Part shown: piece by piece, positions 1 to 37,322 of the stretch
Layout: each line of letters opens with the position of its first letter
How positions within the stretch are numbered: the stretch's first letter is position 1
IMG/VR virus record: IMGVR_UViG_3300045136_000429
Direction: 5' to 3' (one strand)
Length of the DNA stretch: 37,322 nucleotides
Source of the DNA: a virus
Translations under genes and position numbers: made by a program
The notes under the pieces: generated by a model
Database searches by the model: none
What the model was told of the DNA's origin: nothing
Seen by the model: the letters and a program-made list of their open reading frames with translations, nothing else

Positions 1-127
1 ATCCGCGACCTGCGCGCGGAGAACGTTCGGCTCCGCGATCGCCTGCGGGCGCTCGAGACGGAGGCCGCGCTCGCGAGGACGACATGAGCCCAGCGAACGA
101 CGAGATCCTCTACCGCGTCACGCGACG
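1..127. repeat. Terminal direct repeat copy 1, identical to 37196-37322 (circular-assembly overlap)
   Basis: Bases 1-127 match 37196-37322 base for base when read by eye. Both copies sit exactly at the window ends. Confidence 0.9.
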
Positions 128-212
128 GCCGTTGCTCGCGATCGTCGTCGGCGGCTGGGGGAACAAGCTCCCGCGGCCCCTCGTGCTCGAGCTCCTCGGA
201 GGCGCGGTATGA
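84..212 (+). CDS. Small ORF (42 aa) resembling an internal/C-terminal fragment of the DUF1643 protein encoded at 35026-35940
   Basis: Reads [32 protein letters not shown], compared with PANDSILYRVTRTPLPAIVVGGWGNKLPRR in the 35026-35940 product. ATGA overlap with the upstream gene (equivalent position 37279-37282) and with the methyltransferase start at 209. Confidence 0.4.
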   Translation: MSPANDEILYRVTRRPLLAIVVGGWGNKLPRPLVLELLGGAV

Positions 213-1126
213 CGGAGCCCTTCGTCCTCGAGGTCTGCTGCTGCTCGGGCGGCATGGCCGAGGGATTCCGCCGCGCCGGCCTGCCGGTGACGATGGCGAT
301 CGACTACGACCCCGACGCGTGCGCCTCGTACGAGGCGAACATGGGGCACGCGCCGATCCGAATGGACGCGCGCGATCTGCTGCGCATGGCTCGCGCGGGA
401 TGGCGCACTGAGCGCCCGATCGATCTGCTCATCGCCGATCCGCCGTGCACGCCCTGGTCGCGCGCGGGCAAGCGGCTCGGGCTGCGCGACGAGCGAGACA
501 TGCTGCGCGTCACGGTCGAGCTCGTCGAGGTTCTCCGTCCGCGCGCGTACCTCATCGCGAACATCCCAGGCCTCGACGACGAACCGAACTGGCCCGTCGT
601 GCAGGAGACGATCGGAGGCCTGTCGCGGCACGGCTACTGCTCTGCCGACTTCGCTCGGCTCGATGCGGCGGACTTCGGCGTCCCGCAGCACCGCGTGCGG
701 CCGTTCTGGTACGGTCACCTCGACGGCCCGTGCGTCGTCTGGCCGTCGCGCACGCACGGCAGCCCGGAAGAGTGCGGGCCCACGCTCCCAGGGATCGAGC
801 CGCTCCGCCCGTGGGTGACGTGCCGCGAAGCGCTCGGCCACCTCCCACCGAACGAGCTCGGCAAGCCGATCAAGCTCCGGCGGCGCGCGTGCAACGGCAG
901 GCAGCACGGGAGCGTGCTCGAGCGCCCGGCGCGCACGGTGGGGACGTCGAACCGTCTCCGACGGCAACGTGCTCCTCTCCGCGAGCCCGCGGTATGTCTC
1001 GCGCATCGACGAGCCGGCGCGGGTCGTGACCTGCCGCGACAACCGCCAGGAGACGACCTCGACGACGACGGCGGACAAGATCATCGCGTGGCCGTGGGAT
1101 GCGCCAGCGACGACGATCTCGACTGA
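209..1126 (+). CDS. DNA (cytosine-5)-methyltransferase, N-terminal/catalytic portion; the reading frame breaks near 953-969
   Basis: Motif I-like EVCCCSGGMAEGF, motif IV ADPPCTPWS, motif VI-like IANIPGL and motif VIII VPQHRVRPFW. After about residue 250 the translation turns into Arg/Asp-rich nonsense. Confidence 0.8.
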   Translation: MTEPFVLEVCCCSGGMAEGFRRAGLPVTMAIDYDPDACASYEANMGHAPIRMDARDLLRMARAGWRTERPIDLLIADPPCTPWSRAGKRLGLRDERDMLRVTVELVEVLRPRAYLIANIPGLDDEPNWPVVQETIGGLSRHGYCSADFARLDAADFGVPQHRVRPFWYGHLDGPCVVWPSRTHGSPEECGPTLPGIEPLRPWVTCREALGHLPPNELGKPIKLRRRACNGRQHGSVLERPARTVGTSNRLRRQRAPLREPAVCLAHRRAGAGRDLPRQPPGDDLDDDGGQDHRVAVGCASDDDLD

Positions 1127-1361
1127 CGATCGCATCCCGCCGCGCGGGCACCATCCGGAGGATGGCTCGATCCTCTCGCAGCCGGTGGCGATCAAGCTCT
1201 CCGAGAAGGCGGCAGCGATCCTCCAGGGCTTCCCGGAGGGTTGGACATTCTGCGGGAAGACGAAGGAGTCGCGCTGGTCGCAGATCGGCATGGCGATGCC
1301 GCCCGGGCTCGCCGAGCCGGTCGCTCGCGCGATCCGGCGTGCGATGGGAGGTGCGCGGTGA
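969..1361 (+). CDS. DNA (cytosine-5)-methyltransferase, C-terminal portion (motifs IX-X), in the +1 frame relative to 209-1126
   Basis: LSEKAAAILQGFPEGWTFCG and SRWSQIGMAMPPGLAEPVARAI match the conserved QGFP and IGNAVPP C-terminal motifs of C5 methyltransferases. This frame is open upstream of 969 without a start codon. Confidence 0.75.
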   Translation: MLLSASPRYVSRIDEPARVVTCRDNRQETTSTTTADKIIAWPWDAPATTISTDDRIPPRGHHPEDGSILSQPVAIKLSEKAAAILQGFPEGWTFCGKTKESRWSQIGMAMPPGLAEPVARAIRRAMGGAR

Positions 1362-1431
1362 CTCGCGCCCGCGAGGCGCTGCTTCCGGAGGTGAGCGCGC
1401 GCGGCGCCAAGGCGGCGAGACGGAGGTGTGC

Positions 1432-1788
1432 ATGACCAGCAAGCAGCAGGAGATTCCCCGCGTGACCGTTATCCAGGACGAGGCCAACTACCGCAGGCTG
1501 TCGGAGCCGTTCTCTAGCTTCGACGAAGTGGACGATGCGCTCCTGGGCTTCACGAAGGAGCTGAGGGAGATCCGAAACAAGTACAGGCTCCGCGACGTCT
1601 ACGTCGTCATCTCAGGCAGCGCGATCGGCGAGGACGGCGTCGAGCGCGAGTGGATCGTCTCGCAGATGCACGGCGACGGTCTGCGCGCGGAGACCATGGC
1701 GGCGTGGGCGTACGGCCAGGAGTCGGCGCGGCACGCCGAGGCGATCGCCGAGCTCGTCGGCGCTGGCGGGAGCGCGCGGAGGAAGTGA
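1432..1788 (+). CDS. Hypothetical protein (118 aa)
   Basis: ATG preceded by GGAGG. High GC3. The stop overlaps the next start (ATGA-type overlap at 1786-1790). Confidence 0.6.
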   Translation: MTSKQQEIPRVTVIQDEANYRRLSEPFSSFDEVDDALLGFTKELREIRNKYRLRDVYVVISGSAIGEDGVEREWIVSQMHGDGLRAETMAAWAYGQESARHAEAIAELVGAGGSARRK

Positions 1789-2300
1789 TGCGGACGACGA
1801 CGCCGAGGGCCGGAGGCGCTCCGCGTCCGGGAGTACCCGCGATGATGAGAGAGAATCCGAGGGAGCGCCCGATCCTGTTCTCCGGCCCGATGGTGCACGC
1901 GCTCCTCGACGGACGGAAGACGGTCACGCGGCGGATCGTGCGCGAGCGCGAGGGCTGTCGGATCGACGTCACGCGCGACGGCGTCCCGGTCTACGTGACG
2001 GGCGCGCCCGACGATGGCGGCGAGCCGATCCCGTGTCCGTCCCGCATCACCCTCGAGCTCACCGACGTGCGCGCCGAGCGCCTTCACGACATCACGGAGG
2101 AGGACGCGCGCGCGGAGGGTGTGACGCCGTTCCGCAAGGACCCCGAGGGCGACTGCTGGAGCGACGGCACGCATCGCACGGCGTTCGAATTTCTATGGAA
2201 CGAGATCCACGGCTGGAGCCCGAACGCGTGGGAGCAAAACCCATGGGTCTGGCGGCTGGCGTTTCGCCGCATCGAGAAGGAGATAAACCATGGCCGCTGA
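1788..2300 (+). CDS. ASCH-domain protein
   Basis: PILFSGPMVHALLDGRKTVTRR is the typical N-terminal ASCH signature seen in phage proteins. The start is uncertain (1788 or the MMRENP Met about 54 nt downstream). Confidence 0.65.
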   Translation: MRTTTPRAGGAPRPGVPAMMRENPRERPILFSGPMVHALLDGRKTVTRRIVREREGCRIDVTRDGVPVYVTGAPDDGGEPIPCPSRITLELTDVRAERLHDITEEDARAEGVTPFRKDPEGDCWSDGTHRTAFEFLWNEIHGWSPNAWEQNPWVWRLAFRRIEKEINHGR

Positions 2301-3099
2301 CTCGACGCTCGACGTGCCCCGCGGCACGATCAACTTCCACAACACGCACCACGTCCCCTCGGTCGCCGACGCTCGCGACGCGGTGATCGCCGCCGCGCGG
2401 GCGTGGGTCTTCGCCGGCCCGTCCGGCGATCGGGATAACCCGACGGACGCCTTCAAGCTCGCGGCGGACCTGTCGCGAGCGGTGCGCACGCTCGTCGACG
2501 CCGAGGAGACGTGGGGCGCGGCCGCCGACCTCGTACGCGGCGCGGAAGACCGAGCCGCCGAGAAGGAGCGGCTGGCTACGGAAGCGTGGGCCGAGGTTCG
2601 GCGCCTCAGGGCCGCTCTGCGTGAGGCGCACGGCCAGCTGGTGATGGCTGAGACGACGAACGAGCGCGACGCCGCCATTGCTCGTGCCGAACAGGCCGAG
2701 CGCGAGCGCGACGAGCTGGAGGCACGCGTGCGGGAGCTGGAGGCGGCGCTCGGCGACTCGCCTGCCGTGAGCACGCCCCGCCTGCGCCGCGGCGATGTCG
2801 TTCGCGTCAAGGGCTCCGCGCTGGTCGAGCTGCGATACCGCCCCGTGCTCGCGCGCGCGGCCGGGGCCTCGGAGCGCCTGCCAGATTCGATGGCGCTGAC
2901 GTGTCCGGGCCCCCTCGGAGCGGGCGCCGGGGCCCCTCGGGGCCTCGGAGCGGGCGCCGGGGCCCCTCGGGGCCTCGGAGCGGGCGCCGGGGCCCCTCGG
3001 AGCGGGCGCCGGGGCCCCTCGGAGCGGGCGCCGGGGCCCCTCGGGGCCTCCTCGTACGTCGAGGGGCTCGTCGAGAGGGACGCGAGGCAGGCGAAGTGA
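2290..3099 (+). CDS. Coiled-coil protein carrying an internal GC-rich tandem repeat; partial paralog of the 34526-35029 product
   Basis: Ala/Glu/Arg-rich heptad-like middle region. TPRLRRGDVVRVKGSALVELRYR matches APRLRRGDVVRVKGSALVEIRYR in the other gene. Followed by GAGAGAPRGL repeats. Confidence 0.6.
   Translation: MAADSTLDVPRGTINFHNTHHVPSVADARDAVIAAARAWVFAGPSGDRDNPTDAFKLAADLSRAVRTLVDAEETWGAAADLVRGAEDRAAEKERLATEAWAEVRRLRAALREAHGQLVMAETTNERDAAIARAEQAERERDELEARVRELEAALGDSPAVSTPRLRRGDVVRVKGSALVELRYRPVLARAAGASERLPDSMALTCPGPLGAGAGAPRGLGAGAGAPRGLGAGAGAPRSGRRGPSERAPGPLGASSYVEGLVERDARQAK
2916..3049. repeat. Tandem repeat: five copies of the 22-mer CGGAGCGGGCGCCGGGGCCCCT, three of them followed by the 8-nt CGGGGCCT (unit lengths 30, 30, 22, 22, 30)
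   Basis: Counted directly from the sequence. Units start at 2916, 2946, 2976, 2998 and 3020. Confidence 0.85.
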
Positions 3100-3169
3100 G
3101 CCGGGCAATCGAGTCGGCACCGACTTGTGCATCCGGCGCTGAGGAGTCGCCGAGAAAGGAGTGACGGAC

Positions 3170-3580
3170 ATGAACGAGCTGAAGTGGAGCTACTCCGACG
3201 ACCAGTGGTCGGAGGAGTGGTCAGGAACCTGCGCCTCTAGGCAGGAGGCGATCGAGCAAGGGACCGCCGAGTACGGCGGCAAGCCGTTCTATGTGGCTCC
3301 GTTCCGTAAGCCGTCGCCTCTGGAGATGTTTCCTCGAGTTGACGACTTCTTCGTCACCGCAGGGGCAAGGGCATACGAAGAAGCCGGCGTGGAGGACTGG
3401 CCCGCGCTCCCCGAGGAGGAGAGGGCGCGTTTCGCCAGGGAGTACGTGGCGCTGATCCTGCGGTACTTCCCGGACGTCCCGTTCTACGTGATGGCGGGCG
3501 GGGCCGAGCGCATCGACGAGGGGGGCGCGCTCACGGACGATGCAGCTACGCCGCGTCGTCAGGCCAGTTGCGGCGGATGA
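3170..3580 (+). CDS. Hypothetical protein (136 aa), last gene of the rightward operon
   Basis: ATG at 3170 preceded by AAGGAG. High GC3. Its 3' end overlaps the convergent endolysin gene by 35 nt. Confidence 0.6.
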   Translation: MNELKWSYSDDQWSEEWSGTCASRQEAIEQGTAEYGGKPFYVAPFRKPSPLEMFPRVDDFFVTAGARAYEEAGVEDWPALPEEERARFAREYVALILRYFPDVPFYVMAGGAERIDEGGALTDDAATPRRQASCGG

Positions 3581-4358
3581 CGTCGTCCACCGAGTCGCGC
3601 GGGTGCTCGACGGGTGGGTGTACGATGCGGAAGTCCGCGACGGGCTGCACCGGCGCGTCGACGATGGTGGGCTCGTCGTCCTCGTCGTCGGTGCGGCTCT
3701 CCACGGCGTCGCCGACGACCCAGCTCGGGAGCCGACCGAGATGGTCGCACTGCACGCTGTTGGTGTCGACGAGCACGCCGGTGTTGCGCCAGATCATCCC
3801 GTTGGACTGGCCGTGCCAGTCCTGGCGCATGCACCACCCGCACCTCGGGTACGCGTCGCGTCCGCTTCGGTCGACGCACCGGCCGATGCCGAGCCAGTAG
3901 CGGACGACGCCGAGGGCGTAGAGCTCTTCGCCCGTGAGGGGTTGCGGAGAGCCCACGTAGAGCCCCGGCATCCACCCACCCCCCTTGATGTCGCGCGCCC
4001 ACGTGTTGATCAACGTCGTGAGCTGCGCGAGGCCGCTCGGTGTCTGCCCCATGTTCCAGGGGTCGAGCCCCTCGAGGTCGAGCCACACCGTCGTGCCGGC
4101 GGGGATGCCGAGCGCTCGGAGCTGCGCGATCTCGTCTGCCGCGCCGTCCTTGTACTCGCCCGCGAACGTCACGGGCATGAAGGCGAGGCCAGCGTCGAGC
4201 ACGTAGCGCAGGCGCGTCGCGGTCATCGCGCCGAGGTAGCCGACCAGACCGTCAACGCCCGTGGCTTTCAGCGCGCGCGCCTGAGCCTCCGTTCCGCTCT
4301 GCGAGAACGGCAGGCTGTCGACGATGCGGGACCCGACGGGAACAACCTCGACTCTCAT
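3546..4358 (-). CDS. Putative endolysin (glycoside-hydrolase-like, DUF1906/GH25-like fold)
   Basis: Last gene of the late strand, directly after small membrane ORFs. The segments GVDGLVGYLG and TVWLDLEG resemble the Rv2525c/DUF1906-type TIM-barrel hydrolase family (from memory). Start at 4358 with an ATGA overlap. Confidence 0.55.
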   Translation of the reverse strand: MRVEVVPVGSRIVDSLPFSQSGTEAQARALKATGVDGLVGYLGAMTATRLRYVLDAGLAFMPVTFAGEYKDGAADEIAQLRALGIPAGTTVWLDLEGLDPWNMGQTPSGLAQLTTLINTWARDIKGGGWMPGLYVGSPQPLTGEELYALGVVRYWLGIGRCVDRSGRDAYPRCGWCMRQDWHGQSNGMIWRNTGVLVDTNSVQCDHLGRLPSWVVGDAVESRTDDEDDEPTIVDAPVQPVADFRIVHPPVEHPRDSVDDVIRRNWPDDAA

Positions 4359-4456
4359 GCGCAGCCTTTCACGAGAATGAGCGCCCAAACCGCGATGACG
4401 AGCAACATCGCGATGCCGAGGCCGGCCTCTTCGATCGGGCGCGGATCGAAGATCAT
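4355..4456 (-). CDS. Small single-pass membrane protein (33 aa), holin/spanin-type lysis accessory candidate
   Basis: MIFDPRPIEEAGLGIAMLLVIAVWALILVKGCA contains one hydrophobic helix. GGGAGG lies upstream of the ATG. ATGA overlap with the endolysin start. Confidence 0.55.
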   Translation of the reverse strand: MIFDPRPIEEAGLGIAMLLVIAVWALILVKGCA

Positions 4457-4689
4457 ACTCTCTCTCTCGCCTCCCTTGTGAGCTGATCGAACGTCGCTCG
4501 AACGTCCGGGTGCACGTACCCTCTCGTCGCGCAGAGAGGGCAAGCGACGAGCGTAGGCTCGTCGTCTCGACGGTCTTCTTCGGCACGTGGCTCGTCGCGG
4601 AAGCGCGGGTAGCCACGGAACGGGCGGACCCTCATCGTCGGTTGCAGATCCGACGGAAGGTGGTACGGGTCGCGCCTATCGGCCGCCAC
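4453..4689 (-). CDS. Small hypothetical protein in the lysis cassette (78 aa from GTG 4689, or 60 aa from ATG 4635)
   Basis: High GC3. GGAG lies 9 nt before the GTG. The stop overlaps the next start (ATGA). Contains CPLC. Confidence 0.45.
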   Translation of the reverse strand: MAADRRDPYHLPSDLQPTMRVRPFRGYPRFRDEPRAEEDRRDDEPTLVACPLCATRGYVHPDVRATFDQLTREARERV

Positions 4690-4840
4690 GGCGAATCCGC
4701 TCCGCCGCCTGCGCCGATGCAGACCGCTCCGGAAGGATGTCCCTCACGCGTCGCTGCACGCTCGGTGCGAGCATATCGAGCAGCCACGGGACCCACTCGA
4801 CAAGCGCGGCGAGCAGGCGGACCTTCGCATCATCGGCCAA
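4676..4840 (-). CDS. Possible small ORF (54 aa from TTG 4840, or 32 aa from ATG 4774), absent from the ORF track
   Basis: Hand translation gives LADDAKVRLLAALVEWVPWLLDMLAPSVQRRVRDILPERSASAQAAERIRRGGR with very high GC3. It fills an otherwise empty 140-nt gap. Confidence 0.3.
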   Translation of the reverse strand: MADDAKVRLLAALVEWVPWLLDMLAPSVQRRVRDILPERSASAQAAERIRRGGR

Positions 4841-5444
4841 GGCATGCCCCCGCTAGCTGCGGCGCAAGCCTCAGCGCGTCCTCGACGGCCGGAGGAGGTT
4901 TGCCGCCTGCTCGACGCACTGTATCGAGCACCCGACCTAGAGCGCTGGACGCATCACGCACGGCGCAGGCGATCCGACCGGTCTCGCCAGCCTGCCACGC
5001 GTCGATCATCTCCTCGGCCGTGATAAGCTGCTCGCGGGCCTCCCTCACGAACGTGGCGCAGCTCTCAGCTAGCTCGAGATCGCTCTTCGCGATCGCAATC
5101 GAGGCGCACGCCTCGTCGCCGACGCGAACGCCCTCGGCGACGGAGAGCACGACGGAACGGGCCGTCTCGCGCGGCGTCTCGGCGGGCCGGCAGCTCTGCC
5201 CGCCGATCGCCGTCGCGGCCGCGACGAGGAGCACAGCGCCAGGGCCGGCCGCGCCGTCACCCCTGTCCGTGAAATACTTGATGGCGGCCGTCGCACCCGC
5301 CCCGAACGCTGCCGAGAGCGTCGCGATGAGCGTTGGATCGGGTCTCTGCTCCGGGTCGATTCCTGGGCGAGACAGGAACACGATGGCGACAAGCAGCCCG
5401 AGGAGGACCGCGGCGAGCGAAATCGTCTTGGCGATCTGACCCAT
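4830..5444 (-). CDS. Membrane protein with 2-3 N-terminal transmembrane helices (holin or lysis-regulator candidate)
   Basis: Hydrophobic stretches ISLAAVLLGLLVAIVFL, LIATLSAAFGAGATAAI and GAVLLVAAATAIGG, followed by a soluble Cys-containing domain. First gene after late-motif copy 1. Confidence 0.55.
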   Translation of the reverse strand: MGQIAKTISLAAVLLGLLVAIVFLSRPGIDPEQRPDPTLIATLSAAFGAGATAAIKYFTDRGDGAAGPGAVLLVAAATAIGGQSCRPAETPRETARSVVLSVAEGVRVGDEACASIAIAKSDLELAESCATFVREAREQLITAEEMIDAWQAGETGRIACAVRDASSALGRVLDTVRRAGGKPPPAVEDALRLAPQLAGACLGR

Positions 5445-5459
5445 CGCCAGGGTCAGATC

Positions 5460-5476
5460 ACAAAAGAAGGCGTCAC
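5460..5476 (-). promoter_or_regulatory. Late intercistronic motif copy 1 (GTGACGCCTTCTTTTGT on the minus strand)
   Basis: Exact 17-mer. Lies 2 nt after the tail-fibre TAG stop and 15 nt before the ATG at 5444. Confidence 0.8.
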
Positions 5477-5477
5477 G

Positions 5478-6998
5478 CTACGACCACGCAAAGGTCTTCG
5501 TTATGCCGTTCGGGAGCCTCGCTTTGAGGAGCTCGCCCTCGAACCAGATGTAGATGCCGCCCGAGGGGTTGCCCGATGCGGAGCCCTGGGCCAGGTAGAT
5601 CACGTTCGTAGATCCGCTCCCGATCATCTCGGCGTTCTCGAACAGCGAGAGGCCGCGCGACGTGAGATAGAAGCCATTCGCCCCGCCCGCGGCGGCGTAG
5701 ATCGCGTTGTTCATCACGTCGATGCTCGACGACCCGTCCTGAATCTTGGTGCCGAACGAGCTGAGCTCGATCTTCAGCGCGCCGGCGCGCTGGAGCGTGA
5801 TGGTGCTCGTCGCGTTGATCGTCAGCGTGCTGCTCAAGGTCATACTCCCGACAACACCGCGTGCGTGCCAGTCGGTGAGCGTCGAGCCAAATGTCCACGC
5901 GTCCCCGGAGCCCCACGTGATTGCCGCCGCGTCGCTACCGCCGGACGTTCGGCCAACGACAACGAGGGTGCTGACACCACCGTTGTATGGCACGCGCACG
6001 TAGCCGGACGATGCTGGCGTTCCGCCACCGAGCGAGATGAAGCTCCCGCTCCCGCCCATGAATCCGGTGCCGATCGTCCAGTTCGACGCCGCGCCGAGCG
6101 CGCCGCTGCTGTTGATCAGCGGGTTGCCCGTCGAGCCGGGGAGCGCCGTGACGCCGGTGCCGCCCTTGTTGATGGGCAGCGTCCCGGTCGTCATGCTGCT
6201 GTTGAGGCTGATCGCGTCCCACGTGATCGTCCCGCTGCCGTTCGTAGTGAGGACCGTGTTCGCGCTGCCGGCCGCGAGCTTGGTGACGGTGATGCCGGCG
6301 TTGTTCGCCACGTGCGCGTTCGTGATCTGCACGAACGAGTTGCTCGATCCGTTGCTCGTCAACACCGTGTTGGCCGAGCCGGGGGCAAGCTTCGTCACGG
6401 CGATCGCGGCGTTGCTCGCCACATGCGCGTTCGTGATCTGCACGAACGTACCTCCGCTTCCGCTGCTGACGAGCACCGTGTTCGCGCTACCCCACGCGAG
6501 CGCGTTGGGGTCGAACGATCCGCCCGTGACGGTGGCGAGCCCAGAGCCGGAGACCGACGGGCCTCCGCCGCCGCCGCTCGCGGAGATCGTCACCTCGTTG
6601 GTGCCAGTGGAGATCGTGACGTTCGATCCAGCCTTGAGCGTGCGGAATGGGAGGTTCACGCCGCTCTTGGGGAGAGCGAGTTCCCCCTCGCCCGAGCCGA
6701 CGTTGCTCGTCGTGTTTGCCTCGCCCGGAGGCGGCATCGGACCAAGGTTCTTGAGGCCGCCGGCGCCGTCGAGGCCGACGACGTCGTTTGCGTTGCCGGC
6801 GGGGATCTCCGGCCCGTCACCGCCTCCGCTCGCGGAGATCGTGACCTTCGTCGCCTCCGTTGCCGGATCATCCTCGACATCGATCTCGACGCCGTCGCCC
6901 TCGATGAGCTCGATGACTGGGCGCTGCGGGTAGTTGACGCCCAGCTTGCGCAAGATCCAGGGCCCGAGGATAGTGCCGAGCCAACCCCAACGCGCCAT
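5478..6998 (-). CDS. Tail fibre protein with 37-aa tandem repeats
   Basis: GSANTVL(x)S(x)GS(x)FVQITNAHVA(x)NA(x)I(x)VTKLA(x) is repeated about 2.5 times (111-nt DNA period near 6313 and 6424). Gly/Ser/Thr-rich. Sits after the baseplate genes. Confidence 0.8.
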   Translation of the reverse strand: MARWGWLGTILGPWILRKLGVNYPQRPVIELIEGDGVEIDVEDDPATEATKVTISASGGGDGPEIPAGNANDVVGLDGAGGLKNLGPMPPPGEANTTSNVGSGEGELALPKSGVNLPFRTLKAGSNVTISTGTNEVTISASGGGGGPSVSGSGLATVTGGSFDPNALAWGSANTVLVSSGSGGTFVQITNAHVASNAAIAVTKLAPGSANTVLTSNGSSNSFVQITNAHVANNAGITVTKLAAGSANTVLTTNGSGTITWDAISLNSSMTTGTLPINKGGTGVTALPGSTGNPLINSSGALGAASNWTIGTGFMGGSGSFISLGGGTPASSGYVRVPYNGGVSTLVVVGRTSGGSDAAAITWGSGDAWTFGSTLTDWHARGVVGSMTLSSTLTINATSTITLQRAGALKIELSSFGTKIQDGSSSIDVMNNAIYAAAGGANGFYLTSRGLSLFENAEMIGSGSTNVIYLAQGSASGNPSGGIYIWFEGELLKARLPNGITKTFAWS

Positions 6999-7001
6999 CG
7001 A

Positions 7002-8048
7002 TCAGCTCCCCGTCTTCCGGTAGAAGAAAATGCGGCAGCGGCCGCTACCGCCGTTGCCACCCGCGCCGCCGTTCACGCTCCCCGAAGACGACGCGCCTGC
7101 GGCGCCACCGCCGCCACCGCCCGCGCCGCTGCCGGCCACTGCGGACGCACCCGCGCTCCCCGACGTACCGGCGCCCGCGTTGTTCGCGTTGCCTCCGTTG
7201 CCTCCGTTGGCGCCGTGGCCGTAAGGGCCTGCCCCTCCGCCGCCGCCGCCGCCGCCGCCGAGGTACGAGCTCGCGTTGAGCCCCGTGTCACCGCAGACCC
7301 CTCCGATGAAGCCCTGCGGCGAACCCCCTCCTCGTTCGTTGAGGAGGAATGCATGCAGACCGTTTCCGCTGCGCCCGCGCCCACCGACGTGCGGGGCGTT
7401 CGCAACGTGAGCGCAAGCGTCGGTTGAATGGCTGAACGCCACGAGCGCCCCGCGGACCGGCGGTCCGCCCATCGCGACCGCGTAGTAGTGCAGGCTGCCC
7501 CCATTGGCGTTGTCGATGTCGAGCAACGCCACCTCGTTGAGGTTCGAGCCAGCCGATCCGCCTCCTGCGCCACGAGCGAGCGCGAGCACCGTACCTCCAC
7601 GCTTGATCACGGTGTCGCCGCCGTCGCCGCCATTGGCGGGCATGGGACCGCTCGCGGCGCCGACTCCGCCCGCTCCGATCTCGACGGTGAGCGTCTCGCC
7701 CGCGACTACCTCGATGATGCCCACGGCGAGGACCGCCCCTCCGCCGCCGCCGCCGCCGCACGACAGGCGGTCGGAGCCTGCGGCCGGCCCGCCGCTTCCA
7801 CCACCACCGCCGCCGCCGCACATCTCGTAGAGGGCGTGCGTCGCGCCTGGAGGCACCGTCACCGTGTCGTTCGCCGTGAGCTCGATGGGAGCAGACAGCT
7901 TCGGGAGCTGGTCGTACAGGAACGCCGTCCGATCGGCGAGCGTCTCGATGCTCGGATTGAACGAAGACGCTTGCGGAGGCGTCTCGTCCGAGACAAGCGG
8001 CACCGTCGCCGGCCACGAAGCGGGATTCCCAGGGACGTTTGCGCTCAT
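7002..8048 (-). CDS. Glycine-rich tail/baseplate-distal protein (fibre-associated)
   Basis: VTVPPGATHALYEMCGGGGGGGSGG followed by several poly-Gly blocks, as in glycine-rich-domain phage tail proteins. Start at 8048 with an ATGA overlap. Confidence 0.6.
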   Translation of the reverse strand: MSANVPGNPASWPATVPLVSDETPPQASSFNPSIETLADRTAFLYDQLPKLSAPIELTANDTVTVPPGATHALYEMCGGGGGGGSGGPAAGSDRLSCGGGGGGGAVLAVGIIEVVAGETLTVEIGAGGVGAASGPMPANGGDGGDTVIKRGGTVLALARGAGGGSAGSNLNEVALLDIDNANGGSLHYYAVAMGGPPVRGALVAFSHSTDACAHVANAPHVGGRGRSGNGLHAFLLNERGGGSPQGFIGGVCGDTGLNASSYLGGGGGGGGGAGPYGHGANGGNGGNANNAGAGTSGSAGASAVAGSGAGGGGGGAAGASSSGSVNGGAGGNGGSGRCRIFFYRKTGS

Positions 8049-8830
8049 AGCTGATCGAACTCCCAATAACGAAAGTTCAGATTCCGACTCGGAATCCGAT
8101 TCCCGGAGCCGTCGTCCTTGCTCCAGTAGCCCCACTGCCCATCAGGAAGTCCGACGTTGCTTTCTGGGTCGAGCTCCGAGGGGTCGTCCACCCAGATGAC
8201 GCAGCGAACGAAGTTGTGCGCGTTCTTCCACTGCTTGAGCAGTGCAATCGCCTGATCGGACTCCGTCACCGGAACGTTGTGCCCGAGCCCGTATCCAGGA
8301 TCGAGCGCGGTCCAGTCCGGCACGTGTTGGTACGCGGCGCCGTAGACGATCACCCAGATGTCCGTCGGCCGCTCCGTCGCAGCGTTCGGATGCGAGACGC
8401 TGTCCCAGTCCCACGGCGCCGTGAACGTGCGGAGGTTCCCGACCGTGTCGATCTCCGTCCACTGACCGTGCCGATCGACAACACGGACCATCGGGCGCGA
8501 GAGCAGGTACTCGTGCAGCGCGCGAGCGATCGCCTCGTCGGACCCCATGCGCCGGTACCTGTCCAGCCATCCGCGCAGCCGAGCGGCATACTCCTCGTCC
8601 GTGTCGGAGAGGCCTCGGACGATTCCGCGCGTGGCGCCGATCTCACGCAGCGCCGTCGGCGTTCCGCGCCCAGGCCATGCCGCCTGGATTCCCTCGAGCA
8701 GGGCATGAATCAGCGCGTCGCACATGAGCGCGCTCGTCCAGAGGTATTTGGCGGCGAGCTCGAACTTCGGCCGGTAGCTCAGCCACCAAGGCACAATCCG
8801 GTCGATGCCGTCGATCAGCCGCCCAGCCAT
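8045..8830 (-). CDS. Baseplate/tail protein, P2 gpI / Mu gp48-like by position
   Basis: Immediately follows the J-like baseplate gene with a TGATG overlap. Size 261 aa. Assignment is mainly positional. Confidence 0.55.
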   Translation of the reverse strand: MAGRLIDGIDRIVPWWLSYRPKFELAAKYLWTSALMCDALIHALLEGIQAAWPGRGTPTALREIGATRGIVRGLSDTDEEYAARLRGWLDRYRRMGSDEAIARALHEYLLSRPMVRVVDRHGQWTEIDTVGNLRTFTAPWDWDSVSHPNAATERPTDIWVIVYGAAYQHVPDWTALDPGYGLGHNVPVTESDQAIALLKQWKNAHNFVRCVIWVDDPSELDPESNVGLPDGQWGYWSKDDGSGNRIPSRNLNFRYWEFDQL

Positions 8831-9972
8831 CACGCCGCCCGCACCTGAACGGAGCCCGCCCACGTGGCGACCGAGTCGGGCGCAAGGGGAAGATCCGACT
8901 CGTCGTCAAGATCGACGTCGAACACCGATGGGTGCACCCTGCACGCCGCCTTCACCCAGTCGGCGTAGAGCGCGCCGAGCGCGTGCGGCGGCTTCCGGAT
9001 TCCGCCGATGGGATACGTCGAGATCCCTTCGGCGATCGCCTGGAACGCCTGCGCTCGCACCCCATCGAGGTCGAGGCCGTTCGTGCGACGCACCCAGATC
9101 GTCACCGTGCGATCGAACGGGACGACGTTGGCCGCAGCGACCTCGACCTTGATGCCGGACGGTCGCGCCATCGCCTCGATGGCCTCCTCTGCTGCGGCAA
9201 TGTCGTTCGCGATCGGAGCTCCCGACGGACTCGCGAGTGTGACGCTCACGATCGCGTCCCACGAGCCCTCGGGGACGTGTACACGGTTGATCGCCGTCGG
9301 CGTGCCGTCGAGCCGCCGAGCCTGGCGAACGGCCCACTCGTACGCGCCACGAGGACCGAGATCGCTAATGCTGGCGAGCTTCGCTCGACACGCGAAGCGT
9401 AGCTCCTCGTCGGTCTCCTCGTTGAGCCCAACGACGGCCTCCTCGTTCGTGACCTCGACACCGAGAAGAGACGTCTCGATCGAGTCGATGTCACCGGCGG
9501 CTGCCCACGAGTCGCGCCCGACCTCGACCGCGACAACCTCGAGCTTCTTCGTCTGGAACGGAGCGAGGTCGAGCGGCTGCGAGTTGAAGTACCGCTTTCC
9601 AGTGCGGGACGCGTAGAAGCGCACGCTGCCGGGCGGATAGTCGCCCGGCAGGAACGAGCCGCCTCCGGTGTTCGTGAGCGTCACGAATCCGCTCGCCGGC
9701 TGCGCGGCTCGCCTCTCGACACCGAAGACGTACCAAGCCAACAGCGTCAGCCACGGACCTTCGGCGTGGTCGAGGAAGCCGCAGCGGATCGCGTTGTACA
9801 TGATCTCCGTCAGGCCGGAGAACGTCATCGCCTGCGCGCGCTGCAGCACGCGCAGCACGCCGCCCTTGCGGAACTTCGTCACGTCGACGCCGAGCCGAGT
9901 CAGGACGGAGTCGAACTTCGCCATGTACTCGTCCGGCGTGACGCGCTGAAGGAGAGCGTCGAGAGGGATCAT
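8830..9972 (-). CDS. Baseplate J-like protein (Mu gp47 / P2 gpJ-like)
   Basis: 380 aa, located between the W-like and I-like genes with ATGA overlaps. The true start is MIPLDALLQRV; the Arg-rich N-terminal extension in the ORF track is rejected. Confidence 0.65.
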   Translation of the reverse strand: MIPLDALLQRVTPDEYMAKFDSVLTRLGVDVTKFRKGGVLRVLQRAQAMTFSGLTEIMYNAIRCGFLDHAEGPWLTLLAWYVFGVERRAAQPASGFVTLTNTGGGSFLPGDYPPGSVRFYASRTGKRYFNSQPLDLAPFQTKKLEVVAVEVGRDSWAAAGDIDSIETSLLGVEVTNEEAVVGLNEETDEELRFACRAKLASISDLGPRGAYEWAVRQARRLDGTPTAINRVHVPEGSWDAIVSVTLASPSGAPIANDIAAAEEAIEAMARPSGIKVEVAAANVVPFDRTVTIWVRRTNGLDLDGVRAQAFQAIAEGISTYPIGGIRKPPHALGALYADWVKAACRVHPSVFDVDLDDESDLPLAPDSVATWAGSVQVRAA

Positions 9973-10352
9973 CGGACGATCCCTCCTTCGACCGTCCCAT
10001 CCGCGCTTACGTCGTATCCGAGATGCAGAAGACCGTCGGTGGTCGTGATCTCGATGTCGACGTGAGCGGTCACGCCTTCGTTTCCGACGCCTCTGCGCTC
10101 GACGCGAGCGACACACGTCAAGGCGCGCGGGTCCTTCAGGATGTCCGCCTCGATGAGGCGGCCGATCCTGATCGGATCGTCGCTACCGGAGAGCCTCGAC
10201 AGGAGTCCCACGCCGCGGTCCTCGTCGTCCGGGTTGCTCCCGTAGTCCTCGAGGAGGCGGTGGTAGACGTCCTGCGCGAACAGATCGAGCTCGTCGTTCG
10301 TCTCGGACGCGAATTCGTCGAGGTCGTCCAGGCAGACGAGGTCCACGACCAT
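9969..10352 (-). CDS. Baseplate wedge protein, gpW/gp25-like (Mu gp46-like) by size and position
   Basis: 127 aa acidic protein directly upstream of the J-like gene. ATG at 10352 lies 8 nt after late-motif copy 2. Confidence 0.55.
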   Translation of the reverse strand: MVVDLVCLDDLDEFASETNDELDLFAQDVYHRLLEDYGSNPDDEDRGVGLLSRLSGSDDPIRIGRLIEADILKDPRALTCVARVERRGVGNEGVTAHVDIEITTTDGLLHLGYDVSADGTVEGGIVR

Positions 10353-10360
10353 CCGCCCGA

Positions 10361-10377
10361 ACAAAAGAAGGCGTCAC
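10361..10377 (-). promoter_or_regulatory. Late intercistronic motif copy 2
   Basis: Exact 17-mer. Its TGA (10376-10374) is the stop of the hub gene. Confidence 0.8.
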
Positions 10378-11528
10378 GCTGAGCGCGTCTTCATCGCGGC
10401 GAGCTGGGCTTGGATCTGCGCCACGTCGGCCTCGATCCCTGGATACGGCGCCGTCGCCGCACCATTGTGCGCCGCGTTCACCTTCCGGATGAGATCGAGC
10501 ACGGCCCCGATCACGTCCGCGTTCGCGGTCGGCTTCGCCGCCTCGCCGCCGAGTTTGAGCACCGTGAAGTCCCACGTGGCCTCGAGCGGACTGGCGCCGT
10601 CGAAACCGAGGACGACAGGCGTCCGCCCGACGAAGCCGACGAGAACCTTCGCCCCTGGCTTCGCACGACACGTGAAGCCGGGCACACCGGGCCAGTGCAG
10701 AACCGGCGTCGCGTCAGGGACAGGACCTCGGACCTCGCTTTGCAGGAGGTACCCTCCGTCCGCCGTCTGACCCACGACCGTGTAGACGTGGAGGGTGAGC
10801 AGCTCCGGACGGATAGCGCTGATCGCGAGCGCCTGGATGGCGTGCGCGAGACGCGGCCCCTGCGTCTCCGTTGCCGTCGTCTCGCCCATCCAGAGCGACG
10901 CCGATGCGCCCTCCTCGCTCCACGTCTGCGTGACCTCGCGCACGCGCATCGCGCCGCCGGGAAGGCGAGGATCCGCAATGACGGTCCCCGGCATGATCGG
11001 AGCCGAGCTCGCCGCCCGCGCGATGCGAGAGAGCGGATCCCACTCCGACAGGTGAAAGTCCGTCCCCGGGGCGCTCGGCGGACGCGGCCCCACCGTCGTG
11101 ACTCCCTCCGGGCTCACCCACCATCCCGCGCGTCCGAGCACCTGCGAAGCCGGGCCGGCAACGCGCGTGTAGTGCTCTCCGATCCGTTCCGGCGCGACGA
11201 CGGTTGCCGCGATCCCGAGCTCCGCCGCCGTCGCCGAGATCACGACCGACGACGTCAGCCCCGCGGGGTTCGAGAAGTGCCTTTTCGGCAGCGACCTCGA
11301 CCACTCGAGCGCGCCGACGACGCGGCACCGTGCGCGCGTCCCGAAGGCGCCCGACGACGACGAGTCCACCGTCCCGACGAACGGCACGCCGCCGACCACG
11401 CACGTGACCTTGCCCGTCGGCGGCGGCGCGCCCGTCGGAAGATCGTGGTCGACCTCGAGCACCCACGATCCGGACTCGGGAACGTGCAACGTGCACGACG
11501 TGATGAGATGCGGCCCGATCGTGTTCAT
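10374..11528 (-). CDS. Baseplate hub / central spike protein (gpV / Mu gp45-like C-terminal region)
   Basis: 384 aa. The C-terminal VPGFTCRAKPGAKVLVGFVGRTPVVLGF resembles the gpV spike OB-fold. Located between the tape measure region and the baseplate wedge genes. Confidence 0.55.
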   Translation of the reverse strand: MNTIGPHLITSCTLHVPESGSWVLEVDHDLPTGAPPPTGKVTCVVGGVPFVGTVDSSSSGAFGTRARCRVVGALEWSRSLPKRHFSNPAGLTSSVVISATAAELGIAATVVAPERIGEHYTRVAGPASQVLGRAGWWVSPEGVTTVGPRPPSAPGTDFHLSEWDPLSRIARAASSAPIMPGTVIADPRLPGGAMRVREVTQTWSEEGASASLWMGETTATETQGPRLAHAIQALAISAIRPELLTLHVYTVVGQTADGGYLLQSEVRGPVPDATPVLHWPGVPGFTCRAKPGAKVLVGFVGRTPVVLGFDGASPLEATWDFTVLKLGGEAAKPTANADVIGAVLDLIRKVNAAHNGAATAPYPGIEADVAQIQAQLAAMKTRSA

Positions 11529-12091
11529 GTTCCACCGCTCGCCACCGCCCTAAGACGGGCGGCCGCCTCCTGCAGCCGGATGTCCTGCTCCGTCATCGGA
11601 CGCGCCGGCGGCTGCTTCTCGACTGCAGGCACGACAGGCTCCGTCTTCTTCGGCACGAACGGAGCCGGTGCGCGGTACTGCAGGAACGAGAGACGCGTCT
11701 GCCACCGCCCCGGAGCGATGAGGCTCCAACCCTCGATCTCTGTAACCTGCACGTTTTGGATGCGGAACGGCGGTTTGATCAGCACGGGATGGTAGACGCC
11801 GAGCGCGGGCGGCTTCACCCCAACTGGCGCCGTCAGGAACACGTTCGCGAACTGATCCCAGAGCGACTCCTTCGACTCGTCCCAGAACTCGAACGTGGCA
11901 TCGAACGCCGCGAGCCCCTCGCCCGTGTACACGCAGAACGCGCCCTGTAGCCCGAAGCCAGGCTTGACGTCCCAATTCCGCTTGAGTTTCGGAGGTCCGA
12001 GCGTCGTCTTGTCGGCAGATACCGCCGCAATCGCGCTGATGGGGTTACCGATGCTGACGACGAGGTAATCGATCTCGACGGAGAACGGCAT
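11525..12091 (-). CDS. Tail/baseplate-associated hypothetical protein (188 aa)
   Basis: Translationally coupled on both sides (TGATG with the tape measure, ATGA with the hub). High GC3. Confidence 0.55.
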   Translation of the reverse strand: MPFSVEIDYLVVSIGNPISAIAAVSADKTTLGPPKLKRNWDVKPGFGLQGAFCVYTGEGLAAFDATFEFWDESKESLWDQFANVFLTAPVGVKPPALGVYHPVLIKPPFRIQNVQVTEIEGWSLIAPGRWQTRLSFLQYRAPAPFVPKKTEPVVPAVEKQPPARPMTEQDIRLQEAAARLRAVASGGT

Positions 12092-13959
12092 CACGTCACC
12101 CCGAGTTGAGCGCCGGTGATCTCGAGCGCGTGCAGGATCTTCTCTACGACGTCGTCGGCGACCTCGCGCGCGACCTCCTTCGGGTCCGACGCGTTGCTGT
12201 ACACGTTGATCTCGCCGATCTGCACCGATCGCGACGAGCTCACGTCACGAACCTGCGAACGCGGGATGATCACCTCTCCGATGCCCACGGACGCGAGCCC
12301 CTCGCCAGCCGCGGGAAGCGGCTTCGTCTCGGCGATCCCGTCCCTCCTGATGCCGGTGACCACGCCGCCGTCAGCGTGCGCCGGAAGCTGCGCGGTTGCC
12401 GGCGCCGAAGACGTCGCGGAGAGCCTCTTGATCGCGCCCGCGATGGCGCCGACCACACCAACGTATCCCTCTCCGACCCACTTCGCCCCCTGCACGGGAT
12501 TTATGGCTAAGGTCGGCAGTCCGAAGATGATTTTCAGGCCCGATTTCACCGTTTCGAGGATCGAGTTGAACTTCTCCGCCGCGGTCCGACCGTCGTTGAA
12601 GGCCGCTTCGATCCGGTTCTTCACGCGGATAATCTCGGTGGCGAGTTTGAGCGAGATGATGATCGCTTCCTTCAGGCCGTACTCGATCCAATCGCCGTTC
12701 TTGTCGAGCGAGTCCCCGAACGCCTTCGCGATGCTCTCGAATAGCGTCTTGAGTGCCTGGCCCGACACGCTCGATTCGTCGAGCGTCCTGTAAATCCGAT
12801 CGAGGAAGCGAGAGATCGGCTCCAGGTTCACGTCCTTGGTGAGAGCGGCGAGTCGCTTGCTGAACTGTTCCGAGACGCGCGAGAGATCCGACAGCTTCCG
12901 CAGGTTCAGCTCGCCGAACCTGTCCTCGACGGCCTTCCGCATCGCCTTGGCGCCGTCGGCGAGCTTCACGCGACCGGTCGCGAGCGCGATGCGAGCCTTC
13001 TCGATCGAGACTCCCATCTGCTTCGCGAGAGCCCCGGCGACGTCGTCGAAGTCGAGCCCCGTGCCGTACATCTCCACCGGGTTGATCTGGAGAACCCCGA
13101 GGCGCTGGTAGCGCGTGAGGAACTCCTGAATCTTCGCGCCGGCCTGGTCTCCGAGCGCCGCCGACGCTTGCCCGACCGCGTTCAGCGAATCGACCAGAGT
13201 CCCGCCGCGAAGCCCGCTCTGACGGAGCTCGATCGCGAGCTTCTCGAGCTCGCGCGTCGCCGTTGGGACCTTCATCGCGAGCGCGTCGACCTGGTCGGCG
13301 AGGTTCCGCGCGTTCTCGCTCGTGCGGACCCAAGCCTGCATCTGCAGCATCGTCTGCTGCCGGCTGCTTGCCGTGAGGACGATCCATTTCGTGAGGCTCG
13401 CCGTCGCCGCTGCGGCCGCGCCAGCGAAGCCGATGCCGAGAGCTACGCTCGCCATCGTCGCCGCGGTGGACAGCGACACGGCGGCGCTCGCAGCGCCCGT
13501 CAGGCTCGCCTTCAGCAGTGCCGCTCGTCCCCCCTCCTGGCTCACGAGCTCGCGGTACTCGCGGAAGCGACCTCGAAGCGCTCCGAGCTTGCCGCCGAGC
13601 ATCCCGTACGCCTTCGCCTCGACAGCCGCGATCTTCTTCGCGAACTTCTCGCGCTCGGCAGCCTCCTTCTTCGCCTGCTTGATGATCGAGGTGATGCTGT
13701 GCCCGTACTTCGCCGCCGACTGCGTCAGCACGGACTGCCGAGCTTTGAGCTGCTCGATCTGCTTCTTCAGGCTCTTCGTGACCTCGGCGTTCCCCTTGCC
13801 GGTCGACTTCAGCGCCGAGTTGAGCTGATCGAGCGCCTTCTTGTTGCGCTCGTACTCCGACGCCATGGCCTTGAGGGCGTCGACGGTCTCGGAGCTAGCC
13901 TCCTGGACGTTGCCGTCGATCGTGACGACCCACTTCGTCTCACGGACGCCACTTGCCAT
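12091..13959 (-). CDS. Tail tape measure protein
   Basis: 622 aa, Ala-rich and helical with a central hydrophobic segment. Directly follows the frameshifted chaperone pair. ATG at 13959 preceded by AGAGGA. Confidence 0.8.
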   Translation of the reverse strand: MASGVRETKWVVTIDGNVQEASSETVDALKAMASEYERNKKALDQLNSALKSTGKGNAEVTKSLKKQIEQLKARQSVLTQSAAKYGHSITSIIKQAKKEAAEREKFAKKIAAVEAKAYGMLGGKLGALRGRFREYRELVSQEGGRAALLKASLTGAASAAVSLSTAATMASVALGIGFAGAAAAATASLTKWIVLTASSRQQTMLQMQAWVRTSENARNLADQVDALAMKVPTATRELEKLAIELRQSGLRGGTLVDSLNAVGQASAALGDQAGAKIQEFLTRYQRLGVLQINPVEMYGTGLDFDDVAGALAKQMGVSIEKARIALATGRVKLADGAKAMRKAVEDRFGELNLRKLSDLSRVSEQFSKRLAALTKDVNLEPISRFLDRIYRTLDESSVSGQALKTLFESIAKAFGDSLDKNGDWIEYGLKEAIIISLKLATEIIRVKNRIEAAFNDGRTAAEKFNSILETVKSGLKIIFGLPTLAINPVQGAKWVGEGYVGVVGAIAGAIKRLSATSSAPATAQLPAHADGGVVTGIRRDGIAETKPLPAAGEGLASVGIGEVIIPRSQVRDVSSSRSVQIGEINVYSNASDPKEVAREVADDVVEKILHALEITGAQLGVT

Positions 13960-14246
13960 CACGTCCTCTTCTTCAGGCAGACGGCCTCGAGGATGGCCTC
14001 GATGCGCTTGAGCGACTGCGCCGCCGACCGCAGCCACTCGAACTCGACGGCGCGCAGGAGCAATCCGACCTGCCTCGCCTCATCCTCCGCTTCCGGATCG
14101 CTCGGATCAGGATCCGGGAGGAGGAGCGCTCGGAAGGCCTCCAAGTCCCGCGAGGGTTTTTCTACAGCCGCCCTCGCTCGGCTCGCTATTTTTCCTGGCG
14201 GATCTTCGCGCGGGCGCCCCAGAGATCGTGGATGGCCGCCAGACAC
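13959..14246 (-). CDS. -1 frame extension ORF of the tail assembly chaperone (G-T / E-E' type frameshift product, C-terminal part)
   Basis: Open in the -1 frame relative to 14186-14647 and overlaps its 3' end by 61 nt. Has no good start of its own and ends at the tape measure start. Confidence 0.6.
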   Translation of the reverse strand: MSGGHPRSLGRPREDPPGKIASRARAAVEKPSRDLEAFRALLLPDPDPSDPEAEDEARQVGLLLRAVEFEWLRSAAQSLKRIEAILEAVCLKKRT

Positions 14247-14647
14247 ACGTCCACGACCGACGGCGTCTCAGCGACCATCGCGTCGAACGCCTCGACCGAC
14301 GGGTGCTTCACGTACTCGCGAACGATCGCAAGTACCTGCTCGGGCGTGACACTGTCCTCTTTCACGAGATGCGTCAGCGTCTTGTGATGCAGCTCCGCCT
14401 TCGGGCCTGTCACGAGCACGATGAAGCCCTTTCCGTGCGCGCTGACGTCGACGATCGCGAACTTCTGCCCCTGCTTGCCGAGCTTGCTGAACCGCTGGAC
14501 GAGATCGAGGTACTCGAGATCCGCCTTCGCCTCCTCGATCTTCCGGGCCGTCTCCGGATCCGATCCGAGGACCTCCGCCTTCCTTGCCTCGACCTGCCTC
14601 TCGAGCTCCGCGAGGATGTCCGCCGGGCTCTTCTCGCTCTCCGCCAT
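14186..14647 (-). CDS. Tail assembly chaperone (0-frame product)
   Basis: 153 aa acidic protein between the tube and tape measure genes. ATG at 14647 preceded by GAGGCGAG. Confidence 0.7.
   Translation of the reverse strand: MAESEKSPADILAELERQVEARKAEVLGSDPETARKIEEAKADLEYLDLVQRFSKLGKQGQKFAIVDVSAHGKGFIVLVTGPKAELHHKTLTHLVKEDSVTPEQVLAIVREYVKHPSVEAFDAMVAETPSVVDVCLAAIHDLWGARAKIRQEK
14189..14195 (-). other. Candidate -1 slippery site GGAAAAA immediately before the TAG stop
   Basis: The minus strand reads CAG GAA AAA TAG. A one-base back-slip on the A-run enters the 13959-14246 frame (.. GGA AAA ATA GCG ..). Confidence 0.5.
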
Positions 14648-14655
14648 GGCTCGCC

Positions 14656-15126
14656 TCAGAAGTTGTGGATCGACATGCCGTCGAGATCGCGATGGCGCAT
14701 CGGCTGCAGGGTGACCTCGACTCGGTTGCCGTCGGGCCCTTGGCTGAACTCCTTCCCGACCTCCGAAACCTTGCACTCCCAGACGTCACCGACCGGCGGT
14801 GCGCCCGTGATCGGGTTCCCCGTCGCCATGACGGTGAACATGAACTTCGCGTGTCCGTAGCCACGTCCGAGCGACTTCGCGGTCAGGTAGGCCTTCACCC
14901 TCTGCCACTCGTACGCGTACATGGTCACGGTGATCGGGTCGTACTCGACATGCCCCGTAGCGAGGTCGATCGGCTCACGGCCCGTCCCATACTGCGGTGA
15001 CTGCTCGATCTTCTCCTTCGTCCCGGTGACCTCGAGGACGCCCTCGACCACGATGGTGTCGAAGGAGAACTTGCACTCATACCAGTTGTAGACGTGGCCG
15101 CCGATGATCGGATTAGGAGGGAGCAT
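14656..15126 (-). CDS. Tail tube protein
   Basis: 156 aa, directly downstream of the sheath gene. GAGGTG lies before the ATG. Confidence 0.7.
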   Translation of the reverse strand: MLPPNPIIGGHVYNWYECKFSFDTIVVEGVLEVTGTKEKIEQSPQYGTGREPIDLATGHVEYDPITVTMYAYEWQRVKAYLTAKSLGRGYGHAKFMFTVMATGNPITGAPPVGDVWECKVSEVGKEFSQGPDGNRVEVTLQPMRHRDLDGMSIHNF

Positions 15127-15134
15127 CGATCACC

Positions 15135-16598
15135 TCAGATATTGAAGCTCCGGACGAAGCGGCTCGTCACGGCAATCCCCTTGATGTAGACGAGGCTCGA
15201 AATCTCGATGGTCGCCGTCACGATGGCGCCGTCGTTGGAGCCGACGTCGTCGACGCGCGACAGAGTCAGCCGCACGTCGTCCACCTCGCCACGCAGCACG
15301 GACTTGAGGTCGAGCGTGCCGCGTTGCTCGATCTCGGCCACGTCGGCCTCGAGCAGATACACCTCTCCGTTCGGGCCGGGCTTCGGGTCCTTGCGCTTTC
15401 GCGAGCTCAACTCCTCAGTGAGGAAATCCCACGATCGCTCCTCGGCGACGCACATGCATCGCTCCTGTTGATCGAACACGTAGTCCGAACCGATTGGCGA
15501 GAACACGCGCGGGTTGCCGATGAAGGCGCCAGCACGGCGCGGGAACGTACGCAGCGTCACGTATCCGAGATCGTCGAGCCCCGGCGTCGCGTCCTCGTCC
15601 CAGCAGACGGGCGTTCCGTCGTCGTCGACGATCGCGAATCCGTCGACCGGCCCGTCTGCTACGTAAGCGGCGTCCGTGCCGATGCTGATCTTGGCGATGC
15701 GGCCAGCGAGCGCGAGCGACGTCGGCCGCCACATGCTGATCCCACGGATCGGCGAAGCGACGTACCCACCGTCCGCGCAGACGTCGACGCGCGTGCCCGT
15801 CCTCGCCGCGTTGCTGATGACCTCGAGCTCGTCGATGTAGTCCTGTGCCGACTCGTCGTCGGGCTGGTACGGACGCACGTTCAGGATCGCGCGCTTGCTG
15901 AGCCCGCGAGCCATGAATCCGTTCAGCGCGGTGCGGACGCCATTGATGATCGTCGCGTCCGCCTCGACGGACCCGATCAGGATGGCCTCGTACTGCAGCC
16001 CGGTGTTCTTGAGCGCCTCGAGGCACGGGAGCAGATCCGGCAGCGACGCCTTCGGACCCGTCGTCGTGAAGGCGACCGACTGACCGTCGGCGATGTCTCC
16101 TGCGCCGAGCTCGATCGTGATGCCCGTGTCCGGGATGACGATCTCGTCGTCCGTGCCGAGCGCCCGATCTGCGGAGAACGTCTTGCCGCCGTCGAGGCTC
16201 ACGGCGTAGCGGATGCCGGCCGCACCGACCGTTCCGCCCTTCGGGAATCGGATGACCACGCGGAATCGGTCGATCGGCTTCGTCGAGCCGGCGGTGATCG
16301 TCGCCGCGCCAGCCTGCGGCGCACCGGTCACGTCGATCGTGCTGTACGCCCCGTCCGTCGATGCGTCGCACTTGACGAGCACGACGGGCTTGCGACCGAC
16401 CTCGAGCATGTATGCTCCGAGCTCGGAGAGCTCGCCGTGACCAAACGAGGCGAGCGCCTGCGCCTTCGTCGTCGCGATCGTCGGCTTGGCCGGGACTCCG
16501 GCCGCCGATGCCGCGATGATCGCGAACGTTCCTATGGGCGAGGCCCGTCCAGCGCCCGTGTTGCCGTCGGCGCGCTGATACGTCAGGCGGGGCAGCAT
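15135..16598 (-). CDS. Contractile tail sheath protein (Mu gpL/DUF2586-like)
   Basis: 487 aa, sheath-tube-chaperone-tape measure gene order. ATG at 16598 lies 14 nt after late-motif copy 3. Confidence 0.75.
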   Translation of the reverse strand: MLPRLTYQRADGNTGAGRASPIGTFAIIAASAAGVPAKPTIATTKAQALASFGHGELSELGAYMLEVGRKPVVLVKCDASTDGAYSTIDVTGAPQAGAATITAGSTKPIDRFRVVIRFPKGGTVGAAGIRYAVSLDGGKTFSADRALGTDDEIVIPDTGITIELGAGDIADGQSVAFTTTGPKASLPDLLPCLEALKNTGLQYEAILIGSVEADATIINGVRTALNGFMARGLSKRAILNVRPYQPDDESAQDYIDELEVISNAARTGTRVDVCADGGYVASPIRGISMWRPTSLALAGRIAKISIGTDAAYVADGPVDGFAIVDDDGTPVCWDEDATPGLDDLGYVTLRTFPRRAGAFIGNPRVFSPIGSDYVFDQQERCMCVAEERSWDFLTEELSSRKRKDPKPGPNGEVYLLEADVAEIEQRGTLDLKSVLRGEVDDVRLTLSRVDDVGSNDGAIVTATIEISSLVYIKGIAVTSRFVRSFNI

Positions 16599-16612
16599 GC
16601 CTATCTGGCGGC

Positions 16613-16629
16613 ACAAAAGAAGGCGTCAC
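16613..16629 (-). promoter_or_regulatory. Late intercistronic motif copy 3
   Basis: Exact 17-mer within an identical 19-mer. Its TGA (16628-16626) is the stop of the upstream gene. Confidence 0.8.
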
Positions 16630-17159
16630 GGTTCGCGCACGATGTTCGGCGAGAGCGGGCCTGTGAGGTCCCACGGGACATCGATCACGTGCGTGCGCAG
16701 CGTGAACGTCAGTTTCAGCTCACGGCCAAGCTGCGTGAGCGTCTCCGGACGCGTCCACGTCGTATCGCCGAACGTGTGATGCCCGTCGCTCGCGTTCGTG
16801 ATCGCGCGCATCGCCCACTGCATGAGCCGGAACGTCGCGCTGACTTGATCCTCCTCGGAGGTCTTGTCCGTCGCCCAGACGTAGCAGGCGAGATCGATCT
16901 CCCAACACGCCAACGGGCGCCATGCTTGCGTCTCGGTGACGCGCACGCCTGGACCCTTCGGCGGAAGGATCCTTCCTCCGCGGCCACCCTCATCGGACGG
17001 CGCGACCACGATGCGGTTTCCGCCCGCTCGCGTGCCCTGCTTCGGGCGCTGCAGCCAGCCGGCGAGGAACTCGGCGTCGACCTGATGCGCCTCTAGGTAG
17101 GCGCGCATGCGGTCGACGAACACCGAGAAACCAGACTCAAGAGTGATCTCCGACGGCAT
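16626..17159 (-). CDS. Tail completion / neck protein (177 aa)
   Basis: Lies between the head-tail joining genes and the sheath gene. ATG at 17159 preceded by GGAGGG. Confidence 0.55.
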   Translation of the reverse strand: MPSEITLESGFSVFVDRMRAYLEAHQVDAEFLAGWLQRPKQGTRAGGNRIVVAPSDEGGRGGRILPPKGPGVRVTETQAWRPLACWEIDLACYVWATDKTSEEDQVSATFRLMQWAMRAITNASDGHHTFGDTTWTRPETLTQLGRELKLTFTLRTHVIDVPWDLTGPLSPNIVREP

Positions 17160-17160
17160 G

Positions 17161-17568
17161 TCACCCTCCGAGCTTGCGTTGGCGCACGCGCTCGATCGCG
17201 CGCTCGATCGCCTCGATCGCTTCCTTCGGCTCCGGGTCGCCCTGCACGAACGGGAGGATCTGCCGGCGCGGGCGGTTCTCACGATGGCCCATCATCCGAT
17301 TCTGAAAGAACGCGCCGTTCGACGGCGACGCGAGCTTGACGACGAAGCTCGCGCCCGACACGGTGACGGATAGCGCGCTCGAGACGTCTGCGTAGGGCGT
17401 GCCGTCCTTGCGCGGCGCGAAGGGCTTGCCCTCGATGTCGCGGCCGGCGGCGGTCTTCTCTCGCAGCGCTCTCAGCGCGTCGTTGGCCGCCTCCTTCGCG
17501 ATCTCCTCGGGCGCCGTGCCGAGAGCCTCGATCTGCTCGATGAGCTCGCGCAGGTCCGCCACGATCAT
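17161..17568 (-). CDS. Head-tail joining / virion morphogenesis protein (135 aa)
   Basis: The true start is MIVADLRELIEQ at 17568 with an ATGA overlap. The upstream part of the tracked ORF is Arg/Gly-rich nonsense. Confidence 0.55.
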   Translation of the reverse strand: MIVADLRELIEQIEALGTAPEEIAKEAANDALRALREKTAAGRDIEGKPFAPRKDGTPYADVSSALSVTVSGASFVVKLASPSNGAFFQNRMMGHRENRPRRQILPFVQGDPEPKEAIEAIERAIERVRQRKLGG

Positions 17569-18026
17569 CGCCTCCCGCGCATCGTCCGGTGCCAGTCGAT
17601 CGGCGAGCGGAACGAGAACGCGCGAGCCCTCCGCCTCGACACGCCGTCCTCGTCCTGCTTGCCAGGCTCCGGCTCGCGAAGAGGAAGCTCGACGAGTCCG
17701 TCCCGCGCGTTCGCTGCCTTCGAGAGCCACTCGATCGCCTCGTCCCGTGCCTTCACGATCTCGCCGTCTTGCTGGCTCGACGGATCGAAGCCGATGAAGA
17801 TACGGATCTGGTACGAGAGGATCTGAGCGGCGTGGAACTTTACCGCCTCGGGCACCGGATCCTTGAAGGGCGTGGCGTACCGCTTGAACAGGTACGAGTC
17901 GATCAGGCGAGACACCGCCTCCGACATCGCCTCGAAGCGCCCAGGGTGCTTGTCGACGAAGTCGTCGAGTTCCGCGTCTGGGATCGAGCCCATGACGCGA
18001 AAGTATGCGATGTCGACATACGCCAT
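17565..18026 (-). CDS. Head-tail connector protein, DUF1320 (Mu gp36-like)
   Basis: MAYVDIAYFRVMGSIPDAELDDFV is typical of the N-terminus of the DUF1320 family. First gene after the capsid gene. Confidence 0.65.
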   Translation of the reverse strand: MAYVDIAYFRVMGSIPDAELDDFVDKHPGRFEAMSEAVSRLIDSYLFKRYATPFKDPVPEAVKFHAAQILSYQIRIFIGFDPSSQQDGEIVKARDEAIEWLSKAANARDGLVELPLREPEPGKQDEDGVSRRRARAFSFRSPIDWHRTMRGRR

Positions 18027-18044
18027 CTGCGCCCTCTAATGACA

Positions 18045-18078
18045 ACGGCCCGCGCCGGTCGGACCGAACGCGGGCCGT
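18045..18078 (-). terminator. Strong GC hairpin (10-bp perfect stem, 14-nt loop) downstream of the major capsid gene
   Basis: ACGGCCCGCG (18045-18054) pairs with CGCGGGCCGT (18069-18078). No clear U-tract follows, so it may attenuate transcription or stabilise the mRNA rather than terminate fully. Confidence 0.45.
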
Positions 18079-18097
18079 CGCGGTCAGATCGCGCCCG

Positions 18098-19036
18098 TCA
18101 CTGGCAGATGCAGCGCTGCGCGAGGTACGGGTGACCGAGATACGCGGTGAGGTCGCCGGTCACGAGGTACTCGAGCTCCTGCATGCGAGCCAGCTCGGGC
18201 ACCGTGAGCCCGTCGAAGTTCGTCATCGTCATCGGGATAAGCGTCGAGATCCCGAACGGACGCGCGAACGCGCCGCCTCCCTCGAGCTCGCCGACGACGA
18301 TCCAGACGTCCTTGTTGCCCACCTGCTCGAGCCCCGGCACCTGCACCGGGGTGATGTCGTACGAGCGCCGGATGATGTTCTCGGTCGTGCCGTTCGAGGT
18401 CCCGAAGAAGGCCGCATTCGTCGCCACGTGCGCCTTGTACTTGAGGGACGGGGGATGAAGCAGCCACTTTGCGCGAAGCGCGCGAGGCGTGCCGTCGGGC
18501 ATCCTTCGGTCTTCGATCTGCGAGGCCGCCCAAGCGAGATTCTCCGGCGTCAGATCACGGCCCGCCTCCGTATTGGAGTAGACGCCCTGCGTGTTGTCCC
18601 TGTAGTTGTTGAAATGCCCTGTGTGCCAGAACGGGAGTCCGTCGTACGCCTTCGCGCTCTGGTCGTTGATGAGCTGCAGCAGCAACTTCTGCGGCAGCAG
18701 CGCGGCGGAGGCACCGAGACCAGCCGCAGCATCGGTCTTGATCTGCAGCGCGTTCTGCGTTTTGAAGTCGCGGTCTCGCACGACGAAACCACCGCCGGCC
18801 TGCTCGTGCTTGATCGCCATCCCGTGGGTCTTGAGGTCCGAGTACTCGATGCCCGGACCGACCCGGATCCGGATGTCCTCAACCAGGAACTCCCGGAGGT
18901 CGGCGACTCCGGCCCCCTCCACCTCGTTGGCGACGATGCTCGCCCAGCGGTTCTTGAGGGCGTTGTCGTAGCTGGCCTGATAGACGCTCTGCAGCGTCTT
19001 GTTCAGGGCCATCACGTGTTGCATCGGGGTGAACAT
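18098..19036 (-). CDS. Major capsid protein (Mu gpT-like)
   Basis: 312 aa, following the scaffold and decoration genes. GGAGACGGAGAG lies upstream of the ATG. Flanked by the largest intergenic gaps in the late operon. Confidence 0.8.
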   Translation of the reverse strand: MFTPMQHVMALNKTLQSVYQASYDNALKNRWASIVANEVEGAGVADLREFLVEDIRIRVGPGIEYSDLKTHGMAIKHEQAGGGFVVRDRDFKTQNALQIKTDAAAGLGASAALLPQKLLLQLINDQSAKAYDGLPFWHTGHFNNYRDNTQGVYSNTEAGRDLTPENLAWAASQIEDRRMPDGTPRALRAKWLLHPPSLKYKAHVATNAAFFGTSNGTTENIIRRSYDITPVQVPGLEQVGNKDVWIVVGELEGGGAFARPFGISTLIPMTMTNFDGLTVPELARMQELEYLVTGDLTAYLGHPYLAQRCICQ

Positions 19037-19100
19037 CTTTCGTCTCTCCGTCTCCGTGGAGGGTGAGGTTCGGACTCCGACTCTTCGTCAGAGATCAGAG

Positions 19101-19496
19101 TCAGAGGGGGAGGATCACGCGGACGCGACCGTCGGCCTCGACGCCCGAGATCGTTCCCGCAAGCACCGCGTCCTCGCTCGTGAGCGACACGGTCTTGGGG
19201 TCCGCGCCCACGTAGCAGGGCTTCGTGACGTCCCTCAGACCGATCCCGGAGCCGGCGAAGAGGTACTCCTTCTGCCCGCGCGAGAACTCGATCGTGACCC
19301 ACACGTCGCCGTCGTTCCCGGCCGTGTTGTCGGCGTCCTCAATCGCGACGCCGAAGACCGTCCCCGAAACGCCGGGACCGGGCGCGGGGGCCGGCTCCGC
19401 GCAGCCGCTTGAGTTGATTACGACCGTGTCACCGGCGGCGATCCTCTCGCCGCCGGCAACCGGAACGATGTCCTTGTCCGTTCGGATGAAGCCCAT
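19101..19496 (-). CDS. Head decoration/cement-type protein (DUF2190-like)
   Basis: 131 aa. Its position between the scaffold and capsid genes and its Gly/Val-rich beta composition fit DUF2190-type proteins. Confidence 0.55.
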   Translation of the reverse strand: MGFIRTDKDIVPVAGGERIAAGDTVVINSSGCAEPAPAPGPGVSGTVFGVAIEDADNTAGNDGDVWVTIEFSRGQKEYLFAGSGIGLRDVTKPCYVGADPKTVSLTSEDAVLAGTISGVEADGRVRVILPL

Positions 19497-19506
19497 CGTG
19501 CTCCCC

Positions 19507-19962
19507 TCACTTGCTCAGGTTGCGGAGCGTGTTCCGAGCGGCCGCCTCGATCGCCATGATCGTGGCGTCCTTCGGAGCCGGCGGATCCACGCGCGGGATG
19601 ACCGTCGGCCTCGACGCCCGCTTCGCGAGGCCGATCGACGAAGCCTTCTCGAGCTTCGCCACTCGCTCGGTGAGCGACTTGATCGTCGCGAGCGCGGACG
19701 CGAGCTCCTTCGACGGCTCCTTCTCCTCCTCGCTCCCGCCGGACTCCGACGACGTCGTCGGCTCGCCCTCCGACGTGTTCGCCTTCTCCTCGGACGACTC
19801 CGAGGACTCCGACGCCTGCGTCTCCTGCTCCTGCGCTTGCTGCGCGTCGAGCAGCGAATTGAAGTACGCGGACAGCTTGTCGAGCGCCGCCGCCTTCGCC
19901 TCGTCGGAGGCGGACGCGTCGACGAGGGTCGCAAGCGCCGCGATCAGCTCCTTCGGATCCAT
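19507..19962 (-). CDS. Scaffolding protein
   Basis: 151 aa, acidic Ser/Glu-rich and helical. Lies between the protease and capsid genes. ATG lies 15 nt after late-motif copy 4. Confidence 0.65.
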   Translation of the reverse strand: MDPKELIAALATLVDASASDEAKAAALDKLSAYFNSLLDAQQAQEQETQASESSESSEEKANTSEGEPTTSSESGGSEEEKEPSKELASALATIKSLTERVAKLEKASSIGLAKRASRPTVIPRVDPPAPKDATIMAIEAAARNTLRNLSK

Positions 19963-19977
19963 CACCTGGATCGGCGC

Positions 19978-19994
19978 ACAAAAGAAGGCGTCAC
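19978..19994 (-). promoter_or_regulatory. Late intercistronic motif copy 4
   Basis: Exact 17-mer within an identical 19-mer. Its TGA (19993-19991) is the protease stop. Confidence 0.8.
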
Positions 19995-20566
19995 GATCTC
20001 GAGCGAAGCTGCAGCACGCGAAGCTTCGCCATCGAGAGAGAAAGCCGTCCGCCCAACGGCGACACGGACATCGCGGACGCAAGCGCGGGGATGCCGTGAG
20101 TCCTCGGGTTGTTCGTCAGCGCGCAGTTCACGTACGAGATGACTTCACGCGTTTTCTCCTCGACGTAGAAACACGGCGAGAAGTACCGCCACTCCGGCGG
20201 GTCCGCCTCGAGCCCGGCGCGCGCCTCGTCCGTCCACGTGCACGACACGGCCCAGAGCTCCGGCTTGCCGTTCTCGTCCTCGCGCACCTCGAGGACGTGC
20301 CAACCAGCAGCCTTCGACGCTTCGGGCGGCGCGTCCGGCATCATCGACCGGTGGTCGAAGTCGAAGCTGTAGATCCGACCGCGCTCGTTCTGCTCCTTGA
20401 TGAGGAGCTCCGCCGACCGCTCCGAGAACACGAACGGTTCCCCACCGTCGCACGCGTTCGGCCCGTACGCCCAGATCCGGAACGCCGTCGGCGCCTTCCC
20501 CGGACCGGGGCGCTCGACAAGCGGTCGCGCGGCGGCGAGCTCGGAGATCGCAAGAATCGACCTCAA
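19991..20566 (-). CDS. Prohead protease (Mu gpI-like)
   Basis: FRIWAYGPN ... FDFDHRSMM ... ASKAAGWHVLEVRED ... WRYFSPCF follows the Mu-like protease I pattern. TTG start with GGAGGTG 6 nt upstream and a TTGA overlap with the portal stop. Confidence 0.75.
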   Translation of the reverse strand: MRSILAISELAAARPLVERPGPGKAPTAFRIWAYGPNACDGGEPFVFSERSAELLIKEQNERGRIYSFDFDHRSMMPDAPPEASKAAGWHVLEVREDENGKPELWAVSCTWTDEARAGLEADPPEWRYFSPCFYVEEKTREVISYVNCALTNNPRTHGIPALASAMSVSPLGGRLSLSMAKLRVLQLRSRS

Positions 20567-21849
20567 GACACACCTCCGGTGATCGGCACACCGAACTTAC
20601 GAGCCATCGCGGCGACGTCGACTCGCTCGGGGGCGCCGCTCGTCACGAGCGCGTCGAGCCACTTCTTCACCGCGTCGCCGCCGACGTTCACGGCGTTCGC
20701 CTCCGACGCGAGATCCTTCGGCGGCGTCGCGTCCCATCGCACGCGCGGTCGGTGGAACCAGCCATCGAACGAAAATCGTCGCTGCGCCCAGACAGGGATC
20801 ACCTGCTCGTTCAGCGCGGACGCCATCGTCTCCGCGTCGCCACGGATGAGGTCGTGCTTGACCTTGGCGAAGACGCTATTGTTCGCGAAACCGGTGCCCG
20901 GCTCGGTGGTTCCACGCTGGCCGGAGATCGCGAATATGACGTCCTCCTTCGATGCCTCGAGCTGGTCCTTCATCGAGCTGGGCGTCGTCTGCGACGGGTG
21001 CTCGAGATCGAACTGCCATCCCTCGTTCAAGAGGATGGCCGGGAACGGGCCGAAATGGTTGATCGCGTCGAACGTCTCGCGGACCTCGTCCTCGTTCGCG
21101 CCGTTCGGGACCGTGAGCTTCTTGATCGGGAACGCGAGGGAGTTGTTCCAGGCGCCCAAGTTGAGGAACGCCTGCCTACGTGTGACGTAGGCGAACGCGA
21201 GAGCGCGCCAAAGGCCGTACCTCCACGGGTAATCCGACCCATGCGGGAACGCGAGCAGCCATCGGCCATCGCCCGGCGTCACCGGCTCCTGCTCGCCGTA
21301 CGCCGTGCGGACGTACCACTGATTTTCGCTGAATCGGTACGTGAGGAACTCGGGGTTCCTTCGAACGAGACGAAGCCGTCCGTCCTCGTCCTCGAGGATC
21401 TCCCCGAACATGATGTTCAGGAGCCCGCCGTCACGAGCGATCAGGCTAAGTTCCGACGCCGGGCATAGCGTGTCGAACTCGCGCGAGAGCGCGATCGCGT
21501 ATTCCTCCGCCGGACGCATTGACCCTCGGTACGGTCGACCGTCTGGCGCCTCTTCCACGCTCGCCTCGAAGTACCGAGGCAGGTGGAGCATGCCATCGAA
21601 GCGCGTCGACAGCTCTCCCGCGATCAGGCCGTCGCCGATCAGCGTGTCGGCGATGCGGCCGATCATCTGCATGTTGCCCGTCTCGGCGACGGCCAGCGCG
21701 GCGTCGATGTCCGGGATGTCCCAGTCGACGTACGTGGGCATCCACGGCGTGAGGTTCAACGCGCGCTTGCCGCGTCCGCCCTTCTTGACCTCGCGCGGAC
21801 CCTGCGAACCTCGCACGAAGTTCAGGAATCGACGGACGACATTGGGCAT
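20563..21849 (-). CDS. Portal protein (Mu gp29 / DUF935-like)
   Basis: 428 aa, between the large terminase and protease genes. Confidence 0.8.
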   Translation of the reverse strand: MPNVVRRFLNFVRGSQGPREVKKGGRGKRALNLTPWMPTYVDWDIPDIDAALAVAETGNMQMIGRIADTLIGDGLIAGELSTRFDGMLHLPRYFEASVEEAPDGRPYRGSMRPAEEYAIALSREFDTLCPASELSLIARDGGLLNIMFGEILEDEDGRLRLVRRNPEFLTYRFSENQWYVRTAYGEQEPVTPGDGRWLLAFPHGSDYPWRYGLWRALAFAYVTRRQAFLNLGAWNNSLAFPIKKLTVPNGANEDEVRETFDAINHFGPFPAILLNEGWQFDLEHPSQTTPSSMKDQLEASKEDVIFAISGQRGTTEPGTGFANNSVFAKVKHDLIRGDAETMASALNEQVIPVWAQRRFSFDGWFHRPRVRWDATPPKDLASEANAVNVGGDAVKKWLDALVTSGAPERVDVAAMARKFGVPITGGVS

Positions 21850-21871
21850 GAGGCTTCATGCGTCCGGTGTT

Positions 21872-21888
21872 ACAAAAGAAGGCGTCAC
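21872..21888 (-). promoter_or_regulatory. Late intercistronic motif copy 5
   Basis: Exact 17-mer. Its TGA (21887-21885) is the terminase stop. The portal ATG lies 22 nt downstream. Confidence 0.8.
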
Positions 21889-23621
21889 CGACGGCGCTGT
21901 GTGAGCCACTGCGAGAGCACGCGTCCAGGCGTCGGCCGGATGCGATCCGACGGCGGCGTCACGCGAGGACGAGGAGGCGGCGGCGCAGGGCGACCGGGAG
22001 GAGGCACGACACGGGCCCACGTCCGCTCGTGCAGGCCGTCCGGTTCCCAGACCGCTAGCCCGAGGCTGTCCGCACGGTCCGGCGACCGTTTGAGCCGCTT
22101 CCGGATCGAGTCCTTGCGCTCGATCGTCCGCTTGTGCGCGTGCTTTGGGTTGTGCGGGCTCCCGTACGTCACCGTGTAGAGCTCCTCATGCAAGAGGGGA
22201 TCGTTTGGTAGCTCCCCTCCGGCGCGGATCCACGCGCGCACCGTGAACCAAATCTCGTCCCGGATGAACAGGTACTCGTCGAACCGCACCGGCGGCGGAT
22301 CGCCAGGCCGAACGGCGAAGACGACGTCTTGCCGCGCCTTCGTTCGCAGGATCTCGCGGTACGTGTCGGCGCCGATGCCTGCTGCGTCGACCTTGATGCG
22401 GACGCTCTCTCCGGGCGCCCGGTACCTGTCCGCGATCCGCACCACCTCGTCGGCGATGCCGAACTTGTCGAGCCCGTTGTGCACGGACTGCTCGATGCAC
22501 ACGAGCCCGCGCACGGCCGTGATCACGATGTCGTCAGCGTCGGGACCTTCACCGGCGACGTCGACGCCTATCGCAAGCTGGCCTGCCTCGCGCGCGAACA
22601 GCTCCGGCGGTCGACCTTTCAACAGCTCTCGTCGCTCGAGCCATCGAGCCACGGCATCGTCGACCATGCCCCTCGAGATGAGCTGCTTGTCGTCGACCCT
22701 CGGAAACTGCGCGAGAACGCGCAACCGATACTCGGGATGATCCTCGTCGCCGCCACACTCGGCGAGCACCTCCTCGACCCACACGCGCGACGCGAACGCT
22801 GCAGACGCAGGGATGATGCCTGCCTCGACGTACGAGATTATCTCGAAGGCGTCGATCCGAAAGGTATGGTACAGGTGCTCGTGCCGATGAAACGCGTCGA
22901 AGAATACTCCCGACGCATAGTTCGCGTTGCCGAGCAGCAACAGGCGAGTTTGCTCTGCGGCGAGGGACGTCTTGAGCGCCGTCATGTGCTCGTCCCGGAT
23001 GCCGGGCGCCTCGTCAACGATGATGAGGATCCGGCCACTGAGCCCCTGTAGCGCGACCGGATTCGTCGCCGCGACTCCGAAAATCTGCCGCCCATCGGGC
23101 GCCGTTATGCCGTCGGTCGGCTTCGTCAACGGCTCCTCCTCGATGATCGCCGAATGCGGGCACGGTTTCGGAAGCTCCTCCTCCCGGATGTACTCGGGAT
23201 TCGGGTGCGTCCGAGCGAAGGCCTCGCGGCAGTCGCCGCAGCAACCGGAGCGACGCACGAGCGCTCGGATCTCGTGGTACAGGTTCGAGTCGAGGTTGTC
23301 TTCCGTCGGCGCGAACAGGATCGCGCGCGCGCCGGGGAATGTGCAGTACCACCAGAGAGCCGTGACGCCGCCCGTCATGGTCTTTCCGGCCTTGTGGCAA
23401 GTCACGACGGCCGTGCGTCGGTTTTGGACGACAGAGAAAATGATCTGCACCTGCCCAGGATGCAGACGGATCCCGAAGATGTCCCACGCGAACGCCTCGG
23501 GGTCGTCTCGGTACTTCGGCGACGGCCACTGAAGCCGAGATGCACGCTCCGCGGCGACGTGGATCGCGTCTCGGAAGGCGAGGTAGATCGGTGTCTCCGT
23601 GGTCGTCACTTCCGCCACCAT
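21885..23621 (-). CDS. terL: Terminase large subunit
   Basis: Walker A-like VVTCHKAGKTMTGG and Walker B-like ILIIVDEA, followed by a C-terminal nuclease-sized domain. The true start is MVAEVTTT at 23621; the 204-aa Arg-rich extension in the ORF track is rejected. Confidence 0.85.
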   Translation of the reverse strand: MVAEVTTTETPIYLAFRDAIHVAAERASRLQWPSPKYRDDPEAFAWDIFGIRLHPGQVQIIFSVVQNRRTAVVTCHKAGKTMTGGVTALWWYCTFPGARAILFAPTEDNLDSNLYHEIRALVRRSGCCGDCREAFARTHPNPEYIREEELPKPCPHSAIIEEEPLTKPTDGITAPDGRQIFGVAATNPVALQGLSGRILIIVDEAPGIRDEHMTALKTSLAAEQTRLLLLGNANYASGVFFDAFHRHEHLYHTFRIDAFEIISYVEAGIIPASAAFASRVWVEEVLAECGGDEDHPEYRLRVLAQFPRVDDKQLISRGMVDDAVARWLERRELLKGRPPELFAREAGQLAIGVDVAGEGPDADDIVITAVRGLVCIEQSVHNGLDKFGIADEVVRIADRYRAPGESVRIKVDAAGIGADTYREILRTKARQDVVFAVRPGDPPPVRFDEYLFIRDEIWFTVRAWIRAGGELPNDPLLHEELYTVTYGSPHNPKHAHKRTIERKDSIRKRLKRSPDRADSLGLAVWEPDGLHERTWARVVPPPGRPAPPPPRPRVTPPSDRIRPTPGRVLSQWLTQRRR

Positions 23622-24292
23622 GAGCCTTTCCCCGCGTGGTGAGACAGGATGCCGAGGTGATCGACGAGGTGACGGAGCGCCGCTGCCTGCGCGGAGAGCT
23701 CCGGCGACCGGTCGACTCGTGCCAGCGCGCGGAAGAACTCGCGCTTGATCTTGTTCGCACGCGTCCTCGTCCACACGTGCCGTTGGTGAGGCGTCTTGTC
23801 CTCCGGACACGGCCAGCGTCGTCGCGCGACCTCCGAGAACGATGTCGTCTCGTAGACGTCGCGCACGACAGCCAGGCGCGTCGGCGAGAGGACACGCTCG
23901 AGCGCTCGCATGTCGACCTCCGGCCTCGTCGCAAGGTACATGATGCGCGCGCGAGCTCGCCGGACGAGATAGCTCACCACCTGCTGACTGCGCACGTCGA
24001 GCACGTCCGCGATCTCCGCCTGCGGCGTCTTCGGGTAACCGAGCAACCCGAGATGAAGAGCGAGCGCGAGCGCCTCGTGAGCCGGGATCCTTTCGAGGTA
24101 CTTCTCGAGCCGTGCCTGCGCGAGCTCTCGGATCGCTGCGTAGTCTCTCTCTGCCATGTCGTCCTCGTCGCCTTCCTCGGCGGCGATCAGGAGATCTTCC
24201 GGCGTCACCGAGTTGCGGACCTCCGGCATCCACTCGACCTCGTGCAGCGGCAGGAACGGCCCGCCGTGCGCCCTCGTCGTCGCGACCGTCAT
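23606..24292 (-). CDS. Sigma-70 region-4-like HTH protein; probable terminase small subunit (alternatively a late-gene regulator)
   Basis: PAHEALALALHLGLLGYPKTPQAEIADVLDVRSQQVVSYLVRRARARI looks like a region-4 HTH. Immediately upstream of terL, overlapping it by 16 nt. Confidence 0.55.
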   Translation of the reverse strand: MTVATTRAHGGPFLPLHEVEWMPEVRNSVTPEDLLIAAEEGDEDDMAERDYAAIRELAQARLEKYLERIPAHEALALALHLGLLGYPKTPQAEIADVLDVRSQQVVSYLVRRARARIMYLATRPEVDMRALERVLSPTRLAVVRDVYETTSFSEVARRRWPCPEDKTPHQRHVWTRTRANKIKREFFRALARVDRSPELSAQAAALRHLVDHLGILSHHAGKGSWWRK

Positions 24293-24870
24293 GGGAACGC
24301 CTTTGCTACGGCCGCAAGGGCCTCGGGGAACTGCGCCAGCGCGTCGACGATGCGTTGCACGCATCGACGGAACTCGGGATGGGCGGCGATGCGCTGCATC
24401 GTCAGCGCGTTCTCGCCAGTGCTGCGGTCGAGCGCGATCTGCGCGTCCACGAGCTTCTTGATCGCTTCGGCCCTCTTGACGCCAGAGAGCTCGGTCGAGC
24501 GCTCTAGCTCGCGGATGCCCTCGCGGATGTACCGCCGGAGGCGATCCGTATTGCTCTCCACGTCTTCGTCCTCCGCGTCCTCGTCGTCTTCGTCGTCCGC
24601 CTCCGACGGAGGCGGTGGCGGTGGCGGCGGCGGCGCCTTCCGGCGTGGCTTCGCCGACCTCGCGGGCTCCGGAGGGGTCGGCGGCGCGTTGGTCCGCCCG
24701 TAGAGCTCCTCGAGACGCGCGAGCTGCGCCGCCGTCAGTCGCCTCGCCCCCGATCGCCACCGCGTCACGAGGGACTTATCGACGCCGACCTTGGCCGCGA
24801 TCTCAGCGTGCGAGTCTGGGCAGTTCGCGATCAGCTCCCGCGCCCGTGCCGTCGTCGGGTCCTCTGTCAT
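24289..24870 (-). CDS. HTH DNA-binding protein with a poly-Pro/acidic linker; first gene of the packaging/late block
   Basis: N-terminal HTH ELIANCPDSHAEIAAKVGVDKSLVTRWRSG, then PPPPPPPPP and a DDEDDEDAEDED linker. GGAGGG lies before the ATG at 24870. Confidence 0.6.
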   Translation of the reverse strand: MTEDPTTARARELIANCPDSHAEIAAKVGVDKSLVTRWRSGARRLTAAQLARLEELYGRTNAPPTPPEPARSAKPRRKAPPPPPPPPPSEADDEDDEDAEDEDVESNTDRLRRYIREGIRELERSTELSGVKRAEAIKKLVDAQIALDRSTGENALTMQRIAAHPEFRRCVQRIVDALAQFPEALAAVAKAFP

Positions 24871-24925
24871 GGCCTCGCCCTCCGACCGTTGACGGCCCGT
24901 CCTCCCATCGGCAACCCTGGTAGTC

Positions 24926-25402
24926 ATGCGTCCCATGCGTCCCGCCCTCGTGCTCCGGTCACTTGTCTCCGGTCTATGCGTGTACGTCGTTGCGGCCGCC
25001 TGCGCCGCCACCGAACACCACCTATCCACCGCTGACGGCGGCGTCGTCGACCTCGGCGACGCCATCGCCGAGCTCCCCGATGTTGTCGCCGACGCCCTCA
25101 GCAACCCGGTCGGCGAAGCCGAGGCCGCGCCATCCCTCAGCGTCGACGTCGCTACCGAGCCGTGCTCGACAGTCCTAAGGTACGGGAGCGGCGAAGCGTA
25201 CTTTGCCGTCCACGCGTACCCAGGTCGGAGCCGTGTCGAGCTCTCCGCGGTGCGGGCCATCGTGAGGTCCGAGCTCGTGCCCGACTACCCCGACAGCGTC
25301 GGCGCCGCCGTCTTCGTGCGAGACGGGAGCGTAGCTGTCTTCTGCGGGCTCACCGGCAGCGGAGCTCCGCAGCACTCGGTGACCCTCGTCCTTCCGCGCT
25401 GA
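24926..25402 (+). CDS. Predicted secreted or membrane-anchored protein, encoded opposite to all its neighbours (moron-like)
   Basis: N-terminal signal-like MRPALVLRSLVSGLCVYVVAAACA. Very high GC3 in this frame. The competing minus-strand frames translate to Ser/Thr/Arg-rich nonsense. Confidence 0.6.
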   Translation: MRPMRPALVLRSLVSGLCVYVVAAACAATEHHLSTADGGVVDLGDAIAELPDVVADALSNPVGEAEAAPSLSVDVATEPCSTVLRYGSGEAYFAVHAYPGRSRVELSAVRAIVRSELVPDYPDSVGAAVFVRDGSVAVFCGLTGSGAPQHSVTLVLPR

Positions 25403-25403
25403 C

Positions 25404-25450
25404 GTCACCGCCCGAGCGGTTCGGTGACGGAGGGCGGTGTCACCGGTGAC
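25404..25450. terminator. Cluster of GTCACC/GGTGAC inverted repeats between convergent genes (possible bidirectional terminator or protein-binding site)
   Basis: CACCGCCC (25406-25413) pairs with GGGCGGTG (25432-25439). A perfect 12-bp palindrome GTCACCGGTGAC lies at 25439-25450. Confidence 0.3.
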
Positions 25451-25543
25451 AGTTCGGGACCGCGCGCACAAAAAGTCGAGGCTCCCCGCCATCCGGCCCA
25501 CCCCGGCCGGCACTGTTCAGGGGCGGGGGCCAACCGGGCCGAG

Positions 25544-25702
25544 TCAGTTCAGGCGGACGTCCGGCACCCACCGCTCGACGACGGCGAGCGTGCGGCCCTG
25601 CTCGTCGCGGAGCAGCGGCCGCTCGTCGGCGTGCGGGTCGCGCGTCTCGCGAGCGCGGAGCGTGTAGCCGTCGGGGATCTTCGTCTCGGTCTGCGGCGAC
25701 AT
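25544..25702 (-). CDS. Small hypothetical protein (52 aa)
   Basis: ATG preceded by GAGAGGAG. High GC3. Lies downstream of a sigma-70-like promoter candidate. Confidence 0.5.
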   Translation of the reverse strand: MSPQTETKIPDGYTLRARETRDPHADERPLLRDEQGRTLAVVERWVPDVRLN

Positions 25703-25760
25703 GAGGGCCACTCCTCTCGGCGTCCCGCGCATGTGTCGTAGCAATGTAGACGACGCTGTT

Positions 25761-25789
25761 TTTATGCGATTCTGCGCGCGTTTGGTCAA
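25761..25789 (-). promoter_or_regulatory. Sigma-70-like promoter candidate: TTGACC - 17 nt - CATAAA
   Basis: Minus strand reads TTGACC (25789-25784), a 17-nt spacer, then CATAAA (25766-25761), within a locally AT-rich patch. The -35 element overlaps the rusA stop. Confidence 0.4.
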
Positions 25790-26253
25790 GCTGTCACCCT
25801 CCTCGCGATCCGGATCTCCACCGCCCACGAGCCGCGCTTGCTGCGCCGCTGCTCGTAGCTCCACGTCACCCGGTCGTCGGCGTCGTCGACGCCGAGCGCG
25901 TCGGCCACCCCGTCCCGGACCGCCTTCAGGCTGGAGACGAGGTTGTCCCCGTCCAGCCCCGAGGATGGCGCCAGACGGGCGATCGTGACCTGGACGGCCC
26001 GAGGTACCATCCGGACCCCGAAACGCGTTCCTGGGGCATCCTCGCGCGAGCACGGGGCCGTCATGCCCTCGGCCGCCAGTGCTCCGGCGAGGACGAGCGC
26101 CACGGTCTGTCGCTGCTCGCGGCGCCGCCGGTGACGTCGCGCCCAGTGCTCGCGCTGGTTCGTTTCGCTCACGGTCCGGATCGGGAGCGTGACCACGACG
26201 TCGCGGTGTTCGCGCTCGCCGAGGTGCCACCGGGACTGGACGGCGACGGTCAC
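25786..26253 (-). CDS. rusA: RusA-like Holliday junction resolvase
   Basis: LDGDNLVSSLKAVRDGVADALGVDDADDRV matches the RusA D-x-D-N ... K ... D ... DD pattern. GTG start with a GTGA overlap. Confidence 0.65.
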   Translation of the reverse strand: MTVAVQSRWHLGEREHRDVVVTLPIRTVSETNQREHWARRHRRRREQRQTVALVLAGALAAEGMTAPCSREDAPGTRFGVRMVPRAVQVTIARLAPSSGLDGDNLVSSLKAVRDGVADALGVDDADDRVTWSYEQRRSKRGSWAVEIRIARRVTA

Positions 26254-27026
26254 GACTTGCCCCCGAGCGCCACGCGCTTGCTGGTCTCGATGATGCGCCG
26301 CGCGAAGCCGCCGTCGTACCGCCTCGCGATCGCCGCCGCGAACGCCTCGAGCGTCTGCTCCTCGGACGCGAGCCCGCTCGTGACCCACAGCGGCAGGTCG
26401 TTGTTTGTTCGCGTCCATACGACGTCGGTGATGCACCCGTCCCGGTCCTCGCGCTCGCTCCCGAGGTCGTCGAGCACGAGCAGCGGGCAGGTCATGGCCG
26501 CCCGGACCAGCGGCGCCTCGTCGGCCCCGAGCCGGTGCCGTGCCCGAGCCCGAGAGAGCCAAGTAGCCTCGACGAACAGCGCCCCGGTCCGCTCGCCCGG
26601 CGCTGCGCGCACCCACGCGTCGAGCATCGCGACCGCGAGCGACGTCTTGCCGGACCCGGTCGGGCCGAGGAACAGCAGCCCCGAGCTCGGCGGGTTCTCG
26701 AGCCCGCGGCGTACGAGCTCGGGCGCCGCCTGCACACGCGCCTGGAGCTGCGCGAGCGGCACCTGGTAGGCCCACCGGAAGTGCGGCGGGATGCTCGTCC
26801 GTGTCGGCTCGAGCAGCGCCTCGTGGTGCGCGGCGAGGTCGCACGCGTCGCAGGACTTGCGGCCGTCCACGGCCGCGCCGCAACGCCGACAGAGGTACCG
26901 GCCGCAGCGCTCGCATGGCCGGTCCGTGCAGGTCCGCGCGTGCTCCTCGGCCGCCGCCTGCTCGCGCTGCACGCGCTCGAGGACCGCGCCGAGCGTCTCG
27001 CGGATCCAGTTCCCGTCCGTGGTCAT
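26250..27026 (-). CDS. DnaC/IstB-like AAA+ helicase loader with an N-terminal Cys-rich (zinc-finger-like) region
   Basis: Walker A LFLGPTGSGKTS and Walker B LLVLDDLG. N-terminal CERCGRYLCRRCG ... CDACD. Confidence 0.75.
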   Translation of the reverse strand: MTTDGNWIRETLGAVLERVQREQAAAEEHARTCTDRPCERCGRYLCRRCGAAVDGRKSCDACDLAAHHEALLEPTRTSIPPHFRWAYQVPLAQLQARVQAAPELVRRGLENPPSSGLLFLGPTGSGKTSLAVAMLDAWVRAAPGERTGALFVEATWLSRARARHRLGADEAPLVRAAMTCPLLVLDDLGSEREDRDGCITDVVWTRTNNDLPLWVTSGLASEEQTLEAFAAAIARRYDGGFARRIIETSKRVALGGKS

Positions 27027-27802
27027 AGGTCGTTCTCCGTGCCGGTCTTGAGCCAGTGGTTTGTGTTCCCGAGGGGCTGACGGTCACCCTTCGGTCCGCC
27101 GGAGCTCCGTGCGGCGGCGGCCCTAGCGCGCTCGCTACGGACGACGTCGCAGAGCCAACCCACGGCGTCCTCGTGGTTCTGCGCCCATCCCTTCCGGGCC
27201 CGGCTGGCGCGGTACGACGCCCAGCGCGCCGGCAGGTCCCCGACCTCGCCGCCCACGGCCATTGCCGCGGAGCCAGCCGCCTCGACGAACCACTCCGGGG
27301 GGGTAGGCGACCTGTCAGGTGGATCTGATCTGCCTACAACGAGATCAGATCCAGAGATAGAGATAGAGCTAGAGCTAGAGATAGGAACATCAGGGGATGT
27401 TCTCGGAACCTCACCACCGAGTTCGGGTGGTGTTCTCTGTTTGTTCGCGCGAACAGCCTGCATGCGTTCACGCGCCCGCCTCCTCGCGGCGGCGATGTCG
27501 GCGGGCGTGTCGTTGTGCTCGTCGTACTTGGTGATGACGAGGCGATCCTCTCGGCGCTCGATCAGACCGACGGCCACGAGGGCCTCGATCTGCTTGGCCC
27601 TGTACCGCTCTCCCCCGCCCCACGACGCGAGCGCGACCACCTCGGCGACGTCGCCCGCCGTCTCCTCGCCTCGAGCGTCGAGGAGCAGGAACAGGTACAT
27701 GCCCATCGCGCCGGGACACGCCCGCTCAGCCCGCAGAGCTCGCTCATGCGTCCGGAGCTGGACCGCGACGCGCGCGTAGATCTCCCGCTTCTTCGTCGCC
27801 AT
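27023..27802 (-). CDS. Replication initiator / replisome organiser (winged-helix N-terminal domain, lambda O / DnaD-like role)
   Basis: Winged-helix-like segment EALVAVGLIERREDRLVITKY. Immediately upstream of the DnaC-like gene with an ATGA overlap. Contains the ori-like repeat cluster in its linker. Confidence 0.6.
   Translation of the reverse strand: MATKKREIYARVAVQLRTHERALRAERACPGAMGMYLFLLLDARGEETAGDVAEVVALASWGGGERYRAKQIEALVAVGLIERREDRLVITKYDEHNDTPADIAAARRRARERMQAVRANKQRTPPELGGEVPRTSPDVPISSSSSISISGSDLVVGRSDPPDRSPTPPEWFVEAAGSAAMAVGGEVGDLPARWASYRASRARKGWAQNHEDAVGWLCDVVRSERARAAAARSSGGPKGDRQPLGNTNHWLKTGTENDL
27321..27382. repeat. Ori-like cluster inside the initiator gene: perfect 11-bp inverted repeat plus five tandem hexamers
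   Basis: GGATCTGATCT (27321-27331) and AGATCAGATCC (27342-27352) form the inverted repeat. AGAGAT AGAGAT AGAGCT AGAGCT AGAGAT follows at 27353-27382. Locally AT-rich. Confidence 0.5.
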
Positions 27803-27859
27803 CAGTCACCCCCGGAGGTGACGACGGGAAGCCAAGGTCCTACGATGCGGTTGCGCCCC

Positions 27860-27889
27860 GATGCTGTGTCGGGGTACACCGGAGGCACA
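27860..27889 (+). repeat. 30-bp direct repeat, left copy (candidate integrase arm-type site)
   Basis: GATGCTGTGTCGGGGTACACCGGAGGCACA matches 28067-28096 at 29 of 30 positions. Confidence 0.75.
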
Positions 27890-27945
27890 ATCGAGGATCG
27901 AAGGCGGCTACCTGGTACGAGTTTTTCCAGCAGCCACGCAAGTTT

Positions 27946-27988
27946 GGGCCGATAGCTCAGTTGGTAGAGCAGCGGACTTTTAATCCTC
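27946..27988 (+). other. Truncated tRNA-Lys(UUU) 5' half (acceptor 5' strand, D-arm, anticodon stem-loop); probable attP core
   Basis: GGGCCGATAGCTCAGTTGGTAGAGCAGCGGACTTTTAATCC is canonical tRNA-Lys sequence up to the anticodon loop. No T-arm or 3' acceptor strand follows. Confidence 0.7.
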
Positions 27989-28066
27989 GTTACCAGCCTA
28001 CGAAGCGTCGCGTACATCGATATTCACCGTGTTTTGGGGGTCCGCATGGGCCGCATTGTCCGGTTG

Positions 28067-28096
28067 GGATGCTGTGTCGGGGTACACCGGGGGCAC
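28067..28096 (+). repeat. 30-bp direct repeat, right copy (candidate integrase arm-type site)
   Basis: GATGCTGTGTCGGGGTACACCGGGGGCACA. Confidence 0.75.
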
Positions 28097-28129
28097 AGTC
28101 CGGCGGATGTGATCGGGAACGGCGAGCCA

Positions 28130-28156
28130 GGCCCGGTCTGGCATCGGGTGACCGGG
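28130..28156 (-). terminator. Hairpin just downstream of int (7-bp stem GCCCGGT/ACCGGGC, 13-nt loop)
   Basis: Read directly from the sequence. No U-tract follows, so its function is uncertain. Confidence 0.25.
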
Positions 28157-28172
28157 CGAGGTTGGCCGTGGC

Positions 28173-29162
28173 TCACGACAGCCTCTCATCGATGAGCCGC
28201 CCCGCGTCCGGGGGCGGGAGCTGTCCGTAGACCTTCTGGAGCATGAGCGTGGAGCCGTGCCCCAAGAACTTCGCGGCGACCTCGTACGGCACGCCCGCGC
28301 GCACCATCCACGTCGCCGCCGACCGGCGGAGCGTCCGCGCGGTGAACTCCGGCACGCCCGCGCGGCGGCACGCCCGGCGGATGTCCCGCCCCATCTTGCC
28401 CCAGGGGCGGAAGAGGTACTTGGCCGGCTCGGGCTCCGCGTACGCCAGCGCGTGACGAAGGAACGGCTCCATCACCCTGATGCGCGGGACCTCGCGTGTG
28501 CGCGTCGACGTCTTCGACCCGCGGACGAGGATGGTCTTCTCCCGCACGTCGCCTCGCTGGGCGGTGAAGATCGACGAGAAGTCGGACGCCGTCGCGATGC
28601 ACCAGGCGACGGCGGCGCCGCGGTGGTTTGGCAGGTGCGCGATCGCGGCCCAGATAGTCTCTGGCGTGACCCAGTCCTTCAGCGGCTCGTACCCGGCGCG
28701 GTAGCGCGGGAGCACCATCTTCGGATCGCGGCCAAACTCACGTGCCCGCTGCGCGCTCTTGAGTGTGAGCCGCAGCGCCGTCAGCTCGCGGTGGATCGAG
28801 TGCGAGTGCGCGCCCTCGGCCTCGCGCTTCTCGACGTACGCCAGCACCTTGTCATGCGTGAGCTTCGCGAGCTTCACGCCGCCGAGCACGCGCACGACGT
28901 GGCCGATCTTCGTCCGGTAGAAGCGCACGGTCTCGGGGTTCATCGCGACGGTGATCTCCCTCAGCCATCGTTCCGCGGCGGACTCGACCGTGGCTTTGTG
29001 CGCACGATAGGTCTCGGGATCAGAGAGCTCGCGCTCCCATCGCGCGGCGATGAGCTGCGCCTTGCGCTTGTTCGTCTCGCGCGTCGACCGCCGGAACTTG
29101 ACGCCGTGCTCAGATCCTCGGGCCCACCAGACACGTCCGCGGAGGTAGAGATGGAGGCGCAT
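28173..29162 (-). CDS. int: Tyrosine-type site-specific integrase
   Basis: N-terminal MRLHLYLRGRVWWARG...RRSTRETNKRKA, a core-binding region, then C-terminal ARTLRRSAATWMV and LGH...KVY catalytic-type motifs. Adjacent to the tRNA fragment. Confidence 0.85.
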   Translation of the reverse strand: MRLHLYLRGRVWWARGSEHGVKFRRSTRETNKRKAQLIAARWERELSDPETYRAHKATVESAAERWLREITVAMNPETVRFYRTKIGHVVRVLGGVKLAKLTHDKVLAYVEKREAEGAHSHSIHRELTALRLTLKSAQRAREFGRDPKMVLPRYRAGYEPLKDWVTPETIWAAIAHLPNHRGAAVAWCIATASDFSSIFTAQRGDVREKTILVRGSKTSTRTREVPRIRVMEPFLRHALAYAEPEPAKYLFRPWGKMGRDIRRACRRAGVPEFTARTLRRSAATWMVRAGVPYEVAAKFLGHGSTLMLQKVYGQLPPPDAGRLIDERLS

Positions 29163-29350
29163 GCTTCGGTCTGCTCTCTCAGGTAGGCATCGAGCGCGCT
29201 CCTGCGGACGCGCACGCATTTCGTCGCGAGCCGGACCATCCCGACGCGCGCCATGATCTCGTAGGCGAACGAGCGCGAGACCCCGAGCAGGTCCATCACG
29301 TCGTGGACCGACAGGGCAGGGTCGTCCGGGCCCAAGTAGCGCTCGGTCAC
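28961..29350 (-). CDS. Excisionase-like (MerR/Xis-type HTH) protein; its reading frame runs about 200 nt into int
   Basis: LSVHDVMDLLGVSRSFAYEIMARVGMVRL..VRVRRSALDAYL is an Xis-type HTH. GTG start at 29350 with a GTGA overlap. The first in-frame stop is at 28961. Confidence 0.55.
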   Translation of the reverse strand: MTERYLGPDDPALSVHDVMDLLGVSRSFAYEIMARVGMVRLATKCVRVRRSALDAYLREQTEACASISTSADVSGGPEDLSTASSSGGRRARRTSARRSSSPRDGSASSLIPRPIVRTKPRSSPPRNDG

Positions 29351-29457
29351 GGCGAGCACCCCCACGCGGTGAGCGCGCCGAGGACGGCGCCGGCGGTCAC
29401 GCACGCGAGCGCGAGCAGCACGAGCGCGGCGCGCGGGAGGAGAATCAGCGCGCCCAC
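29347..29457 (-). CDS. Possible 36-aa hydrophobic peptide
   Basis: (V)GALILLPRAALVLLALACVTAGAVLGALTAWGCSP. High GC3. Its stop is coupled by a GTGA overlap to the xis-like start. Confidence 0.35.
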   Translation of the reverse strand: MGALILLPRAALVLLALACVTAGAVLGALTAWGCSP

Positions 29458-29672
29458 TGGTAGACCCCGACGAAGCCGTTGTACGGGTCGTGCGCCGCCC
29501 GCAGCACGCGCAGCGGGTCCGCGCCCGCGAGCATCACCGGCACCGGCGCGCGCTCGCGCTCCGCGGCGGTCGGCTCGATGCGCACCGGTACCGGGTCCGG
29601 CGGCGCCGCGATGCCGCCGCTCATCAGCGCCCACTCGCGGCGCGTGCGCTCGGGATCGTTCTTCACGGGCAT
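29445..29672 (-). CDS. Hypothetical protein (75 aa)
   Basis: ATG preceded by GAGGAG at 7-nt spacing. High GC3. Confidence 0.55.
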   Translation of the reverse strand: MPVKNDPERTRREWALMSGGIAAPPDPVPVRIEPTAAERERAPVPVMLAGADPLRVLRAAHDPYNGFVGVYQWAR

Positions 29673-29775
29673 GTTCAGGCTCCTCTTCGTTCAGGTGCGA
29701 GCGAAATTCGTGGATCTCGTCTCGCGGGTTTCTTGGGCGATCGGGCCCGTGTTCAGTGATCGGCTCGTCGAGCCA

Positions 29776-29859
29776 TCAGACCTGTGCCACCTGTGCCGTG
29801 CAGTACTGATCCAGCACTGCACGCGCGGCGACCTCGCGCGCCGCGCGCTCGCGCTTCAT
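29776..29859 (-). CDS. Possible 27-aa ORF coupled to the cro-like gene
   Basis: MKRERAAREVAARAVLDQYCTAQVAQV. ATGA overlap with the cro-like stop. Too short to judge otherwise. Confidence 0.25.
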   Translation of the reverse strand: MKRERAAREVAARAVLDQYCTAQVAQV

Positions 29860-30125
29860 CCTGCTTGGCGATGCAGCGACGTGTCCTCGAGGTGGTTGGT
29901 GCTCGACGTTGGCGCCCTCGCCGGCAGGTTCGCTGGCACATCACCCCTCGACCAGCGTTGGATTTTTTGGCGTAGGGCTTCGCGGGGTCGCGCCCCGCGG
30001 CAGTAGTAGCTCACCTGTGACGGCGACACGCGGATGCGCGCGCGCCGCATCGCGAGATGCGCGTCACTCTGCGAGAGCCCGAGCTTGCGGAGGTAGGCCG
30101 TGAAGGCTTCTGACCAGGTCGCCAT
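29856..30125 (-). CDS. Cro-like HTH regulator, first gene of the leftward early operon
   Basis: FTAYLRKLGLSQSDAHLAMRRARIRVSPSQVSYYCRG is HTH-like. Divergent from the CI-like gene. Its ATG lies 6 nt after the -10 element of the PL-like promoter. Confidence 0.6.
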   Translation of the reverse strand: MATWSEAFTAYLRKLGLSQSDAHLAMRRARIRVSPSQVSYYCRGARPREALRQKIQRWSRGDVPANLPARAPTSSTNHLEDTSLHRQAG

Positions 30126-30131
30126 GCCGGA

Positions 30132-30160
30132 ACAGTATGCTGATTCTGATTCCGACGCAA
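30132..30160 (-). promoter_or_regulatory. PL-like early promoter with embedded operator: TTGCGT - 17 nt - TACTGT
   Basis: Minus strand reads TTGCGT cGGAATCAGAATCAGCA TACTGT tccggc ATG. Shares a 23-nt identical core (30131-30153) with the PR-like module. Confidence 0.6.
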
Positions 30161-30207
30161 GGCCCGCGGTGCGGGAGCAATTCAGAATTGTATCCCAGGA
30201 CTGCGCT

Positions 30208-30813
30208 ATGGTTCAGGAAATGGCGACCTCGGCAGCAGCGAAAGAGCCCGAGCCGGTCTCGGAATTCATCCGGATGCTGATAGAGCGCTGGGTGTCCGAG
30301 GGCCGGCGACTGAAAGACCTGGCGGCGGCGGCGGGACTGGCGAAGTCGATGCCTTCGCAGATCAAGGCGCGCACGAGCGACGCGACGCTCTACAGCGCGC
30401 GAAAGCTCGCCAAGCCGCTCGGTTACGCGGACCTTCCTGATCTCGTGAACGCGGCGTGGACATGGTGGCACTCGCGGGACCGGAGCGTGGTGCCGAGCTC
30501 GGCGGCGGAGGCGCCCCAGGCGGTCGCGCTGCGCATCGCGGAACAGTACGGCGTGACAGAGGACCAGATCGAGCGCGTGATGCAGCGGTACCCGCTCGAG
30601 GAGTACTGGCAGATGGACGCGCTCTGGTGGTTGGCGAAGTTCCACGAGGCGCGGACCGAGGACGCCGAGCTCGCGGCGGCGCAGCGGGCGATCGAGAGCG
30701 CGGAGGCCGCCGCCGCGCGGGTCCGGACGCGACGTCAGTCGGAGATCCGACGTGCCGTAAAGGAGCGCGCGTCGGTACAGCATCGTTCGGCCCCCAAGCG
30801 CCACGCTAGCTAG
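30208..30813 (+). CDS. CI-like repressor (N-terminal XRE-type HTH)
   Basis: LKDLAAAAGLAKSMPSQIKARTSDATLYSARKLAKPLGY is HTH-like. Located between the two inverted promoter-operator modules. The start is at 30208 or 30220; no Shine-Dalgarno sequence is visible. Confidence 0.6.
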   Translation: MVQEMATSAAAKEPEPVSEFIRMLIERWVSEGRRLKDLAAAAGLAKSMPSQIKARTSDATLYSARKLAKPLGYADLPDLVNAAWTWWHSRDRSVVPSSAAEAPQAVALRIAEQYGVTEDQIERVMQRYPLEEYWQMDALWWLAKFHEARTEDAELAAAQRAIESAEAAAARVRTRRQSEIRRAVKERASVQHRSAPKRHAS

Positions 30814-31295
30814 CGGCGCACCCCGACTGCGCGCGACGTGAATGTGCAGCCCTTCGGGGCTGTCTTGGCGGGGGGCAGAGCGCCGGAGTTGAGGCCCTCA
30901 AACCCGGTGGCGCTGAAGGTCCACGAGAACTGAAGCGTGCCCGTTGCGTTGTTCGGATCGAGCGCGTCGGTCACGTTCAGGTCGCACTTTGTTTGCACCG
31001 TGCAAGCATCGACGATGTCGCCCGCGCATGCGCCGGAGGCGCCTTGGATCTCGATGGCGAAGTCCGGACCGCGGAGGCCGGGTGGCTTCGCCGTGATCGT
31101 CACGACCTGCTGGGCACCGGCGTTCGGGTTCGTTGCGGGGTCGAAGAGGTCTTCGCAGCCCGCGCTCTGCGTCTCCAGCGTCGCCTCAAGCGTGTAGGTC
31201 CCCTCGATCTTGCATCCCCCACCCGCGCCGGACGCCCCCGGCTCCGATGCGCACGCGCTCGCGAAGAGCAGCGCCACCCCCATCGCCATCCGCAT
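30810..31295 (-). CDS. Lipoprotein in the immunity region (superinfection-exclusion candidate)
   Basis: Signal peptide with lipobox MRMAMGVALLFASAC. The mature part is rich in paired cysteines. Convergent with the CI-like gene. Confidence 0.65.
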   Translation of the reverse strand: MRMAMGVALLFASACASEPGASGAGGGCKIEGTYTLEATLETQSAGCEDLFDPATNPNAGAQQVVTITAKPPGLRGPDFAIEIQGASGACAGDIVDACTVQTKCDLNVTDALDPNNATGTLQFSWTFSATGFEGLNSGALPPAKTAPKGCTFTSRAVGVRR

Positions 31296-31358
31296 GGTCG
31301 TTAGACTCGCACAAAACGCGGAAGTCGCACGCGAATTCAGAATGCTGATTCAGACGCC

Positions 31359-31387
31359 TTGACTAGGAATCAGAATCAGCATACTGT
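31359..31387 (+). promoter_or_regulatory. PR-like early promoter with embedded operator: TTGACT - 17 nt - TACTGT
   Basis: TTGACT (31359-31364), spacer aGGAATCAGAATCAGCA, TACTGT (31382-31387). The 23-nt core at 31366-31388 is the reverse complement of 30131-30153. Confidence 0.6.
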
Positions 31388-31420
31388 TGGGGCTGTGACG
31401 CGCACCGCATCGGCGTTGGT

Positions 31421-31672
31421 ATGGGGAGAAAGGCATTGGTCATGGGAAAGCCGGTAACGCAGACGACGGAGCGAGTGGCTCGCGCGACGATCGACAGCGT
31501 CTCGAAGAACGCTCTGGCGGACCTTGTGATCGATCTGCTGCGGCAGCACGCCGGAAACGAGAACCTCGACGGAGAGGAACTGGCGCAGGCGTTCGTGGAG
31601 GCGTTCGCGCCGATCGCAATCGCCCGCGGCGACCGGCCGGCGAAGGTCTGGAAGCCCAAGGGAGAGCGATGA
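31421..31672 (+). CDS. Hypothetical early protein (83 aa; alternative start at 31442)
   Basis: First ORF after the PR-like promoter. GGAGAA lies before the ATG at 31442. High GC3. Confidence 0.55.
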   Translation: MGRKALVMGKPVTQTTERVARATIDSVSKNALADLVIDLLRQHAGNENLDGEELAQAFVEAFAPIAIARGDRPAKVWKPKGER

Positions 31673-31714
31673 CCAACGCATCGAACAGGTCGAACCCACG
31701 CAGACCGCCCGAGC

Positions 31715-31876
31715 ATGAAGGCACCGCGACGTTTGTACCTGGTCCTCTGCGACGGCTACGACCTCGTCGACGCGTTCGGCGACGTCACCGAGATCAAGGC
31801 CCCGAACCTCAGCGCCGCGGAGGCGATGGCGGCGGACATGGGGTGCAGGGTCATCGGCCGGACGGTGGCCCCGTGA
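31715..31876 (+). CDS. Hypothetical early protein (53 aa), absent from the ORF track
   Basis: Hand translation gives MKAPRRLYLVLCDGYDLVDAFGDVTEIKAPNLSAAEAMAADMGCRVIGRTVAP with very high GC3. GTGA overlap with the next gene. The tracked frame (31669 onward) is Arg/Gly-rich nonsense here. Confidence 0.5.
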   Translation: MKAPRRLYLVLCDGYDLVDAFGDVTEIKAPNLSAAEAMAADMGCRVIGRTVAP

Positions 31877-32412
31877 GCGCCGTCGACGCGACCGCGAGCA
31901 CCTTGCCCGCGCCGCCCGAGAGCGGCGAGGTGGCGACCGCCGCGACGGCGCTGGAGTGGGCGCTCGTCGACGCGGCGCTGCGCGAGGGCAACGCCCTGTA
32001 CTTCGCTCGCGAGGTGCACGCCGAGAATCGGCTGCTCGTCGCGGCGCTAGAGCGGATCCGGGACAGCAAGCACCTCGGGCCGGCGGAGCTGCGCTACATC
32101 GCGGCCGCGGCGCTGCTGGGGGGCCGGGAGATGATCCCCGCGAACCCGACGGACGACATGCCGAGCGTCGAGGAGTCGTGCGACATCGGCGGGTGCCGCG
32201 AGCCGTGGGCGTGGGAGGTGGACCGTGCGCACGGCCCGCGCAAGCTGCGGCTCTGCGAGGGGCACGCGGATCGGTGGCTGCGGGCAGAGCGCGACCTTGC
32301 CGCCGAGCGCGAGGAGCTCGCGGGGCGCGTGTTGGAGTTCTCGGCCCTCTTTGGTTTGGCGAACGCGATGGATGCGAGGACGTGGCGCAGCAGGGCCAGG
32401 AAAGCGGGGTGA
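31873..32412 (+). CDS. Hypothetical early protein (179 aa) with a Cys/His cluster
   Basis: GTG start coupled to the preceding stop. Contains CDIGGCREPWAW...LCEGH. Confidence 0.5.
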   Translation: MSAVDATASTLPAPPESGEVATAATALEWALVDAALREGNALYFAREVHAENRLLVAALERIRDSKHLGPAELRYIAAAALLGGREMIPANPTDDMPSVEESCDIGGCREPWAWEVDRAHGPRKLRLCEGHADRWLRAERDLAAEREELAGRVLEFSALFGLANAMDARTWRSRARKAG

Positions 32413-32484
32413 GCGATGGCGATGCAAAGCGCAGCTCGAGGCGGCGACGGAGTTGGACGGGCTGGAGAGAGAGGAGCAGACGGT

Positions 32485-33408
32485 ATGAGCACGGCGACGA
32501 ACGGACAGATGGTGGTGCATGCGGGGGAGCGCCCGGTGCTGGCGAAGGCGAGCGACCCGACGCGGGCATTCGAGCCGCGGGACATCGACGAGGGGTACGA
32601 GCTGGCGAAGCTCCTCGTGGCCTCTGGGTTGATGCCGCGTGGCGTGCAGCGGCCCGAAGCGGCGTTCGCGATCATCGCCGCGGGGCGCGAGCTCGGGCTG
32701 ACCGCGATGCAGTCGCTCCGGTCGATCCACATCGTCGAGGGCAATCCGACGCTCTCAGCGGACCTCGTCGCCGCGCTCTGCAAGAGCCGCTCGGACGTCT
32801 GCCTGTACTTCCGACTCGTCGAGAGTACCGACAAGATCGCCACGTACGAGACGCACCGGCGCGGCGAGCCAGCGCCCACGTCGATGTCCTTCACGTGGGA
32901 GGACGCGCAGCGCGCGGGCGTGACCGGGAAGGACAACTGGAAGAAGTATCCGGCGGCGATGCTGCGGGCGCGGTGCATCACGGCGCTCGCGCGCGCGGTG
33001 TACCCGGACCTCGCCATGGGCGTCTACGACCCGGACGAGGTGGCGCCCGAGCCGGTCTACGCCGGGCAGGCGGAGATCGAGAGGCCCGCGGCGCCGCCGC
33101 CGGCACCGAGGAGCGAGCCGCGCGTGGACAGCGGGACCTTCGACAAGCTTTGCGCACGCCTCGACGCGGCAGAGACGACGCAGGCGATCAACGCGATCGC
33201 GAGCGCGACGGCGAAGGCCCACAAGGCCGGGCAGATCACGGACGAGCAGCTCGAGACGCTGAAGGGCGCCGTCACGAAGAAGCGCGCCCTCGTCGGCGGA
33301 GCGAAGCCCACGCCGCCGCCGTCCGCGCCTGCGCAGGACGACGGGTCGGCGTACGACGACGCGGCAGAGGCGGAGGCTGAGGCGATGGCGTCTCAGTACG
33401 ACCAGTGA
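32485..33408 (+). CDS. recT: RecT-family single-strand annealing protein
   Basis: GLTAMQSLRSIHIVEGNPTLSADL ... WKKYPAAMLRARCITALARAVYPDLAMGVYDPDE follows the RecT pattern. GAGGAG lies before the ATG at 32485. Confidence 0.8.
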   Translation: MSTATNGQMVVHAGERPVLAKASDPTRAFEPRDIDEGYELAKLLVASGLMPRGVQRPEAAFAIIAAGRELGLTAMQSLRSIHIVEGNPTLSADLVAALCKSRSDVCLYFRLVESTDKIATYETHRRGEPAPTSMSFTWEDAQRAGVTGKDNWKKYPAAMLRARCITALARAVYPDLAMGVYDPDEVAPEPVYAGQAEIERPAAPPPAPRSEPRVDSGTFDKLCARLDAAETTQAINAIASATAKAHKAGQITDEQLETLKGAVTKKRALVGGAKPTPPPSAPAQDDGSAYDDAAEAEAEAMASQYDQ

Positions 33409-34481
33409 GGGTCACCGCGAGCAAGGTCGGCCTCCTCGCTCACTGCCAGTGGTGGGCGCGACCCGAGGCGAAGTGGGAGTACACGACGTCGGCGGCGGCG
33501 GACCGCGGAACTCGCTTCCACGACGCGATCGCTCGCTACACCGAATCGCGCGAGCGCGAGGAGGTGGCCGAGGACATCCGGGAGGAGTACGAGCACGCGT
33601 GCGCGTGGGTCGACTCGCTCGGCGTGGCGCCCGACCCGTCTCGGCTGCGGGTCGAGACGGCGTTTGCGTGGGACGCGGCGCACGACGCGGCGGAGATCAT
33701 CGGCGGCGATCGCGACTACTCGAGGGCCAACGGCCGCCTCTGCGGGACCGCCGACCTCACCCTCGTCACGACCGCCTACGGCAAGCCGATCGCGGTCACG
33801 GTCTGGGACTGGAAGACGGGCGACGGCTCCGGTGCGGGCCCGCAGCTCCGGGCGCTCGGCCTCATGGCGGCGCGCGCGTACGGCGTAGAGCAGGCGACCG
33901 TCGCGGCGCTGGAGGTCCGCAAGAGCGGCGTGACGGAGGTGGCGCGCGAAGACCTCGACGCGTTCGCGCTCGCGGGCGTCGCCGGGGAGCTCGCCGAGCA
34001 GCTCGCGGCCATCGAGGACGCGGAGCCCCAGCCGGGGAGCCACTGCGGTGAGCTGTACTGCCCGGCGCGGCTGCACTGCCCGCTCGGGACGACAGCCATC
34101 GCTCAGGTCGTGGACGTCATCCCGGCAGAGGCGATCGTGCGCCGGCCCGAGTGGCGCATCACCGACCCGATCACGACGGCGGAGCAGGCGATCCTGACGG
34201 TCGACGTGCTGCGCCTGATGGGCGCCTGGATCGACGCGAAGAAGGACGAGATCAAGGCGCTGGTCCCGCCCGATGGGTGGGCGACAGAGGACGGCCGTGT
34301 GCTGCGCGAGACAAAGGCGACGGTGCAGGCGTTTGACAAGCACAAGGTGATCGCGCTCTGCAAGCAGTTGGGCGCGACCGACGAGCAGATCGCGAGCCTT
34401 TACTACACCTTTGAGAAGAGCAACGGCCTGCGTGTGAGCGGCGGCTCGACGAGGCCGCGCACGCGGAAGAAGGCGGCTTAG
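33405..34481 (+). CDS. PD-(D/E)XK exonuclease, Cas4/RecB-like (recombination partner of RecT)
   Basis: GTADLTLV...VWDWKTG forms the D...D/E-x-K motif. An N-terminal Cys (LLAHCQWW) plus C-terminal HCGELYCPARLHCP resemble a Cas4-type four-Cys cluster. GTGA overlap with recT. Confidence 0.7.
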   Translation: MRVTASKVGLLAHCQWWARPEAKWEYTTSAAADRGTRFHDAIARYTESREREEVAEDIREEYEHACAWVDSLGVAPDPSRLRVETAFAWDAAHDAAEIIGGDRDYSRANGRLCGTADLTLVTTAYGKPIAVTVWDWKTGDGSGAGPQLRALGLMAARAYGVEQATVAALEVRKSGVTEVAREDLDAFALAGVAGELAEQLAAIEDAEPQPGSHCGELYCPARLHCPLGTTAIAQVVDVIPAEAIVRRPEWRITDPITTAEQAILTVDVLRLMGAWIDAKKDEIKALVPPDGWATEDGRVLRETKATVQAFDKHKVIALCKQLGATDEQIASLYYTFEKSNGLRVSGGSTRPRTRKKAA

Positions 34482-34484
34482 GAG

Positions 34485-34511
34485 CCCCGGGTTCGAGTCC
34501 CGGGAGAGCGC
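34485..34511 (+). other. tRNA-like 3' fragment (perfect T-arm plus a 7-nt acceptor-like strand)
   Basis: CCGGG TTCGAGT CCCGG (34487-34503), followed by GAGAGCG and then C. No matching 5' half is found nearby. Confidence 0.45.
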
Positions 34512-34525
34512 CTAGGAGGTTTGAG

Positions 34526-35029
34526 ATGACGAACCATGGCGTCGAGTGCTCGTGCCCTGCCTGCAATGCCCAGACGCGTGCCCTTGAAGCCCTTGAAGCG
34601 CAGCAGCGCACGAACGAGGTAGAGAGTCCGAGCCACGAGCTCGCGACCCTTCGCCCAGAGCCGGCGACGCCAGATGAAGGGCGCGAGAGGCTCAGGGCGA
34701 AGCTTCAGCAGCCAATTAGGCCGGGGCTCGCCGCACCGGTGCCGCCGCCGCGCTACGATGAGGTGTTTGCCGATGGCGTTGCTTGGCTCCGCGAGGCCGA
34801 GAGCGCGATCCACGAGAAGATCGAGAAGCGGGAGCCTGCCGTGGGCGCGCCCCGCCTTCGTCGCGGCGACGTCGTTCGCGTCAAGGGCTCCGCGCTAGTC
34901 GAGATCCGATACCGCCTTGGCGAGGTGCTCGACGTCGACGTCAACGGTGGAGAGGTCCTCGTCAACGTCGCGACGGCGCAAGGGCCACAGCGGTATTGGC
35001 TGTTCGTCGAGCAGGTCGAGAAGACATGA
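34526..35029 (+). CDS. Hypothetical protein with an N-terminal CxxC pair and a small C-terminal beta-domain shared with the 2290-3099 product
   Basis: Strong AGGAGG lies before the ATG. Contains ECSCPACN and RRGDVVRVKGSALVEIRYRLGEVLDVDVNGGEVLVNV. Confidence 0.65.
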   Translation: MTNHGVECSCPACNAQTRALEALEAQQRTNEVESPSHELATLRPEPATPDEGRERLRAKLQQPIRPGLAAPVPPPRYDEVFADGVAWLREAESAIHEKIEKREPAVGAPRLRRGDVVRVKGSALVEIRYRLGEVLDVDVNGGEVLVNVATAQGPQRYWLFVEQVEKT

Positions 35030-35940
35030 GCGTTGAGCGGTACGGTGGGCGCATGAGCGGTCACGTCTTCACCGCAGTCGCCCAGCCGGCGACGCAGTAC
35101 CTCGACCGCAACATTGAGCCGCCGAGGAAGTGCACGAACGACCCGCGGAGACAATTCCGCTGCTACACGCTCCCGCGGTCGTGCGGGTGTGGAGGCGTGG
35201 ATGACGGCGCGGCGTGCTGCGGGAGATGGGGCTGTGACGTGCACCGCATCGGCGAGGACACGCGCGGGCATCGCGCGAGAAAGGCGAGGAACATGACCTG
35301 GCCCCCCGACTTCTCAGGCGATGGTCTCGTCACGCTCGGCGACGCGCGCTCTTGGGCCGTCTTCTCGCCCGACGACAAGTACCGCTACCTGCTCGGCCGC
35401 ACGTGGGGCGTCGAGAACCAGACGCTCACGCCGGACGAGCCCGAGCAACTGGGCATCAGCGGCACGCTCTGCATCTGGATCATGCTCAACCCGTCGACGG
35501 CCGACCACACCGTCGACGACCCGACTATCCGCAAGTGCATCAAGTACGCGCGCACGTGGCGGATGGCCGGCATCATCGTCGCGAACCTCTTCGCGTACCG
35601 CGCGACCGATCCGCGCGAGCTCGACAAGGTCGAGGACCCGATCGGGCCGGCGAACGACTCGATCCTCTACCGTGTCACGCGGACCCCGCTGCCCGCGATC
35701 GTCGTGGGCGGATGGGGAAACAAGCTCCCGCGGCGCTTCCGCCGGCGCGGCGCGCAGCTGCACCTCGGGCGCCGCGTGCATTGCGTCGCCGTCAACAACG
35801 ACGGAAGCCCGAGGCACCCGCTCTACGTCCGCGACGACGCGCCGCTCGTCGAGCTCGGCGAGGCGATCAAGGCGAAGAAGCAGGCCGAGTGGGACGCCGA
35901 GCTCGCCCGCCGCGCGGCCACGCGAGGAGCAGCGACATGA
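35026..35940 (+). CDS. DUF1643-family protein with a Cys-rich N-terminal extension (an alternative start at 35293 would give the DUF1643 domain alone)
   Basis: FSPDDKYRYLLGRTW ... IWIMLNPSTADHTVDDPTIRKC ... NLFAYRATDP ... GPANDSIL ... GSPRHPLY is the DUF1643 pattern. The N-terminal 89 aa contain 8 Cys. AGGCGAGGA lies before the ATG at 35293. Confidence 0.7.
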   Translation: MSVERYGGRMSGHVFTAVAQPATQYLDRNIEPPRKCTNDPRRQFRCYTLPRSCGCGGVDDGAACCGRWGCDVHRIGEDTRGHRARKARNMTWPPDFSGDGLVTLGDARSWAVFSPDDKYRYLLGRTWGVENQTLTPDEPEQLGISGTLCIWIMLNPSTADHTVDDPTIRKCIKYARTWRMAGIIVANLFAYRATDPRELDKVEDPIGPANDSILYRVTRTPLPAIVVGGWGNKLPRRFRRRGAQLHLGRRVHCVAVNNDGSPRHPLYVRDDAPLVELGEAIKAKKQAEWDAELARRAATRGAAT

Positions 35941-35995
35941 GCAACGCACTACGAGACTGGGCCCGCTCACCTTCGGCGAACCACATGAGGGCCAC

Positions 35996-36583
35996 ATGAT
36001 CACCGTCACCATCCACCGCGAGACGCTGGAGCATCACCGAGCGTGCGCCGAGGGCCTCGCGCTCTACGACCAGATCGCGGCGCTCCAGCCCGAGAGCGAC
36101 ACGCGCCGTGACCGACGCATCAAGATCGCCAACTGGACGCGGCTTCATTCGATCTGGCCGTACGTGGCGGGTTACAGCGGGTTTGCGCGATGGCTGGAGG
36201 CGCAGGGGATCATTCCCCGCGCCGATTTCTCCGGCGCCGATCTCTCCCACGTCAACCTCCACGGCGCCGATCTCTCCGGCGCCAACCTCTCCTACGCCAA
36301 CCTCTCCCGCGCCAACCTCCACGGCGCCTACCTCTTCGGCGCCTACCTCTCCGGCGCCTACCTCTCCCGCGCCGATCTCTCCGGCGCCAACCTCTCCTGC
36401 GCCGATCTCTCCGGCGCCGGTCTCTCCGGCGCCGATCTCTCCGGCGCCGATCTCTCCGGCGCCAACCTCTTCCGCGCCGATCTCTCCGGCGCCTACCGAG
36501 GCGCGTCGCCCGCCATCCCCGGCTGGCGCACGCTCGCGACCGGCTATCTCGAGCGAGAGGAGGTGGGGCGTGCGGCGGAGTGA
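35996..36583 (+). CDS. Pentapeptide-repeat protein
   Basis: About 18 consecutive A(D/N)LSx pentapeptides ([28 protein letters not shown]...). The DNA is a 15-nt-periodic repeat from about 36225 to 36495. Confidence 0.8.
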
Positions 36584-36678
36584 CGAGCAACGCATGGGGG
36601 CAGGGGCAGGCGGCCCCGCTGGAGACCGTCAAGCGCTACATCGAGCAACAGCGCGGAGGGGCTTCCTCCCCGCCATGA
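36580..36678 (+). CDS. Possible small ORF (32 aa)
   Basis: GTGA overlap with the pentapeptide-repeat gene stop. High GC3, whereas the alternative frame ending at 36710 has low GC3. Confidence 0.35.
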
Positions 36679-36706
36679 AGGACGGGGTTTCCGCCCTGGA
36701 ATCACG

Positions 36707-37282
36707 ATGACGCACGCCGAGCTCGTGACCTTCGCCGCGGGCTGGCTGCGCCGCACGCGCCGCCACCCGATCGTGCTCTCCGACGTCACCGTGTTCGTCA
36801 CGCACGAGCAGCCGGACGTGATCGGCTGGTCGAACAACGGCTCCTCGACGCTCATCGAGTGCAAGGCCTCGCGTAGCGACTTCCTCCGCGACGCGCGCAA
36901 GTGGTTCCGGCGCGCCTCGCACATCGGCATGGGGCAGCATCGCTGGTTCTGCGCGCCCGCCGGGCTCATCGCCGCCGACGAACTCCCGCCGCGATGGGGG
37001 CTCATCGAGCCGGTCGGCCGGCGCGTCCGCGTCGTCCGGACGGCCGAGAGCTTCTATGAGTGGAACGAGCGCGCCGAGCTGGCGCTGCTCGTCAACGCGC
37101 TCCGCCGCGCGACGGAGGGGTGGGGACGCCGGATGTTCGGCGAGATCGCGCCGCCGGCGGCCGACGGCGACCCGCACCCGACCGCGTCGAAGATCATCCG
37201 CGACCTGCGCGCGGAGAACGTTCGGCTCCGCGATCGCCTGCGGGCGCTCGAGACGGAGGCCGCGCTCGCGAGGACGACATGA
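36707..37282 (+). CDS. PD-(D/E)XK nuclease-fold protein, MmcB-like
   Basis: [26 protein letters not shown] forms the D ... E-x-K core, followed by [11 protein letters not shown]. The 3' end lies in the 127-nt terminal repeat, so on the circle it is followed by the ORF at 84. Confidence 0.6.
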
Positions 37283-37322
37283 GCCCAGCGAACGACGAGA
37301 TCCTCTACCGCGTCACGCGACG
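37196..37322. repeat. Terminal direct repeat copy 2, identical to 1-127
   Basis: Base-for-base identity read by eye. Confidence 0.9.

Follow-up and report, generated by a model that had tools for sequence, protein, structure and literature searches.

What is the role of a short sequence that recurs, without change, between the late genes of a phage? The window analysed here (the whole stretch of DNA, 37,322 nucleotides) is a 37 kb contig from a temperate phage; it looks complete and has a head and tail module of the Mu type. The 17-mer ACAAAAGAAGGCGTCAC occurs exactly on its plus strand at 5460-5476, 10361-10377, 16613-16629, 19978-19994 and 21872-21888, as the preliminary description had reported. 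All five copies lie on the minus strand when read in the coding direction, where the motif is GTGACGCCTTCTTTTGT, and three of them (5460, 16613 and 19978) extend to the 19-mer CGTGACGCCTTCTTTTGTG. That description had also proposed an exact and mismatch search with shuffled controls. Allowing up to 3 mismatches, we found no additional site on either strand of the window; 100 dinucleotide shuffles of the window gave 0 matches to the 17-mer, the chance expectation being none, and the five copies stand. No Rfam family matched the motif, and the exact 17-mer was found elsewhere only as isolated single matches in viral contigs without a second copy, in agreement with the earlier view that this is not a described element.

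All five copies are located in intercistronic gaps of the late operon, at module boundaries and on the coding strand only, which supports the earlier interpretation as an oriented, intergenic boundary signal. The genes flanking each exact 17-mer are, like the motif, on the minus strand. Copy 1 (21872..21888) lies between the gene for the large terminase (TerL; match to phrog_2), whose TGA stop codon at 21885-21887 is inside the motif, and the portal gene (PF06074; ATG at 21849-21847). Copy 2 (19978..19994) separates a Mu-like protease gene (phrog_328; stop TGA at 19991-19993) from a scaffold-like gene (ATG at 19962-19960), and copy 3 (16613..16629) separates a tail-completion gene (stop TGA at 16626-16628) from the sheath gene (phrog_907 and DUF2586; ATG at 16598-16596). 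Copy 4 (10361..10377) follows the gene for a 384-aa hub-position protein (stop TGA at 10374-10376) and precedes a 125-aa W-like baseplate gene. The start codon of the latter is, by homology, the GTG at 10346-10344, which aligns with the start used in relatives; an in-frame ATG is also present at 10352. Copy 5 (5460..5476) lies between the last gene of the fibre module (stop TAG at 5478-5480) and the gene for a 204-aa membrane protein (ATG at 5444-5442).

As first described, the TGA within the motif is the stop codon of the upstream open reading frame in four copies (TerL, protease, tail-completion and hub). The fibre TAG precedes the 17-mer by 1 nt rather than the 2 nt originally given. Distances from the end of the 17-mer to the start codon agree with the earlier values for the portal (22 nt), scaffold (15 nt), sheath (14 nt) and membrane protein (15 nt) genes; for the W-like gene, the earlier 8 nt applies to the ATG and becomes 14 nt if the GTG is used. 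Two other claims have to be corrected. The motif was said to occupy the Shine-Dalgarno position, but its end lies 5' of that position, with about 12-15 nt remaining before the start codon, and in many relatives this interval contains a Shine-Dalgarno-like G-rich stretch. The motif was also said to sit at the few late junctions not bridged by overlaps, but these are not the only uncoupled ones: about nine other late junctions are gapped. Most of these gaps are 3-10 nt; the longer ones without the motif are 64 nt 5' of the capsid gene, 71 nt with a hairpin 3' of the capsid gene, and a nominal 225 nt 5' of the tape-measure gene.

A comparison of syntenic junctions in related phages, also suggested at the outset, showed that the element is kept in nine related contigs, one of them from a Labilithrix MAG (Myxococcota). 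The shared junctions are terminase/portal, protease/scaffold, tail-completion/sheath, hub/W-like gene and fibre module/next gene, and the element is conserved at the same four or five of them despite flanking proteins that are only 43-77% identical. Across the ten contigs (approximately 202 kb), 39/39 occurrences of the octamer TTCTTTTG are at these junctions and on the coding strand; none was detected elsewhere or antisense. Equivalents of copies 1, 2 and 3 are present in 9/9 relatives, although the copy 1 equivalent is degenerate in L018 and has one substitution in L015, and L010 has a TAG stop codon at the copy 3 position (TAGCACTTTCTTTTG). The copy 4 equivalent is found in every relative whose locus extends that far (L013 and L015-L020), with a small additional open reading frame between the hub gene and the motif in L018 and L019. 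Copy 5 has equivalents 3' of the variable fibre module in L013 (19719) and L018 (19507), where the protein encoded by the following gene shows 59% identity in L013, that of L018 being unrelated. No conserved sequence was found upstream of the motif or 5' of the stop codon at the relatives' junctions. More distant relatives (portal approximately 35% identical) do not have the motif. At the one junction checked in these phages, the sheath gene is preceded by ordinary Shine-Dalgarno sites or 4-nt overlaps, suggesting that the ancestral sheath junction was a plain ribosome-binding site and not a promoter-sized gap.

The usual layout is a TGA stop codon, CRYY, TTCTTTTG, often further T residues, about 15-16 nt and the start codon. 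The octamer begins exactly 4 nt after the end of the stop codon in 33/37 cases, and the start codon is mostly 15-16 nt past the G of the octamer. Where extra sequence intervenes between the stop codon and the motif, 3/4 such cases retain the usual distance from motif to start. However, the stop-to-motif spacing is broken in four cases and the motif-to-start spacing in about four, and the spacing argument for a translational role is not clean. Start codons that follow the motif have weaker pairing to the anti-Shine-Dalgarno sequence (mean -4.6 kcal/mol) than other gapped starts (-8.2 kcal/mol; Mann-Whitney p = 9e-6) or overlapping starts (-7.5 kcal/mol; p = 2e-4). Among 39 minimum-energy folds, there was no conserved hairpin at the motif, and the octamer core was predicted to be unpaired in most. 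When positions along the late mRNA were ranked by predicted accessibility, a 12-mer over the core had a median near the 97th percentile, with 5/34 sites falling below the 85th percentile; low GC content trivially accounts for part of this high ranking. The motif has no significant complementarity to rRNA.

We tentatively propose, with a probability of roughly 0.42, that the element acts in the late polycistronic mRNA, where an OB-fold protein would read it as an intercistronic site for restarting or enhancing translation. Of the three roles offered by the preliminary description, translation (a U-rich S1-type enhancer or a termination-reinitiation signal) is the best fit because of the tight stop/start spacing, the weaker downstream Shine-Dalgarno pairing and the predicted unpaired state, and also because distant relatives use a plain Shine-Dalgarno site or overlap before the sheath gene. 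Most genes of the late operon are linked to their neighbours by 4-nt stop/start overlaps or across short gaps that carry a good Shine-Dalgarno sequence, and this chain is interrupted at five places by a 27-35 nt cassette. In order, the cassette consists of the stop codon (TGA), CRYY, the invariant UUCUUUUG, usually further U residues, a weak G-rich Shine-Dalgarno-like stretch and the start codon. We suggest that the U/C tract would form an unpaired island within highly structured RNA of 68% GC, and would hold or recruit the small ribosomal subunit immediately 5' of the weak ribosome-binding site. Recruitment might occur through an OB-fold protein that binds single-stranded pyrimidines, either ribosomal protein S1 or a cold-shock-domain protein, for which TTCTTTT is the most familiar binding heptamer. 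The downstream gene could then be translated independently of a poorly translated upstream gene, and probably more strongly. By virion stoichiometry, the products of the portal gene, the scaffold gene (followed by the capsid gene) and the sheath gene (followed by the tube gene) should exceed in copies the product of the gene preceding each; these lower-copy products are terminase, protease and the tail-completion protein.

Several observations argue against the proposed restart site. To our knowledge, S1 does not require an invariant octamer, and the perfect conservation of TTCTTTTG points to a reader that is more sequence-specific. A search of the phage genes revealed none for a cold-shock, S1-like or other RNA-binding protein. 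Weak Shine-Dalgarno sequences are also what one would expect of transcripts that begin shortly before these genes, and the five positions resemble the late promoter sites of P2 and Mu. Furthermore, TTCTTT also fits the NusG pause motif TTNTTT, which is read in DNA (PMC9963633).

Known translational elements resemble the motif in part. Like the Start-Associated Sequences (SAS) of Cluster K mycobacteriophages, it is a short, asymmetric, one-orientation repeat just 5' of the start codons of a subset of genes, sometimes includes the upstream stop codon, is conserved (across subclusters there, across relatives here) and has a suspected role in translation initiation (PMC3203893). The SAS, GGGATAGGAGCCC, includes the Shine-Dalgarno core, is separated by 3-7 bp from the start codon and is present in 11-19 copies at non-structural genes (PMC3203893). 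In contrast, the motif described here is pyrimidine-rich, is positioned 5' of the Shine-Dalgarno position at about 15-16 nt from the start codon, and has 4-5 copies, all at boundaries of structural or lysis modules. In the manXYZ operon of E. coli, the Shine-Dalgarno sequence of manY is preceded by a uridine-rich translation enhancer that depends on S1 (10.1101/808485). Like the phage motif, this tract is U-rich, single-stranded (by prediction for the phage) and 5' of a ribosome-binding site, with a proposed boost to translation that is experimental for manY only; the manY enhancer is a single site with loose sequence needs, whereas the phage motif is an invariant octamer found clade-wide at five junctions. 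CspB of B. subtilis binds GTCTTTG/T, in which C is strongly favoured at position 3; TTCTTTT served as its positive-control binding oligonucleotide (PMC1904285). The motif core TTCTTTT(G) equals this control heptamer: position 3 is the required C, and positions 2, 4 and 6 are T; this likeness is a sequence match, and the host Csp may differ in specificity. We know of no described role for a Csp at intercistronic sites of phage operons.

Two rivals to the restart site are still live, namely a compact late promoter and a pause site of the NusG type. The first, which we consider unlikely, is a single-element promoter in the style of T4 late or T7-type promoters, used by a phage-directed RNA polymerase to give five module transcripts with very short leaders. 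P2 and Mu have late promoters at comparable positions, and the stop codon of the upstream gene can lie inside T4 late promoters. The phage sites 5' of the portal, scaffold, sheath, baseplate and lysis genes match in genome position the C-dependent promoters of Mu and the Ogr-dependent promoters of P2, and the motif shares with the T4 late promoter TATAAATA that it is short, locally AT-rich and often includes the upstream stop codon. The element also keeps a strict orientation and occurs only in the late region, very short or absent leaders would be expected to go with weak downstream Shine-Dalgarno sequences, and a protein with a sigma-region-4-like domain is encoded just upstream of TerL. The hairpin 3' of the capsid gene suggests that the sheath and tube genes might need fresh transcription.

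However, the Mu-type, activator-dependent promoter originally suggested was not borne out. A search of 3000-22900 gave no -35/-10 pair of the sigma-70 type, and the lack of conservation upstream of the motif argues against an activator site as in the Mu C or P2 Ogr promoters. A compact promoter with a -10-like element alone may still be compatible with these results. Promoters of the Mu and P2 kind require both a -10 element and an upstream activator site and lie in gaps of more than 70 bp, unlike the 27-35 nt gaps here. A T4-type promoter needs gp55 and gp33, for which no counterpart was found in the phage, nor was an RNA polymerase, gp55-like or complete sigma gene detected. The sigma-4-like protein occupies the position of the small terminase and adjoins a cos-like repeat region. 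Furthermore, transcription starting 6-8 nt past the motif would cut the G-rich Shine-Dalgarno-like stretch of many relatives, the head of the late operon has no copy of the motif, and the distant sheath junction has only a Shine-Dalgarno site or overlap.

The second live rival, to which we give the same low odds, is a programmed RNA polymerase pause read from the non-template strand, either NusG-dependent (TTNTTT) or an elemental pause of the consensus type (R at -10, T at -1 and G at +1). Pausing at uncoupled junctions would let a ribosome catch up or an elongation factor load, and premature termination of the 20 kb operon would thereby be prevented. TTCTTT fits the motif -11 TTNTTT -6, which NusG recognises within the transcription bubble. 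The T residues of that motif are critical, the residues of NusG that contact it are reported to be widely conserved, and NusG-type pauses in 5' leader regions regulate downstream genes (PMC9963633). As with such pauses, the element is asymmetric, oriented with transcription and located in an untranslated stretch before a gene, and a U-rich hybrid without a hairpin favours pausing over termination. However, TTNTTT allows any N and needs no G, whereas the phage element is longer and stricter, with C and G invariant in 39/39 occurrences, a CRYY prefix and a tie to stop and start codons; neither the fixed 4-nt stop offset nor the weak downstream Shine-Dalgarno sequence is predicted by pausing. That study showed NusG-stimulated pausing only in Gram-positive bacteria (PMC9963633), and a NusG of Myxococcota may or may not promote it. 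The phage genes included no identifiable paralogue of NusG or RfaH, and the motif matches the gamma-proteobacterial boxA consensus GYTCTTTAANA at only 6/10 specified positions.

Cleavage of the U-rich tract by an RNase E-type endonuclease, giving module mRNAs of different stability, is improbable. The predicted accessible, single-stranded, U-rich segments at module boundaries would suit such processing, and the stabilising hairpin 3' of the capsid gene hints that parts of the operon mRNA decay at different rates. However, RNase E-type sites are degenerate, an invariant octamer with a CRYY prefix exceeds what cleavage needs, the fixed relation to stop and start codons is left unexplained, and the motif has no flanking protective hairpins.

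Less probable still are stoperator-like DNA sites, at which a repressor or other DNA-binding protein would act as an orientation-dependent roadblock that prevents late-gene expression in the lysogen. The stoperators known from mycobacteriophage L5 and Cluster A number about 24-36 genome-wide, share their consensus with the early-promoter operator and co-vary with the repressor. The phage is temperate (it encodes an integrase), and its sites may be likened to those of L5 in being asymmetric, in short intergenic gaps, oriented with transcription and overlapping stop codons. In contrast to stoperators, they number only 4-5 and are confined to the late operon, the search allowing up to 3 mismatches finding none in the early/immunity region or on the other strand, and thus no operator-like copy. 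The core also stays the same between phages with different regulators (for example, 46-67% identity for the HTH protein, and exchanged replication modules). The L5 stoperators themselves are 13-bp sequences that act in transcription regulation (PMC3203893).

Least probable of all is that the repeats have no expression role and are linkers directing homologous recombination by phage RecT and an exonuclease to module boundaries: copies do lie at such boundaries, RecT-like and PD-(D/E)XK proteins are encoded and the fibre module adjoining copy 5 is mosaic, but five identical direct repeats per genome would favour lethal deletions, the strand, stop and start relations are not accounted for, and identity to the nine relatives is uniform (approximately 60-75%) across motif boundaries except in the fibre region, which argues against breakpoints at the motifs.

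An exact pattern search found ACAAAAGAAGGCGTCAC five times on the plus strand of the window, at 5460, 10361, 16613, 19978 and 21872, corresponding to GTGACGCCTTCTTTTGT on the minus (coding) strand of the late operon. No additional site was present on either strand of the 37 kb contig with up to three mismatches allowed, and the motif did not occur in any of 100 shuffled controls, in agreement with the preliminary description of five exact copies in a single orientation. Reading each copy in its context also upheld the proposed 19-mer common to three copies, and the TGA within the motif is indeed the stop codon of the upstream ORF in four copies. In the fifth, the TAG of the fibre gene precedes the motif as described, at an offset of 1 nt rather than 2 nt.

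The window is an entire metagenome contig of 37,322 bp (~68% GC) with a Mu-type morphogenesis operon on the minus strand, running from ~24,870 down to ~3,546. The gene order is HTH protein, 228-aa protein, large terminase (phrog_2), portal (PF06074), Mu-like protease, scaffold-like protein, major head protein, gp36-like adaptor, sheath (DUF2586), tube, tape measure, hub-position protein, W-like gene, J-like wedge protein, fibre genes, membrane protein and glycoside-hydrolase-like protein. The phage is temperate and non-transposing; its other genes include those for a tyrosine integrase, a DnaC-like loader, a RecT-like protein and a PD-(D/E)XK protein. The closest cultured phages are very distant (sheath 27–29% identical to those of Thermus phage Riverbug and Myxococcus phage Mx4), and Megablast of the window against cultured phages gave no match. 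Scanning metagenome contigs and genome contigs with the tube protein yielded, in each case, a single near-identical copy of the window.

We retrieved nine independent relatives, together with up to 10 kb to either side; their portal and tube homologues are 51–76% identical and lie on contigs of 24–130 kb, one of which belongs to a Labilithrix sp. MAG (Myxococcota). In all nine, (T)GAC(G/A)(C/T)(C/T)TTCTTTTG is present on the coding strand at the junctions that bear it in the window, which answers the suggestion that syntenic junctions of related Mu-like phages be searched. Conserved copies lie between terminase and portal, between protease and scaffold, between the tail-completion gene and the sheath, before the 125-aa W-like gene (after the hub or a small inserted ORF) and, in loci extending to that region, between the variable fibre module and the gene that follows it. 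In the ten contigs (~202 kb) there are 39 occurrences of the octamer TTCTTTTG, every one at these junctions and upstream of a start; it is absent from the opposite strand and from all other places. Base composition predicts ~0.8 occurrences by chance. There are four to five motif copies per genome. The heptamer TTCTTTT is invariant in 39/39 octamer matches and in 38/39 copies picked by core similarity. Since the flanking proteins are only 43–77% identical among relatives and the columns upstream of the stop codon hold almost no information (≤0.55 bit each), the motif is constrained much more than the neighbouring genes. We conclude that the motif is real and strongly selected.

One copy in the relative L010 reads TAGCACTTTCTTTTG, which shows that the TGA is conserved mainly as a translation stop, the recognised core being CRYY-TTCTTTTG followed by a T-rich tail. 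In another relative, L018, the copies at 5173, 8516, 14995 and ~19537 are alike right up to the start codon, with ATCAGGC or ATCAAGC directly before ATG/GTG, and uniformity within this genome covers the whole cassette, core included. A more distant Mu-like group (143 IMG/VR loci, portal ~35% identical) contains neither the motif nor any other repeated T-rich element, and plain Shine-Dalgarno sites or 4-nt overlaps precede the sheath gene on these contigs. The element is specific to the clade of the window. It should also be noted that replication modules differ within this clade: the window (25,500–29,700) encodes the DnaC-like loader, a replication-initiator-like protein and the integrase, while the relatives L006, L007 and L009 (1–6,700) carry genes for a D5-type primase, a DEAD helicase and an HNH/methyltransferase. 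Both the motif and the morphogenesis operon are conserved.

From 5' to 3', the cassette consists of the TGA stop codon, CRYY, TTCTTTTG, often TTT, a G-rich stretch and the start codon. Junction gaps with the motif span 27–35 nt, and the typical cassette is 27–30 nt long. The stop codon ends exactly 4 nt 5' of the octamer in 33/37 cases, and the start codon mostly lies 15–16 nt after the G of the octamer; the core occupies about −16 to −24 relative to the start. Each of these spacings deviates in ~4 cases. Where insertions separate stop and motif, in L016, L015 and L019, the motif keeps its place relative to the start; at the portal junction of the window it remains with the stop, and the start lies 8 nt farther off. 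Elsewhere in the late operon, genes meet in 4-nt overlaps or across short gaps bearing good Shine-Dalgarno sequences, with the exception of the gap after the capsid gene. There, in the window (18046–18066, minus strand) and in each of the four relatives with listed junctions (L013, L016, L018 and L020), the major capsid gene is followed by a strong GC hairpin and a weak U tract. This hairpin likely serves either as an attenuator or as a 3' structure that stabilises the mRNA. Two further sites combining a hairpin with a T-rich stretch lie on the minus strand in the fibre region, the mosaic part of the operon, at 7032–7051 and 8077–8099 of the window; both fall within ORF 3' ends and one precedes the fibre gene start. 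After the tube gene, two ORFs overlap by 61 nt in L013 (10486–11180), L016 (10474–11153) and L020 (10423–11114), the usual signature of a −1 frameshift in a tail assembly chaperone.

We tentatively favour, at a probability of roughly 40%, a role for the motif at the mRNA level as a translational restart or enhancer. Predicted pairing of starts after the motif with the anti-Shine-Dalgarno sequence averages −4.6 kcal/mol (28 sites), significantly weaker than at 53 other gapped starts (−8.2 kcal/mol; p = 9e-6) or at 68 overlapping starts (−7.5 kcal/mol; p = 2e-4). When the 39 instances were folded, the pyrimidine core was unpaired in most minimum-energy structures, and its predicted accessibility had a median rank near the 97th percentile along the late mRNA, although a few sites ranked low. 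From what is generally known of virion composition, the products of genes after the motif (portal, scaffold plus capsid, and sheath plus tube) should be needed in larger amounts than those of the genes before it (terminase, protease and tail-completion protein). Taken together, the weak Shine-Dalgarno sequences, the unpaired core and the expected stoichiometry fit an mRNA element for a fresh start or restart. Ribosomes would start afresh, or restart, at the weak ribosome-binding site downstream of the motif, which would be used where coupling to a poorly translated upstream gene falls short.

Two kinds of protein could act in such a translational role. Directly 5' of the ribosome-binding site, the motif offers a U-rich tract that is predicted to be unstructured. 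An S1-type enhancer would boost translation of the downstream cistron in an S1- and ribosome-dependent manner, and the one indirect sign of such a boost here is the weaker Shine-Dalgarno pairing after the motif (−4.6 against −8.2 kcal/mol). As a precedent, manY has a uridine-rich, S1-dependent enhancer upstream of its Shine-Dalgarno sequence (10.1101/808485). The cold-shock protein CspB has the consensus GTCTTTG/T with a required C at position 3, and TTCTTTT served as a positive-control binding oligonucleotide (PMC1904285). The invariant TTCTTTT of the motif is this same heptamer and shows the pattern of such sites (C at position 3; T at positions 2, 4 and 6), a resemblance of sequence, as is that to the manY enhancer. 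The CspB requirement for C at position 3 would explain why the C of the motif never varies. No cold-shock-domain gene was detected in the phage by Pfam or PHROGs.

A more specific version, in which the motif is a dedicated sequence-specific ribosome restart signal and a bacterial-virus counterpart of viral termination-reinitiation or IRES-like elements, is rather unlikely. Here, the invariant UUCUUUUG beside the stop codon would be recognised by a specific single-strand-binding protein of host or phage origin, the 30S subunit would be passed to the weak-Shine-Dalgarno start ~16 nt downstream, and translation would thereby set the protein stoichiometry of a virion operon of 20 kb.

At the level of transcription, a compact or minimal late promoter at each copy is improbable. 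The five positions do resemble those of P2 and Mu late promoters, weak Shine-Dalgarno sequences would suit very short leaders, and a sigma-region-4-like protein is encoded just upstream of TerL. However, nothing is conserved upstream of the motif, the head of the operon has no copy, no polymerase or complete sigma gene was detected in the phage, and a transcription start would cut through the Shine-Dalgarno-like stretch. Late promoters dependent on Mu C or P2 Ogr have a dyad-symmetric activator site upstream of the −10 element; the initial comparison to C-dependent promoters is not supported, given upstream columns of ≤0.55 bit and gaps of only 27–35 nt. No conserved −10-like hexamer follows the motif, and no sigma-70-type promoter (−35/−10, 16–18 nt spacing) was found on either strand of 3000–22900. 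A T4-type late promoter, with a single −10-like element, would call for a phage-encoded gp55-like sigma and a co-activator; no phage protein matched gp55, gp33 or the sigma family, and one protein has a sigma-region-4-like domain only. This is the 228-aa protein (23606–24292, minus strand), for which a confident all-helical model was obtained (pLDDT 80). In this model, ~60 residues form a domain that aligns structurally with sigma factor region 4 (1rio_H, TM 0.85); the rest had no structural match and the model did not point to a motif reader. The protein occupies the small-terminase position, next to a conserved cos-like region that carries GGTGAC repeats.

About equally improbable is a NusG-type pause site. 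The NusG pause motif TTNTTT is read on non-template DNA (PMC9963633), and the TTCTTT in every copy satisfies it; a pause would be expected ~6 nt downstream, given a host NusG of the pause-promoting type. A pause site would nevertheless leave unexplained the invariant C and G, the tie to stop and start codons and the weak Shine-Dalgarno sequences. RNA processing at the motif and a stoperator-like roadblock both rank low. Stoperators of the L5 type share their consensus with the operator of the early lytic promoter and occur in many copies in both arms, whereas the motif has no operator-like copy elsewhere in the contig at ≤3 mismatches and only 4–5 copies per genome.

Several other identities were rejected. 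The idea of a generic host or viral repeat was dismissed, as 17-mer and 14-mer matches in IMG/VR were single per contig among the matches listed. The exact 17-mer gave five such matches, none with a second copy among the matches listed (four in one unrelated sequence of 46–47% GC and one in a contig of 63% GC); the 14-mers ACGCCTTCTTTTGT and ACACCTTCTTTTGT likewise gave a single match per contig among those listed, and none of five GC-rich contigs among the listed 14-mer matches had a second TTCTTTTG. An intrinsic terminator or half-site was dismissed because 0/14 terminator-like sites in 3000–22900 coincide with a copy, and a conserved RNA structure tying the motif to the Shine-Dalgarno/start region because the 39 folds have no common stem. 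For rRNA pairing of the epsilon or TURBS-like kind, the best run against E. coli 16S rRNA was 12 nt including G-U pairs (position 1173), which ~10% of shuffled motifs equalled, and 23S was no better, with E. coli rRNA perhaps differing from that of the host. The boxA consensus GYTCTTTAANA is gamma-proteobacterial (PMC5725501) and may not be that of the host; its best register matched the motif at 6/10 specified positions, covering YTCTTT only. Scans for Rfam families and for tRNAs were empty. A co-evolving phage-specific reader, suggested by uniformity of the CRYY part within genomes (all CACC in L016, three CGTT in L017), is unconvincing because L014 and L019 mix CRYY variants. Read-through or frameshift fusion across the junction was rejected as the 27–30 nt gaps are not consistently in frame, an antisense Shine-Dalgarno-like start as no start codon follows the AAGAAGG form at a consistent distance on the opposite strand, and recombination linkers as protein identity profiles have no breakpoints at motifs.

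No description of the motif was found, and no Rfam family matches it. The closest described analogue is the start-associated sequence (SAS) of Cluster K mycobacteriophages, likewise a short asymmetric repeat upstream of gene starts, with nearly all copies in one orientation. SAS is GGGATAGGAGCCC, includes a Shine-Dalgarno core and lies 3–7 bp from the start codon (PMC3203893). In contrast, the motif (TGACRYYTTCTTTTG) has no AGGAG and a spacer to the start of mostly 15–16 nt, and the two differ in sequence, position, copy number and gene class. We rate the motif as a variant among phage-specific start- or junction-associated repeats.

Protein ratios in phage late operons, from a few to hundreds per virion, are mostly explained case by case through promoters, attenuators and Shine-Dalgarno strength. 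Here, one short signal is perfectly conserved although the proteins around it have diverged to 45–75% identity. It sits precisely at those junctions where an increase in output is expected, and stands in place of a strong Shine-Dalgarno sequence. If translational, it would provide a restart cassette, compact and portable, for high-GC bacteria and a handle on Shine-Dalgarno-independent initiation in Myxococcota, and might illuminate the still unexplained SAS. If a promoter or pause site, it would be a new recognition sequence for the Myxococcota transcription machinery.

Just upstream of the late operon there is a conserved non-coding element, at ~25,400–25,560 of the window (minus strand), ~6,890–7,030 of L006, 6,560–6,650 of L007, ~6,720–6,850 of L009, ~85–200 of L017 and 1–110 of L020. 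It comprises, in order, a G/C hairpin, ATGGCGGGGAGCC, (C)TTTTTGTGCGCGC and three to four copies of GGTGAC(A/G) in both orientations. It probably represents a cos or pac site whose repeats would bind the small terminase, and there is a loose resemblance between its TTTTTGTG part and the 3' end of the motif. The element is preceded by a 52-aa ORF (25544–25702), upstream of which a sigma-70-like candidate, TTGACC-N17-CATAAA (~25,760–25,790, minus strand), could be the start of late or middle transcription. Between the element and the first late gene, the window has an antisense 158-aa lipoprotein-like ORF (MRPMRPALVLRSLVSGLC...; 24926–25402, plus strand), likely a moron because relatives do not have it. 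At positions 1–12 of L020, an Illumina adapter tail, CTCTTCCGATCT, is joined directly to the conserved CTCGAATTTTTGTG element, a junction that may mark the physical end of the genome.

Follow-up and report, generated by a model that had tools for sequence, protein, structure and literature searches.

The window, that is, the whole stretch of 37,322 nucleotides that was analysed, represents the complete circular genome of a temperate tailed phage of about 37.2 kb with a 127-nt terminal overlap, in which genes for terminase, portal, sheath, baseplate, tape measure, integrase, RecT, and exonuclease were identified. The host is probably a member of the Polyangiaceae or of a similar high-GC group, with the Polyangiaceae MAG GCA_009781005.1 and its relatives as candidate host genomes. 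The immunity region is the point from which every gene of the window diverges. The first gene of the leftward arm (29856..30125, minus strand) encodes an 89-aa Cro-like protein with an XRE-type helix-turn-helix (HTH). The repressor-like gene (30220..30813, plus strand) encodes 197 aa, or 201 aa if ATG 30208 is the start; ATG 30220 aligns with the ATG or GTG start codons of relatives. Between this gene and the right-hand repeat lies a lipoprotein-like gene (30810..31295, minus strand, 161 aa), whose GC3 of 0.86 indicates a real coding sequence. Its N-terminus, MRMAMGVALLFASAC, looks on reading like a signal peptide with a lipobox; the protein had no family match, and no convincing promoter was seen by eye for this gene. 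The position is a variable accessory slot, which in relatives contains unrelated genes or is empty. The rightward arm begins with an ORF at 31421..31672 (plus strand, 83 aa, or 76 aa from ATG 31442, which is preceded by GGGGAGAAAGG), not conserved among relatives, and continues with RecT (32416-33408) and a PD-(D/E)XK exonuclease (33405-34481). An Rfam scan of the immunity region returned no RNA family.

A first-pass annotation of this DNA had described a 23-mer, GGAATCAGAATCAGCATACTGTT, at 31366-31388 on the plus strand and as its exact reverse complement at 30131-30153. Both copies are present, no further copy occurs in the window within three mismatches, and matches were found in 0/100 dinucleotide shuffles. 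The inverted repeat extends beyond the 23-mer, to 38 nt at 87% identity (30126-30163 and 31356-31393). The promoter-like arrangements that had been proposed are likewise found, namely TTGACT (31359-31364)-N17-TACTGT (31382-31387) pointing right and TTGCGT (30160-30155)-N17-TACTGT (30137-30132) pointing left on the minus strand. The supposed tandem of GAATCAG does consist of two heptamers, but they share one G, forming the 13-nt GAATCAGAATCAG with a 6-nt period. An inverted CTGATTC was confirmed at 31345-31351. The short palindrome AATTCAGAAT, reported upstream on both sides, occurs at 30179-30188 and 31334-31343; however, the right copy is no separate element, as it makes up the left half of a longer palindrome of 18 bp, AATTCAG-AATG-CTGATTC (31334-31351). 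Taken singly, GAATCAG is not enriched in the window (7 observed versus 3.8 expected), and the signal lies in the clustering of half-sites. Exact clusters occur only in the two intergenic regions of the modules, in the window as in its relatives; two other clusters of the window (8078-8102 and 21319-21337) contain one-mismatch matches only.

The left module is situated between the Cro-like and repressor-like genes. Its predicted leftward promoter, P_L (30132..30160, minus strand), may use either TACTGT as its -10 element, with a spacer of 17, or CATACT (30139-30134), with a spacer of 15. A -35 element of the form TTGnCn and the -10 element are conserved in 14 loci at a fixed distance from the start codon. 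The putative proximal left operator, OL1 (30129..30152, minus strand), overlaps the spacer and the -10 element of P_L. It is composed of an 18-bp imperfect palindrome, GGAACAGTATGCTGATTC (30129-30146), and an extra half-site that gives GAATCAGAATCAG at 30140-30152 on the minus strand, and conservation of its block ATCAGAATCAGCATACTG reaches at least 85% across 14 phages. The putative distal left site, OL2 (30179..30189, plus strand), reads AATTCAGAATT, and GAATCAGAATC in relatives; it is located at a distance of 50 bp from OL1 and covers about -41 to -31 as counted from the start predicted for the repressor gene, and in alignment A4 conservation of its block ATTCTGATT is 85% or more. A third promoter, P_M, is predicted for the repressor gene, with its -10 element TATGGT at 30207..30212 (plus strand), 7 nt before ATG 30220. 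Across 14 loci the T, the A, and the final T of this TAnnnT element are nearly invariant and its inner bases vary, and its spacing of 7 nt ahead of the ATG or GTG of the repressor gene is constant in 14/14.

In the right module, the 18-bp palindrome described above constitutes the putative distal right operator, OR2 (31334..31351). It ends 7 nt upstream of the -35 element of the predicted rightward promoter, P_R (31359..31387, plus strand), and is conserved in 13 relatives at 38-40 bp from the proximal operator. As on the left, the -10 element of P_R may be TACTGT (spacer 17) or CATACT at 31380-31385 (spacer 15); the sequence CTTGAC at this promoter is at least 85% conserved among relatives. 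The putative proximal right operator, OR1 (31367..31390, plus strand), overlaps the spacer and the -10 element and combines GAATCAGAATCAG (31367-31379) with the 18-mer GAATCAGCATACTGTTGG (31373-31390), the right half of which is degenerate. Its block ATCAGAATCAG is also at least 85% conserved. The right half of the proximal operators (O1) is degenerate in the window, reading CTGTTGG and CTGTTCC.

The two outward promoters match the sigma-70 consensus at 8/12 and 7/12 positions, and a strict consensus scan reported 0 sites, since both fall below it. The support for these promoters therefore comes from their conservation across phages and not from the quality of the match. The -10 element had been assigned to TACTGT, but CATACT, lying 2 nt upstream, is likelier across the family, where the modal spacer is 16. 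The possibility that both sequences alternate as the -10 element with compensating -35 spacing received no clean support from the spacer table. Start codons follow the -10 elements closely: the ATG of the Cro-like gene lies 6 nt past TACTGT and 8 nt past CATACT, and distances of 7-10 nt are found in 13 of the 14 left modules and in most right modules. Such spacing implies leaderless mRNAs, so that transcripts from P_L and P_M, as well as those from P_R in most relatives, would be leaderless or nearly so. The predicted starts are at 30125 (minus strand) or no more than 2 nt from it, at 30220 (plus strand), and at about 31392-31394 (plus strand). The PRM transcript of phage lambda is leaderless, and the repressor mRNA is predicted to be so here.

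Both modules recur in 13 related metagenomic phage contigs, in which flanking genes are unrelated and repressor-like proteins are 45-68% identical. Relatives also encode proteins of the KilA-N, P22_AR_N, or pRha type. Each module combines a -35 box of the sequence TTGAC with two putative operators, a proximal one that covers the spacer and -10 element and a distal one upstream of the -35 box. The proximal operator, AATCAGAATCAGCATACTG, is nearly invariant across the family, and the consensus of the distal site (O2) among relatives is GAATCAG-N4-CTGATTC. Conservation is confined to islands corresponding to O2, the -35 element, O1 with the -10 element, and the start codon; the sequence between them varies, as do the flanking genes. 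The distance between the two sites of a module is 38-40 bp in right modules and 48-50 bp in left modules, and the modules are separated by about 0.7 to 1.5 kb among relatives. When a site matrix built from relatives only was run on the window, the six best scores (29.9, 25.3, 18.6, 12.2, 12.2, and 6.1) all fell inside the modules, and the next was 4.0. OR2 gave the maximum of the window (29.9), followed by OL1 (25.3) and OR1 (18.6 and 12.2), with OL2 in sixth place (6.1). L005, which diverges most among the relatives, retains the GAATCAGAATC tandem alone and has another palindrome at the position of O2. Of 27 homologue ORFs, 16 had been extended too far by gene callers, so that the operator was translated in them as 'QYADS'; this indicates operator conservation in further independent contigs. 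The inverted repeats represent conserved modules of promoter plus operator, placed on either side of the repressor gene in a temperate phage that is uncharacterised, and, as judged by this comparison, the earlier proposal of two units predicted to fire outward from the repressor-like gene island is supported.

The repressor-like protein is predicted to contain, besides its XRE-type HTH, a second domain, also helical, and a long helix at the C-terminus. Its 34 homologues have no Pfam family, its HTH segment GLAKSMPSQIKARTSDASFYSA is nearly invariant, and residues S47, S50, Q51, K53, and T56 of the recognition helix are invariant. The name 'CI-like repressor', given to it in the first-pass annotation, suits its position but not its architecture: no Peptidase_S24 match and no NCBIfam family were found, a cleavage domain of the S24/LexA type is lacking, and the AlphaFold model (pLDDT 87.5) has an all-helical C-terminus. 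For the 201-aa model, the best fold matches were DdrO, Stl, SinR, C.Esp1396I, and ClgR, with Foldseek probabilities of 0.9-0.99, non-significant E-values of 0.02-0.2, identities of 10-25%, and, over the HTH domain, a TM-score of 0.6; among them there was no confident counterpart of the second helical domain or of the terminal helix, which is 57 residues long. The Cro-like protein is conserved in relatives (alignment A2), and its model (pLDDT 82) resembles the SinR, DdrO, TP901-1 CI NTD, P22 c2, and Cro folds. Family members taken from the relatives' loci match HTH_3 (1.8e-6), P22_Cro (0.006), and YdaS (0.008). For the two HTH proteins of the window themselves, Pfam HTH_3 gave E-values of about 0.06, below the cut-off, and Foldseek E-values across both models were 0.02-0.5, non-significant, with probabilities of 0.9-0.99. 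Both models superpose on DdrO, SinR, C.Esp1396I, and P22 c2 at 2-3.5 Å, again with non-significant E-values. A PDB profile search with the Cro-like alignment gave spurious antibody matches only.

We consider it probable that this region is an ordinary lambda-style switch, made with a repressor family not described before, in which the 197-aa XRE-type HTH regulator acts at O1 and O2 on both sides. The symmetry of PL and PR that had been suggested is correct as to the two outward modules; however, it is the left module and not the right that represents the divergent region of the cI/cro type, equivalent to lambda OR, as it would drive the Cro-like HTH gene leftward and contains the third conserved predicted promoter. 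The right module, previously considered PR-like, is the OL equivalent. In this model, O1 would be GAATCAGAATCAG-CATA-CTGxxxx, lying over the spacer and -10 element, and O2, with the consensus given above, would be placed just upstream of the -35 element, so that the TTGAC-type box of each module would sit between two regulator binding sites. The putative targets of a repressor dimer are GAATCAGTATGCTGATTC and the 24-bp O1. In the lysogen, the 197-aa protein would occupy O1 and O2 on both sides as dimers or higher oligomers, excluding RNA polymerase from P_L and P_R. P_L would drive the Cro-like gene, an excisionase-like gene, and the integrase, and possibly the minus-strand structural genes beyond; P_R would drive RecT, the exonuclease, and the remainder of the plus-strand arm. 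P_M would serve as the repressor gene's own conserved promoter inside the left module, and the overlap of OL2 with its -35 region may allow autoregulation. The Cro-like protein, produced from P_L, is the likely counter-regulator and could either share the sites of the repressor or target the repressor protein. The identity of the binding protein, the direction of regulation, the transcription starts, and any cooperativity are what we infer here. A single phage-encoded repressor shutting both arms would be the most economical reading because a nearly invariant recognition helix is paired with an invariant operator. A check for covariation between the HTH and the half-sites across relatives, which had been recommended, was uninformative: operator and HTH are both invariant, and for this reason no covariation links one protein to the sites.

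The roles of the two HTH proteins could also be reversed, with the 89-aa protein as the main site binder and true immunity repressor, like the small P2 C repressor; we regard this as unlikely. The 197-aa protein would then be an establishment regulator, an antirepressor target, or a replication/partition factor, or would act only via the small protein, as in TP901-1 CI:Mor. The small protein adjoins OL1 in at least 11 of 14 loci, the P2 C repressor is, along with the TP901-1 CI NTD, among the structural matches of its predicted XRE/Cro-like fold, and its helix SQVSYWCRG is largely conserved, so that such a role would be possible. However, the promoter that OL1 would block most directly is that of the small protein, and a maintenance repressor made only from the promoter it shuts, in an operon with an excisionase-like gene and integrase, would be an unusual design. 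Its recognition residues vary (S/H, R/H/Q) in L005, L007, and L057, and the variation in L007 and L057 tracks no operator change, as their operators are still perfect consensus. A separate conserved promoter is predicted for the 197-aa gene, whose HTH is more strictly invariant than that of the small protein.

That an operator core is essentially identical in 14 phages despite the divergence of their repressor-like proteins and their unrelated flanking genes could also be expected if the palindromes were sites of a co-opted host global regulator, for example, an SOS- or stress-type repressor, and the lack of a cleavage domain in the repressor candidate fits this view. We nevertheless consider it very unlikely, as the recognition helix of the phage protein is equally invariant, which is enough to explain the invariant operator, and the position of the sites around the HTH genes of the phage is the classic one. 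The Myxococcus LexA box, CTRHAMRYBYGTTCAGS, appears to differ from the phage operator in the arrangement of its half-sites. Moreover, the operator 20-mer GAATCAGAATCAGNATNCTG gave 35 single matches in 185,579 species genomes (596 Gb), approximately the level expected by chance for 18 specified bases in 596 Gb, and none had a second site, a fitting context, or a high-GC myxobacterial setting. Least probable of all is a non-regulatory origin of the 38-nt copies as terminal inverted repeats or through recent duplication of a mobile 'immunity cassette'. The repeats do bracket a 1.2-kb segment whose content is mosaic among relatives, but the island (30160-31355) contains no transposase of the kind that terminal inverted repeats of transposons or IS elements flank. 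Conservation covers short promoter and operator blocks (-35, -10, half-sites, start codons, fixed spacing) and not whole arms, each side has a second site (O2) in a different geometry, and the arrangement persists across deep divergence. This explanation is disfavoured.

Among known systems, the immunity region of phage lambda has the order OL/PL - rexBA - cI - PRM/OR/PR - cro (features summarised in PMC11149083). The region described here is similar in that a repressor gene and an accessory gene lie between two predicted early promoters that point outward, and related, partly palindromic operators overlap each of them. A set of operators is placed between divergent repressor and Cro-like genes, a synteny conserved in relatives, and recombination genes, here RecT and the exonuclease, are found on the arm of the repressor-distal set. 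However, lambda has three abutting 17-bp operators of graded affinity per side, whereas two are found here, with a gap of about 20 bp that holds the -35 box, and O1 is composed of three half-sites (two direct, one inverted), unlike in lambda. The lambda repressor has a LexA-like S24 protease domain, in contrast to the all-helical candidate, and here the accessory and repressor genes converge instead of being co-transcribed. The lambda repressor binds both of its operator sets, with cooperative long-range looping, which the first-pass annotation had also suggested as a possibility for the present modules. No sequence homology to the lambda immunity region was detectable.

Another relevant system is that of the lactococcal phage TP901-1, whose CI, like that of staphylococcal phi13, combines an XRE-type HTH at the N-terminus with a C-terminal region that is all alpha-helical and lacks an autocleavage site (PMC11149083). 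In its switch, a small HTH protein is encoded divergently, and several related palindromic operators are spread across the region (PMC11149083). The predicted domain layout of the repressor candidate is compatible with this CI, and the structural matches of the small protein include the NTD of TP901-1 CI. In TP901-1, however, OR, OL, and OD surround a single divergent region, and there is no second module beyond the repressor gene; Mor does not bind DNA alone and acts by binding CI, and TP901-1 differs in sequence (no similarity) and in host phylum. DdrO, SinR, Stl, and C.Esp1396I, which combine an XRE HTH with helical C-terminal oligomerisation domains, provide the best structural matches to the 201-aa model, but the context here is a phage immunity region, unlike in that group. 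Controller proteins and SinR bind paired palindromes that overlap promoters.

Protein and distant-DNA searches of GenBank phages gave no match to the region, and a search of the 185,579 species genomes with the repressor protein also returned none. A few further loci were obtained by a DNA-pattern scan of viral contigs and by viral and metagenome scans with the protein alignment. As the species genomes yielded nothing beyond chance matches to the operator, the family can be seen in metagenomes and IMG/VR only.

How lysogeny is controlled in phages of high-GC soil bacteria resembling myxobacteria is hardly known at all, and no curated family covers the proteins of this region. In concept, the switch adds one more example of the lambda design and introduces no new principle. 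The comparative map contains four consensus sites, three promoters with predicted leaderless starts, and two candidate regulators, and provides a correction for the repressor ORF, which gene callers systematically extend too far; it could serve as a repressible promoter/operator toolkit for myxobacteria-like high-GC hosts. More tentatively, and with considerable doubt, the region may represent an undescribed family of non-cleavable XRE-type repressors with a compact switch, three leaderless promoters, and an operator (AATCAGAATCAG...) frozen across a mosaic clade of phages of myxobacteria-like hosts. If this is true, the three half-sites of O1 (two direct, one inverted) may offer alternative binding registers for the repressor and the Cro-like protein, and an operator frozen across the clade would entail clade-wide cross-immunity.

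We read this region as, most plausibly, a CI/Cro-type bistable switch built on two inverted promoter-operator modules. The left module holds the putative operators OL1 and OL2 and two predicted promoters, P_L (leftward) and P_M (repressor gene), while the right one holds OR1, OR2 and the rightward P_R; O1 denotes the proximal and O2 the distal site. The first-pass annotation had described an exact inverted 23-nt pair, and direct reading of the region confirmed both copies of GGAATCAGAATCAGCATACTGTT, the plus-strand one at 31366-31388 and its exact reverse complement at 30131-30153. No additional copy within three mismatches was found in the window, and 100 dinucleotide-preserving shuffles gave 0 matches. 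The inverted repeat reaches 38 nt at 87% complementarity (30126-30163 / 31356-31393). The promoter-like hexamers are also present, as TTGACT (31359-31364), N17 and TACTGT (31382-31387), and on the opposite strand as TTGCGT (30160-30155), N17 and TACTGT (30137-30132), together with CTGATTC at 31345-31351. Two other descriptions needed correction: the tandem GAATCAG consists of two heptamers, but in the form GAATCAGAATCAG, with a 6-nt period and one G common to both, and AATTCAGAAT does occur at 30179 and 31334, but its right copy forms the left half of a longer, 18-bp palindrome, AATTCAG-AATG-CTGATTC (31334-31351). GAATCAG alone shows no enrichment across the window (7 observed vs 3.8 expected); the non-random signal is the clustering of half-sites, with exact clusters restricted to the two module intergenic regions and the window's other two clusters made up of one-mismatch matches only.

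The window begins and ends with the same 127 nt (1-127 and 37196-37322); the identity fails at 128 nt and resembles a k-mer overlap left by the assembler. The assembly is thus circular, at ~37.2 kb, and the window looks like a whole phage genome of about 37,195 bp in circular form rather than a prophage flanked by host DNA. The minus strand encodes terminase, portal, tail sheath, baseplate and tape-measure proteins; a tyrosine integrase lies at 28173-29219, RecT at 32416-33408 and a PD-(D/E)XK exonuclease at 33405-34481. In a GC3-based gene map, minus-strand genes extend from 30125 back to about 3.5 kb and plus-strand genes from 31.4 kb past the assembly junction as far as about 3.6 kb, so that the genome has one divergence point only, the module region. 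Between the modules, the island contains, as had been proposed, the repressor-like gene 30208/30220-30813 (+) and a convergent lipoprotein-like gene, 30810-31295 (-). A probable attP region (27860-28100) adjoins the integrase gene. At 27946-28000 (+) it includes a tRNA-like match to Rfam RF00005 that stays below threshold (27.4 bits; gathering score 29), and ARAGORN found no tRNA. On either side of this match stands one copy of a 33-nt direct repeat (27860-27892 and 28068-28100, 94%), potentially integrase arm-type sites.

The repressor-like island protein has 34 homologues, all metagenomic, with a source name for one only (a Polyangiaceae MAG) and no Pfam family among them; no similar region was matched in GenBank phages. 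We sampled the contigs encoding twelve homologues and two from a collection scan, and 13 loci with both modules were aligned with the window, giving 14 sequences each for the right (A3) and left (A4) modules. The gene order does not vary: a small minus-strand HTH gene is followed by the left module, the repressor-like gene, a variable slot, the right module and plus-strand early genes. The two modules lie about 0.7 to 1.5 kb apart, depending on the relative, a range that weighs neither for nor against looping between them; the first rightward gene is not conserved. The repressor-like proteins share only 45-68% identity, yet the modules are conserved despite mosaic flanks. Columns with a majority of at least 85% form blocks, which on the right are TCAG and CTGATT (O2), CTTGAC (-35), and ATCAGAATCAG and CTG (O1), and on the left ATTCTGATT (OL2), ATCAGAATCAGCATACTG (OL1), CATG (small-gene start codon) and CCA (repressor-gene start codon). 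The left -35 is TTGaC, slightly under the threshold, and sequence between the blocks shows no conservation in either alignment.

The consensus putative operator is an 18-bp palindrome, GAATCAG-wATk-CTGATTC. A log-odds matrix derived from 18 sites of the relatives only, with the window excluded, scored 29.9 (31334), 25.3 (30129), 18.6 (31373), 12.2 (31367), 12.2 (30135) and 6.1 (30179) in the window, the next-best score anywhere in the 37 kb being 4.0. Mononucleotide shuffles gave a mean maximum of 8.4, with one shuffle at 24.1, so the evidence rests on the co-location of hits and not on single scores. Gene callers extend the repressor ORF too far upstream through the operator (homologues P0002-P0026 in the protein alignment A1; window 30100-30219), and in 16 of 27 homologue ORFs the proximal operator is read as 'QYADS', the distal one as 'ESES', 'RIRI' or 'FRI'. 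The N-terminal 'QYADSDS...ESES/RIRI' is translated operator DNA, a falsely conserved peptide, with the real start matching ATG 30220, and these translations independently confirm operator conservation. The most divergent relative (L005 4745-4800, Polyangiaceae MAG contig WQYX01000039.1) retains TTGACA-N17-TAATGT and the tandem GAATCAGAATCA, with the inverted half-site lost and a different palindrome (CAAAACAAAATGTTGTTTTG) occupying the expected O2 position; this may reflect a specificity change or a second regulator.

O1 covers the spacer and the -10, with an extra direct half-site in front and thus three half-sites in total, and O2 sits just upstream of the -35. O2 and O1 are set 38-40 bp apart in the right modules of 13 loci and 48-50 bp apart in the left modules, a difference of about one helical turn. 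At the -10 position the family shows CATACT, TATTCT, TATTAT or TATCAT, with a modal spacer of 16 nt from TTGACn. The TACTGT originally proposed, with a spacer of 17, is an acceptable alternative in this phage, but the family pattern is CATACT-type, with a spacer of 15 in the window; under either choice the predicted -10 is overlapped by the operator. P_L and P_R are called as predicted promoters because they are conserved, neither passing a strict sigma-70 scan. Of 14 left modules, 13 have the small-gene start codon 7-10 nt beyond CATACT, and the first rightward gene begins equally near the -10 in most right modules, distances from which leaderless or near-leaderless mRNAs are predicted; the window's rightward arm is exceptional in that its leader is predicted to span about 28-49 nt. 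A third predicted promoter, P_M, had been missed in the left module: TAnnnT (TATGGT, 30207-30212, in the window), whose T, A and final T are nearly invariant, precedes an invariant ATG/GTG by exactly 7 nt in A4. This codon aligns with window ATG 30220, so the repressor gene probably starts there, with an mRNA that is probably leaderless. OL2 spans about -41 to -31 relative to the predicted P_M start, a position within P_M that would be suited to autoregulation. The divergent genes, both predicted to be leaderless, share nearly the same first 10 nt (ATGGCGACCT) in a 20-nt inverted repeat at 85% (30106-30125 / 30220-30239), and both proteins begin MAT; the repeat shows no obvious conservation in relatives and may have arisen by chance. 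A GC-rich perfect 6-bp hairpin with a TTCG loop (CAGCCC-TTCG-GGGCTG, 30847-30862) lies 34 nt past the repressor-gene stop codon, within the 3'-terminal part of the convergent lipoprotein ORF. The repressor transcript might terminate there, though a clear T-tract is absent.

In the confident 201-aa repressor-like model (from ATG 30208; pLDDT 87.5), an N-terminal helical HTH domain is followed by a second, small helical domain and a terminal helix of 57 residues. XRE-type regulators (DdrO, Stl, SinR, C.Esp1396I, ClgR, HigA and the lambda repressor NTD) are the top PDB matches of this model, with probabilities of 0.9-0.99 but E-values no better than 0.02-0.5; neither an S24 protease domain nor an NCBIfam family was found for this protein. 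The 89-aa product of the small gene (29856-30125, minus strand) is, by its model, an XRE/Cro-like HTH protein: family members match HTH_3 (1.8e-6), P22_Cro (0.006) and YdaS (0.008), and the model (pLDDT 82) superposes at about 2 A on SinR, DdrO, the TP901-1 CI NTD, P2 C, P22 c2 and Cro proteins.

In the proposed switch, the repressor-like protein (197 aa from ATG 30220) would occupy O1 and O2 of both modules, shutting RNA polymerase out of P_L and P_R; it would be expressed from P_M and autoregulated via OL2, and the small protein, made from P_L, would oppose it. The HTH segment GLAKSMPSQIKARTSDASFYSA of the repressor-like protein is nearly invariant across the family, in parallel with the invariant operator. 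That the 89-aa protein is instead the principal binder of the sites seems unlikely; its helix residues differ somewhat in two relatives, L007 and L057, where the operator is unchanged. Binding by a co-opted host regulator is less probable still, as the species genomes searched show no regulon-like occurrence of the operator 20-mer, and we give very little credence to the repeats being the inverted ends of a mobile cassette, since conservation is block-wise.

The slot between repressor-like gene and right module holds unrelated minus- or plus-strand genes, or nothing, among the relatives (in L002, L003 and L053-L057, unrelated genes, e.g. DUF6232, or none). In the window it holds the 161-aa lipoprotein-like ORF (MRMAMGVALLFASAC...) at 30810-31295 (-), for which neither a family match nor a convincing promoter was found; the slot gene might serve in superinfection exclusion or lysogenic conversion. 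Downstream of the Cro-like gene, the left arm of four relatives carries antirepressor-type genes (KilA-N, P22_AR_N, Phage_pRha; L054 1841-2683, L055 2090-2737, L056 1922-2572, L057 1737-2498), absent from the corresponding position in the window. One relative also encodes a LexA_DNA_bind protein (L054 1-355). All these genes are possible clues to how a protease-less repressor is inactivated.

In overall logic the design agrees with that of lambda (features summarised in PMC11149083). The PL/PR-like symmetry first proposed holds as an argument, but its labels were swapped: the left module is the equivalent of lambda OR, where cI and cro diverge, and the right one that of OL, lying beyond an accessory gene and controlling recombination genes. 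In contrast to lambda, this switch has neither three abutting operators per side nor an S24 repressor. Nearer in protein architecture is the TP901-1 CI/Mor switch, in which CI is helical and non-cleavable and a small HTH protein is encoded divergently (PMC11149083), but the two are without homology and TP901-1 lacks the second operator module. The switch described here is solid, well conserved and not annotated before, and it is unsurprising to a phage specialist. Mildly unusual are the operator frozen across the clade, the O1 with its three half-sites, the leaderless transcripts predicted for the switch and the induction route, to which the KilA-N, P22_AR_N or pRha antirepressor-like genes on the relatives' left arm may offer clues. 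It is useful for the biology of myxobacteria-type phages.
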